64,000 bases of DNA from Gloeobacterales cyanobacterium (lineage in GTDB: Bacteria; Cyanobacteriota; Cyanobacteriia; Gloeobacterales; PMM-0068), in the NCBI GenBank assembly GCA_038245785.1, contig JBBRSB010000003.1, positions 1 to 64,000 of the forward strand, read 5' to 3'. The translations under genes and the position numbers were made by a program. Of the stretch, positions 1-64,000 are shown piece by piece. How positions within the stretch are numbered: position 1 is the stretch's first letter; each line of letters begins with the position of its first letter. The notes under the pieces are model-generated. The model was given only the letters and a program-made list of their open reading frames with translations, was not told where the DNA came from and searched no databases.

Positions 1-320
1 AGTGCTAAAAGTGTTTCGAATCCTAGCTGGACCGTATCGCAATCGACGACGGCGATTTGGATTGCGTTTGAATCTGATAGCAGGGATCTCCAATTTTGAA
101 CGCTTCCTAAAAGTTCCAGCCTGATTCGTGCAAGAGCTCTATTGGACGGGTTGCTAGAAAGCGGAATATTCATCAATGCGTGTGATCTCCATGGATTCAA
201 AAACCCAATGTACAGGGGTCATACTCCAGCACTTGAGAGCATACAGAATACTTCAGTTTAGTATAAATCTGAGTTTAGGAATCTTGAGTCTGAGCCCCGA
301 AGTACTGTAAAACGCAAGCA

Positions 321-2663
321 TTAAACAGAATTCTGGCGAACGGTAAAGTAGAACGTGCTCCCGTGACCCTTGGCTGACTCGACCCAAATTTTTCCACCGT
401 GTCGCTCTACAATCTTTTGAGCGATCGTCAGACCTGCCCCGGTTCCACCGCCATAGGCTTCGCGGGTATGCAAACGCTTAAAAATTCGAAATACGTCATC
501 TAGATGTAGGGCCTCAATCCCAATGCCATTGTCACGGACATAGATGACATGAGCCGCTTCTTGAAAATCGATCTTGGGACGTTCGCGTCGGGTACGTTGG
601 GCGATAGCTGGCTCAAGACAGCCAATTTCAATTTTTGTGACGGGGTTGTCATTGTACTTAATGGCATTACTCACTAAATTCGTGAGCAGTTCATTCAGTT
701 GAGTACGATCGCCCTGAATGGTAGGCAGGGGGTGTATGGCGACCTCCAGGGCATTACCTGAGGTGATTTTGAATAGCTCGACCACCTCCTGAACCAGGAG
801 ATTTAGGTCAATAGGCTGCCAGGCCAGTTCGGCTCGTCCCAACCGAGCATAATGCAGCAAAGAGTCGATTAAATCTTCCATCCGGCTGGTAAGGCGGGTC
901 AAGGTTTGGAGTTTTGACACGCCTTCGGCATCTAGGACTTCGGCATAGTCTTCCATCAAAAAACTGGAGTAGTTATGAATGCCTCGTAGGGGTTCCTTTA
1001 AGTCATGGGAGGCAACATAGGCAAAGGAGTCCAGCTCTATGTTGCTTCGTTCTAACTCTAAATTCAGTTTTGACACTTCCGCCGCGTGGCGTAGAGCAAC
1101 ATGAATAATCGCACTTCGAAGTTCTAGGGCGGCTTCGTATTCAGAGAATTTCCACGGTAACGCTGTCTGATGCACCGTTTCTTGCCATGCGCTGAAGGAT
1201 TTGCGAGGAGAAAGTCGCACCTCCCCATTTTCCTGGTCGATCGCGGGCTTATTGGGGTTGCCTCCCCAAGTGACCGTTTGATTCACTTCCGGGCGGAACC
1301 AAAGGATGTAAAATTTTTGAGCATTGGAGACCATCATCGCCAGCAATCCACTGCCAACATCGCTGTAGGATTCTGCCTCCGGGTACTCTTGGGCCAGACA
1401 AATGGTCTGCACGACGCCCTCTTCTTGAAGACGGGGCGTTAGATGGTCAATCAGAGTCTTCAGGTGATCGTTACTGGGTGTCTTCCCTAAAACAACGCAC
1501 TCATCCTGAAGTGCGATGACCACGCCAGTTGCTCCCACCAAGTTCAATAAATTTGTGGGAGATTCAGTTAAAGCTTTCAAAACATCAGTTTGTTTCGAGA
1601 TTGACTCAAAAAACGATGTTTTTAGGGTGTTGAGCTTTATTTGATAGGCTTGATCCTGATGATCGGCTTTAGAAGTTAATTCAAATGCAGCCATCTGACC
1701 AATAAATTCACATACGGTTCGCAGGAAGTACGGAAGCAGCTTTGGTTCACGGTGATGGCAAGCGATCAGCCCCCATAGCTGCTGATCTCGGACTAACGAA
1801 ATCGACATTGATGCCCGCACTCCCATATTGTGCAAGTACTCGGTGTGTATAGGAGAGATACTCCGCAACACAGACCAGCTTAGGTCTAAGGGGGCTTTGG
1901 TGATGGGATTAAGGGTTGGGACCAGCGCAACGGGGTCATAGGTTGCATCCGGGACCAAGCGTAGATGATTGAGGGTATACAGGTGCCGCGCTTGCTTGGG
2001 AATATCGGAGGCGGGATAGTGTAATCCCAGGAAAGGTTCTAGGTCAGTATGACAGGCTTCGGCGATCACCTCTCCGGATCCCGACGGATCAAAGCGGTAG
2101 ATCATCACCCGATCGAATCCGGTAATGTGGCGTACGCTGGTGACCAATTGGGTGCACAGTTCATCGAGGGTGGCTGCGTTCTGCAGTGCTGCAATCGGAG
2201 CCTTGACCTGGCGGTAGAAATCAAAATAGGTTATATCGTCTTTAGCCGGTGCGTCTTGCCCAAACTCCACCTCCAGGATCACCATGTCAGATACGCGATG
2301 CACAATGCTATGAGCGGTGATTGGGCCATGAGGTGTGCTCAGGGTGAGCTGTAACGGGTTTACATACTCAAAGTCTCCAGCTAAGCACTGACGAACGGCG
2401 TGAATATCAGCCTTACTCAATAGGCTGCTTAAGGGTTTATTCAAAAAATTCTTCGGTGGTCTTCCGAGCCGTTCCTTCGTATTCTCGCTGACTTGCACAA
2501 TCTTTAAGGCAGGTTCCTGAAGGACAAACAGAACGCCATGGGGTTGAATATAGCCTGGAATATGGATCGGTTCGCGATCACAGTTACTTACATCTACCGT
2601 TTCGCGTGTGATCAGCAGATCGTCGGATTTAACGTGCGGCTGTGTCATAGGAATGAGAGTCAC
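321..2663 (-). CDS. Bacteriophytochrome-type (CphB/BphP-like, biliverdin-binding) PAS-GAF-PHY histidine kinase
   Basis: N-terminal NCDREPIHIPGYIQPHG; GFDRVMIYRF; PASDIP; PHY tongue PRKSF; H-box ASHDLKEPLRG; HATPase G boxes. GAF reads SPIHTEYL, so it lacks the Cph1-type GAF Cys. Confidence 0.93.
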   Translation of the reverse strand: MTLIPMTQPHVKSDDLLITRETVDVSNCDREPIHIPGYIQPHGVLFVLQEPALKIVQVSENTKERLGRPPKNFLNKPLSSLLSKADIHAVRQCLAGDFEYVNPLQLTLSTPHGPITAHSIVHRVSDMVILEVEFGQDAPAKDDITYFDFYRQVKAPIAALQNAATLDELCTQLVTSVRHITGFDRVMIYRFDPSGSGEVIAEACHTDLEPFLGLHYPASDIPKQARHLYTLNHLRLVPDATYDPVALVPTLNPITKAPLDLSWSVLRSISPIHTEYLHNMGVRASMSISLVRDQQLWGLIACHHREPKLLPYFLRTVCEFIGQMAAFELTSKADHQDQAYQIKLNTLKTSFFESISKQTDVLKALTESPTNLLNLVGATGVVIALQDECVVLGKTPSNDHLKTLIDHLTPRLQEEGVVQTICLAQEYPEAESYSDVGSGLLAMMVSNAQKFYILWFRPEVNQTVTWGGNPNKPAIDQENGEVRLSPRKSFSAWQETVHQTALPWKFSEYEAALELRSAIIHVALRHAAEVSKLNLELERSNIELDSFAYVASHDLKEPLRGIHNYSSFLMEDYAEVLDAEGVSKLQTLTRLTSRMEDLIDSLLHYARLGRAELAWQPIDLNLLVQEVVELFKITSGNALEVAIHPLPTIQGDRTQLNELLTNLVSNAIKYNDNPVTKIEIGCLEPAIAQRTRRERPKIDFQEAAHVIYVRDNGIGIEALHLDDVFRIFKRLHTREAYGGGTGAGLTIAQKIVERHGGKIWVESAKGHGSTFYFTVRQNSV

Positions 2664-2717
2664 TATAGGGGAGCGGTTTCGCCATTCTAACGTGCAACTC
2701 AGCTCTTCTAGCCTCGA

Positions 2718-3872
2718 TCAAGAAGCCACAGTCTCAGGGTGATGGATGGGAAGATGGATACTAAAGCAGCTGCCCTCGCCAAGTGTGGACTGTATATCTA
2801 TACTGCCGCCGTGCGCTTCAGCAATACATCGCGACAGATATAGTCCCAAACCACTATCAGAGCGCTTATGCTTGCCTTGGCGGAAGCGCTCAAAGAGCAT
2901 GGTCTGCTCTTCTAGAGGGACGCCGCAACCCGTATCTTCAACGCTGAGGATGATCTCACTAGCTGACGTCTCTATGTCCCTTAAGTAAATACAGATTGAG
3001 CCGCTATCTGTGAATTTGATAGCGTTGCCTACCAAATTAACCAGTACGCGCCTTAACTCCAGACGATCAGCCAGGATATTAAAGGGTGCGGGATGGGTCT
3101 GGTCGCTAGCCGGATAGGCTACCTCCAATTTCAGGCTCTTCTCTAGGGCTAGCGGCATCAGTTCACGCGCCACTTCTTGTATCAGATCAGGCAGATCACA
3201 CAAATCACACTCAGTGAGGTTAAGTGTTTTATAGCCAGCCTCATGACGAAATACTTCCAACCATGTATTGACCATCTGTAAAAGGTTCTGGTTGCTAGTC
3301 GCCATGCAGGTAAACGCTTCCTGGGTTTCGGCAGTAGTAGGACCGAATGCGCCCTCTTGCAGCAGGTGCAGCATGCGATCAGCCGCAACTAGGGGTGTAC
3401 GCAAGTCGTGGGTTAGGCGTGAGACAAAGTCTTCGCGTTGGCGCAGCAGCTGCTCTCGTTGCTGTTTAGCTAGCGTTGCTTCCCTTTCCGCCTCATATAG
3501 CCGGATTGCGTTGCGTAGCATCTGTTCCAAACTTTCTGGGGAGACCATAGTCTTGGCTAGATAATCGGAGGCCCCGGCCTTCATCAATTCAACGGCGATC
3601 TGCTCGTCTCCCTGTCCAGTCAGCATAATAATTGGAATGCGAATACCTCCGCAGCGCAACTGCTGCAGTAGTGCTAATCCATCTTGCCCTGGCAACTGAT
3701 AGTCAAGAAAAATGCAATCAAACATCTGGCGCTCTAGAGCCGTCGCCATGGTCTCTCCGTCGCAGGCTTCCTCCAGCTTCACGGGCACACCCGCTCGCAT
3801 CAGAGCCCGTCGCACCATCATGCGATCGACTTGATCATCGTCAACGATCAAAATTTTAAGAGGCTTCTCCAT
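2718..3872 (-). CDS. Hybrid response regulator-histidine kinase (REC-HisKA-HATPase)
   Basis: ILIVDDD...FLDYQLP receiver; THDLRTPL H-box; NAIKF, DTGCG and GLGL boxes; start taken at MEKPLK. Confidence 0.9.
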   Translation of the reverse strand: MEKPLKILIVDDDQVDRMMVRRALMRAGVPVKLEEACDGETMATALERQMFDCIFLDYQLPGQDGLALLQQLRCGGIRIPIIMLTGQGDEQIAVELMKAGASDYLAKTMVSPESLEQMLRNAIRLYEAEREATLAKQQREQLLRQREDFVSRLTHDLRTPLVAADRMLHLLQEGAFGPTTAETQEAFTCMATSNQNLLQMVNTWLEVFRHEAGYKTLNLTECDLCDLPDLIQEVARELMPLALEKSLKLEVAYPASDQTHPAPFNILADRLELRRVLVNLVGNAIKFTDSGSICIYLRDIETSASEIILSVEDTGCGVPLEEQTMLFERFRQGKHKRSDSGLGLYLSRCIAEAHGGSIDIQSTLGEGSCFSIHLPIHHPETVAS

Positions 3873-3920
3873 CACAATTTCACCAAAAAATATCTGCGTT
3901 AGTTCAAAGCCTTTCAAAAC

Positions 3921-4352
3921 TCAAAGCATTTCAGAGAAAGTCCAGTAGCGATTAAGCGTATCCATCATCTCTACAAAATTTCCAAAGGTGACGGGTTTGA
4001 GGATATAGCCTGCTACATTCAGCTTATAGGCGTCCATGCGGTCGCAATCTTGGTTCGAAGTAGTTAGGATAACAACCGGAATAGTACTCAAGGCTGGGTC
4101 GGCACGTATTTGCTGCAAAAATTCGATACCCCCCATTTTTGGCATGTTCAGATCCAGCAAGATCAGCCGCCGACCATCAGGAATTGCCGATGGCTTGCCA
4201 TCCTTGCCCCTCAGCATTTCAAGGGCTTCTAAGCCGTTAGATGCACAAAACAAAGGGTTGCGGATGTTATTTTTCTTGAATGCCCGCTGGACATTCATCA
4301 CATCAACTTCATCATCTTCGACCAATAAAATGTTAAGTTTCTTATCTTCCAT
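3921..4352 (-). CDS. Single-domain response regulator (Rcp1-like)
   Basis: ILLVEDDEVD, LLDLNMPKMGG, LTTS, YILKP and a C-terminal YW motif; start taken at MEDKK. Confidence 0.9.
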   Translation of the reverse strand: MEDKKLNILLVEDDEVDVMNVQRAFKKNNIRNPLFCASNGLEALEMLRGKDGKPSAIPDGRRLILLDLNMPKMGGIEFLQQIRADPALSTIPVVILTTSNQDCDRMDAYKLNVAGYILKPVTFGNFVEMMDTLNRYWTFSEML

Positions 4353-4454
4353 TATGTACGACTTAGTATCTTTTAAGGGCATGTATTTAACGTGCATGGC
4401 AACAAACGGAGTTTACTATGCATACAATTTAACAATTTAACGATTTCTTTGTCT

Positions 4455-4470
4455 TCTACCTTAATGTATA
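4455..4470 (-). promoter_or_regulatory. Island palindromic box upstream of the RR-HK-phytochrome operon
   Basis: TATACA-TTAA-GGTAGA on the minus strand, then 23 nt, then TAAATT. Confidence 0.5.
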
Positions 4471-4594
4471 CACAAATGTACAGATGAGATGTTCTAGATA
4501 TATAATTCCCAGCGGTTAAGACATTTCATAAACAAACTCTCTTTTACAACCTATTCCCTTTGGGGGTTTATAGAGGCTGATGCGTAGAGTGTAG

Positions 4595-4610
4595 TATTTC
4601 TAAAGATAGA
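4595..4610 (+). promoter_or_regulatory. Island palindromic box upstream of the orrA-like gene
   Basis: TATTTC-TAAA-GATAGA, then 22 nt, then TACAAT (4633-4638). Confidence 0.6.
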
Positions 4611-4660
4611 TAGCAAAAATAATACAATCTTCTACAATATATAGGAACAGCTCAGCGCAA

Positions 4661-5383
4661 ATGTTGTGCAGTCAAGGCATGCCTATGGAACCAATTTCTG
4701 TCGTCCTCATTGAAGACCATGATCTGACGCGGGTGGGAATACGCGCTGGCTTGCAGCAGAAGTCAACAGTTAAGGTGATTGGGGAAGCAAGCCAGGGCCA
4801 TCACGGACTGCGTCTGCTAGAAACCATGAAGCCTGATGTGGCCATTGTAGATATTGGCTTACCCGATATAGATGGGATAGAGCTGACCCGAAAGTTTAGA
4901 AGCATGGCCGTAGGGGCCGACACCAAGATTTTGATTTTGACCATGCATGATAGCGAAGACTCTGTGTTGGCTGCTTTTGCGGCAGGGGCGGACTCTTACT
5001 GCATGAAGGACATCAGCATTGACCAACTAACTGAGGCAATCATCGCCACGCATGGCGGACAATCCTGGATTGATCCTAGTATCGCCAGCATAGTGCTACG
5101 ACAGATGCGCTCTAGGTCGGAGCAGCCGATTCATAGAACGGTGCCCATTGATGCCGCAGAACCAGAGTACGTACATTTGTTAGAGTCCTCTCCTTTGACA
5201 TCCCGTGAGGTGGATGTTCTAGAGCTAATCGTTGCGGGTCAAAGCAACTCATCCATTGCTGAAAAACTATATGTAACAGTTGGTACTGTTAAAACTCATG
5301 TGCGGAATATCCTCAGTAAGCTAAGCGCTGATGATCGCACTCAAGCAGCAGTTTTAGCTCTGCGCTCTGGCCTAATCAAGTAG
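4661..5383 (+). CDS. orrA: NarL/LuxR-family response regulator, OrrA-like
   Basis: LIEDHDLTRVG, VDIGLPDIDGIELTRKF, VLAAFAAGADSY, LuxR HTH VGTVKTHVRNILSKL..DDRTQAA; recalled resemblance to Anabaena OrrA; true start may be 4679 or 4685. Confidence 0.8.
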   Translation: MLCSQGMPMEPISVVLIEDHDLTRVGIRAGLQQKSTVKVIGEASQGHHGLRLLETMKPDVAIVDIGLPDIDGIELTRKFRSMAVGADTKILILTMHDSEDSVLAAFAAGADSYCMKDISIDQLTEAIIATHGGQSWIDPSIASIVLRQMRSRSEQPIHRTVPIDAAEPEYVHLLESSPLTSREVDVLELIVAGQSNSSIAEKLYVTVGTVKTHVRNILSKLSADDRTQAAVLALRSGLIK

Positions 5384-5780
5384 CATACTTGCTGTTGCGC
5401 AGATGAGATAGTTGCTGAAGCGAGGCTAGAAGTCGTACTTGTAGCACAGCAATTTCAGTACCAACTAAATGAAACTTCCACTCAACGTTTACGTTAAATG
5501 CGGGACATTTAACATGACCCATCACTACAATTACCGATGGAGCTAAGACTTCTATTTGTTCTGGATACAGTGTCATGCCACTGCATTTATCAGCCAGGTA
5601 AGCAGCAATGGCTTCTCGACCGCGCACTTGGACCCCAAGAGGAGCAACCAGTGCGCCTGATTCACAAAAGAGGTCTGCCGCAGACAGATTTCGATGGGCA
5701 TTGACAGCCTCGAAATAGCTAATCAGTTGCTCAGGCAAGATAATAGTCTCACGAGTCTTTAAAGCAGTTTGTCGGTTCAT
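5376..5780 (-). CDS. OCP C-terminal domain homologue (CTDH/CCP, NTF2-like carotenoid-binding protein)
   Basis: YFEAVN, GALVAP..GREAIAAYL, VNVEWKF and LLASLQQL align with the OCP CTD; Tyr and Trp equivalent to the keto-carotenoid ligands are retained. Confidence 0.85.
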   Translation of the reverse strand: MNRQTALKTRETIILPEQLISYFEAVNAHRNLSAADLFCESGALVAPLGVQVRGREAIAAYLADKCSGMTLYPEQIEVLAPSVIVVMGHVKCPAFNVNVEWKFHLVGTEIAVLQVRLLASLQQLSHLRNSKYAT

Positions 5781-5805
5781 GATAGAAAAAATTAGGTTTG
5801 TAAGA

Positions 5806-5833
5806 TCCCCTAACCCCCCTCATTAAGGGGGGC
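5806..5833. repeat. Small palindromic dispersed repeat between HCP and CTDH
   Basis: TCCCCTAACCCCCCT-CATTA-AGGGGGGC hairpin, resembling cyanobacterial short dispersed repeats. Confidence 0.6.
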
Positions 5834-5875
5834 AAAGCCCTTAAAGAATTTAAATTCTTGTTAGCTAGGGGAATC

Positions 5876-6445
5876 TCAGACTGCGTTTCGGCCCATATCG
5901 TTGGCAATGTCGCGCAGAAAAGTAATCTGTTGCTCAAAATCAAGTTGCTTGACGGCATCAAGACTCTGCTTTCCAGCATCAGCCAGTTTGTAATCCTTAG
6001 GCATGCCAATTACACTATCGCCCATGCGTTCGGCTAGAACGTACCATACAGCAAGTTTATTGTTTTCAACTAAATTGCCATACAGATTACCAAGGGGCGT
6101 GTCATCACAACGCACCAGCGCACGCATAGCATCTAGTTGAGCGTCTCCAAAAGGTAGAGCATCGAATTCATCGAAAAAATTCTTTGTCAGGTCTAGGTCT
6201 GCAGAACCCAGAGCCGCTGGTGTAACTGAGTCACCCATCGCATCATATAGATAGTACAGAACTGCCAGCTTTGCATCTACTTCTAATCCATTGAACTGCT
6301 GAACAGTTTCTTTAATACCATGAGTACGGATTTCCTCAGCAGGAACCCCAGCAACGATTTGTGAAACTATTTCAGCAGTCTCTTCTGGGGAAACTCCCGC
6401 AGCAGGCTTAGTCTCAAACTCAAATTCCTTGTTTGCATCAGACAT
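5876..6445 (-). CDS. Helical carotenoid protein (OCP N-terminal domain homologue, HCP)
   Basis: MGDSVTPAA, QLDAMRAL, NNKLAVWYVLAERMG, VIGMPKDY and LDFEQQITFLR..DMG are OCP-NTD motifs. Confidence 0.92.
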   Translation of the reverse strand: MSDANKEFEFETKPAAGVSPEETAEIVSQIVAGVPAEEIRTHGIKETVQQFNGLEVDAKLAVLYYLYDAMGDSVTPAALGSADLDLTKNFFDEFDALPFGDAQLDAMRALVRCDDTPLGNLYGNLVENNKLAVWYVLAERMGDSVIGMPKDYKLADAGKQSLDAVKQLDFEQQITFLRDIANDMGRNAV

Positions 6446-6502
6446 TATGTGTTCTCCACTTAGTACACTCCAAAAGAATAGAGTTTTTTAAAAAGGGTCA
6501 CC

Positions 6503-6518
6503 TCTTCCTTAAGTTAGA
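6503..6518 (-). promoter_or_regulatory. Island palindromic box upstream of hcp-ctdh
   Basis: TCTAAC-TTAA-GGAAGA (minus), then 22 nt, then TATTCT. Confidence 0.6.
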
Positions 6519-6612
6519 AACTATCAAGGTATACATAATCATAAAATTACAGCCCAATATTAAGTGCCCGTAAGTTAATTATCTAAATCTATTCATAAGG
6601 GTGACTCAATTC

Positions 6613-6628
6613 TATTTCTTAGGGAGGA
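6613..6628 (+). promoter_or_regulatory. Island palindromic box upstream of psb35-like/dps
   Basis: TATTTC-TTAG-GGAGGA, then 22 nt, then CATCCT. Confidence 0.5.
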
Positions 6629-6683
6629 TGGATAGGAAAGTGCTTTCTGTCATCCTGATGTCAACGAAAAGAAGGTTCAGCTT

Positions 6684-6893
6684 ATGGAAATCCCCATTAT
6701 TCTGCTTGTCGTCGGTTTCATCGCCGCTGCGACATTGGGTTCGATAGCTTGGTACAACTCGAAGCGCCCACCTGGTTGGGAAGATGCTGAAAAACCTGAT
6801 GTTGTGCCAGATCTGACCCTTGACCAAAAGGAATGGCCTAACGAACCCCGTGAATCCGACACCACAAGTCAAGGAAGAACGGTTCGGGACTAA
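6684..6893 (+). CDS. psb35: Photosystem II assembly factor Psb35-like single-helix membrane protein
   Basis: GFIAAATLGSIAWYNSKRPPGWE motif. Confidence 0.72.
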   Translation: MEIPIILLVVGFIAAATLGSIAWYNSKRPPGWEDAEKPDVVPDLTLDQKEWPNEPRESDTTSQGRTVRD

Positions 6894-6967
6894 CTAAATC
6901 TGTCTTTATGGCGATTTTTTCTTCTGCCAACCTTGATAAAAGAAGAGTAGTTTCACAAGAGGATGTT

Positions 6968-7525
6968 ATGAGTTCACGACGTAAAATCAACATTGGCTTG
7001 ACTGATCAGCAGCGCCAGGGTGTAATTACTCTAATCAATCGCAACATTGCAGATGCTTCCCTCCTACTGATCAAAACCAGGAAGTATCACTGGGATGTAA
7101 TTGGTCCCCAATTCCGTACCCTGCATAAACTGTGGGAAGAGCAGTATGAAGCTCTGACGCTCAATATTGATAGTTGTGCAGAGCGTATACGGGCTTTGGG
7201 TGGCTATCCCGTTGGCAGTGCTGCAGGTTTTCTGCAGTTGGCTACCATCAAAGAGCAAGAGGATACAATCCTTTCCGCCACGATCATGGTTGCCCAACTG
7301 CTGACTGATCACGAACAGGTTATTCGCGCTCTGCGTGAGGACATCGATGCCTGTAGCGAGCAGTTCCATGACCAGGGGACGGCAGACTTTCTCACTGGCT
7401 TGATGGAACAGCATGAAGATATGGCTTGGATGTTGCGCTCCTTTATCGAGGGCGAAGCAGTTGAGCCCGACGGCGTTCTACCAGCAACTGCCGAGACTAG
7501 ACCGCTAGCGGCGAAAAAGCGCTAA
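6968..7525 (+). CDS. dps: Dps family DNA-protection/ferritin-like protein
   Basis: KYHWDVIGPQFRTLHKLWEEQY, AERIRALG, DQGTADFL..HEDMAWML; AGAGG RBS before ATG 6968. Confidence 0.93.
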   Translation: MSSRRKINIGLTDQQRQGVITLINRNIADASLLLIKTRKYHWDVIGPQFRTLHKLWEEQYEALTLNIDSCAERIRALGGYPVGSAAGFLQLATIKEQEDTILSATIMVAQLLTDHEQVIRALREDIDACSEQFHDQGTADFLTGLMEQHEDMAWMLRSFIEGEAVEPDGVLPATAETRPLAAKKR

Positions 7526-7604
7526 TCTTCATTGCAGAAGAACATTTATTGAATTGCAATTCATTGCCTATCTCTTCTAGATATTACATCTGGCTGTGAT
7601 GGAT

Positions 7605-7642
7605 AAAACTTCCTGGTGAATGATTAGCCAGGAAGTTTTTTG
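7605..7642 (+). terminator. Intrinsic terminator after dps
   Basis: AAAACTTCCTGG...CCAGGAAGTTTTTT stem-loop followed by a T run. Confidence 0.65.
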
Positions 7643-7661
7643 GAGATTAATAGCAAAATAA

Positions 7662-7677
7662 TCTTCCTTCAGGAAGA
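7662..7677 (+). promoter_or_regulatory. Island palindromic box (perfect arms)
   Basis: TCTTCC-TTCA-GGAAGA, then 22 nt, then TATCTT. Confidence 0.65.
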
Positions 7678-7733
7678 TTATTTTAAAAGCTATAATTCTT
7701 ATCTTAGGTGTAGAACTCTCATGGATAGTCGAA

Positions 7734-8075
7734 ATGACATTTGCACAACCGCCCAAGCCCTCTGAGAAAGAAGTGACTAACTCCTATGAAGCTTTGCAGT
7801 CTGAGGGGGAAGATGCAGGATATAAAGTTACTCCCGAATCTCTAAACACGCAGCCTACTCCGACTGACCTGCTGCACGCGGCACAGTCCTATGCGCAAGC
7901 AGCTCTTGGTGAAGGTAGCCAGCTGCAGCAATTTAAACAGGTGAGCGATAAGCCAGAAACTTGGCAAGCAGCAGTGATTAACGGTTCAAAAACTGGTTTG
8001 CTGACAGCAAAGAAAGTCCCTGGTGGCTATGACTTGAAAGTAACCAGTGAAGAAGTGCAAGGCATCTACGATTAG
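7734..8075 (+). CDS. Hypothetical hydrophilic protein
   Basis: 113-aa ORF preceded by the island promoter box; family not recognised. Confidence 0.6.
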   Translation: MTFAQPPKPSEKEVTNSYEALQSEGEDAGYKVTPESLNTQPTPTDLLHAAQSYAQAALGEGSQLQQFKQVSDKPETWQAAVINGSKTGLLTAKKVPGGYDLKVTSEEVQGIYD

Positions 8076-8210
8076 TTGACAATACCACGATGATAGTCCG
8101 CTGCCTTGCGCGGGCTGCATACTCCCTTGTGCTTTAACCTGAGATCTCTATAAGTGAACACTGGTAATCAGTAAGAGAAGCAATACTGTTTAACTCTTAG
8201 TTGCTCTACC

Positions 8211-8417
8211 TTAACTATCCACAGAAAGCCATTCGGCAAAAGTCCAAGTCCCGACGATAATCAACAAAGGGAGTAAGGCTATGCTGCCGAAACTAAGCAG
8301 TTGAGACGGCATACTAAAAAACTGTTGAGGCATGATGACGGAGAATAGCGAGCCTCCAGAAAGGAGAGTTCCTGCTAGTGTACTTACACATTGTAGATAA
8401 AGGCGACGAGATTCCAT
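8211..8417 (-). CDS. Small two-helix membrane protein, hypothetical
   Basis: 68 aa, two hydrophobic segments, AAGGAA RBS upstream. Confidence 0.5.
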   Translation of the reverse strand: MESRRLYLQCVSTLAGTLLSGGSLFSVIMPQQFFSMPSQLLSFGSIALLPLLIIVGTWTFAEWLSVDS

Positions 8418-8602
8418 ATTAGATTTCCTTGAGGAAATGACTACACTATTAAGCGAAAGTATTGCGTCAAAGCAAAGTGCTTATGAACATCTTGCAATCT
8501 TTCCCTTTTTAGATGTTCAAACTCCTCAAGTTCGATGTCTTAAAGTATATCTTGCTAGCATCGGTAGAACGTTGCTGCCTTCAAAAGTAGCTGATTAAGC
8601 GG

Positions 8603-9136
8603 CTATTGAAGTGATGGCTCATTTGATCCAGGCTCTAACCAGTGTTGATATATCGCACGGGAACCAGCGTCTTCCAGTGCAATGATCACGTGCACACTTC
8701 GTAGACCTGGACTCGACTGATCAGCGATCGCTTGCAAAAACTGAATAGCTGCGTTGGCAGAGGTAAACCTCCCCTCAACAGTTGGTGAGAGCATATTATC
8801 AGATACTTGTTGTGCATCAAATTCGGTTTCTTGTGTCTGCCCTAAATCAATCACTGCAAGCTGTTTAGCTTCTGGACTAACCTGTTCAACAATCAACTTT
8901 TCGCGGCGAATAGGCACCTCCACTATTCGTGTTTCAATCTCCTTACGGACAATCACTTCGCCCACTTTGCGCTTGTGGAGATTGACTACCAGCCGCTCTT
9001 CCAACAACTGGATGGTTTCCTCTGCGACAATTGAGGAAACATTGATAGCAGAACGCCCAACGGTCTCTTCTGTTTCTAGCACATTAGGCGCGGAAACCAT
9101 CTGAGCATCAGATTCCTCAGGTTTTGAAAGCGGCAC
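8603..9136 (-). CDS. DUF2382 (YsnF/AvaK-type) domain protein
   Basis: IQLLEERLVV..KRKVGEVIVRKEIET..VEVPIRREKL. Confidence 0.85.
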   Translation of the reverse strand: MPLSKPEESDAQMVSAPNVLETEETVGRSAINVSSIVAEETIQLLEERLVVNLHKRKVGEVIVRKEIETRIVEVPIRREKLIVEQVSPEAKQLAVIDLGQTQETEFDAQQVSDNMLSPTVEGRFTSANAAIQFLQAIADQSSPGLRSVHVIIALEDAGSRAIYQHWLEPGSNEPSLQ

Positions 9137-9159
9137 GATTGTTTCTCCTAAAAGATAGT

Positions 9160-9188
9160 TCAGGCAGAGTGTTTCAAGCTCTGCCTGA
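9160..9188. terminator. Intergenic hairpin between the avaK-like gene and the DUF2382 gene
   Basis: TCAGGCAGAG-N9-CTCTGCCTGA. Confidence 0.5.
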
Positions 9189-9238
9189 GCTGTTTTACAT
9201 GCTAAGACTTACGGACAGAGGTCTCAGCATTGGCTTGC

Positions 9239-10171
9239 TTAAGGGCGATTTTCAGGGCGGGGTATATTAGACCCTTTATCCACAACCGGGCTGCCTTCGG
9301 TCTTGATATCTAACTCTTCGCGACGCAGGGCTTCCTCTGCGTTAATCGTTTGCTGATCAACTTGCTTTCTAACGTTAACTTCTTCACGCACGAAAGCTTC
9401 CTTATGAATGTCTGGAGTCTCTTCGTAGACTTCCATACGCGCAACTTCTCCTTCCTGAAAAGCTGTATCACCTGGTGTGACTGCTGTACCTTCGCCCGTT
9501 GGAGTCGTGCGCTCAATCACGACACGCTCTTTTTCGATCGGCACAGAGACTTTGGTGGTTTCAGTCTCCACGCGCTTGCCTATCGTCACTTCACCAGTCT
9601 TGGCACGAGTTTTACTAGCGATTAGCCGCTCTTCATATAGCCGCAGATTTTGATGGGTGTCATCTTTCAAACCATACAAAGCCTGATCGTGATCATAGGA
9701 ATAATTATCACGATTCATCGGAGTGGTAGTATCCACTGCTGCTGTATTCAAGGGAGTGGTAGTATTCACCACTGCTGTATCCAGGGGAGTAGCGGTATCT
9801 AACGTTTCCGTTCCCATGGCCATCGGGCGGTACACACCGCGTACTTTCTCTTCATGCTCATAATCTACAGGCATACTGCCGTCGTACTTGGGCAATGCCT
9901 CGATTTGAGTACGGGTGAGCCCATCTACAACAATGCGGCGCTCAGTTTCTTGAATTTGAGCGCGACCAATGGGCAACAAGACCTGCTTTCCTAGAATCCA
10001 AAATCCAGTGTTGACAACTAGGTACCGAATCTTACCCGTGTCATCAACCAACAGATCATCGACGGAGCCAACCTTGTCACCATTTGCATACAGGTCGTAG
10101 CCGACAATGTCCTTGTCCTCAAAATGAGTACGGTAATCTGGATCAAATTCCTTAATTTTTTGCAGAGGCAT
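9239..10171 (-). CDS. avaK: PRC-barrel + DUF2382 protein (AvaK-like akinete/dehydration marker)
   Basis: KVGSVDDLLVD..RYLVV.TGFWILGKQVLLPIG PRC barrel; LRLYEERLIASK...GEV DUF2382. Confidence 0.85.
   Translation of the reverse strand: MPLQKIKEFDPDYRTHFEDKDIVGYDLYANGDKVGSVDDLLVDDTGKIRYLVVNTGFWILGKQVLLPIGRAQIQETERRIVVDGLTRTQIEALPKYDGSMPVDYEHEEKVRGVYRPMAMGTETLDTATPLDTAVVNTTTPLNTAAVDTTTPMNRDNYSYDHDQALYGLKDDTHQNLRLYEERLIASKTRAKTGEVTIGKRVETETTKVSVPIEKERVVIERTTPTGEGTAVTPGDTAFQEGEVARMEVYEETPDIHKEAFVREEVNVRKQVDQQTINAEEALRREELDIKTEGSPVVDKGSNIPRPENRP
9720..9800. repeat. 33-bp tandem repeat (about 2.5 copies) inside the avaK-like linker
   Basis: GGAGTGGTAGTAT... units at 9720, 9753 and 9786 encode DTATPLDTAVV/NTTTPLNTAAV/DTTTP. 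Confidence 0.8.
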
Positions 10172-10227
10172 GTTCTTTCCTATTTCTAGCTACAGGTCAA
10201 CCTTAGAAAACGATTTAAAATCATGCC

Positions 10228-10243
10228 TCTATCTATATGATGA
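10228..10243 (-). promoter_or_regulatory. Island palindromic box upstream of the avaK-like operon
   Basis: TCATCA-TATA-GATAGA (minus), then 22 nt, then TAAGGT. Confidence 0.55.
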
Positions 10244-10329
10244 TTTGGGAGCTTTGTGAGGCTGACAGAAATTGCAAATTGTTTAAATGAATACATTTCT
10301 TAATCTTATATGATGGCAATCGCTAAACC

Positions 10330-10345
10330 TATTCATAAAGATAGA
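10330..10345 (+). promoter_or_regulatory. Island palindromic box upstream of a membrane protein gene
   Basis: TATTCA-TAAA-GATAGA; -10 ambiguous (TACTAT at 20 nt). Confidence 0.5.
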
Positions 10346-10430
10346 GGTGAAGTCTTAGGGATAAATACTATGAATGGTTCTAGAAATTGATTTTTTATGC
10401 ACGCTCATTGAAGAAAGGAGAAAACAGGTA

Positions 10431-11081
10431 ATGGAATATACAGACAGACCAGATAGACCCATGGAATACGATGCTGAACGTTCTACTGTTGCAGTAGCTG
10501 ACTACCATGACCGAGTACGTTGGGGTCCAATCTTCGCTGGGTTAGCAATTACTTTAAGCGCAGAACTGGTATTAAGTGCACTAAGTACAGCTATTGGAGC
10601 AACCAACATTGCTGGCTCAGGAGCACCGCGTTCCAATGCTGACGATGTGGGTTTGGCCGTTGGGGTCGCGTCTACCGTCAGTTTGCTGATTTCACTTTTG
10701 GTTGGCGGCTGGATAACTGCCCGCACCTGTGGACCCATGAAGAAGAGAACCGGTTTATTGAACGGAGCAATTCTCTGGGCAACTAGTTTGGTCATTAGCG
10801 CCTGGCTGCTTTCTAGCGGCGTGTCTGGGGCCTTTGGCATAGTAGCATCCAATGCCGCACCGCTGCTTAATCAGGCAGAGCAGAATGGCATCAATGTTCC
10901 TAACGTTCCTTCAAATGTCCCTAGGCCAACGGCACAGCAAACCCGTGACATTGCTGGCAATCTGTCAAAGGGTAGCTGGGCATTTGCGATTGGTTCTTTG
11001 CTGGGCTTAGGCGCAACGCTGGTTGGTGTTTCTATTGGTACTCGGGAGCCCAATATAACTCCGATACAGACAGTACGGTAA
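10431..11081 (+). CDS. Conserved multi-pass membrane protein
   Basis: DRVRWGPIFAG followed by about four hydrophobic helices; AAGGAG RBS before ATG 10431. Confidence 0.8.
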   Translation: MEYTDRPDRPMEYDAERSTVAVADYHDRVRWGPIFAGLAITLSAELVLSALSTAIGATNIAGSGAPRSNADDVGLAVGVASTVSLLISLLVGGWITARTCGPMKKRTGLLNGAILWATSLVISAWLLSSGVSGAFGIVASNAAPLLNQAEQNGINVPNVPSNVPRPTAQQTRDIAGNLSKGSWAFAIGSLLGLGATLVGVSIGTREPNITPIQTVR

Positions 11082-11277
11082 GTGATAAAGCGAGCTCATA
11101 AATCAACCGATCCAGGCAGGCAATCTCTTCTGCCTGGATTAATTTGCGTAAGTTCTCTCCTTTGAAAATAGGTAAATTGGGATTTCTTATGGATTAATTC
11201 CTATTTCCTGAAATAGCTTCCTGTGGTGAACAGATGTCTTTTTAGGATGGGGATTACAAGTTTTGACAATCATGATC

Positions 11278-11293
11278 TATTCCTCAAGATAGA
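11278..11293 (+). promoter_or_regulatory. Island palindromic box upstream of the DUF2231 gene
   Basis: TATTCC-TCAA-GATAGA, then 23 nt, then GATAAT. Confidence 0.55.
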
Positions 11294-11384
11294 TGCTTTA
11301 ATGATGCATTTTCTTGGATAATCGACGTGGTTTCTAGACTATTTAAAATAGAAAATAGCCAATCTACGAAATTAGGATGAAGCT

Positions 11385-11918
11385 ATGGCACAAACGTCTA
11401 AACAGTCTTCTGACATGTCACCTCTTATTGAAATTAACGAAGGTGAAGATAGAGATAGCGGCATTGTAAGCACGGTAGCGATTGCATCCCATCCCTTGCA
11501 TCCTCTGCTGGTTACTTTTCCGATCGCCTTTTTAGTCGGTGCTTTGGGTACGGATGTGGGATATTGGTTAACCGCTGATCCTTTCTGGGCTAGAGCATCG
11601 ATCTGGTTGATTGGATCAGGGTTTGTTGGTGGTATTGTTGCTGCACTAACTGGAATGTTAGATTTTTTGCGAATTGACCGAGTTCGGAAACGTCGTGCTG
11701 GTTGGGTGCATATGATAGGTAATGTCGCTGCTTTGTCTCTTACCTTAATTAACTGGTTAACCCGCTTGAACAATCCAAGTGATGCAGTTTTGCCTCTAGG
11801 TTTGATTCTTTCCCTTATTGTGGCATCCTTACTGGGTCTTACGGGATGGTATGGAGCGGAACTAGCTTACCGTCATAAAATTGCAGTGATTGGCACCAGT
11901 AGCCGTCAAGGAGATTAG
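11385..11918 (+). CDS. DUF2231 membrane protein
   Basis: HPLHPLLVTFPIAFL; GWVHMIGN; GWYGAELAYRH. Confidence 0.88.
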   Translation: MAQTSKQSSDMSPLIEINEGEDRDSGIVSTVAIASHPLHPLLVTFPIAFLVGALGTDVGYWLTADPFWARASIWLIGSGFVGGIVAALTGMLDFLRIDRVRKRRAGWVHMIGNVAALSLTLINWLTRLNNPSDAVLPLGLILSLIVASLLGLTGWYGAELAYRHKIAVIGTSSRQGD

Positions 11919-11944
11919 CGACAGCTACTTTAAAGACGGCAGTA

Positions 11945-11986
11945 AAAAGAAGAGACCCTGTCTGTTAAGACAGGGTCTCTTCTTTT
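11945..11986. terminator. Bidirectional intrinsic terminator
   Basis: AAAAGAAGAGACCCTGTCT-GTTA-AGACAGGGTCTCTTCTTTT between convergent genes. Confidence 0.85.
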
Positions 11987-13154
11987 ATGGTTTCAGCACT
12001 ACTTTGATGCAGTTTTCCTTTTTGTGCTTAAAGATTTCGTAGGCATGGGGTGCATCATCTAGTTTTAACTGATGCGTGATCACGAAAGAAGGATCGATAT
12101 CTCCTTTTTGAATATGCTCCAACAGTGGATTTAAATAGCGATGAACATGGGTTTGTCCCATTTTGATGTTTAGACCCTTGTTAAAGGCAGCACCCATCGG
12201 CACCTTGTCTATAAACCCGCCGTAAACACCTGCCAGCGAAACATTTCCCCCTTTACGACATGCTACAAGGACTTGCCGGAGTGCAGTAGGACGATCGCTT
12301 TCCAATTTCACCGTTTGTGCCACCCTGTCATACAAAGCGTCCATTCCTGTACCATGCGCTTCCATACCCACTGCGTCAATCACAGCATCAGGGCCCCGTC
12401 CACCTGTCATTTCCTTGACCGCTTCCCCGGCGTCGACCTCTTCATAGTTAATGAGTTCTGCCCCACCCCACTCTTTAGCCATCTGCAGGCGCTCAGGAAC
12501 CCGATCGATGGCAATCACTCGCTCGGCACCCAATAAGTAAGCGCTTTTAATCGCAAACTGCCCCACAGGACCGCATCCCCAAACTGCTACCGTATCGCCC
12601 TGCTGAATATTGCAGTTCTCTGCTGCCATATATCCAGTTGGAAAAATATCGGTTAGAAAGAGAACCTGTTCATCAGCCAGCCCATCAGGAACTTTTAAAG
12701 GTCCAACATCGGCAAAAGGAACGCGCACGTATTCAGCTTGTCCGCCCGCATATCCACCAAACAAATGAGAATAGCCAAATAAAGCGGCGGGAGAGTGACC
12801 CATTAATTTCTCTACCATCCAGGCATTGGGGTTGCTATTGTCACATAATGACCATAGATCGCGATTACAAAAGAAACAGCCTCCGCAAGCAATGGCGAAG
12901 GGGACAACGACACGATCGCCTATCTGCAAGTTTTTAACCCCTGCTCCTAGCTCTACCACTTCCCCCATGAATTCGTGACCCAAAATATCGCCCGATTTCA
13001 TCGTGGGAATGTAGCCATTGTAGATATGCAGATCTGAACCACAAATCGCCGTAGAGGTTACTTTGATAATCGCATCCCGTGGATTGAGAATTTTTGGATC
13101 AGGGACTGTGTCAACGCGTACATCATTGGTACCATGCCAGCAAAGAGCCTTCAT
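11985..13154 (-). CDS. Zinc-dependent alcohol/formaldehyde dehydrogenase (MDR family)
   Basis: ICGSDLH, GHEFMG, CGGCFFC..C zinc ligands, GCGPVG. Confidence 0.92.
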
Positions 13155-13210
13155 GAATTGTTTTCCTCGCAGTAATAAATGAACGTAGAAGATTAGGTAT
13201 TGCCATCTGA

Positions 13211-13951
13211 TTAAGCGGTGCTTCCCTCTCGGCCACGTCCTGAAGACTGACCTTCCGTAGTTGCTATTTCACCCGCTTCCATCAATTGTTTAAAGCGTCG
13301 CAAATCATCGCCCAGTTGCTGTTCAGGTTCTTCCCCAAACAGTTTGGCAAATGCTGCTCCCACAATGCCACCAGGCGGATTGTATTCCAATACCACTTTG
13401 ACCTCTGTTCCCCGTCCAGGAGGAGCTGCTTGGAAACGAACAAAGCCAGAGTTGTCAATTTCAGCATCTGCAACTGAATTCCAGGCAATCAATTTTTTAT
13501 CTGGATCATCGATTACGATTTCTGCATCCCATTCAACAGTGGTATTTGCAGGTGCATTTACAACCCAGTGCGAAAGCTTTTCATCGATTACCGCAACCGA
13601 CTTTAAATGTTTCATAAAAGAAGGCAAGTTCTCGAAGTTGTGCCAAAACTGATATAGTTCTTCTGGCGATTTGTTGAAAATTGATACTGATTTTTCAACT
13701 TTTATACTTTGAGAAGCTCCTACTGCCTCGGTAACAGTTTCTGTAATACTCTTCTTTGCCGTTGCCCCGTGATAGAGCAAACTGCCACCCGTCAGTGCAG
13801 TCAATACACCCCGTAAAGAACCCTGCCGCAATCCCATTAAGATGAGCGCCCCTCCTCCAAGTAAGGATGTCCAACGTTCAGCATCACTGAGCTTCCCTTC
13901 TGATTCTTCTGATTTGTCCGATGGATTTTTTGGATTTGTAATCTCTTCCAT
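13211..13951 (-). CDS. SRPBCC (cyclase/dehydrase-like) protein with an N-terminal membrane segment
   Basis: [44 protein letters not shown]. Confidence 0.88.
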
Positions 13952-13986
13952 GAATCACTCCTGTGCTTGGTAAGCACGAGATAAAT

Positions 13987-15006
13987 CTAAGTTTGCTTGT
14001 CGTTTTTGAGCGCGTGTAAAGCTAATAGGCCTAGCCCTGCCACACCTAAAACTGCTGCTGTGCTACCGCCAGGCAAATGGCGATCAATCCAGTCAGTTAT
14101 GCTGGGAACGGTTAGCTGGCGGAAGTCTCCCTCTACCCTGTCGTACTCTGGTGCTGGCTCGTAAAGATTATTAGATGCATCTTCTGTCTTCTGTTCATTC
14201 GTTTTCTGCCCCTGAAATCCGATTTTCATTAATAGATAATCGATTAGCTCGGGAGAAAGCCGCTGCAATATATCTAGAACCTTACCCACATCACCCACAA
14301 TGAAATCACGAGTTGGATGCTCAGATACATAAAGAATGGCCTCTGCAACCAGACTAGGCTGATAGTAAGGTGGGATTCCTGTAGGTTTAACGCCTAGCTT
14401 GGTTTTGCCTTTGTTATAGAAGGGCGTGTTGATGACAGAGGGTTTAATACTGGTGACACTAATTGGAACTCCCTCATGTTTTAGCTCAACGCGCAGAGAT
14501 TCTAAAAAGCCTTCAATGCCATGTTTTGCAGATGAATAAGCGCTTTGGAAGGGCAACGCCCTTCTACCTTCCATCGAAGAAACATGAATGAGTGCCCCAC
14601 GTCCTTCTCGCCTTAAGTGTGGCAAAGCTACCATTGCACCGTAAACTTGTCCCATCAAAGTAACATCAATGACACGCTTAAACTCTTGTGGAGTCAAGTG
14701 CTCAAATGTCGAGAAAACAGCCGTTGCCGAGGAATGTACCCAGGTGTCAATTCGCCCATAAACAGCGATCGCTTTGTCAGCAATAGTCTGTACTTGCTCG
14801 AACTCAGAAACATCAGCAACTACTGAAGTAACATCCGCTCCAATCTGGCGAATCTCTTCCTCTAAAGATGAAAGCCCGGATTCACTACGCGCTGAAATTA
14901 CTAACTTTGCACCTTTCTTAGCGAATCGCAAAGCTGTTTCTCGCCCGATTCCGCTAGAAGCACCAACAATAACAACAATCTGATTGGCGATTTGCTTAAG
15001 CTGCAT
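13987..15006 (-). CDS. Short-chain dehydrogenase/reductase
   Basis: GASSGIG; YSSAK catalytic motif. Confidence 0.92.
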   Translation of the reverse strand: MQLKQIANQIVVIVGASSGIGRETALRFAKKGAKLVISARSESGLSSLEEEIRQIGADVTSVVADVSEFEQVQTIADKAIAVYGRIDTWVHSSATAVFSTFEHLTPQEFKRVIDVTLMGQVYGAMVALPHLRREGRGALIHVSSMEGRRALPFQSAYSSAKHGIEGFLESLRVELKHEGVPISVTSIKPSVINTPFYNKGKTKLGVKPTGIPPYYQPSLVAEAILYVSEHPTRDFIVGDVGKVLDILQRLSPELIDYLLMKIGFQGQKTNEQKTEDASNNLYEPAPEYDRVEGDFRQLTVPSITDWIDRHLPGGSTAAVLGVAGLGLLALHALKNDKQT

Positions 15007-15237
15007 TACATTTCCTAATTATTGAAAAATTCTGAAAGGTTTAATCTCAATTGAGCTGCACTGAGCAAAGTAAGCAAATTCTGGAACACATCAAAGTTTT
15101 TTAAGCTCAAGATTAGGATTATTTGAGCAATTACTAGATTGCTCATTTCTTCCAACAAATTGAGTTATAGTTTTCACCTATTTGTGATTCAAATATAGAT
15201 TACTTGTATATCTTAAAAATATTTGTACAATGAAGCA

Positions 15238-15253
15238 TCTCGCTTAAGACATA
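15238..15253 (-). promoter_or_regulatory. Island palindromic box upstream of the SDR-SRPBCC-ADH operon
   Basis: TATGTC-TTAA-GCGAGA (minus), then 22 nt, then TAAGAT. Confidence 0.55.
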
Positions 15254-15278
15254 GAATATCTACAGATATGTAAATCTA

Positions 15279-15878
15279 TCAATTTTTGTTGATGGCACGA
15301 CCTGGGCTAATCAATGAAATACCCTGCCCCGAAGATGTCCCAATCATGATCGCTTCGACAATAGGTTCGTCTACACCTTTTTTTGTTTTCCACTCTACGA
15401 TAAAGTTAGCTCCCGAACCACCGCTCGTGTCTTCATCCTGCACAAAAAATTCAGCCGTTGCCATCGGAGGAATTTGCAAACTATTCTTGGAGTATTTTTT
15501 GACTAAACGGCCTTTTGTATCGTAGTAACGAACTGATTTTACTAGAATTGAATCAGTGAGGCTGGTATTGCGAATACTGAGCGTAATGGCTAAAAGGTAT
15601 TCCTGTCCGCTGCGGTAATACACATGGGAATAGGCAGGCACATAGATAGTTTGTCCTATCTCCGCTGCCGTTCCGGCGGGTTGGGGCGAAGGAGAGAGTT
15701 CTTCACCAGGAAATGTCGGTGGTAGTCGCGTCAATTCCTCTACCTGTGGCGGCTTATCGGATGCAGGTGTTTGCTCTTTCTGCTGCGCTGTACAGGAACC
15801 AAGCAACCCTGCCGCAATTGATGAAAAAAGGACCCGAATAATCGAGTCTCTTGTTGTCATAAATGTCTCTGGTAACAT
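15279..15878 (-). CDS. DUF3124 domain lipoprotein
   Basis: Lipobox LGSC; GQTIYVPAYSHVY; LSIRNT; GGSGANFIVEW; start may be 15860. Confidence 0.85.
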   Translation of the reverse strand: MLPETFMTTRDSIIRVLFSSIAAGLLGSCTAQQKEQTPASDKPPQVEELTRLPPTFPGEELSPSPQPAGTAAEIGQTIYVPAYSHVYYRSGQEYLLAITLSIRNTSLTDSILVKSVRYYDTKGRLVKKYSKNSLQIPPMATAEFFVQDEDTSGGSGANFIVEWKTKKGVDEPIVEAIMIGTSSGQGISLISPGRAINKN

Positions 15879-16081
15879 TTTCCTGCCTTCAACCCTCAGC
15901 GATTCTAACGGACTCGCGTTTAATGGGCCTGATCAAGACGTTTTCCTAGAGACTTGGTATTCTAAGTAGGTGGGCTTAGTTAACATGAAAGTAACCCCCG
16001 GCTATAGCCGTCCCCCACCCTCCGGTAAGGCTGCGCCTAGTGTCAAGGGATACTACAGGGGGTCTTATAATACTTATGCCC

Positions 16082-16525
16082 TTACTTATCCGTGAAAAAC
16101 TTACGAACCATATAGCTGGAGCCTTCCCGCAGGACATTCATCGCTACGCTGGTAAGTACTGTTGCGAACACAGTATTCTTGCCAGTCTCCTCAATGAGTT
16201 CCTTCTCGCGTTTTGGGCTCTCTAGGCTGTCTTGATTCTTGCTACCGCTACGTGCACTTTTTGTTCCAGACGGTGAAGGTAGTGCAGAGCCAACGATGAA
16301 GCCAGCCGCTGTAGCAATCGTCACGCTAGCCAAAGGGTGCCTATCGACCCATAGCTTCCAGTCTAGGTTAGAACGCACCTGCTGCTGAATTTGAGTAGTG
16401 GTAGCAGCGATTTGCTGGCGCGTACGCCGAATTTCTTCCTCGGCGGGGAGGCGCTGCTCAAGCACTTCTGCCTCGTTTTTCTGTGTCCCATTCTGATTAA
16501 CAGGAACTATCTGCGCGTTAGCCAT
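16082..16525 (-). CDS. DUF3618/YqjK-like membrane-anchored protein
   Basis: EEIRRTRQQIAAT coiled coil followed by HPLASVTIATAAGFIVG. Confidence 0.7.
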   Translation of the reverse strand: MANAQIVPVNQNGTQKNEAEVLEQRLPAEEEIRRTRQQIAATTTQIQQQVRSNLDWKLWVDRHPLASVTIATAAGFIVGSALPSPSGTKSARSGSKNQDSLESPKREKELIEETGKNTVFATVLTSVAMNVLREGSSYMVRKFFTDK

Positions 16526-16887
16526 AGAACGGTCTCCTTCGTATTCAATGCGGTGCGATCCACTGGGTTAATCTTGCCTAGGCGTTTCAAGGAGAAGAAG
16601 GCCAGTAAACTGCCTCCACCAATCAATCCCACGGCTACGGCAAAAGCGGCTGCCCAGGAAGGCAACCATACTTTCAGCACTTCCATGAGCGTAATCCCAA
16701 TGAAAACTAGCCCTAAAAGAGCCATTACTACGCCTGTGACAATGCCGACCGATTGGGCGGCCATGCGTTTGCCATCAGCAGTCAGTTCCTCCCGCACCAA
16801 ACGTAAGTGTGCGGACAGCAACTCTTCTATCTGAAGAACCAACTGCGCTAGCAAGTCACCCAGATTCGCCTGAGAAGATTGCGGCAT
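16507..16887 (-). CDS. YqjE/'phage holin family' membrane protein
   Basis: LGDLLAQL..HLRLVREEL followed by two TM helices; ElaB-YqjE-YqjK operon layout. Confidence 0.78.
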   Translation of the reverse strand: MPQSSQANLGDLLAQLVLQIEELLSAHLRLVREELTADGKRMAAQSVGIVTGVVMALLGLVFIGITLMEVLKVWLPSWAAAFAVAVGLIGGGSLLAFFSLKRLGKINPVDRTALNTKETVLWLTRR

Positions 16888-16892
16888 GCTCT

Positions 16893-17237
16893 CTACCTCT
16901 TCAGTAACTGAGAGATCACAAAGCCAGCACCAAAAGCAATACTCATGCTTAGCAAGGGTTGTTTACGAACTGCTTGGTCTATCTGTTCGCCAAGTTGTTC
17001 TGCACTAGTGGACTGCAAGGTGTCTGCACCACGGCGCACCTGTTCTGCAACCTTTTGAGCTGTCCGGTCAACAGATTCGCTGCTACCGTGACCCGTGCTT
17101 TCAATCTTTTCTGCCAGTTGATTCAACTTCTCAGAAGTCCCTTCAAGAGCATGATCAATTTGCCCAGTGATTTTTTCCTGCATCTCATGCTGCTGTGAGC
17201 TTGTGGAATTTTCGGCAGCATCTTGGGAGTACACCAT
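16893..17237 (-). CDS. ElaB/YqjD-like tail-anchored stress protein
   Basis: Hydrophilic helical body with a C-terminal VRKQPLLSMSIAFGAGFVISQLLKR anchor; AAGGAG RBS. Confidence 0.8.
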   Translation of the reverse strand: MVYSQDAAENSTSSQQHEMQEKITGQIDHALEGTSEKLNQLAEKIESTGHGSSESVDRTAQKVAEQVRRGADTLQSTSAEQLGEQIDQAVRKQPLLSMSIAFGAGFVISQLLKR

Positions 17238-17366
17238 AATTTGCTCCTTTGTATCGTTCTCGTTTTGGAATGCCTAGCGACGTTTCCGTAAGGTACGCTC
17301 ATGCCGCCCACACATTCCAACGGTTTTATCTCACCAACAATGTAGTAGATTGCATTTACTAAAACA

Positions 17367-17382
17367 TCTACCAAAGGAAGGA
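17367..17382 (-). promoter_or_regulatory. Island palindromic box upstream of the elaB-like operon
   Basis: TCCTTC-CTTT-GGTAGA (minus), then 22 nt, then TACATT. Confidence 0.6.
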
Positions 17383-17476
17383 TCTGGCGTTTTAATTGTA
17401 TTAGCCAGTTTAATCGTATATTTCAACCATAATTAGCATCTGACTACTGAGAGCTCACCTAAATGTCTATGCAAAA

Positions 17477-17492
17477 CTTGTCTTTAGACAGA
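17477..17492 (+). promoter_or_regulatory. Island palindromic box upstream of the CHASE3 kinase
   Basis: CTTGTC-TTTA-GACAGA, then 22 nt, then TAAGAT (17515-17520). Confidence 0.55.
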
Positions 17493-17592
17493 TGTCTATG
17501 CTAATGGTGAGCCTTAAGATATCCATGGATCTCATTCTTCTCAATGCTTCCTATGGTGTAGTAGCCAGAGCTGGAGTACTTGGCAACTAAAT

Positions 17593-19461
17593 ATGTTTCG
17601 ACCAGTTCGCACCCGTTTAAAAGTGTCATTCCCCGCACAAGAGCAGGGCTTTGGTAGGCTATTTACGGTTGCCTTAATCTGGCCGCTCGTGCTAATGGCC
17701 GCACTTGCAGGCTTGTTAACTTGGCAGGTAAAGTTCCTCCTTGCCGAGGCCCAGGCTCTTAATGATGCGAATCAGTTGATTTTGAAGTTCTCCCTTACCC
17801 AAAAGCTTTTCATTGATTTAGAAACAGGAGTGCGTGGCTATCAAATCACGGGTAACCAAGATTTTCTGCAACCCTATCAAGAAGCACAGCAGCTCATTAC
17901 TCCGACCCTTGAGGAGTTGGATCGGCAAATCGGGGATAGCACTCCCTTAGAAAAGGCTCAGGTGGCGAACATTCGCAGTGAGTATAAAAAGTGGCAGAGC
18001 TTTGTACAGAAGGCCCTTCTCGTAAAGAATAAACTAAATAATGCTCGAATTCTTGCGCTTAACCTCCAGGGCAAGCAACAAATGGACCTTATTCGTTCCT
18101 CCATCGCGAAAATGGAAGAACGTGTGCTTGCTCAACGCGCCCAGCGCAATCAGAATATAGAACAGAAAGTTCCTGTTAGCTTAACGATCATCATTGGCAC
18201 CTTTCTGACAGGGGCTGGGCTCTTGGCCATCCTCTCACGCAACCAGTTGCGCTACCTTTCTCAAAAGTATGAAGACTCTCTCGCCTCCGTCCGTGAGCAG
18301 ACAGAGGCTCTAGAGGATGGGGAAATTCGCTATCGCTCCCTAGTAGAAGCTGTTTCTGAGATTGTCTGGAGTACTGATATAGATGGCCAAGTAGTCACTG
18401 AACTGCCCGACTGGGGTGCCTTCACGGGCCAGAGGTTCGATGAGTATAAAGGGTGGGGCTGGCTGAATGCTATCCACCCTGAAGATAAGGAGCGCACTGC
18501 TATCGCTTGGACTGAATCAGTCCGTGAGCGTAGGCTTCATGCTGATGAGCATCGCTTGCGCCGCTTCGACGGCATTTATCGTTATATGCGGATACGGGGT
18601 GTACCGCTCATCGGAGAGGACGGCGCAGTGCGCGAGTGGGTAGGCATTCACACGGACATCGATGAACGCAAGCGTGCCGAAGAGGCGCTTGTTCAAAGAG
18701 CGGAAGAACAAGTACGGCTCTCTAAAAATTTAAGTGCCACTGCTGTCCGCTTGGAGGAACGCAATCGGGAACTGGAGCAGTTCAACTACGTTGTCTCCCA
18801 TGACCTGAAAGCACCACTGCGGGCGATTGGTAGTCTCTCCGAATGGATCGAAGAAGACCTGCAATACCAATTGAGCGATGAATCTCGACGCAATATGAAC
18901 TTGTTGCGCGCGCGCGTGTATCGGTTAGAAGCCCTGATCAATGGGCTGCTGCAGTACTCCCGTCTAGGCCAGACCAAAATGAGCTTCGGGCTTGTCCCGG
19001 TCGCTGAATTGCTAACGCAAGTAATCGACCGTTTCGGCCCGCCATCTGGCTTTACGGTTACAGTCGAGCCATCCATGCCTGTGCTGAACACAGACCGGAT
19101 GTTGCTGGGGCAAGTCTTTACAAGCCTGATTGACAATGCCATCACCCATCACGATCGTCTCGAAGGCCAAGTGAAGATCACCGTTTCGGATGAGGAGAAT
19201 TTCTACAAGTTTGCTGTTAGTGACGACGGACCTGGAATTGACGAGCGCTTTTATGAAAAGATATTTTCGATTTTTCAAACGCTGGAGCCCCGTGACAAAC
19301 GTGAAAGTACGGGTATCGGTCTGGCCCTGGTCAAACGGATCATCGAAAGACAGGGCGGCCAAAGTTGGGTAGTGTCGCAGCTCGGAGAAGGCAGCACCTT
19401 TTATTTCACCTGGCCTAAAAATGCGCCAAGATCAGAAGACACTCTCCTCGGCAATCGTTGA
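17593..19461 (+). CDS. CHASE3-PAS sensor histidine kinase
   Basis: TM, then DLETGVRGYQITGNQDFLQPY (CHASE3), TM; PAS GWGWLNAIHPED; SHDLKAPLRAI; DDGPGI and GIGL. Confidence 0.92.
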   Translation: MFRPVRTRLKVSFPAQEQGFGRLFTVALIWPLVLMAALAGLLTWQVKFLLAEAQALNDANQLILKFSLTQKLFIDLETGVRGYQITGNQDFLQPYQEAQQLITPTLEELDRQIGDSTPLEKAQVANIRSEYKKWQSFVQKALLVKNKLNNARILALNLQGKQQMDLIRSSIAKMEERVLAQRAQRNQNIEQKVPVSLTIIIGTFLTGAGLLAILSRNQLRYLSQKYEDSLASVREQTEALEDGEIRYRSLVEAVSEIVWSTDIDGQVVTELPDWGAFTGQRFDEYKGWGWLNAIHPEDKERTAIAWTESVRERRLHADEHRLRRFDGIYRYMRIRGVPLIGEDGAVREWVGIHTDIDERKRAEEALVQRAEEQVRLSKNLSATAVRLEERNRELEQFNYVVSHDLKAPLRAIGSLSEWIEEDLQYQLSDESRRNMNLLRARVYRLEALINGLLQYSRLGQTKMSFGLVPVAELLTQVIDRFGPPSGFTVTVEPSMPVLNTDRMLLGQVFTSLIDNAITHHDRLEGQVKITVSDEENFYKFAVSDDGPGIDERFYEKIFSIFQTLEPRDKRESTGIGLALVKRIIERQGGQSWVVSQLGEGSTFYFTWPKNAPRSEDTLLGNR

Positions 19462-19520
19462 CCTGGGATAGAATCTGACTAGGATTATGGGCCAAAATCT
19501 CTTTTTAAGAAAATGAGCAT

Positions 19521-19536
19521 TCCTCCTCTGGGTAGA
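19521..19536 (+). promoter_or_regulatory. Island palindromic box upstream of DUF1328/GlsB
   Basis: TCCTCC-TCTG-GGTAGA, then 23 nt, then TAGGAT. Confidence 0.6.
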
Positions 19537-19598
19537 GGTGGAAGCATGACAGCCAGTACTAGGATCAATGTAACAGTTAAGTTGGGAGATTTACAAAC

Positions 19599-19760
19599 AT
19601 GCTTAGTTTACTTTGGACGGTTGTAGTTTTGATGATTATTGCTGCACTACTTGGCTTTGGTGGTGTCGTTGCTTCTCTGAAAAGTATTGCTTGGTTCCTA
19701 ATTGTGGCAGCTTTGGTGCTGGCGGTGTTTAGCTTCTTTACTGGCCGTACTACTGTTTAG
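19599..19760 (+). CDS. DUF1328 (UPF0391/YtjA-like) small membrane protein; below the ORF-track cutoff
   Basis: MLSLLWTVVVLMIIAALLGFGGVVASLKSIAWFLIVAALVLAVFSFFTGRTTV; IIAALLGFGG motif; GGGAG RBS. Confidence 0.8.
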   Translation: MLSLLWTVVVLMIIAALLGFGGVVASLKSIAWFLIVAALVLAVFSFFTGRTTV

Positions 19761-19819
19761 CCCAGTATGAAGTGTGGGCAACCATACCCTTAATCTTCAC
19801 TTTTTACGAGGACATTGAA

Positions 19820-20077
19820 ATGAGTATTCTCAGCTTCTTGCTGTTTTTGATCGTAGCTGCTGTGTGTGCGGGTATTGCTGAATATCTAGTGCCTGGACAG
19901 GTCCCTGGCGGCTTTTTAACATTGGCTGTCGTCGGTGTCATTGGTGCTTGGATTGGCGGAAACTTGTTTGGAACGATCGGTCCTTCAATCTATGGAGTTA
20001 CTTTGATTCCAACCATTTTAGGCGCAGGAATTCTAGTATTTGTTCTCTCACTCGTTTCTCGTTCTTTTGCCCGTTAA
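19820..20077 (+). CDS. GlsB/YeaQ/YmgE (transglycosylase-associated) stress membrane protein
   Basis: IAEYLVPG..GG....VGVIGAWIGG...ILGAGILVF; GAGG RBS. Confidence 0.87.
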   Translation: MSILSFLLFLIVAAVCAGIAEYLVPGQVPGGFLTLAVVGVIGAWIGGNLFGTIGPSIYGVTLIPTILGAGILVFVLSLVSRSFAR

Positions 20078-20260
20078 ACTCAGTCTATTAAATTGATGCT
20101 ATGGAACGACAATTGATCGCTCCATAGCCTGCTTCTTCTATAGGCAGCAAAGAGTGACGGCGATTGCCACTGCAGAAGCGGGATTATTGTAAGCAGTCTT
20201 TGCTCCAATTGAATTTTTCAGCATGCTAAGGCTTGAGCAACCAGAAAGCCAAAAACCGAT

Positions 20261-20697
20261 GCGTTGGTTAGTGCAGCCGCTCTGATGGTTCTAGGGGTAT
20301 TAGATCTGAGAGTCGCGTAGGGAGCGATCGACTTCAAGACTCTACTCATCAAAAGCTTATTGATTACAGCCGGATGGTTAACGGCTTTTTTAATGGGCGT
20401 TCCAACCGCAGAGGCCATACTCATTGCCGCCGGATTATTGCTGGTAACTCGCCGCGTCAAACCAGAACGAATTTTGCAGAAAGTTGATTGGGACTTGCTG
20501 CTTATGTTTTCTGGATTATTTCTCCTGCCGGATCGACGCTAGCAGGAAACCTGACTCTACTGGGTTCAGTGGCAAACTTGATTGTGGCAAAAGCCGTGGC
20601 AAAATAAGGATATCGCCTCACCTTCTGGGAGCATTTGCGATTTGGTTTGCCGTTGACGGCCATTACTTTAGCCTTGACATACTTCTGGCTTTGTTAG
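20261..20697 (+). pseudogene. Internally deleted ArsB/NhaD/CitM-family anion transporter remnant
   Basis: Fragments ALVSAAALMVLGVLDLRVA*GAIDFKTL, VDWDLLLMFSGLF and GSTLAGNLTLLGSVANLIVA..*..FWEHLRFGLP, with stops and a frameshift. Confidence 0.8.
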
Positions 20698-20816
20698 AGG
20701 CAATACCAGATAATATTGATCCATTTTGAAAAAACGGTTTTGCATGTCAAAACACAAACCATTAGAACGTTTTGTTGGGACATTTTTACCGATGGTATGG
20801 TGGCATTTTCGGCGTT

Positions 20817-20846
20817 CGTAGGGGCGATTTGCAAATCGCCCCTACG
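20817..20846. repeat. Perfect 30-bp REP-like palindrome
   Basis: CGTAGGGGCGATTTG|CAAATCGCCCCTACG. Confidence 0.85.
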
Positions 20847-20887
20847 ACGTTGGTGGTTTGATGCCACAATCCTGTGCACCGGGTTAT

Positions 20888-20987
20888 GGATGCATCGTGT
20901 ATGAAAGAAGATAACGATGCGGGGCTAGAAGCAGCACGACGGGCTGGAATGCGCTGGATTGATGTCCGGGTGCTCTGGAGAAGATAA
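20888..20987 (+). pseudogene. 3' remnant of a HAD-family phosphatase
   Basis: GCIVYE, then a 4-nt AGAA duplication, then DNDAGLEAARRAGMRWIDVR. Confidence 0.65.
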
Positions 20988-21013
20988 ATCGCAAACATTC
21001 AGGATCGCTGGGA

Positions 21014-21571
21014 ATGCAAAAAACAGAACTAGAAAAGATGCTGGCCAACGAGCCATACATCGCGCTTGACCCTGAACTTGAGCGGATGCAGACCCAGACA
21101 CAACATCTGCTATACACGTTCAATTCATCCTTGCCCGATGAAGCGGAAAAACGACGCGAGATGATTCAAGCGCTGTTTGGGGCAGTGGGGGCAAATTTTG
21201 AAGTTAAGCCGCCGTTTCGCTGTGATTATGGTTGCCATATCTACGCTAAAGACAATCTATACATCAATTACGATTGCGTCATCTTAGATTGCAACAAAGT
21301 TTATCTGGGTAGCAATGTCTTGCTTGCACCTAAAGTCCAACTCTATACGGCATATCATCCCCTCGATCCAGACACTAGAAGATCTGGTCTTGAGATGGCC
21401 GCGCCGATCACGCTTGGGGATAACGTTTGGATTGGTGGCGGAGCCATTGTCTGTCCAGGCGTGACGATCGGAGACAATACGACTATCGGTGCAGGAAGCG
21501 TTGTAACTAAAAACATCCCAGCCAATATGATTGCAGCTGGAAATCCTTGCAGGGTGCTTAGAGAAGCGTAG
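21014..21571 (+). CDS. maa: Maltose/sugar O-acetyltransferase
   Basis: PPFRCDYG, YTAYHPL, DNVWIGGG and AGNPC hexapeptide-repeat motifs. Confidence 0.9.
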   Translation: MQKTELEKMLANEPYIALDPELERMQTQTQHLLYTFNSSLPDEAEKRREMIQALFGAVGANFEVKPPFRCDYGCHIYAKDNLYINYDCVILDCNKVYLGSNVLLAPKVQLYTAYHPLDPDTRRSGLEMAAPITLGDNVWIGGGAIVCPGVTIGDNTTIGAGSVVTKNIPANMIAAGNPCRVLREA

Positions 21572-21631
21572 CAGCCGCTTTGCTCCAGCTAGACGGTAGA
21601 CCCACTGCTAGAAAGAATCGCCGCAGATGGG

Positions 21632-21678
21632 TTGACGTTCCTCGTACTACCGTTCAAAATGTAAGTAAGCACTTGCAT
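21632..21678 (+). promoter_or_regulatory. tetR promoter with a putative TetR operator
   Basis: TTGACG-N17-CAAAAT, overlapped at its end by the near-palindrome ATGTAAGT-AAGC-ACTTGCAT (21659-21678). Confidence 0.65.
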
Positions 21679-21683
21679 TATAA

Positions 21684-22337
21684 ATGATGGATTCAAATCG
21701 AAAGGCAGCCAAGACGAGAGAGCGATTACTGCAAGCGGCGATCGACGTGTTCTCCACTGAGGGCGTGGTTGGTGCAACGACTCGTCAGATTGCTCGCGTT
21801 GCGAACGTGAACGAAGTCACCTTATTTCGCCACTTTCAAAGCAAAGAGCAACTGTTGGCAGCGGCTACTCAGCACATTACGGCCATGCAAGTGGAGTCCC
21901 TGGATCACCTAGACGAATGGACGCAAGACCTATCGCGCGATCTTCTGCACTATGCCCGACTGCACAATGCGATGTTGGAAGAAAACGAGGCCCTGATTCG
22001 CATGTTTATTGGCGAAGCAAAACGACATCCAGACGAAGCCCTTCAGGTCTTGCAGCAAGCATTCCTGCCTCTGCGCGAAAAGCTGACCAACTACCTGCGT
22101 AACGGTGTTGAGCGAGGCAATGTCCGTCCAGATGTAGACCTATTTCTCGCTGTTGATCAATTGACTGGAATGCTCCTTGCTGGGATGTTGCGCCGTCATG
22201 TGATGCCTGTTGAACGAGGCTATCGCCCTGATCACTATGTCGAAAGCTGTGTGGATTTGATTGTGCGGGGGATCGGTACTGCAAGCGCGAATCCGGAGCG
22301 TTTATCTCCCCATCCATCATCTCATCCGAACTCTTAA
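21684..22337 (+). CDS. TetR/AcrR family regulator
   Basis: ATTRQIARVANVNEVTLFRHFQSKEQLL HTH. Confidence 0.92.
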   Translation: MMDSNRKAAKTRERLLQAAIDVFSTEGVVGATTRQIARVANVNEVTLFRHFQSKEQLLAAATQHITAMQVESLDHLDEWTQDLSRDLLHYARLHNAMLEENEALIRMFIGEAKRHPDEALQVLQQAFLPLREKLTNYLRNGVERGNVRPDVDLFLAVDQLTGMLLAGMLRRHVMPVERGYRPDHYVESCVDLIVRGIGTASANPERLSPHPSSHPNS

Positions 22338-22364
22338 CTCTCACTAATTCTGATTTAGTCAACT

Positions 22365-23969
22365 ATGGCAACAACTACTCTTGAGCGTTCCAGCCTGCAA
22401 AGTGACAGCCTTCAGCCTGGCTATGTGCAGGGATCTTTGAAATGGGCAATAGCGCTTACGGCTTCACTGGGCGCTATTCTCGAAGTCATCGATACCAGCA
22501 TTGTCAATGTTGCCCTGACGGACATTCAAGCAACGTTAGGGGCAACGGTCAGCGAAGTCGGATGGGTCGTCACGGGCTATGCCATTGCTAACGTGATTCT
22601 CATTCCTCTTTCTGCCTGGCTAGGAGACACTTTTGGCAAGAAGACCTACTTTGTCTTTTCAATGGCAGGTTTTACGCTGGCTTCTGTACTGTGTGGCTTT
22701 GCAATCAATCTACCAATGCTGGTAATTTCCCGTATTCTTCAAGGTTTATTTGGCGGAGGATTGCTCGCCAAAGCGCAAGCGATCCTTTTTGAAACCTTTC
22801 CTCCGGCAGAACAAGGGCTGGCCCAAGCCGTGTTTGGGATTGGAGTAATTGCCGGTCCGGCGATCGGTCCGACATTAGGCGGCTATCTCACCGATACCTT
22901 AGGCTGGCGCTGGATCTTCTTTATCAATCTACCAATCGGCATTGCCGCCGTGATCATGGCCCTATTATTTTTGCCAGCCGATCGGGTTAAAGACAAAACG
23001 ACGCAGCAGAAAGTCGATTGGCTCGGAATTGCACTCTTGGTCGTTGCTGTGGGCAGCCTGCAGACGTTTTTAGAAGAGGGAGAACAAAACGACTGGTTTA
23101 ACTCCAGTTTCATCACAATCCTGGCCGTCACGGCTGTGGTCGGACTGGCCCTGTTCATTTGGCGAGAACTGACCACTGCTAATCCCGCCGTTGATTTGCG
23201 CGTGTTGCGCAACCGATCGCTGGCAGCAGGCAGTCTCTACTCTGGCATCTTGGGCATGGGGCTGTACGGTGCGCTGTTCGCCGTCCCTCTGTTTGCTCAG
23301 GGAGTGCTGCGATTTACCGCAACGCAAACGGGTTGGTTGCTGGCTCCAGGCGCCTTGGCATCGGCAATCGTGATGATTATCCTGGGCAAGATTTCCTCAA
23401 AAGTCGATGCCCGAATTCTGATTGGGATCGGAGCGGTGGGAACTACCTTAGTCATGTTCCAACTGGCAAATATTACGCCCCAAACGGGCACGGATGATTT
23501 ATTTTTTCCCCTGCTCTGGCGCGGAGCCGCCACAGTCCTGATGTTTTTACCCCTTAGTTTGGCAACGCTGGGCTCCCTGCCCAAACAGGATATTTCTGCG
23601 GGATCGGGCTTTTACAACCTGATGCGCCAGCTTGGAGGCAGCATTGGCATTGCGATTTTAACGACGCTACTCGCTCAACGAGAAGCTTTCCATAGAGCTA
23701 TCTTGATGACAAAACTGACCCCTTACGATCTGGAGACGAATCAGCGCCTCGACCTGCTTACAGGGGCGTTCCAAAGTCACGGCTCCGATGGCGTAACTGC
23801 TCACCAACAGGCCCTCGCTTCCTTAGAACAACTGGTGAATACACAGGCAGCCGTTCTGTCCTATGCGGATATCTTTCGGTTTGTCGGTGTTGTATTCCTC
23901 TGTTCGCTGCCTTTGCTTCTATTTTTGGGGAAGGGAGGCGCAAAAGCGAAAGCTCCAATCACGCACTAA
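22365..23969 (+). CDS. DHA2 (EmrB/QacA) MFS efflux permease
   Basis: EVIDTSIVNVAL, RILQGLFGG, WRWIFFINLPIG, many TM helices. Confidence 0.93.
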   Translation: MATTTLERSSLQSDSLQPGYVQGSLKWAIALTASLGAILEVIDTSIVNVALTDIQATLGATVSEVGWVVTGYAIANVILIPLSAWLGDTFGKKTYFVFSMAGFTLASVLCGFAINLPMLVISRILQGLFGGGLLAKAQAILFETFPPAEQGLAQAVFGIGVIAGPAIGPTLGGYLTDTLGWRWIFFINLPIGIAAVIMALLFLPADRVKDKTTQQKVDWLGIALLVVAVGSLQTFLEEGEQNDWFNSSFITILAVTAVVGLALFIWRELTTANPAVDLRVLRNRSLAAGSLYSGILGMGLYGALFAVPLFAQGVLRFTATQTGWLLAPGALASAIVMIILGKISSKVDARILIGIGAVGTTLVMFQLANITPQTGTDDLFFPLLWRGAATVLMFLPLSLATLGSLPKQDISAGSGFYNLMRQLGGSIGIAILTTLLAQREAFHRAILMTKLTPYDLETNQRLDLLTGAFQSHGSDGVTAHQQALASLEQLVNTQAAVLSYADIFRFVGVVFLCSLPLLLFLGKGGAKAKAPITH

Positions 23970-24337
23970 GACGGGGCTCAAGGACAAAGCAAGGACATCT
24001 TATGTCGTACTCAATCAATTCATACAGTAAATCAAACGGCAATCACTCAAAGTAGCAAATAAGCAAAATTATTTATTGAATTCGGATTTTAAAAAATTGG
24101 ACGATCTGTTGAATTATCTAACAACATGACCTGCATAATCTCGAAGTTACTCACGAGGCGAGTTAAGTTTCTTACAAAGTTGCTCACGATAGTCATGGAA
24201 ACATCAAGATCGACGATGATCTTAGATATAGCGCAGGAAACCGCGCATCTTCAGGTACGGCTGAATCATTTCAGTCTTGACTTGAAAAATTGTTTACCAC
24301 CCATAAGATTCAAGATATTCTCTCGCCCCTGATTCCT

Positions 24338-26749
24338 ATGTATAAACTGATTCAAACCGTCCTGGAAAGTGATGAGAAAACCGATCTACATCAGCTAATT
24401 AACGCATTGAGCCGCTCAGGTAAGCAATATTTTCTGAGAAATGAGATTCTGCAAGCATTTGCTGACAACTGCCGTCACCCGCAGCAAATCGGTCATCCTT
24501 ATAACGGTTCTTCCCTGAGTCAACTGATTCACTACACCCATGAAATCATCCTAGATCAGGAAAATATTTGGCTGTTGCTGCGTCCTTGGATTGCCAGTCA
24601 GCAAGCTTGGCGGTTAGCCTCAGACCTCTCCAGTGGGGAGCAGATGACACCGCAGGCATTCCTTGATGTCCGCGATCGCCAGGTTAATCGCTTTCAGTCC
24701 CACATCCTAAACCTTGATTTTTCAGTGTTTGACCAAACGTTTCCGGTGATTGACGACCCTAGAAATATCGGTCAGGGTCTAGCGTTTCTCAACCATTACC
24801 TATGCGACAAGCTGCTGATTGAGCCTCAGTACTGGTTAGAGGTACTGTTTAATGCTCTGCACATGCTCAAATATGACGGTATGCAGTTATTAATCAACGA
24901 GCGGATTCATTCGGGTGTCGAACTATCGCAACAGGTAAAGCACACCCTCAAATTCCTAGGTGAGTATGCGCCCGATGACCCCTATGAACGAATACACCTT
25001 GATCTGCAAGAATTTGGCTTTGAACCTGGTTGGGGCAATACGATTGCCCGTGTGTGCGAAACGCTCGAACTGCTAAACCGCTTGATTGATGACCCTGAAC
25101 CCGCCATTCTAGAAGCGTTTGTTTCCCGCGTTCCCGCAGTCTTTCGGGTGGTGCTCATTTCGATCCATGGCTGGGTGGGTCAAGAAAACGTGCTGGGACG
25201 ACCGGAAACCCGCAGTCAAGTCGCCTATGTCCTTGACCAAGCTTGCAGTCTAGAACATCAACTGCGCGCAGAGGTTAGCCTAGCCGGTCTGGATTTATTG
25301 GGCATCCATCCCCAGGTGATCATTCTGACGCGCCTGATTCCTAACTGTACGGGAATGCAGTGCAGTCTTCCCTTTGAGAAGGTTGAAGGGACAGAAAACG
25401 CTTGGATATTGCGTGTGCCATTTCAGGAATTCAATCCTAAGGTGACTGAGAACTGGATTTCTAAATTCGAGATTTGGCCCTATTTGGAAAGTTTTGCGGA
25501 TGATGCAGAACGGGAGTTGCGGATAAAGCTGGGTGGAGGACCGAATTTAATTATTGGTAACTATAGTGATGGCAATCTGGTTGCTTCGCTCCTGGCGCGT
25601 CGCTTTAGAGCTATCCAGTGCAACATTGCCCATTCGTTGGAGAAGCCAAAATACCTGTTCAGCGACATCTATTGGCAAGAGATGGAGGCACAATACCACT
25701 TCTCCGCGCAGTTTACTGCCGATCTTATTAGCATGAATGCGGCAGACTTCATCATTACGTCATCGGACCAAGAGATTGTGGGAACACCGGAGAGTATGGG
25801 CCAGTATGAGTCTTACAAGTGCTTTACAATGCCTAATCTGTATCATGTAGTTGATGGCATTAATCTGTTTAATCCTAAATTCAACCGAGTACCGCCGGGT
25901 GTCAATGAGCAGATTTTCTTCCCTTTCGGTCAGCGCGAGCATCGGGATGCAGAAGCATCTTTTAGAATTCAGGAATTGATTTTCACCGCTGAGAATCCGT
26001 GTATTTTGGGGCACTTGGACGACCCTAACAAACGCCCGATTCTGGCAGTTGCACCGATCAACCTGATCAAAAATCTGGAGGGTCTGGCAGAATGCTTTGG
26101 ACGCAGCGAAGCACTGCAAGCACGGTGTAACCTGGTCTTCCTGACGAATGCATTGGATGAGACAGAAGTCGCAAATCCGGAGGAAGCCCAAGCGATTACA
26201 CAACTCCATCGTGTAATTGACCAATATCATCTGCACGGACATATCCGCTGGTTAGGACTCCGCCTGCCAACCCGCGACTTGGGCGAAGCTTACCGGACGA
26301 TCGCCGATCGTAGCGGCATTTTCGTTCACTTCGCCCTCTTTGAAGCCTTTGGGCGCACCATTCTCGAAGCCATGATTTCTGGATTACCGACCTTCGCCAC
26401 CCAATTTGGCGGTGCCTTAGAAATTATTCAAGACGGCAAGAATGGGTTTCATATCAACCCCACAGACTTAGACGGGACAGCGCAGAAAATTCTGAACTTT
26501 CTTGATCAGTGCGACACTGATCCTCAATTCTGGCACGACATTTCTGAGCAAGCGATTCAGCGGATTCACGAGCAATATAACTGGCAGAAGCATACTCAAC
26601 GACTGCTCCGGCTGACCAAGATTTACAGCTTTTGGAACTACACGAATAGCGATCGTCGAGAAGCCCTGCACCAGTATTTGGAAGCCTTATTTTATTTACT
26701 CTATAAACCTAGAGCAGATGGAATTTTGGCAGAGCATATGCAACGATAA
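24338..26749 (+). CDS. susB: Sucrose synthase, divergent SusB type (GT4)
   Basis: GFEPGWG, IGNYSDGNLVA, AHSLEKPKY, HFSAQFTADL, GQYESY, EAFG..EAM; start taken at MYKLIQ. Confidence 0.85.
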   Translation: MYKLIQTVLESDEKTDLHQLINALSRSGKQYFLRNEILQAFADNCRHPQQIGHPYNGSSLSQLIHYTHEIILDQENIWLLLRPWIASQQAWRLASDLSSGEQMTPQAFLDVRDRQVNRFQSHILNLDFSVFDQTFPVIDDPRNIGQGLAFLNHYLCDKLLIEPQYWLEVLFNALHMLKYDGMQLLINERIHSGVELSQQVKHTLKFLGEYAPDDPYERIHLDLQEFGFEPGWGNTIARVCETLELLNRLIDDPEPAILEAFVSRVPAVFRVVLISIHGWVGQENVLGRPETRSQVAYVLDQACSLEHQLRAEVSLAGLDLLGIHPQVIILTRLIPNCTGMQCSLPFEKVEGTENAWILRVPFQEFNPKVTENWISKFEIWPYLESFADDAERELRIKLGGGPNLIIGNYSDGNLVASLLARRFRAIQCNIAHSLEKPKYLFSDIYWQEMEAQYHFSAQFTADLISMNAADFIITSSDQEIVGTPESMGQYESYKCFTMPNLYHVVDGINLFNPKFNRVPPGVNEQIFFPFGQREHRDAEASFRIQELIFTAENPCILGHLDDPNKRPILAVAPINLIKNLEGLAECFGRSEALQARCNLVFLTNALDETEVANPEEAQAITQLHRVIDQYHLHGHIRWLGLRLPTRDLGEAYRTIADRSGIFVHFALFEAFGRTILEAMISGLPTFATQFGGALEIIQDGKNGFHINPTDLDGTAQKILNFLDQCDTDPQFWHDISEQAIQRIHEQYNWQKHTQRLLRLTKIYSFWNYTNSDRREALHQYLEALFYLLYKPRADGILAEHMQR

Positions 26750-26776
26750 TCCACCTTTCCCCCCAACTCAATACCT

Positions 26777-29629
26777 ATGGATCCCCTAGCCCCTTATCAT
26801 TTGATTTACACAGACTGGACGCTGATCGAACCTCAGTTTGATGTCAAGCAATTGCATTCTAGGGAAACCGTATTTACGATCGGCAACGGTTACTTGGGCA
26901 CACGGGGCACCTTTGAAGAAGGCTATCCCCATGCCATACCTGCAACCCTAATCCATGGGGTATACGACGATGTGCCAGTCGTTTACACCGAACTGGCAAA
27001 TTGCCCTGATTGGCTGTCATTAGCAGTGATTGTCGACGGAGAACGGTTTCGGCTTGATCGAGGTGAAATTATTCACTATGAGCGACAGCTTGACTTGCGC
27101 TACGGAATACTCAGCCGCTCTGTGCGCTGGCGTAGCCCCACTGGACAGACCTTAGATTTGCGGTTTGAGCGTTTTGCTAGCTTGGCCGATGAGCATGTGC
27201 TGAGCCTACGCTGTCATCTAACGCCCGTCGATTTTGAGGGGACGATCGAACTTCAGTCCAGTATCAACGGCTATCCCGAAAATCAGGGCTTTAATCACTG
27301 GGAACGACTAGACCAGGGAAAGACGGAGCAGGGAATTTGGTTACAGATTCGCACCCGGAGTTCCCGCATTGAACTTGGAATAGCGACTGGAATGTCATTG
27401 GTCGGCGCTGATGCCTCGCTACAGGTTACGAATACTCCTGGTTATCCCACCTTGACTACTACCTACCTGGCAACGGCGGGGCAGACGGTGACGGTGGAAA
27501 AAGTGGTGACGGTTTTTACTTCGCAGGAGGGTGAGCAGCCCGTTCAGGCGGCTCAGGACAAACTGGCAACCCTGCCAACCTATACCGCTCTACTCAATGC
27601 TCACCAGCAGTCTTGGGATACCGTTTGGCAGTCCAGTGATATTGTGATCGAGGGCGATCTCACGGCTCAACTGGCGGTTCGCTACAGTCTGTTTCAACTC
27701 CTAATCGGGGCTTCCTCGCACAGCGATCGGGTGAGCGTGCCCGCGAAAACCCTTTCAGGATTCGGCTATCGAGGTCATGTTTTTTGGGATACCGAAATCT
27801 TTATCCTGCCCTTTTTTATTTTTACCCAACCAAACTTGGCTCGCAACTTGCTCTCCTACCGCTATCACACCCTAAACGGAGCGCGGCGCAAGGCAAGCCA
27901 TAGCGGCTATAAGGGCGCGATGTTTGCCTGGGAAAGCGCGGCGACTGGGGATGAGGTGACGCCTCGGTGGTCGCTGCCGAATGATCCCTATGCAGAAGAT
28001 GTGAGGATCTGGTGCCGCGATCGTGAGATTCACATTAGTGCCGATATTGTCTATGCGATCTGGAGCTATTGGCAGGCCACTGGTGACGATGCCTGGATGC
28101 GAGACTATGGAGCCGAAATCATCCTGGATACGGCGATCTTCTGGGGGAGTCGGGTCGAGTGGAATACCAGCCAAGAACGATACGAACTGCGCAATGTGAT
28201 TGGCACCGATGAATATCACGAGCAGGTCAATAACAATGCATTCACCAATCGGATGGTGCAGTGGCATCTGCAAAAAGCGCTGTCAGTCTACGCGTGGCTA
28301 TGTCAGACGTTTCCCGTTGGCGCTGCTGAGCTAGTCCAAACGCTGCAACTCACGCCAGAGGACCGATTGCATTGGCAAACAATTATCACGAGTTTATATA
28401 TTCCTAATGATGCCGCAACCGGATTAATCGAACAATTCGAGGGCTTTTTTAAGTTAGAAGATATCAACTTGAGCGACTATGAACCCCGCGATCGCTCGAT
28501 TCAAGCCATTTTGGGCATTGAAGCTACTAATAAGCGGCAGGTCCTGAAGCAACCCGATATCCTGATGCTCCTCTATCTGCTGCGCAGTACACAGGAATTT
28601 CCGTACAGTCGTGACGTGTTGCAAAAAAACTGGGATTACTATGCCCCCCGTACAGACATCACCTATGGTTCGTCCCTTGGTCCAGCCATTCACGCGATCC
28701 TGGCTGCTGATGTGGGTAAAGCGGCAGATAGCTACAACCATTTTATGCAGGCAGCTCTGGTCGATCTCGAAGACACCCGCAATAACACCAGCGATGGCAT
28801 TCATGCAGCTTCAGCAGGCGGTGTTTGGCAAGCCGTCGTTTTTGGCTTCGGAGGCATTCAACTCACCGAGCAGGGTCCCGTTGCGACTCCCCAGCTCCCT
28901 CCTACCTGGACCCGGCTAAAGTTCAAGCTCCACTGGCACGGTACTTGGCACAGCTTTGATCTATCCCCCTCACGCACTCCATCCCTCGATATTCGCGGCT
29001 TTATTTTCGATCTCGATGGCGTTTTGACCGACACCGCAGAATTTCACTACCGTGCTTGGCAACGGCTAGCGGATGAATCAGGGCTGCCTTTTAGTCGGCA
29101 GGCGAATGAAGCGCTACGGGGGGTTTCTCGGCGAGAATCACTCCTGCATATCGTCGGCGACCGCCCATACTCAGAAGAACAGTTGCAAGAGATGATGGAG
29201 CGGAAAAATCGCTACTACCTGGAATCGATCGAAACCATTACCGCTAAAGAAGTGTTGCCAGGAGCGGTTGATCTGTTAGATGAACTCAGGAAAGCGGGGA
29301 TTAAAATCGCGATCGGCTCTGCCAGCAAGAATGCACGCAGCGTGATTGAGAAGCTGGGCCTGGTCAAGTATGTGGATGCGATTGCTGACGGAAATAGCGT
29401 CCAGCGTCCTAAACCCGACCCAGATCTGTTTCTGCATGCCGCTGAGTTGCTGGGACTCAAACCTGCCCAATGTGTCGTAGTGGAAGACGCTGCTGTGGGT
29501 ATTGAAGCTGCCCTCGCAGCAGGGATGTGGGCCATTGGGCTCGGCCCCGTCGAGCGGGTTAAAGCTGCCCACCTTGTTCTCCCCAACCTGATAGGGGTTC
29601 ACTGGAGTGATCTACAGGCGAAGTTATAG
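26777..29629 (+). CDS. GH65 glycoside phosphorylase fused to a C-terminal beta-phosphoglucomutase
   Basis: GNGYLGTRG, YRGHVFWDTE, GTDEYHE, KQPD and GSSL (GH65); FDLDGVLTDTAEFHY, KPDPD and EDA (HAD beta-PGM). Confidence 0.92.
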   Translation: MDPLAPYHLIYTDWTLIEPQFDVKQLHSRETVFTIGNGYLGTRGTFEEGYPHAIPATLIHGVYDDVPVVYTELANCPDWLSLAVIVDGERFRLDRGEIIHYERQLDLRYGILSRSVRWRSPTGQTLDLRFERFASLADEHVLSLRCHLTPVDFEGTIELQSSINGYPENQGFNHWERLDQGKTEQGIWLQIRTRSSRIELGIATGMSLVGADASLQVTNTPGYPTLTTTYLATAGQTVTVEKVVTVFTSQEGEQPVQAAQDKLATLPTYTALLNAHQQSWDTVWQSSDIVIEGDLTAQLAVRYSLFQLLIGASSHSDRVSVPAKTLSGFGYRGHVFWDTEIFILPFFIFTQPNLARNLLSYRYHTLNGARRKASHSGYKGAMFAWESAATGDEVTPRWSLPNDPYAEDVRIWCRDREIHISADIVYAIWSYWQATGDDAWMRDYGAEIILDTAIFWGSRVEWNTSQERYELRNVIGTDEYHEQVNNNAFTNRMVQWHLQKALSVYAWLCQTFPVGAAELVQTLQLTPEDRLHWQTIITSLYIPNDAATGLIEQFEGFFKLEDINLSDYEPRDRSIQAILGIEATNKRQVLKQPDILMLLYLLRSTQEFPYSRDVLQKNWDYYAPRTDITYGSSLGPAIHAILAADVGKAADSYNHFMQAALVDLEDTRNNTSDGIHAASAGGVWQAVVFGFGGIQLTEQGPVATPQLPPTWTRLKFKLHWHGTWHSFDLSPSRTPSLDIRGFIFDLDGVLTDTAEFHYRAWQRLADESGLPFSRQANEALRGVSRRESLLHIVGDRPYSEEQLQEMMERKNRYYLESIETITAKEVLPGAVDLLDELRKAGIKIAIGSASKNARSVIEKLGLVKYVDAIADGNSVQRPKPDPDLFLHAAELLGLKPAQCVVVEDAAVGIEAALAAGMWAIGLGPVERVKAAHLVLPNLIGVHWSDLQAKL

Positions 29630-29646
29630 CCGTCGATGCCACCCCG

Positions 29647-30261
29647 TCAAAACTGGAATGGTTCAAACCAAGGGAAATGAAGATGACCAATGGTCAGAAA
29701 GTCTATAGCAATGTGCATGGCAACAATCGCAGTAACCGCACGATATCGCCACAATAGCCACATCCAAACAGCAGACATCAACGGGAGGATAAAGATCATT
29801 GGCAGGAAAGGTTCATGTTTTGGCAGCACCTGAAACCAAAATAAAGGATGGATCAAGCCAGAATATAAGACATAGCTTATATATCCACAGATAAAGATGC
29901 GGATAGGGTGATTTTGGAACTTTTGTCGTCCAACGTAGCACCCTAGCAAGAACCAAAAAATGAACATAAATTGCTCAAGGACACCGTTCAGGGTCGAAAA
30001 TGCGACGAGATCGGCAAGATGGTAATACCCCGCTGCCTGCTTCACCGTAAATAGAACATAAATTCCCGCTGTCAAAAGCGTTGCTATCCATCCTAGAAGC
30101 AGGGTGCGGAGATAGCCTTTTTTTTCTTGTTCTGGGGTGGAATGAGGGCTCAGCAATTGATCGGCAAACTTTCGTCCATTAATGACTAAAAGGGTTGCGA
30201 TTGTACAGAATAGCCAATAAATCCAGAAATTGGTCTCAATTGCCACGGGATTACCTCTCAA
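29647..30261 (-). CDS. Multi-pass membrane protein (possibly CPBP-like)
   Basis: About six TM segments; LEQF and a late AMHIAID motif. Confidence 0.7.
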   Translation of the reverse strand: MRGNPVAIETNFWIYWLFCTIATLLVINGRKFADQLLSPHSTPEQEKKGYLRTLLLGWIATLLTAGIYVLFTVKQAAGYYHLADLVAFSTLNGVLEQFMFIFWFLLGCYVGRQKFQNHPIRIFICGYISYVLYSGLIHPLFWFQVLPKHEPFLPMIFILPLMSAVWMWLLWRYRAVTAIVAMHIAIDFLTIGHLHFPWFEPFQF

Positions 30262-30271
30262 TTCTCTAGGA

Positions 30272-31897
30272 TTAATGGCTGCGAGGACGGATCATGAGGT
30301 GAACGCCTCCCTTAGGGAACATGGAAATAAATAAGCCAAATTTGCTGAGTTCAGGGTTAAGGGCAAAGCCAGGTACTAACTGAAAGTCAAATCGGTATAG
30401 CAGCATGGCCAAGGCAACTTTCATCTCATACAGGGCAAAGTGCTCGCCCAAACATCTGCGAGCACCGTCCCCAAAGGTTAACGGCAAGTAAGGCTTATCG
30501 TTTTTTCTTGGATTGTTTTCTTGCGTGCTGGCAGTAAGCCATTTCAGGGGACATTTTCCACGAGATTGCTCTTCAAACTGAGCATCTGGCTGCACTAGCG
30601 GATGCCCTCCCTCCAAATAGCGCTGAGGACAGAATTGTTCTGGCGCTTCTCCAAAGTATTGAGCATTCTGGTGCAGGGGCGTTAGCGTGATCGCAACTAC
30701 CTGTTTCTGAGGGATAGACCAACCCTCTAAACTATCTCCCTCGACACTGATTCTTTGCAAGCCTGCCATGGGCGGATACAGGCGCAGCGACTCCAGCAGA
30801 ATTCCATCCAAATAGGGAAGGTTTAGCAGATCCTCTTGGCTGAATTGCCCTTGTCTACCTCCCATCGCACGATCTAGCTCTGCCTGTACCTGAGTCAAGC
30901 ATTCAGGATGTTGCGCTAGAAGATACAAAGACATAGCCACACTCATAGCGACGGTTTCATGACCGTTCACGATCAGAGCAAGCAGGTTATCCCGCACTTC
31001 CTGATCTGTCAAAGGCGGGACATCTTCCGCGACTAACTCTGTTGACTGGAGCAACAAATCGAGCACATTTGCTGGATTTAGGGCAGATGGCTCCCTGTCT
31101 CGTCCTTGTCGAATCACTTCATATAAATACTGATCAATTTCGTCGAACGCCTCTGCCAGTTTGCGGTTAGAAGCCAAGGGCAAGTGTTTCCACCAAGAGG
31201 TAAATTGGTGGACAGGTCGAGTGCTTTGGTCAATGACGTATTGGAGATGATCGAACAAACGAGTAGCATTTCCGCTCAACGCGCCAAAGTCGTGCCCGAT
31301 CGCCGTTTTCCCGATAATATCCAGGAATAGCGCCATCAAATCAGGGTAGATATTGAGCGATGCGCCCTCATCGGATTGCTGAATGGCTTTATCCCATTGC
31401 GTTGCCAACTGCTCAACCTGGTAAACAAAGATGTCATGAAAATTCGTAGTGTGCTTTTTTGAAAACACTGCCTGAATCAATAGGCGAGAGCGTTTCCAAG
31501 GTTCTCCGTGCTCAGTCAGCACACTGGCCCCATAGAGACGCTGCAGCAGAGAATTAGGAGGAAATTTCTGGTAATTCTTTTGTTGGGTGACCAGAATCTG
31601 ACGTGCCATCTGATAGTTGGTGACCGAGATTTGCTGCCGCCACAACCAGAAGATTTGCACAATCTCACCAAATCTCTCGTGGAACCCATGATAGGCAGAC
31701 AACTGATTCTGGGACCGATAAACGTCCATTAAATTCCCGACCAGCAGCTTAGGCGTTTCACCCGGCACCGTTCTTCCGTCAAGATGATGAACGTAAGCGC
31801 GTGAGTGAGCGACTCGTCGAAAGTACCAGAAATAAATTCCAACCCAGGCTAAGACTAGGCTCAATGCCAAAAACGATAATGTCAAAAGCATCTTCAC
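30272..31897 (-). CDS. Cytochrome P450 with an N-terminal membrane anchor
   Basis: NGHETV I-helix, ESLR (ExxR), FGDGARRCLG heme motif, hydrophobic N-terminus. Confidence 0.93.
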   Translation of the reverse strand: MKMLLTLSFLALSLVLAWVGIYFWYFRRVAHSRAYVHHLDGRTVPGETPKLLVGNLMDVYRSQNQLSAYHGFHERFGEIVQIFWLWRQQISVTNYQMARQILVTQQKNYQKFPPNSLLQRLYGASVLTEHGEPWKRSRLLIQAVFSKKHTTNFHDIFVYQVEQLATQWDKAIQQSDEGASLNIYPDLMALFLDIIGKTAIGHDFGALSGNATRLFDHLQYVIDQSTRPVHQFTSWWKHLPLASNRKLAEAFDEIDQYLYEVIRQGRDREPSALNPANVLDLLLQSTELVAEDVPPLTDQEVRDNLLALIVNGHETVAMSVAMSLYLLAQHPECLTQVQAELDRAMGGRQGQFSQEDLLNLPYLDGILLESLRLYPPMAGLQRISVEGDSLEGWSIPQKQVVAITLTPLHQNAQYFGEAPEQFCPQRYLEGGHPLVQPDAQFEEQSRGKCPLKWLTASTQENNPRKNDKPYLPLTFGDGARRCLGEHFALYEMKVALAMLLYRFDFQLVPGFALNPELSKFGLFISMFPKGGVHLMIRPRSH

Positions 31898-32160
31898 GTC
31901 CTGTTTCGACTAGCGATGAGGTTAGTTCGGATGCTGCCCGCAACCCTAAAATTGCCGAGCTTAGCCTATAAGCCGACGACCGATAGAGTGGCCCTACGGG
32001 TGTCATGAAATGAATGATGGGCAGGCATTTCCCAATTGGAGCATCCTTTCAGGCTGAAAACGGTGTTCTACAATTCATATGGGCTTGCCAATCTAAACCG
32101 CAGCTTCAACAATTAAGCTAGGTGATCATCACTGTTAGGCGCAGCTAGCGGTTCGTTAGT

Positions 32161-33951
32161 CTAATGAACTTCAGCTGTGGCTGCCCCTAGTTGGATAGCA
32201 TAGAGGTTCGCGTAAATACCCTGTTGTGTGATCAGCTGATCGTGGGTACCGTGCTCCACGATTTGCCCCTGCTGAATCACTAACACCTGATCTGCCTGGG
32301 TAACAGTGCTGAGGCGGTGAGCAATCACAAAGCTGGTACGGCCCTGGAGCAAGCGAGCAATCGCCGTTTGTACCAGCGCTTCTGTCCGCGTATCAATGCT
32401 GCTGGTCGCTTCGTCGAGAATCAGAATCCGTGGATCGATCAATACAGCACGGGCAATGCTGATCAACTGTCTCTGCCCCTGACTAAACGGCGCACCCCGT
32501 TCGCCTAACTGAGTCGCATAGCCCTGCGGAAGCAAGGTGATGAACTCATGGACATTGGCTGCTTGAGCCGCCACTTCGATCTCTGCCTGCGTCGCCTGTG
32601 GACGGCCAAAGGCAATATTTTCAGCCACTGTACCGCTGAACAAGAGATTGTCTTGCAGAACAATCCCAATTTGGCGGCGCAAACTCGCCTGCGTCACGCT
32701 GCGCACATCGATCCCATCGATTTTGACGGCACCCCCAGACACATCGTAGAAACGCAAAATCAGATTGATAATACTACTTTTGCCTGCGCCCGTCGGACCG
32801 ACCAGCGCGATCATCTGTCCTGGTTGAGCATGCAGATTAACCTCTTTGAGCACCTGTTTCTGGGAAGTGTAGCCAAAGGTGACGTTCTCGAACGTTACCT
32901 CCCCCCGCATCGCTGGCATCTCCGTAGCGGTGGGAGCGTCTTGGAGCTGTATGGACTCATCTAGTAATGAAAAGATTCGCTCTAATGCGGCAAAGGCAGA
33001 CTGTGCTTGAGTATAAAACTGGCTGAGGATCTGGATCGGGCGGAAAAACTGCTGCACATAAAGCAAGAAAGAGGTCACCACACCCACGGTAATTGCTCCG
33101 GTCACTGCCAGATAGCCTCCATAGGCCAGTACACCTGCTGTCGCCAGGGTGTTGAGAAGATCAATCGAGGGCAAAAATGCGGCCGTAATTACAACGGCTT
33201 GCACATTGGCGTCCCGATTGGCGGCGTTCAAGATGCCAAATTCTTCAATGTTGAGCTGGACATGATTAAAAGCCTGGGCTTCCCGCACGCTGCCAATATC
33301 TTCTTCTAGTCGGGCCGAAAGGTTGCCTATCGTCTGGCGCGTGACCCGAAATCTCGTTCTTGCCCAACGAGCAAACAGGGCCGTAGTAAAAATCATCAGC
33401 GGTATGGCCAGATTGCTCACCAGACCAAGTTGTAGATTGATGGCAAGCATGGCAATAACGATGCCAATTAAGCTAAATAAATTGCCCAACATTTGAGCAA
33501 TCGTCAGTCCAAAGGCCTGGTTGACCGTGTTGACATCATTGAGTAGACGGCTCATCAAGTCGCCTGCCTCGCTCCGATCGAAAAAGCTCAGGGGCAGACT
33601 CTGAATTTTCGTGAAAATGTCTTGCCGCAGCTGCGCGAGTACGCGCTGCATAATCGAACCAACCCGCAAAATTTGACCCCGGATGGCTAACAAACCTGTC
33701 AGGTAAATCAGTGCCAATAGTCCTAAGAGCAGCAGCAATCCCCGCAGATCTCCCTGGGCAATGAAACGATCTAGCGACCAGCCGATAAAGAATGGTCCAA
33801 TAGCCTGGGTTGCAGCCCCAATCAAGATGAAGGTAAGAGCGAGCGGAATTTCTTGGCGATAGGGGCGCAGGTACTGTAAAAAACGCAGCAGCGTGGAGAC
33901 TGGCCGACCTGCATTTTGCTCGGCAGCGACGATAGGACCGATAGTTCTCAT
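32161..33951 (-). CDS. ABC exporter, fused TMD-NBD
   Basis: GPTGAGKS, FSQGQRQ, ILDEATS, IAHRLST. Confidence 0.93.
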   Translation of the reverse strand: MRTIGPIVAAEQNAGRPVSTLLRFLQYLRPYRQEIPLALTFILIGAATQAIGPFFIGWSLDRFIAQGDLRGLLLLLGLLALIYLTGLLAIRGQILRVGSIMQRVLAQLRQDIFTKIQSLPLSFFDRSEAGDLMSRLLNDVNTVNQAFGLTIAQMLGNLFSLIGIVIAMLAINLQLGLVSNLAIPLMIFTTALFARWARTRFRVTRQTIGNLSARLEEDIGSVREAQAFNHVQLNIEEFGILNAANRDANVQAVVITAAFLPSIDLLNTLATAGVLAYGGYLAVTGAITVGVVTSFLLYVQQFFRPIQILSQFYTQAQSAFAALERIFSLLDESIQLQDAPTATEMPAMRGEVTFENVTFGYTSQKQVLKEVNLHAQPGQMIALVGPTGAGKSSIINLILRFYDVSGGAVKIDGIDVRSVTQASLRRQIGIVLQDNLLFSGTVAENIAFGRPQATQAEIEVAAQAANVHEFITLLPQGYATQLGERGAPFSQGQRQLISIARAVLIDPRILILDEATSSIDTRTEALVQTAIARLLQGRTSFVIAHRLSTVTQADQVLVIQQGQIVEHGTHDQLITQQGIYANLYAIQLGAATAEVH

Positions 33952-33958
33952 ATAGTGT

Positions 33959-35755
33959 TCATGCCTTCGCTCCCAGCTTCACCTGTGATTCCAAAATCGC
34001 CCCGTAAAGAGGACTCGTGCGCATCAATTGATCATGGGTGCCTTGGGCAACGAGTCGCCCTTTGTCCATCAGGAAAATGCGATCGGCATTGCGAACGGTA
34101 CTGATGCGTTGAGCAACTACAAAGGTTGTGCACGCCTTTTGTTTCATTAGGTGATCGAGCGCTGCTTGAATTTGGGCGGCTGTTTGGGCATCCACAGCCG
34201 AAGTACTGTCATCCAGAATCAGAATGCTGTAATCTGCCAGCAAGGTGCGGGCGATTGCGATCCGCTGCTTTTGTCCTCCCGATAAGCCCACCCCACGCTC
34301 CCCGACAACCGTCTCGTAGCCCTTGGGCAAGCCCATAATAAAGTCGTGGATTTGCGCCGTTTTTGCGACTTCCATTACTTGCTCTAAGGTTGCCTTGGGT
34401 TTGGCATAGGCAATGTTTTCGCGGAGTGTGCCAGAGAAGAGCCTGGTTTCTTGAAAGACAAGGCCAATGTGCGCTCGCAGACTCGCTAAGGTGAAATCCC
34501 GCACATCCTGCCCATCGATGCGAACGGCTCCTGCGGTGACATCATAAAAGCGCGGAATCAAGTTCATGATCGTGCTTTTTCCGGAAGCGGTCATGCCCAG
34601 TACGGCGATTAGTTCCTTGGGTCTGGTTTCAAAGGACACCGCTTTCAGCGCCTCGGTAGTTGCTCCTGGATAGGAAAAGGAGACATCTTCAAACGTGATT
34701 CTGCCAACACAGGTCTGAAAGGGAATCGCATTGGGGCGGTCGCGAATTTCAATCTCGGCATCCACCACTTCGTAAATCCGTTCGGCGGAAGCAGCGGCTT
34801 GCGCGATCGCTGGTGTAGCAAAGCCGATCAGCAAGATGGGTTGCAGAATAAGAGCTAGATAGGAGTTAAACGCCACCAGCTCGCCAATGGAGAATCGGCC
34901 TCCAATCACCTCTGCCCCCCCGTAGCCAAAAACGACCAAGGTCACAAGATTACTCAACAAAAAGATCACGGGAAAGGTATTGCGAATGGCCCGAATCGTT
35001 TCCATATTTGCCTGGAGCAGTTCGTCATTCAGGATCGTGTAGCGTTTTGTTTCTACTGACTCCCGCACAAATGCTTTCACTACCCGAATGCCTAGCAAGT
35101 TCTCTTGCAAAACCCCATTGAGATTGCTCAATTGCTCCTGGACTTGCCGAAATAGTTTGTCATTGCGCGTTAGAAACTGGGCTAATAACCATCCCGCCAT
35201 CGGTATCACGGTCAGGGTGATCAATGCCAGCTGCCAGTTCATCACCAGCAGAATCACAGCGACGCTTACCAGGGTCACCACAGAACCAATCACTTGAATC
35301 AGGCTGGTCCCAAGGAACGTGCGCACTTGTTCAATGTCGTTGGTGACGCGGGTCAACAGTTGAGCGGTTTGCGCTTGGTCATGATAGCTAAAACTGAGAT
35401 TTTGAATTTTGCTGAAAATTTTGTTTCGCAGGTCGTAGGCAACTCCCTGAGAGGCTGCTTCTGCCCAAAAACTTTGACCAAAGTTAAATAAACCACGGCT
35501 AATAGCTGTAACCACCATCGCGCCTGCGCTGTAGAGCACAATCTGCAGATCATTTTTCGCAATGCCTTGATCAATACCCCACCGAAACAGTTGTGGAGTC
35601 ACAGCATTGGCCGCTGTCAGGAGTAGCAAGCTGGCTAGAGCGCCGAGTGAAAGCCAGCGGTACGCATTCAAACTCTGTACTACGCGCTGGAGCGATTGGA
35701 GTGAGGAAGATTCGTGGATCTTCGTTTGCTTTATCCCTGAAGTTGAACCTGACAT
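33959..35755 (-). CDS. ABC exporter, fused TMD-NBD (degenerate-site partner of a heterodimer)
   Basis: GMTASGKS, LSGGQKQ, ILDDSTS, VAQRIST. Confidence 0.93.
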   Translation of the reverse strand: MSGSTSGIKQTKIHESSSLQSLQRVVQSLNAYRWLSLGALASLLLLTAANAVTPQLFRWGIDQGIAKNDLQIVLYSAGAMVVTAISRGLFNFGQSFWAEAASQGVAYDLRNKIFSKIQNLSFSYHDQAQTAQLLTRVTNDIEQVRTFLGTSLIQVIGSVVTLVSVAVILLVMNWQLALITLTVIPMAGWLLAQFLTRNDKLFRQVQEQLSNLNGVLQENLLGIRVVKAFVRESVETKRYTILNDELLQANMETIRAIRNTFPVIFLLSNLVTLVVFGYGGAEVIGGRFSIGELVAFNSYLALILQPILLIGFATPAIAQAAASAERIYEVVDAEIEIRDRPNAIPFQTCVGRITFEDVSFSYPGATTEALKAVSFETRPKELIAVLGMTASGKSTIMNLIPRFYDVTAGAVRIDGQDVRDFTLASLRAHIGLVFQETRLFSGTLRENIAYAKPKATLEQVMEVAKTAQIHDFIMGLPKGYETVVGERGVGLSGGQKQRIAIARTLLADYSILILDDSTSAVDAQTAAQIQAALDHLMKQKACTTFVVAQRISTVRNADRIFLMDKGRLVAQGTHDQLMRTSPLYGAILESQVKLGAKA

Positions 35756-35868
35756 CTTTGAAAAGTTGCTTTTACCTCTAGACTAACTCTGAAGACTGGG
35801 ATTCAGTAGCCTCTTTCGTAATCATTCGAGATCTTTCCCTGGGGAGAAGTGTTTGGGGAATATAGACC

Positions 35869-35892
35869 AAAAAAGGGGCCGAAGCCCCCTTT
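35869..35892 (-). terminator. Intrinsic terminator after the fasciclin gene
   Basis: Minus strand GGGGC-TTCG-GCCCC followed by a T run. Confidence 0.85.
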
Positions 35893-35915
35893 ATACAAAT
35901 TTGTACAGTAGACAT

Positions 35916-36407
35916 TTACTTAGGCATTAAGACCTTATCCACTACATGGATAACTCCATTGTCAGCGGCTATATCAGCTTTAGTAACGTAGGCATCGTTA
36001 ACTTCCACTTTCTTGTCTTCAAGCTTGATGGCAAGGTTGCCACCTTCAACCGTTTTTACATTTCCAGTCTTGATATCTTTGGACAGAACTTTCCCCGGAA
36101 CCACATGGTAGGTAAGGATTTTTGTCAACTTAGCTTTGTTCTCAGGCTTCAGAAGATCTTCTACCGTGCCTTTGGGGAGCTTGGCAAAGGCTTCATCCGT
36201 GGGAGCGAAAACTGTGAAGGGACCTTTACCCTTGAGAACTTTCACCAAATCAGCAGCTTTCAAAGCGGTTGTCAGGGTCTTAAAAGATCCTGCTTTCACA
36301 GCAGTGTCGACCAGATCTGCTGCTTGGACAGCGGGAGCAGAAACGATCAACAACAAAGAAGCTCCCAAACCTAAGGCTTGCTTACCCAACATCGTGTAAA
36401 ACTCCAT
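35916..36407 (-). CDS. Secreted fasciclin (FAS1) domain protein
   Basis: Signal peptide; [31 protein letters not shown]. Confidence 0.93.
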
Positions 36408-37004
36408 TCATACTTGTTTGTTACCTTTCGCAAGATAACTTAATTTTTATATCAGGTGCAACCCTATACAGCCAAAATGCAAGATAAGACATTGGATTGC
36501 CTTGTTTATAGCTTTATAGGCGAGTTTTTCAGAAATCTATTACTGAAAAAGCATGCATATTTTGAGCTGATAGGCCTCTATTTTAGCCATTCCGGTTTCG
36601 GGCGCAGCGTCAGCAGCACCTCTCATATTGATTGAATTAATCCACAGTAATAACTACCAAAACCTAGTATTTACACGCAGGGCAAATAACTGTATAGCAA
36701 CGCGGAAAGCCATAATCCAGTGAGTTTACGGATTTTACTTCTTTCAAAATTGGCATATCTTTCTTAAACTATACTTAATCATGGCTTACTCTATCCTTAA
36801 ACGGATAAAGCAAGTCCATTGATTCTTGTCTCGCCTGTAAAAGGAGCTGCATTTTTTCTTTGGAGAGCCTTCTGCTGACATTTTCCTGTACAAAAATTAC
36901 CTTTGATCCATACCGATTGAGAGCACTGTACTTATATGAAGCAGAGAAATTGCGCCAGTATCAACCTAGTCTTTCTCATCCTCCTTTGATTTCCGTGGAC
37001 ATCG

Positions 37005-37760
37005 ATGAATCTAACAATTCCTTACTCACCCCAAAAAGCAACAAGAATTTTATTTTCTGTCATATTATTTTTGACCTCTGCTGACATCCTTGGCCAAATT
37101 TCTAAATATTTTTGGAATCATGAAAGATTACTGGGCTTTGTGAAACTTTTTGACCTTGATCTTGAAGGCAATATTCCCAGCTGGTACTCATCTGTTGCTC
37201 TACTTTTCTGCGCTTTTCTACTTGCCAATATTACTTCCGTAAAAAAAGACTCACCATACAGTTCTCACTGGAAAGCACTTTCTCTTGTCTTTATCTATCT
37301 ATCGATAGATGAATCCGCACAACTTCATGAAAGATTGAACTACCTCATACATCCACTGATTCATGACAGTAGAGCTCTGAACATCCTTTGGGTTGTCCCT
37401 GGTTCCATTTTTGTAATGACCATTCTACTTACCTATCTAAAATTCTTGAGCCATATTCCCAATAAAATTAAGTTCCTTTTTCTTACTGCTGGAACTATTT
37501 ATGTAGGAGGGGCTGTGGGATTAGAACTGATTGGTAATTATCTTGTAGGAGACTCAGAGATCCATACTTTTTTATCTCAAATGGTTGTAGCTGCAGAAGA
37601 ATTTCTTGAAATGTTTGGCATTGTTGTTTTTATTTATGCTCTGCTCTCTTATATAGAGAACATATCGTTAGATAGTCTTGCTTCCGTTGATAAACACGAG
37701 AAGGTATATACAGGAGCCTCGGTTGAGATTAAGGCTAATCAAGTAGCCATTAGAGAGTAA
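37005..37760 (+). CDS. Multi-pass membrane protein, tandem paralogue 1
   Basis: LDLEGNIPSWYS, SIDE..LHE and EEFLEMFG motifs; AT-rich. Confidence 0.82.
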   Translation: MNLTIPYSPQKATRILFSVILFLTSADILGQISKYFWNHERLLGFVKLFDLDLEGNIPSWYSSVALLFCAFLLANITSVKKDSPYSSHWKALSLVFIYLSIDESAQLHERLNYLIHPLIHDSRALNILWVVPGSIFVMTILLTYLKFLSHIPNKIKFLFLTAGTIYVGGAVGLELIGNYLVGDSEIHTFLSQMVVAAEEFLEMFGIVVFIYALLSYIENISLDSLASVDKHEKVYTGASVEIKANQVAIRE

Positions 37761-37763
37761 GTA

Positions 37764-38522
37764 ATGATCAATCTAAGAATTCCTTACTCGCCTCAGAGAA
37801 TAGCTAGGGCTTTGTCCTACATAGTAGTGCTCCTTACTGCTGCACATACCTTCACGCAAGCCTCTAAATATTTTTGGAATCATGAAAGATTACTGGGCTT
37901 TGTGAAACTTTTTGATCTTAATCGTGAGAGCAATATTCCCAGCTGGTACTCATCCTGCGCTCTACTTTTCTGTGCTTATTTACTTGCCAATATTGCGTAT
38001 CTCAAAAAAGATTTTTCCTATAGTGGACATTGGAAAGTACTTTCCTCCATTTTTGTCTATCTATCAGCAGATGAAGCAGCAGAGCTTCACGAAAAGTGGA
38101 ATTTTCTCCTGCACCCATTAATCCACACTACGGGTCCCCTTGCATTCCCCTGGGTTATACCTTTTTCCATTTTCGTAATCATCGTTTTACTTTCTTATCT
38201 GAAGTTCTTGGGTCACCTCACACCCAAAATTCGGTGGCTGTTTCTTGCAGCAGGAGCTATCTATGTGGGGGCCGCCCTTGGATCAGAGTTGATTGAGGGT
38301 TATCTTCTGGGAGATTCAGGAATAGAGACTTTTGCATTCCAACTGGCTGTAGCGCTAGAAGAATCCCTTGAAATGTTTGGGATCGTGATCTTTATGTACG
38401 CATTGCTATCGTATCTACAGGGTTTATTAGAAAATAGCCCGCCGTCCCTTGATCAGCAAGAGAATAGTTACCAAGCAGTTGTTGTTGAGTTCTCTAGCAG
38501 CGAAAAAGAAGTAAAAGAGTAA
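37764..38522 (+). CDS. Multi-pass membrane protein, tandem paralogue 2
   Basis: Same motifs as 37005-37760, with shared identical DNA blocks. Confidence 0.82.
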   Translation: MINLRIPYSPQRIARALSYIVVLLTAAHTFTQASKYFWNHERLLGFVKLFDLNRESNIPSWYSSCALLFCAYLLANIAYLKKDFSYSGHWKVLSSIFVYLSADEAAELHEKWNFLLHPLIHTTGPLAFPWVIPFSIFVIIVLLSYLKFLGHLTPKIRWLFLAAGAIYVGAALGSELIEGYLLGDSGIETFAFQLAVALEESLEMFGIVIFMYALLSYLQGLLENSPPSLDQQENSYQAVVVEFSSSEKEVKE

Positions 38523-38543
38523 GAAAGCTGCGCTTAGTCCCAG

Positions 38544-39032
38544 CTAAACCAACTCATCCAGCGCTTTGTGTGTATTTGTATGCTGCTTCACGTTGTCTGA
38601 ATCACGGACATTGCGAACAGGATTAATTACTCGCTTGACATCTGGGCTGTGCGCAAGCACAAAAGCTCCTGCCTCAGGCGTACAAATCTCTCCTGCAGGA
38701 ATCAATTTGAGATGGGGTTTTGCTTTATAGGTCCGTGCTGCTGCTCGGGCGCGCTCAATAAAGTCATCACAGGGGACTACTTCGACGGGAAAAATATCTT
38801 TGGGTAAAGAAACTTGATCGTCTTGGACAAATTCAGTAAAAGTCCCACTGTAAACCAACTTAAACGTAGTCTTGATCCCTCTTTGTACAGATTCTAAGGC
38901 TGTGGCGGGGATAGGCTCTGCCACAAGAACGGGGTCTGCTTTTCCGTCTTCATTGCGCAGCAAGCACGTGGCAATACCTACGACCAAATAGTCCAATCCT
39001 TTGACATCTGCTAGCTCGGCAATAGTCGCCAT
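38544..39032 (-). CDS. Conserved cyanobacterial hypothetical protein
   Basis: DYLVVGIATC..EPIP..F.ER..AAARTYK..DNVKQH..THK.L pattern. Confidence 0.75.
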   Translation of the reverse strand: MATIAELADVKGLDYLVVGIATCLLRNEDGKADPVLVAEPIPATALESVQRGIKTTFKLVYSGTFTEFVQDDQVSLPKDIFPVEVVPCDDFIERARAAARTYKAKPHLKLIPAGEICTPEAGAFVLAHSPDVKRVINPVRNVRDSDNVKQHTNTHKALDELV

Positions 39033-39142
39033 CAGCGTTTCTCTTTATGCTCGGTGCTGCATTGTAGCATCTGCATTTGTCTATACTTCTCTGAAATCTG
39101 TTTCTGGATACGAAGACTGTCGATATTCAGCCGTTTTTCGCT

Positions 39143-39841
39143 ATGCTCTATGGTGGAGACACTAGGGATAGTTATTTGGTACAGGCACCCACTACAGAAA
39201 GTGATCCTTCTGCAGGTACACCCCGTAGGCGCAAACGCCTTCCTTTTCCTAGCCCTACAGAATTACTCTGGACCCTGGTTGGAGTGGGTTTGATGGTGGC
39301 TGGAACCCTCCTCCATCTGGATGTACCCGACCGATTCCCCCAAACTTTTGATTTTTCCCATTGGCCACCTTCCATGCAATGGGACTGGCAGCCTATCTAC
39401 CGTTTTTCCTTTCAAACGGCTGCAGTTTTTCTCTCGGCCTGCATGGGCGGACCTGTAGCCGGAGGCCTTACGCAGATAGCCTATTTAGCCCTAGGCCTGT
39501 ATGGTTTCCCTGTCTTCATTGAAGGCGGGGGCCTAGACTATCTAACCCATCCGGCTATCGGTTATTTGCTAGGGTATATTCCAGCCGCGATTATTACAGG
39601 GCGTTTTGCTTTCCAAGAATCTGAACTTGCTACCCTGCGTCGGCTTTTGACCAGTGCTTTAGCGGGTTTAAGTGTAGTTCATCTGTGTGGTTTAGTTGGC
39701 CTGGTCTTTCGCTTTGGCTTCAGCCCAGAGTGGTCGACCACAGCCTATCAATACTCCCTGCTAACGCTCCCTGGACAAATTCTAGGGGTATTTCTGGTGA
39801 CTGGGATTAGCTTTTTGGTGCGCAAAGTCCTGATTACTTAA
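39143..39841 (+). CDS. bioY: BioY family biotin transporter
   Basis: SFQTAAVFL, YLALGLYGFPVF.GGG..Y..P..GYLLG. Confidence 0.85.
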   Translation: MLYGGDTRDSYLVQAPTTESDPSAGTPRRRKRLPFPSPTELLWTLVGVGLMVAGTLLHLDVPDRFPQTFDFSHWPPSMQWDWQPIYRFSFQTAAVFLSACMGGPVAGGLTQIAYLALGLYGFPVFIEGGGLDYLTHPAIGYLLGYIPAAIITGRFAFQESELATLRRLLTSALAGLSVVHLCGLVGLVFRFGFSPEWSTTAYQYSLLTLPGQILGVFLVTGISFLVRKVLIT

Positions 39842-40517
39842 CCACTTGGGCAATTCGCTCCCATTCAATCTGATCGAAGTGGTCTACGACCCAATCGGCT
39901 CGACGATGAAGCATTTGATAGGGAAGGATGGTGGGTATGGCGACTACTTGCATGCCACAGGCTTGTGCAGAGAGAACTCCTGGGTAGGTACTCTCTATGG
40001 CTACACAGTCAGGAGCTTCTATCGTTTGGCCCAGCCGTTGATTGAGCTGCATCAGGGCGATTTGATAGCTCTCTGGGTGGGGTTTGGACTGAGTAACTTC
40101 ATCCCCACAAACCACGACGGAGAATGTATCTTTTAACCCCATTGTAGTTAAAACGGGAAGTACTTCTCGGCGTGGCGCGTGGGTCACTAAGCCCAAAGGA
40201 ATGCCCTGCTGAGCGAGTTGTTTTATACATGCCTGTACCCCAGGCACGAATCTGCAGAGCTGTTTCATACACGACAGATAGAGCGCACTGCGCTTATCCA
40301 CCAGTTCTTGGAGCAGAGCATCGGTGACCGTACGGCCTCTCATTTCTAAGAGGGTGCGCAAAGCCACCGTATCCGTACGGCCCAAACAGACTTCCCGATA
40401 AGCTTCTGGGCCTAGAACCAGACCCGCATCGCGCAGCACTTCATCCGTGAGCATGCGACGCAGGGCCTGGTCTTCAACCACAACCCCACTCAATTCAAAG
40501 AAGACCGCCTTGGGCAC
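39834..40517 (-). CDS. HAD-superfamily protein with degenerate catalytic motifs
   Basis: HAD layout with KPHPESY, but FELSG in place of DxD and EST in place of EDS. Confidence 0.8.
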   Translation of the reverse strand: MPKAVFFELSGVVVEDQALRRMLTDEVLRDAGLVLGPEAYREVCLGRTDTVALRTLLEMRGRTVTDALLQELVDKRSALYLSCMKQLCRFVPGVQACIKQLAQQGIPLGLVTHAPRREVLPVLTTMGLKDTFSVVVCGDEVTQSKPHPESYQIALMQLNQRLGQTIEAPDCVAIESTYPGVLSAQACGMQVVAIPTILPYQMLHRRADWVVDHFDQIEWERIAQVVK

Positions 40518-40523
40518 GAAGGT

Positions 40524-40880
40524 TTACTCACCCTCATCCGAATGAGCGGTCAAGCCTTCAGAACGTAACTGGGAAGCAACCATTTCACATACTTCAGGAT
40601 GGCCCTTATAGACCACACTGCTACCCTCACTATGGGCCTGATAGGCCAGCTGACCGGCTTCGTCTATCCCCAAGCCAGGGACACACTTCACCAGGGCGGT
40701 AATCACATGCTCGAAGGTATTCCAATCATCGTTGACTAGAATTACTCGGCCGTCACGATACTTTTTGGGAATAGTTTTTTCAGCGGGGTCTTTGACGGGT
40801 GCTAGCGGTGAGACTGCAGCCCGAAGCGTCCCACAGCTATCACGTTCGTATAGTGTTGGCAGCACTATTAAATACCTCAT
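40524..40880 (-). CDS. clpS: ATP-dependent Clp protease adaptor ClpS
   Basis: RVILVNDDWNTFEHV..AHSEG..VV; start uncertain. Confidence 0.85.
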   Translation of the reverse strand: MRYLIVLPTLYERDSCGTLRAAVSPLAPVKDPAEKTIPKKYRDGRVILVNDDWNTFEHVITALVKCVPGLGIDEAGQLAYQAHSEGSSVVYKGHPEVCEMVASQLRSEGLTAHSDEGE

Positions 40881-40931
40881 ACATATCTGGCTTTTCCCTA
40901 TTCTGATGGCTATTTCTATGAGGGGCAAGTC

Positions 40932-41549
40932 TTAGAGCTCATCATCTTCGTCGTCGATGTGATGACCGTTGCTACTTACTCCATTGGGCCGGTAGGCATA
41001 GGCTGGACGGGGTGCTTTTTGAATATCATCCCGAATTTGCTCTAGGTCTATATAACGGTCTGCCACATTGATCAGCAAATCACTGGTCATAGAGCGTAGA
41101 GATACGACCTCGACCCGCACCCCTTTATAGCTGGCGGCATTCACCGCATAAGCCAAATCACCGTCTCCACTAACCAAGATGGCCGTTTCATACCAGCTCG
41201 ATAAAGACAGCAAATCAACCGCAATCTCTACGTCGAGGTTAGCTTTTTTGGAACCATCGGGCAATTGGACCAAATCCTTGGTAATCACGCGATAGCCATT
41301 GCGTCGCATCCAGAGCAGAAATCCTTGCTGCTTTTCGTTGGCTCGGTCTACTCCCGTGTAAAAGAAGGCCCGGAGTAGACGAGAGCCCCCAGTGAGACTA
41401 CTCAGCAGTTTGGTGTAATCGATTTCGATGCCTAGTTGAAGAGCGGCGTAAAACAGGTTAGACCCATCAATAAATACCGCTACACGGCCCCGATTGTCAT
41501 TACCTCCTTGATCCCAAGAGTTTATCGAGTTGTTATTAGAGCTTGTCAT
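40932..41549 (-). CDS. LabA/DUF88 NYN-domain protein
   Basis: VFIDGSNLFY, KANLDVEIAVD, LVSGDGD. Confidence 0.9.
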   Translation of the reverse strand: MTSSNNNSINSWDQGGNDNRGRVAVFIDGSNLFYAALQLGIEIDYTKLLSSLTGGSRLLRAFFYTGVDRANEKQQGFLLWMRRNGYRVITKDLVQLPDGSKKANLDVEIAVDLLSLSSWYETAILVSGDGDLAYAVNAASYKGVRVEVVSLRSMTSDLLINVADRYIDLEQIRDDIQKAPRPAYAYRPNGVSSNGHHIDDEDDEL

Positions 41550-41580
41550 GATGGGCCTCTCAATCAAGTAGTTAGTTGTT

Positions 41581-43107
41581 TTAAGTATCAATACGAGGGA
41601 ACAAGGGTTCGCCAAGACTAAGAATTTGGCCTGGAGGAAGTTTCCCCCATACCGTTTCTTCCCAGTTGATTTGGTTCCAGGTTTCTGGGGAAAATCCCAG
41701 TTGCGTGTAAACCCCCCGGCTCATCTCTGGAACCACCGGGGCCAATAAAATAGCTGCGATTCTAACCGACTCCAGTACACAGTAAATAACGCGTTCTACA
41801 CTCGCTTGGTCCTGATTTTTATAGAGGGTCCATGGCGCTTTTTCATCCAGATACTTATTGCCTCGCCGTACCAGGGAAAGGGCCGATTCACAGGCATGGG
41901 AGAAAGCAAGGTTCTCGTAGGCCTGGGCAGTAGGTTCTACGACTTGGGCCGCTAAAACAGATAAATCTTCATCCGTTTGGACCGTAGGAACGATTCCCTC
42001 ACAATACTTGCTGGCCATGCGCAGAGTGCGGTTGAGCAAATTGCCAAAATCATTGGCCAGGTCAGCATTGACGGTATGGATAAAACGACTTTCGGCAAAA
42101 TCTCCATCCCGACCAAATTCAAGTTCTTTGAGGAAGTAGTAGCGCACGGCATCGGACCCATAGCGCTCCACCAAATCAAAGGGGTCTAGGGTGTTGCCCA
42201 AAGATTTGCCCATTTTGCGGCCATCCTTCGTCAGATAACCATGGCCAAAGATTTTCTTAGGCAGGGGTAATCCAGCGGATAGGAGCATGGCAGGCCAGTA
42301 CACGGCATGGAATCGGAGAATATCTTTACCAATCAGGTGGAGGTCTACAGGCCACCATTGAGCGAGCGCATTTTCCAAGCTGGGCGTTTCGTCCGGTCCT
42401 AGCAAAGCGGAGATGTAGCCCAAGAGGGCATCAAACCAGACGTAAATAGTTTGGGCTTGGTCGATGGGGAGGGGGATGCCCCAGGTCACAGAACTACGGG
42501 AAATTGGAAAATCTCTCAAGCCCTCTTTGACCCAACCCAGCACTTCATTACGGCGAGAATCTGGCTGGATAAAGTCAGGATTTTGTTCAAAATAGGTTTC
42601 TAGTGTCTGCTGGTACTTAGAGAGCGCAAAGAAATAGTTCTCTTCTCGGTTAGTTTCTACGGCCTTCAGATGAATAGGGCAGAGGTCTCCTTCGAGCAGC
42701 TCCTTGAGGTCCTTGTATTCTTCACATTGCACACAGTAGGGACCTTCATAAAAGTCCTTGTAGATATCCCCTTTTTCATAAACCCGCAGGAAGAACTCTT
42801 TAACAATGACTTCATGCTTGGAGTTAGTAGTACGGATGAATCGATCGTAATGAATATTTAATAGTTGCCAAAGACGCTCAAATTCTGGAGCGATCTGATC
42901 ACAGTGAACCTGTGGGCTTTTACCCTGTTCTTCTGCTGTTTGTTGAATTTTCTGACCATGCTCATCCGTACCTGTAACTAAGAGCACCTCGCGTCCTCTG
43001 AGCCGATAATAGCGAGCTAAAGTATCAGCAGCCATTGTCGGATAAGCACTGCCAACATGTGGCAGTGCATTAACGTAGTAGAGGGGTGTAGTCACTGTGA
43101 AGCGCAA
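41581..43107 (-). CDS. metG: Methionine--tRNA ligase
   Basis: PHVGSAY (HIGH), YVWFDAL, GKDILRFH, KMGKS. Confidence 0.96.
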   Translation of the reverse strand: MRFTVTTPLYYVNALPHVGSAYPTMAADTLARYYRLRGREVLLVTGTDEHGQKIQQTAEEQGKSPQVHCDQIAPEFERLWQLLNIHYDRFIRTTNSKHEVIVKEFFLRVYEKGDIYKDFYEGPYCVQCEEYKDLKELLEGDLCPIHLKAVETNREENYFFALSKYQQTLETYFEQNPDFIQPDSRRNEVLGWVKEGLRDFPISRSSVTWGIPLPIDQAQTIYVWFDALLGYISALLGPDETPSLENALAQWWPVDLHLIGKDILRFHAVYWPAMLLSAGLPLPKKIFGHGYLTKDGRKMGKSLGNTLDPFDLVERYGSDAVRYYFLKELEFGRDGDFAESRFIHTVNADLANDFGNLLNRTLRMASKYCEGIVPTVQTDEDLSVLAAQVVEPTAQAYENLAFSHACESALSLVRRGNKYLDEKAPWTLYKNQDQASVERVIYCVLESVRIAAILLAPVVPEMSRGVYTQLGFSPETWNQINWEETVWGKLPPGQILSLGEPLFPRIDT

Positions 43108-43412
43108 AGTAGTCTGAGTCCAAAATTATGTTTTAAATATAGGTTGATCATACCTACGGGTTTATTTTCCCTGGAAAAACATATCCATTCTTAAGCTTTA
43201 AGCCCGTTGCACATGCAATTCCAGAGATCAACAAACTGGTAATAGATTAAAACGCTTAACGAATCTCCACAAAACAAGGCCTCTATTTATGATCGGCAGC
43301 TGTTGATAATATTTCAATTTGGGATCGCCATCAATTGCAGTTAAAACTGCTGTCAAAATAATAAGAAAGATCCCCCGTTCCCCTAGGGCTTTTTCATGGG
43401 AGCTCTTACTCA

Positions 43413-43474
43413 CCCCTCAGTCCCTACGGGACAGCTCCCCACCCTTCGGGAAGGCTTCGCCTAGGGAGGGGAGC
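43413..43474 (+). repeat. Dispersed palindromic repeat with a nested second module
   Basis: CCCCTCAGTCCCTACGGGACAGCTCCCC [ACCCTTCGGGAAGGCTTCGCCTA] GGGAGGGGAGCC; reverse copy at 62261-62303. Confidence 0.8.
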
Positions 43475-43539
43475 CTCTTCTGGGAAGAGAAAGCTGAGGG
43501 TGCAGGAATAAAACTGAGAGGTAGGTAGGGTAGGGATCG

Positions 43540-44829
43540 CTAATGCAAGTAGTTCAGTGGATTGACTGGAGTTCCATTGGCCCGTACTTCAAAGTGGAGG
43601 TGGGGACCGGTAGAAAGTCCCGTAGAACCAACGGCGGCGATCCTTTGACCCCGTTGAATCGATTGCCCGGCGCTGACATAGGAAGCACTGGTATGTCCAT
43701 AGAGCGTCGTTAGACCATTGCCGTGGTCAATAATGACGGTCCGGCCATAGCCCCCATACCAGCCGCTATAGATAACGACCCCACTGTCCGCTGCCTTGAT
43801 AGCCGCTCCAATCGGAAGGCCAAAATCAATCCCTGCATGGAATCTACGGGTTCCATAGATGGGATGGATACGGTAGCCAAAACGACTGGTAATCCGGCCC
43901 CCACCAGGAGCGATAAACCGACCCGTGCCTACGGTATCGGCAATTTCTGGCTCTGGAGTGGGAGTGGAGGCAAGGGTATCAACACGCTGTTGGTTCTTAG
44001 CCGCTCTCGCAGCCCTAGCCGCTTCTCTGGCTGCTCTCTTTCGGGCTTCAGCCACTAAACGTCTCTTGCGTTCTAGTTCCTTTTGTCTCTGAATAATCAA
44101 ATTTCGGATTAATCCCGTCAATTCAGAGGTATTACGCTCTAATTCCCGTTCTGCCGCTTCATAGGCCCGCCGTTCTTCGCTAACGCGCTGTACAAAACTG
44201 ACCTGCATCGCTGCCGCTTGCTTGAACTCGGCATGCTTGTCTGCTAGTTGCTCCGCCAAAAGTGCAATCTGGGCCTTTTGGTCTTCCATATCATCTTTTT
44301 TATGACCAATAACGTCCGCTCTTTTCTTCAAATCCAAGAGTGCAGTACGGTCCCGGTCCAAAATTCGCGTCAATTGATACTGACGGTCGTAGGCATCATT
44401 CATATCAGCACTGGCCAGCATCGTCGTCCACCAGGGCTCTGCCCCCTGTTGCTGTAGATAGCGCATCCGTTCCATAGTGGCTGTTTTACGGGCGGCAAAA
44501 TCCTTTTCTAAACCTTTGAGGTCATGCCCTAGCCGCACTAACTTTTGACGAGCACCCTGCAAACGCTCTTTCGTATTATCAAGCTTGACGCCTGTGGTCG
44601 AAACAGAAGTATTGAGCGTATTCAGGTGGCCTTTGGCAAACGATTCTTTGCGCAGTACGGCTAGCTTCTTTTGGCGCGTTACTTTCAGCTTGCTGTGCAA
44701 GGCATTTTGTTTATTGCGTAGGGCAATGATGGCCGGTGTTTGTCCCTGGACGGTTTCGATCGCCGGGAATCCTTCCAACAGAAAACAACCCAACAAACCC
44801 AAAGCCACTAATTTGGGGGAGAACCTCAT
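43540..44829 (-). CDS. Coiled-coil + M23 peptidase (EnvC/NlpD-like)
   Basis: Signal peptide, long coiled coil, HAGID and GPHLHFEV. Confidence 0.9.
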   Translation of the reverse strand: MRFSPKLVALGLLGCFLLEGFPAIETVQGQTPAIIALRNKQNALHSKLKVTRQKKLAVLRKESFAKGHLNTLNTSVSTTGVKLDNTKERLQGARQKLVRLGHDLKGLEKDFAARKTATMERMRYLQQQGAEPWWTTMLASADMNDAYDRQYQLTRILDRDRTALLDLKKRADVIGHKKDDMEDQKAQIALLAEQLADKHAEFKQAAAMQVSFVQRVSEERRAYEAAERELERNTSELTGLIRNLIIQRQKELERKRRLVAEARKRAAREAARAARAAKNQQRVDTLASTPTPEPEIADTVGTGRFIAPGGGRITSRFGYRIHPIYGTRRFHAGIDFGLPIGAAIKAADSGVVIYSGWYGGYGRTVIIDHGNGLTTLYGHTSASYVSAGQSIQRGQRIAAVGSTGLSTGPHLHFEVRANGTPVNPLNYLH

Positions 44830-44955
44830 GAAGCCGCTCACTCTTCTTGCGCTATGGCTGGGGTTATAGTACCACACCACCTCTAGATATAGAGGCCAAC
44901 CTAAAACCCAATCCTGGATAAACCTTTTAAGTAATTCAGTAAAACTCTGTTCCCA

Positions 44956-46185
44956 TCAAGAGGATACCCCAGTTCGAGCGGATCTTAGCTTTAGCCCGAT
45001 CGTTCCAAAGAGGCCCAGCGCCACGAATCCTGTTAGATAAGCAAGCGCTTTCAGGCGGACGAATAGAGGGGGAGCAATACCTTCTACCGAGACTGAGGAT
45101 TTAGTGACTAAGGCTGGCCGCCCACTATAAGGTGGAGTTTGAACTTCTATGCGATGGGCAGAACCATCAAAAAATTGTTGTCTCCAGCGCACTTGATCAT
45201 CCACAGGCGTGGCGATCGAGAACAGTTTCCAGTTTTTCTCTGTATTGATTACAGAAACTTCAAACGCTGAAGGGATTGATTGGTCTGTGTGTCGGTCCGT
45301 AAGCTTAGCCTGAAAAGACTCAGCCGTGCCGACCCTAGCTTCTTTGACTCCATCCAGGTTCAACACCCGTTCTCTATCCTGTGCTATGGATGGTGCGCTC
45401 ACGGGTAACATGCTATTGGCCATCCCTGCCATATCAGTATGTCCGCCTTGAGATTCAGCCGAAACATTGATAAAAATGAGGGCTGCCATAGCCGTAAGCG
45501 TAAGTCCGATCAGCAATAGACGCATAGCTTCTGGCAGGATGTCAGTTCTTCCCGATCTACCAATAAAGGCTCCCCCTAAAACACCAACGAGAATGCAAAT
45601 CCCGGCAAGAATAGCGAAATTTCGAAACTTTACTGGGTTTTCCGGAACATCCACGGTCAAGACTTGTTTTACTAGGGGAGTTGCCGACGCATCCTGCATG
45701 GGCAGTACGTTGACAAATACCTGATAGACCCCCCGGATCGGCAGCATCTGTTCGAATTCGACTACGCCTTGGGCAGCAGGTACATCCAGACTGAGCAGCT
45801 CAGTTCCTTCAACGATCGGAAAATCAGTTGAAATCCAAGGATTAGTTTTAGGCGTCACAATCTTTATCTGCATCCGCACACGGGATAAGACTTTCCCTTG
45901 GCTATCTTGAGCTTCAAAACGAAAGCGGGGAGGAGATTTTTGTTGCTCAGCCTCCGCTTCAAAAGGGATCAGTTGGCGTACAGGCGGATCGAGGGTCAGT
46001 AAAACTTTGCCTTGGCCCGTCTGCGCAAAAGCGGGCGGCCCACTGAGAAAGAGCAAGGTGATGATAAGGATTAAAACGCCCTCACCCCCTAGCCCCCTCT
46101 CCCGCAGGAGAGGGGGAACAGAACCATGATTCCTTACTCCCCTCTCCTGCGGGAGAGGGGCCGGGGGTGAGAGCGAGGGTCTCAT
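44956..46185 (-). CDS. Uncharacterised membrane/periplasmic protein, last gene of the cbiX-cbtB operon
   Basis: ATG overlaps the cbtB stop (TGATG); signal-like helix, two central TMs, GHTDMAGMANSM, C-terminal TM. Confidence 0.75.
   Translation of the reverse strand: MRPSLSPPAPLPQERGVRNHGSVPPLLRERGLGGEGVLILIITLLFLSGPPAFAQTGQGKVLLTLDPPVRQLIPFEAEAEQQKSPPRFRFEAQDSQGKVLSRVRMQIKIVTPKTNPWISTDFPIVEGTELLSLDVPAAQGVVEFEQMLPIRGVYQVFVNVLPMQDASATPLVKQVLTVDVPENPVKFRNFAILAGICILVGVLGGAFIGRSGRTDILPEAMRLLLIGLTLTAMAALIFINVSAESQGGHTDMAGMANSMLPVSAPSIAQDRERVLNLDGVKEARVGTAESFQAKLTDRHTDQSIPSAFEVSVINTEKNWKLFSIATPVDDQVRWRQQFFDGSAHRIEVQTPPYSGRPALVTKSSVSVEGIAPPLFVRLKALAYLTGFVALGLFGTIGLKLRSARTGVSS
46079..46171. repeat. 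Inverted-repeat dispersed element inside the 5' end of the CDS
   Basis: CCCTCACCCCC..CCCCTCTCCCGCAGGAGAGGGG..CCCCTCTCCTGCGGGAGAGGGG..GGGGGTGAG. Confidence 0.85.
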
Positions 46186-46364
46186 CAATGACAAGAAATC
46201 ATCAGGGTATTGTGCCGAAGGGCATGGACCGCATTGTGCACTGGAGGATAAGTAGAAAAGTAGATGGTCCAGAGCACTGTGCTGGACAAGCCCAAGAAAA
46301 GTAGGGCCTGTAGCGTAGGGGAAAAAGTTAGGGCAGAGGCTTTACGCCATACATTCGTAGTCAT
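46185..46364 (-). CDS. cbtB: CbtB-like cobalt transporter subunit (59 aa, missed by the ORF track)
   Basis: MTTNVWRK...one TM...VHNAVHALRHNTLMISCH; H-x3-H-x2-RH...CH C-terminus; B12 context. Confidence 0.8.
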   Translation of the reverse strand: MTTNVWRKASALTFSPTLQALLFLGLSSTVLWTIYFSTYPPVHNAVHALRHNTLMISCH

Positions 46365-46388
46365 AATGGTTCTCTTGAATGAGCTGAA

Positions 46389-47369
46389 TTAAGGGATTTG
46401 CCAAACGCGCTGGTGATACTCTATCGGCTCGGCATAAGGGTCTTCGGCTTCGTGGCCATGTCCGTGGGTGTGACCGTGACTGTGGTGTTCGTGGCTGTGA
46501 TGGTCATGGGTATGGGCACTTACCAGATGCTCATTAGCTTGTCCCAAACCTACGAGCTGCTGGCTCACGGCCCTGCGAAACTTGCACATTTCGCAGTTCA
46601 TCATTACCTGGCCAGAGCGTGCTTCTAGTTCACGCTCTCGGATTAGGTCAAACAACACAGGGTCTAAACCCACTTCATTCATCGTTTGGATCTGGATTTT
46701 TGGATGAAGCTGTTGCTGAAGATGGGCCATTTCATGAATGCGCTTCACCAAGACGCCTGTGAATAGGAAGTAGGGAAGTACTACCACCCTTTTAGCGCCC
46801 CACGTCCAGGCCCTTTCAAAGCCCTGTTCCACGCGCGGATGGGTAATGCCAATGAAGCAAATTTCGACGCCTTTGAAGCCGCTGCCTTCCCACAAAAGAC
46901 GAGCCATCTTGTAGACATCGCTATTGGCATCGGGGTCTGAAGCGCCGCGTCCGACGAAGAGCAGTACTGTCTCAGCGCGAGGAATATCACTGGTTTCATC
47001 TAACTGAGCCAGACGCTCCTGCCACAGCTCCAGTAGGCTGGGCGTGATGCCAAAGTGTCTGCCGTAGTGGAAAGTCAATTCTGGGTAACGCAGACGCGCC
47101 TTATCTAACTCATTGGTGACATCAAATTTGTTGTGTCGGGCAGCGAACAGCAAGACGGGTAAGGCCGTCATTTCTCGATAGCCCTGAGCCACGCATTGGT
47201 CAATGCCCTGCTGAATAGAGGGCTCAGTGAGTTCCAAAAAGCAGGGAACCACCGGACGAGAAGCATCTTGTTCTTGAAAAGCCGTAGCAAAGTCTAAAAA
47301 TGTTTGCCGACCATCTGCATCACGGGTTCCATGCCCGATGAGCAGAAGCGGATGGGGGGCAGTATTCAC
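46389..47369 (-). CDS. cbiX: Sirohydrochlorin cobaltochelatase CbiX (long form)
   Basis: [32 protein letters not shown], His-rich tail. Confidence 0.93.
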
Positions 47370-47419
47370 TTGGGTTCCTTTCCCTGTGTGACGCAGAGAG
47401 TAGAGATGAGCACCTAATG

Positions 47420-47510
47420 AATCGGCATTCTGACTTAGGAATTCCCATTACAGCTGCGGCACAGTACCGGAATCACACCGGACTTTCCCGATTCTCAGGT
47501 CTGGCTAATA
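47420..47510 (-). promoter_or_regulatory. Cobalamin riboswitch upstream of cbiX
   Basis: Minus strand GGGAAAGTCCGGTG-TGATTCCGG-TACTGTGCCGCAGCTGTAA...AAGTCAGAATGCC B12-box pattern. Confidence 0.88.
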
Positions 47511-47596
47511 TAGCATTCATCCCTAAGGAGGCACTATGCTGTGTCACGAAGAGTTACGATACGAAGCCTGCCCCCAAACTCCTTAGGATCACCCTT

Positions 47597-48217
47597 ATGC
47601 CTGAGTTGGAACCCCAAGTAGAGAACGACCGCCACCGCCAGAAAATGCAGCGCCGGAAAGAGGTTCAGGATGAACGGCTGGCCGCCAAAACCCTAGAGAA
47701 GGGTCTAGTCATTGTCTATACTGGGACCGGAAAGGGCAAAACCACAGCCGCCTTGGGCATGATCTTCCGCTCACTTGGCCATGGCAAACGAGTAGCGGTT
47801 ATTCAGTTTATCAAAGGGGCCTGGCAACCAGGGGAAAAAGCCGCCTTGGACCGTTTTGGCGAACAGGTATTTTTTGCAGCTTTGGGCGGCGGGTTTACTT
47901 GGGAAACGCAGGACCGCCAGAAAGATATCGAAATGGTGGAACAAGCCTGGAGTCAAGGACTGGAGCTTATTCAATCCAGTGATTATCATTTAGTTCTCCT
48001 GGATGAGGTTAATGTGGCGATGTCCCTTGGTTATCTGAATCCACACGTGGTTATAGATGGTCTCAAGAGCAAACCTGATCAAGTGCATGTGGCTTTGACC
48101 GGACGGGGTGCCCCGGCGGAACTAATAGAAGTCGCCGATTTGGTGACTGAGATGAAACTGGTGAAACATCCCTTTCGAGAGCAGGGCATCAAAGCGCAAA
48201 TAGGAATCGAGTTTTAG
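47597..48217 (+). CDS. cobO: Cob(I)yrinic acid a,c-diamide adenosyltransferase
   Basis: YTGTGKGKTTAALG, QFIKG, LLDEVN, TGRGAP, GIEF. Confidence 0.94.
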   Translation: MPELEPQVENDRHRQKMQRRKEVQDERLAAKTLEKGLVIVYTGTGKGKTTAALGMIFRSLGHGKRVAVIQFIKGAWQPGEKAALDRFGEQVFFAALGGGFTWETQDRQKDIEMVEQAWSQGLELIQSSDYHLVLLDEVNVAMSLGYLNPHVVIDGLKSKPDQVHVALTGRGAPAELIEVADLVTEMKLVKHPFREQGIKAQIGIEF

Positions 48218-48219
48218 CT

Positions 48220-49242
48220 ATGGCAAAAAAAATCCCCGTGACCGTGATTACAGGCTTCCTCGGCAGTGGGAAAACAACCCTGATTCGCCATCTTTTAGAG
48301 AATAACCAGGGCCGCAGAATAGCGGTTCTGGTGAACGAGTTTGGAGCCTTGGGTATTGACGGGGAACTGCTCAAAGGCTGCAGCGATTGTCCCGAAGATA
48401 ACGTGATTGAACTGACCAATGGCTGCTTGTGCTGCACCGTTCAGGAAGAATTCTTGCCCACCATGCTCCAACTTCTGGAGCGCCGAGAGGAGATAGACCA
48501 AATTCTGATTGAAACCAGTGGTCTTGCTCTGCCCAAACCACTAGTGAAAGCCTTTCGCTGGCCTGAAATTCGCAATGGCGCGACGGTAGACGGAATTTTA
48601 ACAGTGGTGGATGCAGTAGCAGTATTTTCTGGAGCGCTGACCGACCGGGAAAAAGTAGAAGCTCAACGCCAAGCCGATGAAAGCTTAGATCATGAAACGC
48701 CCCTCGAAGAACTCTTTGAGGACCAATTAGCCGTCGCTGATTTAGTGATTCTGAATAAGGCTGATTCCATTGATCAAGACAGCCGTAATCAAGTGGAAGC
48801 TTCGCTCCGAGCTGAACTTCCCAGTCATGTGAAAATCATTCATGCTAACTATGGCAAGCTATCCCCCGATATTCTCTTAGGACTCAATCATCGGGTGGAA
48901 GATGACCTTGATAACCGTAAGTCCCATCATGACGAAGAAGGAGAAGACCACAAACATGATGATGAAATCGATTCCATTGTTTTTGAAACGGGTCCTCTAG
49001 ATCCAGTGAGATTATTAGAGCAATTACAGCAATTAGTAGAAGCTCATGAAATCTATCGAGTAAAAGGATTTGTCGAAGTCCCTGGAAAAGCGATGCGCTT
49101 AGTTTTCCAGGGTGTAGGTAATCGCTTTGACCAATACTATGACCGTCCCTGGCAAGAAGGAGAACGCGGCACTCGGTTAGTACTGATTGGCAAAGCTTTG
49201 AACGAAATTCCTACGCTTCAAGCGGCACTGCAAACGGTCTAA
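48220..49242 (+). CDS. cobW: Cobalamin biosynthesis GTPase CobW
   Basis: GFLGSGKTT, NGCLCCTV, ETSGLALPKPL. Confidence 0.94.
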   Translation: MAKKIPVTVITGFLGSGKTTLIRHLLENNQGRRIAVLVNEFGALGIDGELLKGCSDCPEDNVIELTNGCLCCTVQEEFLPTMLQLLERREEIDQILIETSGLALPKPLVKAFRWPEIRNGATVDGILTVVDAVAVFSGALTDREKVEAQRQADESLDHETPLEELFEDQLAVADLVILNKADSIDQDSRNQVEASLRAELPSHVKIIHANYGKLSPDILLGLNHRVEDDLDNRKSHHDEEGEDHKHDDEIDSIVFETGPLDPVRLLEQLQQLVEAHEIYRVKGFVEVPGKAMRLVFQGVGNRFDQYYDRPWQEGERGTRLVLIGKALNEIPTLQAALQTV

Positions 49243-49243
49243 T

Positions 49244-52200
49244 ATGCATCGTCTACAAGTTGCTCCCGGTGGTTGGACTCCTGATGCAGAAGGGGTTGTA
49301 TTCATTGAGCAAACTCCAGGCGATATTATCTTTCTAACTGCAGCCGACACAGAAATTCAGGCTTTGTCAGTAGCGCTCAAGCAGTGGTCCTATCCAGTCA
49401 CTGTGAGAGCGGTCAATCTCTTAAATCTGCAACAGCAATTAACGATTGATACCTATGCTGAAGAAGTCTTAGAAAAAGCGAAGGTGATCATTATTCGTCT
49501 GTTAGGCGGCAGGTCCTACTGGTCCTACGGCTTAGAAGTTATTAAAGAACTCTCAGAACGACTGGGAATCCATCTCTATCTATTTCCTGGAGATGAACAG
49601 GTAGACCTGGATTTGATGGAAAATTCCACTGTTCCCCTCACACAAGTGCACACCCTATGGCGTTATTTGATTGAGGGTGGACCAGAGAATCTACTACAAG
49701 GACTTAGATATGTTCATGCTTTCCAACGTCAACAATCCATAGAAAATATTCCTGTTCAAAAGATAAACCGTTGGGGAATTTATACACTTCAATCCCGAAT
49801 ACCCCTTAGTCCTGACAGTCCAACCTGTGGTCTTATTTTCTATCGCGCCCACTATCTTGCTGGAAACCTGGAACCGATTGAGGCTTTAGTATATGCGCTG
49901 GCAGAACGAGGAATTAAAGCTCTTCCCGTCTTTGTTCAAAGCCTAAAAGAGCCAGAAATTCTAGAGGCTCTAGAAGACCATTTTCAAGGCATTGATTTGC
50001 TCTTAAACACTACCGGATTTTCGATTGATTCTGTAGTCGGGAATCGATTTTATCGGACATTAGATGTTCCTATTTTTCAGGTTATTCTTGCCAGCAGTAG
50101 TCAAGTGATCTGGGAAACAGGAACTCAAGGACTAAGCCCTCGGGATGTGGCGATGAATGTTGCCCTTCCTGAGATCGATGGCCGAATTATTACCCGTGCC
50201 ATTTCGTTTAAAGCGGAAGCCGCGCAGGATGTTCAACTAGAAACCTCTGTCGTTACCTATCAATCAGAATCTTCACGGGTACAGTTTGTCGCAGCACTAG
50301 CCGATCATTGGATTCGGTTACGGCGCACGCCGATTCAGCAACGTAAAATCGCCCTGATTTTGTCCAACTATCCTGCCAAAGATGGACGACTGGCGAATGG
50401 GGTTGGGTTAGATACGCCCAATAGTTGTATTGAAATTTTAAAAGCTCTGTCAGCAGCAGGATACTTCGTAGAAGCAATTCCGAGCAACGGGGATGATCTG
50501 ATTCGCACCCTCACGCAAGGAGTGACCAATGACCGAGAGAGTTTTGAGGGACGCAAGATTGGGCAAGCTGTCACCACAGAAGCATATCAAGAGTTTTTCT
50601 CTCAGTTACCACAGGCCGTCCAAGACGCTGTCACAGCTCAATGGGGAGAAGCGCCAGGGATTCATAAACTACGTAATTTCAATCAGCAAAAAGTCTTTCC
50701 AGTTCCAGGCATCCAGTTAGGTAATATCTTCATCGGCATTCAGCCCAGTCGTGGCTATGAGGAAGACCCTGCTGCGAACTATCATTCCCCCGATTTGGTT
50801 CCGCCCCATCCCTATTTTGCCTTCTACCATTGGCTCCGCCATATTTTTGAAGCCGATGCCGTCGTACATGTGGGCAAACATGGCAATTTGGAATGGCTTC
50901 CTGGCAAAGGGATTGCCCTTAGTAAAGCTTGTTTTCCTGAGGCCATCTTCGGCCCGACGCCTAACTTCTATCCTTTTATTGTCAATGACCCAGGAGAAGG
51001 AGCCCAGGCTAAACGTCGTTCGCAAGCGGTTGTGATCGATCATTTGATTCCGCCGATGACCCGTGCTGAAACCTATGGTCCCCTCCAAGAACTAGAACGA
51101 CTGATTGATGAATATTACGAAGCGTTGGGACTAGATCCCACCCGTCTAAAAGTAATTGAACAACATGTCCGAGCATTAATTACTCAGCATACACTGCATC
51201 AAGATTTAGGGATCGAGCTTGCTACGCCCGTAGATAACTGGCTAATGCAAATGGATGGCTATCTTTGTGAATTGAAAGAGGCTCAAATCCGCGATGGGCT
51301 CCATATTTTTGGCAAGGCTCCAGAAGGGACTGCGCTTGTAGATTTACTTGTTGCCTTGGCCCGTAATCCCAATCCATTCCTCGGCAATAAGGGCATCACT
51401 CAGTTTTTAGCAGAAAAGTTAGGACTGGACTTTGACCCGTTGACTATTGATTTCGCAACTCCTTGGACGCACCCTATTCCCTCAGAAGTGAGACAGATAC
51501 TGGCTCTTGAAAAAGAACCGCGCATCGCAGGAGATGTAGTGGAAGCGCTGGAACTGCTGGCGGCTCGATTGGTGGCTGGACCCTCACCCCCCAACCCCCT
51601 CTCCCTAGGGAGAGGGGTGCCCGAAGGGCGGGGTGAGGGCCTCGAATGCCTCCTCAGTAATCTACTGCCGAAAGTGCAGAAAACCCACCAAGAAATTGAC
51701 TATCTGCTCAAGGGTTTAGATGGGTGCTATGTTCCACCAGGACCTTCTGGGGCTCCTACCCGTGGCCGATTGGATGTACTGCCGACGGGACGCAATTTCT
51801 ATTCTCTAGATAGCCGAGCGATTCCGACACAAACCTCCTGGGATATTGGTCGGCGAGCAGCAGAAGCTTTGATTGAACGGCATGTTCAAGACCATGGAGA
51901 ATATCCGACAACCCTTGGACTTTCTGTGTGGGGCACTTCTACCATGCGCACCGGCGGCGATGATATTGCCCAAGTGTTTGCACTGCTGGGCGTACAACCC
52001 GTTTGGGACCGAGCCAGTGGCAGAGTGATTGACTTTGAAGTGATTACCCGTGCTTCCCTCGGACGACCAAGGGTGGATGTCATGCTTCGCGTCTCTGGTT
52101 TTTTCAGAGATGCCTTTGCCCATGTGATTGATCTATTTCATCAGGCTGTAGAAGCGGTGGCCCAACTGGATGAATCTCCCGTTGATAATCCGTTACGTAT

Positions 52201-52996
52201 GTCTATCCAGAAAGACCAAAGCTTCTGGGAGCAGGAAGGCTTGAGTCCTGAGCAGGCAAAAGAACAGGCCAGCTATCGAGTTTTTGGTTCTAAACCAGGA
52301 GCCTATGGAGCTGGCTTGCAGGGATTGATCGACCAACAAAACTGGACCACCAGTCAAGACTTAGCCCAAGCCTATGTGAACTGGGGAGGCTATGCCTATG
52401 GACGTGGAGGCAAAGGCAAAACGGCCCATGCTGCTTTTTCGCGCAGACTCTCCAAGTTGGAACTGGTCCTCCATAATCAAGACAATCGAGAGCATGACCT
52501 TCTGGATTCGGATGACTATTATCAGTTTCAGGGAGGGATGATTGCCGCTGTTCGAGTTTTATCTACTAAGCAGCCAAAAGCATTTTTTGGGGACCACAGC
52601 CAACCTGCCAAACCGAGGATTAAAACCTTGGAAGAAGAGATAGCCAAAGTCTTTCGTTCACGGGTGGTCAATCCCAAATGGATTCGGGGCGTCATGCGTC
52701 ATGGCTATAAAGGCGCTTTTGAGATGGCTGCGACGGTAGATTATCTATTCGCCTACGATGCAACTACTCAAGTCGTCACAGACTGGATGTATGAAGGTAT
52801 TGCCGAGACTTATTTGCTAGATCCAACCGTAAAAGATTTTCTATGTGAGAAAAATCCTTGGGCTTTGCGAGATATGGCTGAACGACTTTTGGAAGCGCAT
52901 CAACGAGACATGTGGCAAACTACAGAAGTGATGATTCACCAGTTGCAAAATCTACTTTTAGAAGCAGAAGCAGAAGTAGAAAGGGCGATTCAATAA
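49244..52996 (+). CDS. cobN: Cobaltochelatase subunit CobN
   Basis: GKHGNLEWLPGK, LPTGRNFY, RSRVVNPKWI. Confidence 0.95.
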   Translation: MHRLQVAPGGWTPDAEGVVFIEQTPGDIIFLTAADTEIQALSVALKQWSYPVTVRAVNLLNLQQQLTIDTYAEEVLEKAKVIIIRLLGGRSYWSYGLEVIKELSERLGIHLYLFPGDEQVDLDLMENSTVPLTQVHTLWRYLIEGGPENLLQGLRYVHAFQRQQSIENIPVQKINRWGIYTLQSRIPLSPDSPTCGLIFYRAHYLAGNLEPIEALVYALAERGIKALPVFVQSLKEPEILEALEDHFQGIDLLLNTTGFSIDSVVGNRFYRTLDVPIFQVILASSSQVIWETGTQGLSPRDVAMNVALPEIDGRIITRAISFKAEAAQDVQLETSVVTYQSESSRVQFVAALADHWIRLRRTPIQQRKIALILSNYPAKDGRLANGVGLDTPNSCIEILKALSAAGYFVEAIPSNGDDLIRTLTQGVTNDRESFEGRKIGQAVTTEAYQEFFSQLPQAVQDAVTAQWGEAPGIHKLRNFNQQKVFPVPGIQLGNIFIGIQPSRGYEEDPAANYHSPDLVPPHPYFAFYHWLRHIFEADAVVHVGKHGNLEWLPGKGIALSKACFPEAIFGPTPNFYPFIVNDPGEGAQAKRRSQAVVIDHLIPPMTRAETYGPLQELERLIDEYYEALGLDPTRLKVIEQHVRALITQHTLHQDLGIELATPVDNWLMQMDGYLCELKEAQIRDGLHIFGKAPEGTALVDLLVALARNPNPFLGNKGITQFLAEKLGLDFDPLTIDFATPWTHPIPSEVRQILALEKEPRIAGDVVEALELLAARLVAGPSPPNPLSLGRGVPEGRGEGLECLLSNLLPKVQKTHQEIDYLLKGLDGCYVPPGPSGAPTRGRLDVLPTGRNFYSLDSRAIPTQTSWDIGRRAAEALIERHVQDHGEYPTTLGLSVWGTSTMRTGGDDIAQVFALLGVQPVWDRASGRVIDFEVITRASLGRPRVDVMLRVSGFFRDAFAHVIDLFHQAVEAVAQLDESPVDNPLRMSIQKDQSFWEQEGLSPEQAKEQASYRVFGSKPGAYGAGLQGLIDQQNWTTSQDLAQAYVNWGGYAYGRGGKGKTAHAAFSRRLSKLELVLHNQDNREHDLLDSDDYYQFQGGMIAAVRVLSTKQPKAFFGDHSQPAKPRIKTLEEEIAKVFRSRVVNPKWIRGVMRHGYKGAFEMAATVDYLFAYDATTQVVTDWMYEGIAETYLLDPTVKDFLCEKNPWALRDMAERLLEAHQRDMWQTTEVMIHQLQNLLLEAEAEVERAIQ
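51581..51639. repeat. Palindromic repeat inserted in frame in cobN
   Basis: Terminal inverted repeat CCCTCACCCC/GGGGTGAGGG with inner hairpins; translates as PSPPNPLSLGRGVPEGRGEG. Confidence 0.85.
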
Positions 52997-52999
52997 TTT

Positions 53000-53593
53000 A
53001 TGGATATTCATCCGATTACTGCACAAAGTTTTGCCCTTATCGATCAGGAAATTGGTCCCCATAATTGGTCAGCAGAAGAGTACGCTATTGTCCGCAGAGC
53101 GATCCATACGACCGCTGATTTTGAACTGAAAGACTTATTCCACTTCAGTCCCGGAGCGATACAAGCGGGGATTACAGCCCTTCGCCAAGACCTTCCCGTG
53201 ATGGTAGATGTGCAGATGGTAGCGGTAGGGATTGCTAGTACTTTAGCCAAAGCAGAAAAGCATAAAGCTTACTGTGCCCTAGACTATCCAGGAGAAGGCC
53301 CTACCCGGACGGCTGCGGGAATGCTGACCCTAGCGGAAACCTATCCTCAAGGTCTGTTTGTCATTGGTAATGCTCCTACTGCTCTGCTGGCCTTAGTAGG
53401 GGAGATTAAAGCAGGAAAAGTTCAGCCTGCCTTAGTGATTGGAGTCCCTGTCGGGTTTGTGGCCGTTGAAGAGGCCAAACAAGCCCTATCCGCCCTAGAT
53501 ATTCCCCAAATTCAAATACGTGGACGCAAAGGGGGATCAACGATCGCAGCCGCCATCGTGAATGCCCTGGTGCATCTAGCCTCTATCGATTAG
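53000..53593 (+). CDS. cobH: Precorrin-8X methylmutase
   Basis: RRAIHTTADF, IGNAPTAL, GVPVGFV, GRKGGS. Confidence 0.93.
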   Translation: MDIHPITAQSFALIDQEIGPHNWSAEEYAIVRRAIHTTADFELKDLFHFSPGAIQAGITALRQDLPVMVDVQMVAVGIASTLAKAEKHKAYCALDYPGEGPTRTAAGMLTLAETYPQGLFVIGNAPTALLALVGEIKAGKVQPALVIGVPVGFVAVEEAKQALSALDIPQIQIRGRKGGSTIAAAIVNALVHLASID

Positions 53594-53986
53594 AGCCTGA
53601 GGACTTTCATCACTTCTGTATGAAGGCGACGAGATCATCGTATGGTCTCTAAGGCAGGAAGTGTCTTGGCAGAGGAAGCAAGCGGACGGCTGGTAGGCCC
53701 CTGCTTCTGGTACAGGGATCATCAAATCACAGCGTGCGCAGAGGCTAAATTCCCATTGAGGCTTCAAAAGCTCCCCAAAATAAAATTCATCCCCTTCTAT
53801 TTGCAGATGTTGGAAATCTTGATGCTTGCGAAGCGAACGCCAATATAACAGAAAGGCTACACTTAGCCCTTCTGAACCAATTACATGGGATTGGAATGAC
53901 AAAACACCATGCACAGGACTTACTACCTTCTTGCCCTGGTGAACATGAAAGGCAACATAATTACGGACAGCTTGCAAGTTTGCCAT
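53576..53986 (-). CDS. Cyanobacterial hypothetical protein with Cys pairs
   Basis: MANLQAVRNY..QGKKVV..ELL.P.W..CARC..P pattern. Confidence 0.65.
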   Translation of the reverse strand: MANLQAVRNYVAFHVHQGKKVVSPVHGVLSFQSHVIGSEGLSVAFLLYWRSLRKHQDFQHLQIEGDEFYFGELLKPQWEFSLCARCDLMIPVPEAGAYQPSACFLCQDTSCLRDHTMISSPSYRSDESPQALIDRG

Positions 53987-54249
53987 AGGCTTGTCCAAAT
54001 GCGTTGCTAGGTTCTGAGATCTCCATCTTGTTGCATTTATATATAACTCACTTATTTGATCACAGTTTCTACGTAATTGACAGCATATTTTTAGCCTGAT
54101 TATAAGGAAATCATGAAGCAGCAAACTGATAGGAACTTATACTCATTGATGGAGAGGGGATCAGATTGGTAGACAATTACGGCCAATTTTCGCCGTAGAT
54201 TAGAGACTAAGATCTCTTAAATTAAACAAACCCCAGTAGATGAAGCCCC

Positions 54250-55533
54250 GTGATTGATCTCAAAGCCCTACGCCAGAACCCAGAACTCTTCAAGACCAGA
54301 CTATTGAGCCGGAATGATAGCTATGGTCCTTTGGTGGACACCCTGCTCACCCTGGAACAAGAACGTAGAAAACTCTTAACCGAGCGCAGTGAAACGGAAG
54401 CCAAATCCAATGCTATCGGCAAGGAAGTGGGCCAACGGATGCGCACAAATTCTCAGGATGCGGAGATTGTGGCCCTAAAAGAAGAAGGTACGGCCCTCAA
54501 AAACCAGATTGCAGAACTATTAGCCAAAGAAAGAGCGGTTGAAGAACAGGTTGAGACGCTAGCGCTCACCGTGCCCAACCTGCCTCATCCATCCGTTCCC
54601 CCAGGAGCAGATGAAAAAGAAAATATTGAAGTCCGTCGCTGGGGCACTCCCCGCAGTTTTAACTTTGAACCGAAACCCCACTGGGAAGTAGGAGAACAGC
54701 TTGGGATCCTTGAAGTCAGCAGAGCCGTAAAAATAGCACAGACTCGCTTCATTGCCTTAGTCGGTCTGGGCGCCAAGCTAGAGCGAGCTTTGGCGAACCT
54801 GATGCTAGACCGTCATTTGGATCATGGTTATACCGAAGTTTCCCCTCCGCTGCTGGTTAACTCCGAGAGCTTAAAAGGAACCGGACAACTGCCTAAATTT
54901 GCAGAAGATTTGTTTAAGTGCTCTGAAGATGACCTCTGGCTGATTCCCACGGCCGAAGTTCCCCTCACCAATCTGTACCGAGAAGAAATTTTAGATGTGG
55001 CCCAACTGCCTATCTATCATGTAGCGCATACGCCTTGTTTCCGCAGAGAAGCAGGGAGTGCCGGACGAGACACCCGTGGGCTCATTCGCCTCCATCAGTT
55101 CAACAAAGTAGAAATGGTGAAAATTACCCATCCTGATACTTCCTATGAAGAGCATGAAAAACTGGTGCAGGATGCAGAAGCAATTTTGCAAATGCTGGAA
55201 TTACCCTATCGAGTTGTGCTTCTGTGCACGGGCGATATGGGGTTTTCTGCCACGAAATGCTATGACCTTGAAGTTTGGCTCCCCGGTCAAAACACCTATC
55301 GAGAGATTTCTAGCTGTTCGAACTGCGAAGATTTCCAGGCGCGTAGAGCCAGTATTCGCTTCAAAGACCAAAATCAAAAAGGGACTCAGTTTGCCCATAC
55401 CCTCAATGGCTCTGGTTTGGCGATAGGCCGCACCTTAGTAGCAATTTTAGAAAATTATCAGAATGCCGATGGCAGTCTAATAATCCCTAAGGCGCTACGT
55501 CCTTATATGGGAGGTTTAGAGCAGATTGCCTAA
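54250..55533 (+). CDS. serS: Serine--tRNA ligase
   Basis: [38 protein letters not shown]. Confidence 0.97.
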
Positions 55534-55554
55534 CGATGCTTTGGAAAGACTGAG

Positions 55555-56892
55555 TTACTGAATAGAAACAAACCCTGCTTGCTCAATGGCCTACTGCCCT
55601 TGATTGGTTAGCAGCAGTTTGACATATGCTTCACCCATCTGTTGCGCTTTTCCTTGGTCCTGTTTAACAATCACAAAGAGCTTCCTGGTGAGAGGATAGC
55701 TACCGCTTCTAAAGGCTGTGATGTTCACCTGATTGCGTTGCTGTGGACATTTCTGGGGCGGGACTAGGGGTTCGCGGTAAGGGGGCACAAATTGATTCGC
55801 TTGCCCGATCAAAGGCAGCACTTTGACTCGACACTGGGGAATGACGCTGGAGGTAGATGCATAGTAGATGCCACCCGGCGTTCTGCTGAGTTGACGCAGT
55901 CTATCTGTGACGGTGTAAACAAACTTTACAGAAGCGGCAAAGGGTTTTTTCTGCAAGACACTTTCCTGCAAAAACTCTACAGTGCCTGAACTTTGTGGTC
56001 GTCTGGAGAAGGGAGTGATCGGTAAATCAGGCCCTCCTATCTGTTTCCAATTGGTAACCTTCCCTAAATAGATCTGCTGCAGCTGTTCAATGGTTAAATG
56101 ACGCACATGCAACGTTGGATTGACGGCCACGGCAATACCATCAATGCCTACCGAATATTGCTTTACTGTAAAACCGCGCTTCTTGGCTATCGCATATTCT
56201 GCATCCTTTAAGGGGCGAGAAGATTGAGCGAAGTCGAGCTGTCCATCGAGGAGTAAACGGATGCCCGCTCCCGAACTGGGAGGGCCGCTCACTGGGTCTA
56301 CATAGCGTAGCTGCAGTCGAGGATAAACGGATTGAAGTTGCGGGTTGACCTTTTTGCGAATGGGAGCCCAGGTGGTGCTCCCGCCATAGTTTAACAGACC
56401 GCTTGGCACCCCAGCCACGTCCTGAAAAGTCGCTGAAGCTAAAACGGTCGGGTTCTGCCTGTTTCCCCAGAGTGTGCTCAAGATCCAGAAGAGTCCTCCG
56501 CCCAGAAAGGCAGCAATGACTCCCGTGTCCAGATTGTCAAAGTGAAATCCTGGCAACAGGTCCTCAGCTCCCTGATGAAGTGCCTAACGGTGTTCTGCCT
56601 CTGAAATTTCCTCCTTTGATCCATTCGTCAGAACAATCTTTAGGTCAGGGCAGTGGGTGTGACACCATTGGCAGAGGTCATAGGCATGCAAATTAGGCAT
56701 TTCCAGATCTATGAGCAACAAGTCTGGCCGAGCCGTTCTGGCTTCCTTGAGATAGCCAGTCATTTGGTCTAGGCTGGTCTCTGAAGATGCCCAGATCACT
56801 GAAATTTTCTGAGATGCCAGTGCGGCTCTCCAGATTTCAGCCTGGAATCTCAGCGGATTTAGCATCAGAACTGTTTTGCTGGAGCTAACCAT
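55555..56892 (-). pseudogene. REC + TM + PstS-like phosphate-binding protein broken by two in-frame TAG codons
   Basis: Continuous frame ...EAEHR*ALHQGAEDLLPGF... and ...TNQGQ*AIEQAGFVSIQ; YGGSTTWAP and YPLTRKLFV PBP motifs. Confidence 0.82.
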
Positions 56893-57083
56893 AGAATAAA
56901 GTTTTCAATTAACAAAGAGTTTTGTTAGCTGCTTGGCTCAGACCGTATTTCTAGATGAGCCCAGCTTCACATAAATAACCGAGTTCGTCTTCAGTAGTGG
57001 CCGAGTTCATCCTCTGTGCATTACGTATTGAGGCACGGGTGCTATGCGCAATAAATAGCAAGAATCTGGAAGTCTACTAACAG

Positions 57084-58160
57084 TCAATTAACCAATTCTT
57101 TCTCTTTATGCGCAGCCTGTTGTCCAGAGCGCACCAACTTTTTAGCCTGCTCATGTTCTTCATTGGTGCGGCTAAAAATATGGGTGCCGTTATAGCGGGC
57201 CATGAAATAAAGGTAGTCTGTGCCCTCAGGCTTCGCCACCGCTTCCAGACTGGCCTTTCCTGGAGAAGCAATCGGAGTCGGCGGTAAGCCAGCGGTGATA
57301 TAGGTGTTGTAGGGAGATTTCTGACGGACTTGAGCATAGGTAAGATTTTTTTGGGCCGTCTGCTTGAGGTTAAAGGCATACTCCACCGTCGGATCAGAGC
57401 CCAAGGGCATCCTTTTAGTCAAGCGATTCAGAAAGACCCCACCAATCAAAGGTCTCTCCTCTGGGACTGCTGCCTCTTTCTCCACAATGCTTGCCAGGGT
57501 TGTAAATTCGACTAAAGAAAATTTGCTGCCACTGTCTTTGTACATAGGCAGCGCGATTTTTTCATAGCGGTCGAGCATGGCATTCACCACCGCTTTCGGC
57601 GTCAGACCATCGTGAGGGAGTTCGTAGGTATCGGGAAAGAGAAATCCTTCTAAGCGGTCAACATTTTCAGGAATCCAGGAGCGTTGAAGCCGCTCTGGGC
57701 CAATGGTTAAAGCGAGGAACTGCTCTGGCGTATAGTTCACTTCCGCTGGGAAATAGCTAGCTTGTTTAAAGTATTCAGCGATCTGTCTGAGATTCCAGCC
57801 TTCTGGAATCGTAAATCTATCGGTGACCACTTTGCCTTCATGAATTTGCAGGGCAATTTGGTCTAGCGACTGATTGGGATCAAGACGGTAAGTGCCCGCC
57901 TGCAGCCCCTTATCCCAATTCTTTTGCGCAACCAGCAGTCGCCAAGCGTTAGCAGAGCGAATTATGCCTTTTTTCTCTAACAAGTTTCCGGTGGCGATGG
58001 TCCCAGAACCTTTAGGAATCACAATCGTGACGGCTTCCCCGCCTCTGGGTTTGAGAATATCTTGCCACCAAAGCCAACCTCCGGCACCCATCAGGGCAGC
58101 AATTAAACCGCCAATGATTCCAATAGCACGCTTTTTAATGGCCGTGGTCCTCTTCTTCAT
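57084..58160 (-). CDS. mltG: Endolytic transglycosylase MltG
   Basis: TIPEG, LEGFLFPDTY, ASIVEKE, SPYNTY..GLPPTPI. Confidence 0.93.
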   Translation of the reverse strand: MKKRTTAIKKRAIGIIGGLIAALMGAGGWLWWQDILKPRGGEAVTIVIPKGSGTIATGNLLEKKGIIRSANAWRLLVAQKNWDKGLQAGTYRLDPNQSLDQIALQIHEGKVVTDRFTIPEGWNLRQIAEYFKQASYFPAEVNYTPEQFLALTIGPERLQRSWIPENVDRLEGFLFPDTYELPHDGLTPKAVVNAMLDRYEKIALPMYKDSGSKFSLVEFTTLASIVEKEAAVPEERPLIGGVFLNRLTKRMPLGSDPTVEYAFNLKQTAQKNLTYAQVRQKSPYNTYITAGLPPTPIASPGKASLEAVAKPEGTDYLYFMARYNGTHIFSRTNEEHEQAKKLVRSGQQAAHKEKELVN

Positions 58161-58707
58161 CCTCTTGTTGACGGAGGAATTCTTCAAATACAGGCATCAA
58201 CTCCTCTGTCTCCTTAGGAGCAAGAAGACGAGCTGATTTGCTCCCCTCCGTTTGGTCTAATTCTACAAAAAGAATAACGGGTTCCAACGGGGTAAATACG
58301 GCGTATTCCCGGTCATCTTCTAAGAAGGATGCAAGGAGTTGGTACTCTTCTTCTTCGCCCTCTTCTTCACAAATAGTGTAGATAGAATCTTCTTCGTCCT
58401 CTTCATCTTCCTCGTCCGGACCAGGAACGTCCCCCTCTACGACCAAAACGTAGGCAGAATCGAGCAAACTGAGGTCTTGCTCGGCAAGCACAGCACGGGC
58501 ATTTGGAAAGACTTTGATCACTTCATCATCGTCTAAGTCCTCGAGTGTCGGTTCTTCCTCGTCATCACTCCAGGCCATTACCCGCACAGGAGTGAGATTC
58601 GGCATCACCAGACCATAAATCTTGCTCTCCATAGGGATTTGCTGCAGGAGTTCACAGTCTAGGGTGCGCCCTTTTTCATCGGTTAAGACTAAGGCTTCAC
58701 TGGTCAT
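58135..58707 (-). CDS. DUF3727/DUF1292 acidic protein
   Basis: LTDEKGRTLDC, AVLAEQDL, YAVFTPLEP; ruvX-DUF3727-mltG order. Confidence 0.82.
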   Translation of the reverse strand: MTSEALVLTDEKGRTLDCELLQQIPMESKIYGLVMPNLTPVRVMAWSDDEEEPTLEDLDDDEVIKVFPNARAVLAEQDLSLLDSAYVLVVEGDVPGPDEEDEEDEEDSIYTICEEEGEEEEYQLLASFLEDDREYAVFTPLEPVILFVELDQTEGSKSARLLAPKETEELMPVFEEFLRQQEDEEEDHGH

Positions 58708-59156
58708 GGTGTCGGGTCCTCTGAAATAGCAGGAGATGATTGCCAGCGTCGCTGGTCGAGCCATTGCTGGAGAATGAGCACGGCGGATTCTTGGTCTACG
58801 AGGGCTCGCCGTTTGGCAGCGGAGAGGTTCCTTGTGAGGAGGGTTCGCTTAGCTTGAACGGTGGTCAGTCGTTCGTCCACATAGTGAATGGGAAGATGGA
58901 AAGCTGCATCTAATTGATCGCCAAAACGTTGGACTTTTTGAGCTTGCTGACCTACACTACCATTCATATTTCGGGGCAATCCCAAAATCAACGCATCCAC
59001 ACGACGGAGAAGAATCCAATCTTGAAGCTTGGCCAAGTCTTGCTCCAAGCCTTGGCGTTCAATCGTGCCTAGGCCTGTTGCCACTAGACCCGTCGGGTCA
59101 GAGCCTGCCAAGCCAATGCGACGGTCTCCTACATCTAATCCCAAAGCTGAGACCAT
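58704..59156 (-). CDS. ruvX: YqgF/RuvX family nuclease
   Basis: ALGLDVGDRRIGLA, GLPRNMNG, VDERLTT, D..SA..ILQ. Confidence 0.93.
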   Translation of the reverse strand: MVSALGLDVGDRRIGLAGSDPTGLVATGLGTIERQGLEQDLAKLQDWILLRRVDALILGLPRNMNGSVGQQAQKVQRFGDQLDAAFHLPIHYVDERLTTVQAKRTLLTRNLSAAKRRALVDQESAVLILQQWLDQRRWQSSPAISEDPTP

Positions 59157-59269
59157 AGTCTCCCAAAAACCCTTTGGACTATCCTAAAGGGCGACGGTAC
59201 AGGAAGCTAGTTTTTGCTAGATCTGTCTTTTGCAGCAGCAGTCTATGGAACAGGATTTAAAATATTTCC

Positions 59270-59539
59270 ATGCAAACAGTTATTCTGCTGAATTTCACCC
59301 TGACGCTTATTTGTTTGGTTCTTCTGTTCCAAGTCTTACGTTTGCTGCAGGTAGTGAGTGCTAAAGCTCAGGAATTAGAAGAAACAGTGGAGACCCTGAC
59401 CTTGGCGCTTCCACAGCTCCAGCTCCAAATTCGACAGGGCCACGATAAACTGCTTGCTCTTCAGCAAGTGCGTAAAGTTGTCGGCAGTGTGCTGAAGCAA
59501 TTACCAAAGGTTTACCATTTTCTGCGTAATAGAAGATAA
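59270..59539 (+). CDS. Hypothetical membrane-anchored coiled-coil protein
   Basis: N-terminal TM and helical body; first gene of an apparent operon with YtxH/DUF948. Confidence 0.65.
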   Translation: MQTVILLNFTLTLICLVLLFQVLRLLQVVSAKAQELEETVETLTLALPQLQLQIRQGHDKLLALQQVRKVVGSVLKQLPKVYHFLRNRR

Positions 59540-59583
59540 CGGAAGGAAGACAAGAGCAAATAAACGATTTAAAGTAAGAGAAA

Positions 59584-59946
59584 ATGGATACCGTTATGGC
59601 TGACGACAGTACTGGAAATTTTCTGGGGGGCTTTGTGCTCGGAGCCATGCTGGGTGGGATGACAGCTCTGCTCCTTGCTCCTAGAGCGGGTAGTGAAACC
59701 CGTCGCATCCTGCGCGATTCCGTCGACACTCTGCCTGACACAGCCGAAGATACGCTGGATAACCTGCAAGTGCAAGCAGACCGATTGGTCAAGCAAACCC
59801 GCCATAGCCTGGATGAAGCAATGGAGCGACTCCAAGAGGCCGTGGATGCAGCTCGGGTCGCTGCGGCCCGCAAACGCAGTGAACTAGACCCAGGGGCTCC
59901 CCCACCTGAAGGGGCTGACATCATGCCGGAGATTGAGTCTTCGTGA
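59584..59946 (+). CDS. YtxH domain protein
   Basis: FLGGFVLGAMLGGMTALLLAPRAGSETR. Confidence 0.88.
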   Translation: MDTVMADDSTGNFLGGFVLGAMLGGMTALLLAPRAGSETRRILRDSVDTLPDTAEDTLDNLQVQADRLVKQTRHSLDEAMERLQEAVDAARVAAARKRSELDPGAPPPEGADIMPEIESS

Positions 59947-60317
59947 TGGATCCTCAGTTCTGGATAGGAATTTCAGCAGGACTTCTAGGGGCGGCACTTT
60001 TGGCCCTGGTCTTATCCCTACTGCCCCTTTTGGCCCAACTGACCCGTACGGCCCGCAGTGCGGAGCGACTTTTGGACTTGGTAGAACGGGAATTGCCTCC
60101 CATCCTGGATGCGTTGCAGCAAACCACGGCCGAAGTTTCCGATATTTCCCAAGAGGTAGGCGGTGGACTGAAGCGGGTCAACCAAACGGTTGATGCGGTG
60201 GGTACTGGCTTGGGTGTTTTTCAGACGGGTGTTTCCCAGGTCAATGTGCGCTCCAGGGCCTGGGCTGCTGGGGCAAAAGCGGCCTGGAAGACTTTGAGAC
60301 AGCCTAAGTCAGATTAA
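59943..60317 (+). CDS. DUF948 domain protein
   Basis: DPQFWIGIS..ARSAERLLD..RELPPIL. Confidence 0.82.
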   Translation: MMDPQFWIGISAGLLGAALLALVLSLLPLLAQLTRTARSAERLLDLVERELPPILDALQQTTAEVSDISQEVGGGLKRVNQTVDAVGTGLGVFQTGVSQVNVRSRAWAAGAKAAWKTLRQPKSD

Positions 60318-60389
60318 CTGTGCGCAGAATAGGCAGTTTCCCGTACAATGGTTGCTCATCCATCCTCTTACGCAGTGGAGACCAGGCGT

Positions 60390-60491
60390 ATGCCTAGCAC
60401 TATTATTTCTTTAATTCTTCTGTTTGTCCTCTTGGCGATGGGACCTGCAGTCATCTTCTTCTGGTGGCTCAAGAAGGGTTCTGTCGGCTAA
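60390..60491 (+). CDS. psb30: Psb30/Ycf12-like PSII small subunit (33 aa, missed by the ORF track)
   Basis: MPSTIISLILLFVLLAMGPAVIFFWWLKKGSVG: single helix with GP.xIF and a basic-basic-Gly end; GGAG upstream. Confidence 0.62.
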   Translation: MPSTIISLILLFVLLAMGPAVIFFWWLKKGSVG

Positions 60492-60501
60492 TCCAAGTGC
60501 A

Positions 60502-61755
60502 TTAAATAGGCGAAGACGGGTTTAGAAGGTTTAAAAAGTACCCAACCAGGTACAAAGACCCGCATAGTACTGTTCGTTTGTTTGTTGGCTGTTCTTTCTC
60601 AAGAGTAGCCAAAGCTTTTTCCAAGGTTAGATACGCCTCATATAGCTCCAAATCAGGACAGATGCGCTTCGCTTCTTGAGCTAGATTGACTGGAGATACG
60701 GTTGCGGCAGAAGGCACCGGAACGGCAGAAAATTGGTCTCCAGGTCGCAGCAGCAATTGGAGCATAGCGCTGTAGCTTTTAGTATTCAGAACGCCCATGA
60801 TCCAGTGGATAGGCTGTTCTCCTAAGTAGGATCGGAGGGCCAGTGCTGCCTCTGTATTGTGCGCTCCATCGATCAAGAGGGGATGACCTTGATAGACCAC
60901 TTCCTGATAGCGTCCGGGCCACTGTGCCTGCGCTAATCCTTCTTTCATAGAGGTTTCTGGCAAACCTAATACATGCCCGACCTGGAGGGCTAGGGCACTA
61001 TTCTGTCCCTGTATACATCCCAGGAGCTGAGTCGTGTATGTAAAGTTCCCCACGCACCAGCCTTCTTGGGCCATTTTGGCAGGATTTACCCAATAAAGCG
61101 GAGCTGCCAGGTCTTTAGCTTTTTGCTCGACGACTTTTAGGGCTTCTATCGGCAAATTTCCGACGACTACAGGCACACCCGGTTTGATAATCCCTGCTTT
61201 CTCCTTGGCAATCTCCGCCAGCGTATCTCCTAAGCGGTCCTGATGGTCAAAACCAATGCTGGTGATAACCGTAGCGACCGGATGATCAAAGACATTGGTG
61301 GCATCTAAGCGTCCTCCCAAGCCAACTTCCACTACAACGTGATCTAACTTTTCTTGGGCAAAATAGCCAAAAGCCGCTGCCGTAAAGGCTTCAAACTGAG
61401 TAATTTGGAGCTGCGGATGCTGTTCTAAAATAGTCGCTACTTTTTGCAGGGCTTGATTCAAAGCATCTGGAGTAATCGACTGTCCGCGCACCCAAATCCG
61501 TTCGGGCCAGTCGATGAGATGAGGAGAGGTATAGCGTCCAGTGGCATAGCCACTGCTGTGCAGCATTTGCGCTATGTAGGCACAGGTAGAACCTTTCCCA
61601 TTCGTCCCCGCTACATGAATAACCTGCAAGGACTGATGCGGATTGCCCATCAGCGCCAGCAGTTCCCGAATCGGCTCCAAGCCTAGCTCGATGCCAAAGC
61701 GGTCCAATCCGTTGAGGAACCGCGTATAGAAGAAGGGCGATTCTACGATGGTCAT
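60502..61755 (-). CDS. folC: Folylpolyglutamate synthase/dihydrofolate synthase
   Basis: HVAGTNGKGS, YTSPHL, EVGLGGRLDATN, IDGAHN, GSLYL. Confidence 0.94.
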   Translation of the reverse strand: MTIVESPFFYTRFLNGLDRFGIELGLEPIRELLALMGNPHQSLQVIHVAGTNGKGSTCAYIAQMLHSSGYATGRYTSPHLIDWPERIWVRGQSITPDALNQALQKVATILEQHPQLQITQFEAFTAAAFGYFAQEKLDHVVVEVGLGGRLDATNVFDHPVATVITSIGFDHQDRLGDTLAEIAKEKAGIIKPGVPVVVGNLPIEALKVVEQKAKDLAAPLYWVNPAKMAQEGWCVGNFTYTTQLLGCIQGQNSALALQVGHVLGLPETSMKEGLAQAQWPGRYQEVVYQGHPLLIDGAHNTEAALALRSYLGEQPIHWIMGVLNTKSYSAMLQLLLRPGDQFSAVPVPSAATVSPVNLAQEAKRICPDLELYEAYLTLEKALATLEKEQPTNKRTVLCGSLYLVGYFLNLLNPSSPI

Positions 61756-61779
61756 TCGGTCATAAAAAAGGGTGAAATC

Positions 61780-61871
61780 TGGCGGAGAGAGAGGGATTCG
61801 AACCCTCGACACAGTTTAACCCGTGTAACAACTTAGCAGGTTGCCGCTTTCGACCACTCAGCCATCTCTCC
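61780..61871 (-). tRNA. tRNA-Ser(GCT) with encoded CCA
   Basis: GGAGAGATGGCTGAGTGGTCGAAAGCGGCAACCT-GCT-AAGTTG, long variable arm, GGGTTCGAATCCC, CTCTCCGCCA. Confidence 0.95.
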
Positions 61872-61919
61872 GGGTTCAGTGATCGTACCATAGCCGACTG
61901 TGGTTTGGCTGATTCATTA

Positions 61920-62036
61920 CCCCTCAGTCCCTTCGACTCCGCTCAGAGAGCTCCCTGTAAGCGTGTCCGGCAGGCGTGGTCCCCGAGCCGTGCCGAGGGG
62001 CAGCCGAGAAGCTCACGTGCGGAGTCGAAGGGAGCC
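61920..62036. repeat. Composite palindromic repeat upstream of tRNA-Ser
   Basis: Starts CCCCTCAGTCCCT like the 43413 repeat; 15-bp inverted repeat TCCCTTCGACTCCGC (61928-61942) / GCGGAGTCGAAGGGA (62019-62033). Confidence 0.7.
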
Positions 62037-62260
62037 TATTCTGGGAGCAAAAGGATTGACCGGATTTAGCTACAGACAATGCTAAAGCAATAGATTACTG
62101 CATCATTTGTGAAACGGAGCCTAAACTTTCTAAATGGCAGGTGTCGTAGGTCTGAGGCTTTTCCGGGGCTTTTGCCATCCACTTCAAGAATCATGTTCAT
62201 ATACTGTCCTCGCATCCCCTTAAGTTGTAATCGTGTACCCATAGCTTTCTCTACCCAGAA

Positions 62261-62303
62261 AGGGCTCCCCTTTGAGGGGAGCTGTCCCGTAGGGACTGAG
62301 GGG
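62261..62303 (-). repeat. Copy of the CCCCTCAGTCCCTACGGGACAGCTCCCC repeat
   Basis: GGGCTCCCCTTTGAGGGGAGCTGTCCCGTAGGGACTGAGGGG contains the exact reverse complement of 43413-43440. Confidence 0.85.
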
Positions 62304-62559
62304 TTGATCTTGACTCCTCAGTTCATCTGTGATTATGATGACTCCAAAGCATTTGACTCGCACTATGTTTCGGTCACAGCAGCTATCCCTACGCATGAAT
62401 CTTGACCTACAGCTAGGTCTAGGGCTGCTCCTGCGACTATCATAAGCATTTTTTCGTCGCTGCTATTCAAGATTTCCTAATTCGCATAGCTAACTGGTTC
62501 TCTCCTGTCAGAGCCATCTTTATGCGCATTAACCTTTAGTTTTATCCATGGAGAATTCT

Positions 62560-64000
<1,441 letters not shown>

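Follow-up and report, generated by a model that had tools for sequence, protein, structure and literature searches.

The analysed window comprises positions 1 to 64,000 of the forward strand of contig JBBRSB010000003.1, 64,000 nucleotides from a Gloeobacterales cyanobacterium (assembly GCA_038245785.1). Near its start, a response regulator gene of the NarL/LiaR type lies divergently to a two-component cluster, within a gene island in which twelve promoter regions carry a similar 16-bp box (Table 1). Each of the twelve 16-mers listed in the original prediction was found once, at exactly the position given and with the strand and spacing it had implied. Two small box-led ORFs, psb35 (6684-6893) and DUF1328 (19599-19760), had been overlooked. 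The box at 6503-6518, when read on the plus strand, also has TAAAAT at N23. The upstream scan detected no box before the susB-like gene of the window (24338), the ORF 15279-15878 or the internal genes 8603-9136 and 11985-13154, and an Rfam search of positions 1-30000 gave no match.

Table 1. Box-led promoters and two-component genes in the window.
Feature	Position	Strand	Genes concerned
Divergent two-component cluster	321..4397	-	Single-domain response regulator 3921-4397, REC-kinase hybrid 2718-3917, PAS-GAF-PHY kinase 321-2663
Box 4455-4470, -10 TAAATT (N23)	4426..4470	-	Faces single-domain response regulator, hybrid kinase and phytochrome kinase genes
Box 4595-4610, -10 TACAAT (N22)	4595..4638	+	Faces OrrA-like regulator; predicted autoregulation
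NarL/LiaR-type response regulator, REC + GerE HTH, helix VGTVKTHVRNIL	4661..5383	+	
Box 6503-6518, -10 TATTCT (N22)	6475..6518	-	Precedes helical carotenoid protein gene 5876-6445, then ORF 5376-5780
Box 6613-6628, weak -10 CATCCT (N22)	6613..6656	+	Precedes psb35 (6684-6893) and dps (6908-7525)
Palindromic box 7662-7677, -10 TATCTT (N22)	7662..7705	+	Precedes 113-aa ORF 7734-8075
Box 10228-10243, -10 TAAGGT (N22)	10200..10243	-	Precedes avaK (PRC + DUF2382, 9239-10171) and DUF2382 ORF 8603-9136
Box 10330-10345, weak -10 TATGAA (N23)	10330..10374	+	Precedes membrane-protein ORF 10431-11081
Box 11278-11293, GATAAT (N23)	11278..11322	+	Precedes DUF2231 gene 11385-11918
Box 15238-15253, -10 TAAGAT (N22)	15210..15253	-	Precedes SDR, polyketide-cyclase-like and Zn-dehydrogenase genes (15006 to 11985)
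Box 17367-17382, -10 TACATT (N22)	17339..17382	-	Precedes ORFs 16893-17237, 16507-16887 (holin-like) and 16082-16525
Box 17477-17492, -10 TAAGAT (N22)	17477..17520	+	Precedes CHASE3-PAS histidine kinase 17593-19461
Box 19521-19536, -10 TAGGAT (N23)	19521..19565	+	Precedes DUF1328 (19599-19760) and transglycosylase-associated protein gene (to 20077)

The consensus TMTWYC-N4-GRWAGA proposed earlier holds only as an approximation, with an exact fit in 3/12 sites, one mismatch in 6/12, and two, three and four mismatches at 10228, 15238 and 17477, respectively. Likewise, the 6-bp arms pair at 2 to 6 of 6 positions, and only the site at 7662 is a perfect palindrome. A strict TA-N3-T hexamer stands at N22 in seven sites and at N23 in two (4455 and 19521), while imperfect hexamers are seen at 6613 (CATCCT), 11278 (GATAAT) and 10330 (TATGAA). 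Overall, a degenerate dyad of 16 bp emerges, with the core T-X4-C-X4-G-X4-A, usually followed by KG and located 22 (sometimes 23) bp before TA-N3-T. All four core bases are present in 8/12 sites and three of the four in the remaining 4/12. The paired positions are T1/A16, C2/G15, Y5/R12, C6/G11 and T7/A10, a symmetry partly imposed by the search model. The conservation of T7 and A10, which gives a 7-2-7 layout, and of the KG directly after the box (G in 10/12 sites) had both been overlooked. The right half together with KG is more strongly conserved than the left half.

The comparison with chance was based on a model built from 78 strict-pattern matches in five other genomes, the window sites having partly guided the design of that pattern. 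Across 3,084 bp of intergenic DNA in the island, 14 positions reached at least 10 bits, 11 of them sites of the original prediction, compared with a mean of 0.9 and a maximum of 5 in 500 dinucleotide shuffles. The density of boxes was 4.5 per kb in the island and 0.42 per kb in intergenic DNA genome-wide. Moreover, a model trained only on the avaK promoters of other genomes placed 9/12 sites above the 99.9th and 11/12 above the 99th intergenic percentile, with 4455 as the weakest. The 16-base promoter box is real and beyond chance.

The term island-wide regulon proved too narrow, as the regulon marked by the box extends over the whole genome and across the phylum, and the gene content of the island is reshuffled in the closest relative (L001), where the boxes travel with their genes. 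The same relative has the box at the promoter of the regulator, in the position of 4595, and upstream of its DUF1328 gene; a psb35-like ORF in another genome (G050, L134) is likewise preceded by it. Outside the island, the 40 intergenic matches of at least 14 bits have TA-N3-T at N22 in nine cases and at other offsets in 0-4, and an ATG lies 10-130 nt downstream in 34/45 matches with N22 spacing vs 24/101 at wrong spacings. The genes behind these boxes include catalase, CsbD, PfpI, OsmC, YflT and MscS. Boxes are also present upstream of two sigma70-family genes of this genome (C1:389499 and C39:30137). Among 39 predicted targets, 12 cannot readily be recognised as stress genes and 10 belong to no Pfam family.

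The box and its spacing also recur in many families. De novo EM analysis of 57 avaK upstream regions from 40 other genomes recovered the box in 50 of them, as TC..TC...AG..RGA-KG-N20-TA...T, with a log-likelihood of 919 vs 127-135 for shuffles that were run with fewer starts. Nostocales-type susB genes carry a box of 10.6-15.9 bits 106-197 bp upstream in 14/17 cases, while among Mn-catalase upstream regions the joint threshold was exceeded by 8/21 of the short and 0/8 of the long type. In 56 genomes with a close OrrA-clade match, the strict pattern outnumbered its reversed control by 539 to 112, although the excess was below five matches in 18 of these; in 14 genomes without such a match, the two were equal (21 vs 21). 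This co-occurrence is confounded by lifestyle, kinship and genome size, because the 14 regulator-less genomes are mostly small. No enrichment was found in genomes whose NarL matches are only distant (about 40%). The box is a conserved promoter element before stress genes in many cyanobacteria and is not confined to this gene cluster.

The protein encoded at 4661-5383, with a REC domain and a GerE/LuxR HTH, is the sole OrrA-clade member of this genome, its next match there reaching 37%. It shares 64-66% identity with its best Nostocales matches, which fit the published orrA primers: the forward primer has 0-3 mismatches in 7/8 Nostocales-type best matches vs 5-6 in three paralogues. The phylogenetic tree places the protein in a clade of 40 rows (96/94) together with OrrA and the OrrA paralogues, in which the inner forks are weak; such paralogues, at 55-62% identity, are present in many genomes. 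The divergent kinase and response regulator cluster beside orrA also occurs in relatives and in PCC 7120. The box lies upstream of 7/8 Nostocales-type OrrA orthologues vs 0/3 paralogues, which supports the predicted autoregulation by inference and, together with the co-occurrence described above, points to this regulator as the likely reader. A scan of 450 bp upstream of 80 regulator homologues with the window PWM (at least 10 bits) detected boxes directed toward the gene in 15/80 and away from it in 36/80, compared with 3.8% in shuffles; owing to heavy Microcoleus redundancy and the small number of gene-directed boxes, this result is a lead only.

The DNA-binding domain of this protein has LiaR as its best structural match, with the TVKTHV helix aligned. 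The LiaR consensus, T(X)4C(X)4G(X)4A, is reported to be contacted by Lys177 and Thr178; the window box has the same 16-bp core as the LiaR/VraR operators of Firmicutes and its regulator the same helix (PMC4482077, consulted in part). Lys177 and Thr178 are kept in the cyanobacterial protein, while Lys174 is replaced by Gly. The systems differ in that LiaR serves the cell-envelope stress response with extended footprints, whereas the window box has a rigid N22 to the -10, a trailing KG and general-stress genes behind it. Two further LuxR-type proteins of this genome (C9 and C4) also have TVKT.

NtcA, a CRP-family protein, activates class II promoters of the form GTA-N8-TAC-N22-TAN3T. The N22 spacing to TA-N3-T is common to both, and the original prediction had correctly set the box apart from GTA-N8-TAC: no exact NtcA box lies near any of the 12 sites (1-3 mismatches at best), sequence and length differ, and the candidate reader belongs to the NarL family, so an NtcA site was rejected. 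Rre1 and NfSrr1 are, like OrrA, cyanobacterial LuxR/NarL stress regulators. The Rre1 motif GTNCGGK, as given in PMC13421787, has 1-3 mismatches at the 12 sites and was rejected as well. According to the part of PMC11962455 consulted, NfSrr1 recognises ATMAGTAARCYYAAT and shifts susB and treZ promoter probes; this motif fits only with 3-6 mismatches near each of the 12 sites, and with 3-5 in the upstream regions of 15 susB genes, and it was also rejected. A yeast one-hybrid assay reports binding of OrrA to the susB promoter (PMC13131328, consulted in part). Only the reverse susB primer of that assay could be placed, the forward one having 8-10 mismatches in all 17 susB loci.

About 400 dehydration-induced genes are under the control of OrrA, a regulator known since 1998. 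In PCC 7120, avaKa, dps, hcp genes, susB, katB and all3766 lose most of their induction when orrA is mutated (PMC9804601, Table S1 rows; microarray table of 5,342 rows). The OrrA system of PCC 7120 and N. flagelliforme shares with the window the regulator clade and the divergent two-component neighbours (PMC9804601; bioRxiv 10.1101/2021.08.03.454875; PMC13131328), and the target families common to its regulon and this genome are avaK, dps, hcp, catalases, sucrose synthases and Zn-dehydrogenase. Unlike the published systems, the window has its regulator inside a cluster of targets, a phytochrome as upstream kinase and a susB-like gene without a box. The expectation that the regulator would work with and activate its kinases is not borne out by these systems, as among the neighbours in PCC 7120 only the single-domain response regulator all3766 depends on OrrA, and no induction is seen for the kinases next to it, all3764, all3765 and all3767 (PMC9804601); the preprint cites unpublished data according to which the cognate kinase is not among the three neighbouring ones, and in N. 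flagelliforme a different kinase, Dsp1, is reported as the partner (PMC13131328). The published regulon is genetic, defined by microarray, with binding described only at the promoter level. No operator sequence for OrrA was found in the literature searched, so direct and indirect targets are inseparable in the knockout data.

We consider it probable, at roughly three in four, that the box is the OrrA operator, read by the OrrA-clade protein 4661-5383 at the class II promoters that make up a general-stress regulon. The class II geometry is suggested by the fixed distance between site and -10; if the -10 hexamer occupies -12 to -7, the centre of the dyad would fall at about -42.5 instead of the predicted -41/-42. 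Under salt or drying, a kinase would phosphorylate the receiver domain, and the regulator would occupy the T-X4-C-X4-G-X4-A site as a dimer. As in LiaR, G11/C6 and C2/G15 would be read by the Lys and Thr of TVKTHV. A vestigial -35, of which only K-G at about -34/-33 may be left, would directly adjoin the dyad, and the bound dimer would recruit RNA polymerase with a sigma70-type factor. The box at the regulator's own promoter would provide positive feedback. The window would be the densest of several target clusters of a single genome-wide general-stress regulon, with Dps, catalase, CsbD, PfpI, OsmC, YflT, AvaK, HCP, Psb35, hemerythrin and MscS as predicted families.

The strongest competitor of this reading, although an unlikely one, is that another LuxR/NarL-family regulator (an OrrA paralogue, an NfSrr1-type protein, C9 or C4) reads the box, with OrrA acting upstream or in parallel. 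C9 and C4 have the same contact residues, paralogues are widespread, NfSrr1 shifts the susB and treZ probes, and the knockout data do not split direct from indirect targets. Against it speak the poor fit of the NfSrr1 motif, the single OrrA-clade gene of this genome, the box before orthologues and not paralogues, and the lack of enrichment in genomes with only distant NarL matches. Still less probable is that a stress-induced group 2 sigma factor (SigB2-like), itself controlled by OrrA, uses the element as its -35-region determinant, with no activator bound. The rigid spacing, the better conserved right half with KG and the boxes before two sigma70-family genes would suit such a factor. The dyad symmetry, partly imposed by the search model, reaches about -50, and sigma region 4 contacts do not extend that far; the core is, moreover, that of a known NarL-family operator. 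The sigB2 gene is indeed OrrA-dependent, but it is induced only about 3-fold vs 50- to 270-fold for avaKa, susB and katB (PMC9804601, consulted in part).

A repressor operator, or private control gained together with the island, appears very improbable. The ten-fold higher box density of the island and its slightly lower GC content (0.44-0.47 vs 0.48-0.52 in the flanks) would agree with it, whereas box and spacing recur throughout the genome and in many families, a location directly before a weak -35 is typical of an activator, induction is lost without OrrA instead of giving way to derepression, and in the reshuffled L001 cluster the boxes move with the genes. Chance matches in AT-rich intergenic DNA could be suspected from a degenerate consensus so seldom matched exactly, yet the excess over shuffles, the independent recovery in other genomes, and the spacing and orientation bias outside the island leave this explanation with hardly any weight.

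The regulons of sigma-B (Bacillus), RpoS (E. coli) and EcfG (alphaproteobacteria) include CsbD, YflT, catalase, Dps, PfpI, OsmC, DUF1328, transglycosylase-associated protein and YsnF/AvaK. The families of the box-led genes, computed here, overlap with this membership; those systems use an alternative-sigma promoter, while the box is a dyad activator-type site at sigma70-type promoters. The chances are about even that cyanobacteria have a true general stress response of similar content, run by the LiaR-type activator OrrA through one class II operator in place of an alternative sigma factor. Since both regulator and box are present in the early-branching order of this genome, such a circuit may be older than the diversification of oxygenic cyanobacteria. 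As the box is likely the OrrA site, direct OrrA targets would be predictable from sequence, including the regulons of desert-crust and other genetically intractable cyanobacteria, and its rigid spacing allows probes and point mutants for binding and reporter assays to be designed exactly, and offers salt- or drying-inducible promoter parts. The box would connect desiccation control in cyanobacteria with the LiaR operators, a class of solved structure, and, if the reading is true, the number of boxes per genome would indicate from sequence how much a cyanobacterium invests in tolerating drying and salt.

An exact search of the window recovered each of the twelve predicted 16-bp boxes once and in its predicted place. 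Their fit to TMTWYC-N4-GRWAGA was loose: exact in three sites, with one mismatch in six and two to four in the other three. The best-kept columns were T1 (11/12), C6 (9/12) and T7 (11/12) in the left half, and A10 (9/12), G11 (12/12), A14 (11/12), G15 and A16 (both 12/12) in the right half, with A16 followed by T or G in 11 sites and then by G in 10; by these counts the element is a dyad of 7-2-7 layout, followed by an asymmetric K-G tail (K, T or G). A strict TA-N3-T hexamer (-10) lies 22 bp after the box (N22) in seven sites and 23 bp (N23) in two, the hexamer being imperfect in three, and four sites have 55–57 bp between box end and ATG. On the island, the boxes are arranged as four divergent pairs plus four single promoters, with these genes downstream: a single-domain response regulator together with hybrid and phytochrome kinases; the NarL-type regulator; a helical carotenoid protein; psb35 followed by dps; avaK; a DUF2231 gene; an SDR-cyclase-dehydrogenase run; a run of holin-like type; a CHASE3-PAS kinase; and DUF1328 plus a transglycosylase-associated protein. 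The small ORF psb35 (NCBIfam NF047378, over the cut-off) lies between box 6613 and dps, and a psb35-like ORF in another genome (G050, L134) also has a box upstream, which suggests that the PSII assembly factor Psb35 belongs to the stress regulon. The TetR regulator and MFS efflux pump immediately beyond the cluster have no box.

Features in the window, in contigs of the same genome (C numbers) and in other records (L numbers)
Feature	Record	Position	Strand
Box (start)	window	4455	-
Box (start)	window	6503	-
Box (start)	window	10228	-
Box (start)	window	15238	-
Box (start)	window	17367	-
OrrA-like REC-GerE regulator	window	4661-5383	
psb35	window	6684-6893	+
Fragments like a broken membrane transporter gene, between transglycosylase-associated ORF and acetyltransferase	window	20130-20700	
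TetR regulator and MFS efflux pump	window	21684-23969	+
susB-like sucrose synthase	window	24338-26749	+
Cluster of box-led stress genes	C14	85700-97900	
Cluster of box-led stress genes	C28	200-11500	
Cluster of box-led stress genes	C35	2491-49500	
Cluster of box-led stress genes	C23	53369-61700	
Cluster of box-led stress genes	C42	18300-19500	
Box-led 85–86-aa protein	C42	18307-18564	
Candidate cognate kinase	C14	88130-89350	
Sigma70-family gene, box 107 bp before start	C1	389499	
Sigma70-family gene, box 683 bp before start	C39	30137	
Kinase divergent from regulator	L001	8585-9784	
OrrA-clade paralogue, PCC 7120 plasmid delta	L121 (NC_003273.1)	26869-27582	

The original prediction of an island-wide regulon proved too narrow. 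With a matrix of the twelve sites, nine of 40 intergenic hits of at least 14 bits outside the island carry TA-N3-T at N22, against 0–4 at each of 17 other offsets; the N22 peak in crudely called coding regions is smaller (4/55). A foreign model gave 52 intergenic hits at N22 (seven within the island) and 9–25 at other spacings, while a model learned on avaK promoters alone gave a weaker N22 peak outside the island (61 versus 26–49). A same-strand ATG ORF begins 10–130 nt downstream of 34 of the 45 non-island N22 hits, compared with 24 of 101 wrong-spacing hits (N17-20, N25-27). Of the proteins encoded downstream, 39 were scanned for families (those of the top 40 hits, less three ORF calls that seemed spurious, plus two others). 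Seventeen fall into families of stress type or with a plausible stress link: catalase, two CsbD, YflT-CsbD, PfpI, OsmC, two hemerythrins, DUF326, pyridoxamine-oxidase-like, SDR, MscS, YihY/BrkB, molybdopterin oxidoreductase, CBM48-amylase, flavodoxin and Na/H exchanger. The sigma-B and RpoS general-stress regulons include these families. Ten of the 39 have no family and 12 no obvious stress link. The 85–86-aa protein on C42 matches no Pfam or NCBIfam family, and its counterparts follow a box in three Nostocales-type genomes (L128, L156, L169); it is a candidate conserved member of the regulon. The two box-led sigma70-family genes may form a sigma cascade below the regulator.

The box was also recovered in avaK promoters of other cyanobacteria, where the original prediction had proposed to look. 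Among 301 genomes of the phylum, 81 contain DUF2382 (avaK), and loci from 40 of these yielded 57 upstream regions, the window contributing nothing. De novo EM found TCAGTCGTCAGAAAGA-GG-N20-TA...T, placed in 50 of the 57 and mostly 58–76 bp before the avaK start, with a log-likelihood of 919 (40 starts) versus 127 and 135 for two shuffles (12 starts); as these promoters are homologous, the result is footprinting and not independent sampling. Their spacers diverge, and box and -10 are kept. In the closest relative (L001), whose regulator is 88% identical, the regulator's neighbours are reshuffled (hemerythrin, CsbD, YflT-CsbD and DUF1328 genes, in the window genome on C35, C14 and C3), and most are again box-led.

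Co-occurrence was analysed in 80 same-class genomes, hand-chosen from the 301, with the reversed strict pattern as control. The strict pattern occurred 539 versus 112 times in 56 genomes where a regulator homologue was hit at E ≤ 1e-75, 27 versus 15 times in 10 intermediate genomes, and 21 versus 21 times in 14 genomes without a close hit. An excess of at least five matches was seen in 38/56 regulator-bearing genomes versus 0/14, a contrast weakened by the mostly small size of the 14. The 17 regulator-bearing genomes without avaK still gave 87 versus 34; however, 18 of the 56 showed little excess. Within the order to which the window belongs, a close regulator homologue is present in 12 of the 13 other genomes, and the 11 genomes of its two other families gave 55 matches versus 9. 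The 55 include seven identical 44-base copies from one genome (G307), which probably lie inside a repeated mobile element. Matches upstream of two ORFs in G020 (L146, L162), presumably ycf3 and ndhI, are possibly due to chance.

No other member of the regulator's clade is encoded in the genome (next hit 37%), and the regulator's best hits in Nostocales-type genomes are 64–66% identical. The tree placed the regulator in a supported clade of 40 rows with OrrA orthologues and paralogues, separate from other NarL proteins of the genome, finer branching being weak. The forward primer published for N. flagelliforme orrA matched seven of eight Nostocales-type best hits with 0–3 mismatches and three paralogues with 5–6; a box precedes 7/8 of these orthologues versus 0/3 paralogues. 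OrrA-clade copies also occur on plasmids, among others in Acaryochloris and Nostoc; the one on plasmid delta is 61% identical to the window protein. In the Nostocales-type orrA promoter (L300-L302, L309, L310) two boxes face each other, the second overlapping the predicted -10 of the first, possibly a self-limiting layout. In several Leptolyngbya-type loci (L003-L007, L012, L061, L063, L064) the regulator's -10 after the box is CATAAT or CATACT, not TA-N3-T.

The best solved relatives of the DNA-binding domain are VraR and 4wsz/4wt0, which, with its DNA complexes, we take to be E. faecalis LiaR; all share TVKTHV, and TVKTHVR is invariant in 80/80 regulator homologues. LiaR recognises T(X)4C(X)4G(X)4A, where its Lys177 bonds with the guanines of the C and G positions and its Thr178 contacts the base that follows the first T (PMC4482077). 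The consensus and contacted positions correspond to the best-kept box positions (T1, C2, C6, G11, G15, A16), and the four core bases are complete in eight window sites and three are present in the other four; LiaR Lys174, in contrast, is Gly in the window regulator. With the hexamer at -12 to -7, the box would span -50 to -35 and the K-G tail would coincide with bases two and three of TTGACA. The class II geometry assigned earlier, with N22 to TA-N3-T, appears right, and we infer that K-G is a vestigial -35 under such an activator.

In PCC 7120, salt/dehydration induction in wild type versus orrA mutant was 278/187 versus 1.2/2.6 for avaKa, 112/171 versus 2.7/2.9 for dps all0458, 143/90 versus 17/1.5 for alr4783, 69/53 versus 2.6/4.1 for susB, 236/268 versus 2.2/3.0 for katB and 26/34 versus 2.3/3.0 for all3766, a small response regulator divergent from orrA (PMC9804601, Table S1). 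OrrA binds the susB promoter in yeast one-hybrid, and it binds the mysA promoter as well (PMC13131328). A box of 10.6–15.9 bits lies 106–197 bp upstream of 14/17 Nostocales-type susB genes; the joint box and -10 score reached at least 12 in six regions at N22 and 12 at N23 (shuffles, 0.6%). In four loci the one-hybrid reverse primer could be placed immediately upstream of the susB start (2–4 mismatches), and no placement of the forward primer was found in the susB loci. The joint threshold was passed by 6/13 susA-like genes and 8/21 short Mn-catalases, and long Mn-catalases had a box in 0/8 upstream regions. The window's own susB-like gene, 4.8 kb past the last box, has none.

The suggestion that the regulator activates its kinases found no support: all3764, all3765 and all3767, beside orrA, show no induction in Table S1 of PMC9804601, and the OrrA preprint (bioRxiv 10.1101/2021.08.03.454875) cites unpublished data that the three adjacent kinases are all non-cognate. 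Dsp1 has been proposed as cognate kinase (PMC13131328). In L001 a kinase is directly divergent from the regulator; its best match in the window genome, just past a box-led CsbD gene on C14, is a candidate for this role.

Chance is a negligible explanation of the matches. The foreign model, trained on 78 strict-pattern hits drawn from five other genomes and only semi-independent because the pattern was partly designed from window sites, placed 14 boxes within the 3,084 bp of intergenic DNA on the island; 11 coincide with predicted sites. In dinucleotide-shuffled sequence (500 rounds) it found 0.9 on average and never more than 5. The model that avaK promoters from other genomes yielded de novo, which is fully independent, ranked nine of the twelve sites above the 99.9th percentile of intergenic scores and 11 above the 99th, the exception being 4455. 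An element private to the island, or a repressive one, is a very improbable reading of a box that recurs in other genomes.

Recognition of the box as a group 2 sigma determinant is improbable as well. A different LuxR protein might read it, since the LuxR proteins on C9 and C4 carry TVKT too, and NfSrr1 binds susB and treZ probes (PMC11962455); the published NfSrr1 and Rre1 motifs, however, do not fit the sites, and we therefore consider such a reader unlikely. The OrrA-like regulator, named in the original prediction, likely remains the reader on the sequence evidence of its clade, the boxes before orthologues and susB, and the LiaR-type core.

No published OrrA operator motif was found in the accessible parts of PMC9804601, PMC13131328, PMC12157317, PMC7760821, PMC12282138 and PMC4390843, which cover the OrrA literature only partly; the available text of PMC9804601 contains none of the words 'bind', 'promoter', 'motif' or 'consensus'. 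Overall, the box is likely (probability about 0.75) the LiaR-type operator through which OrrA acts, and would mark a general-stress regulon that is genome-wide and extends across the phylum.
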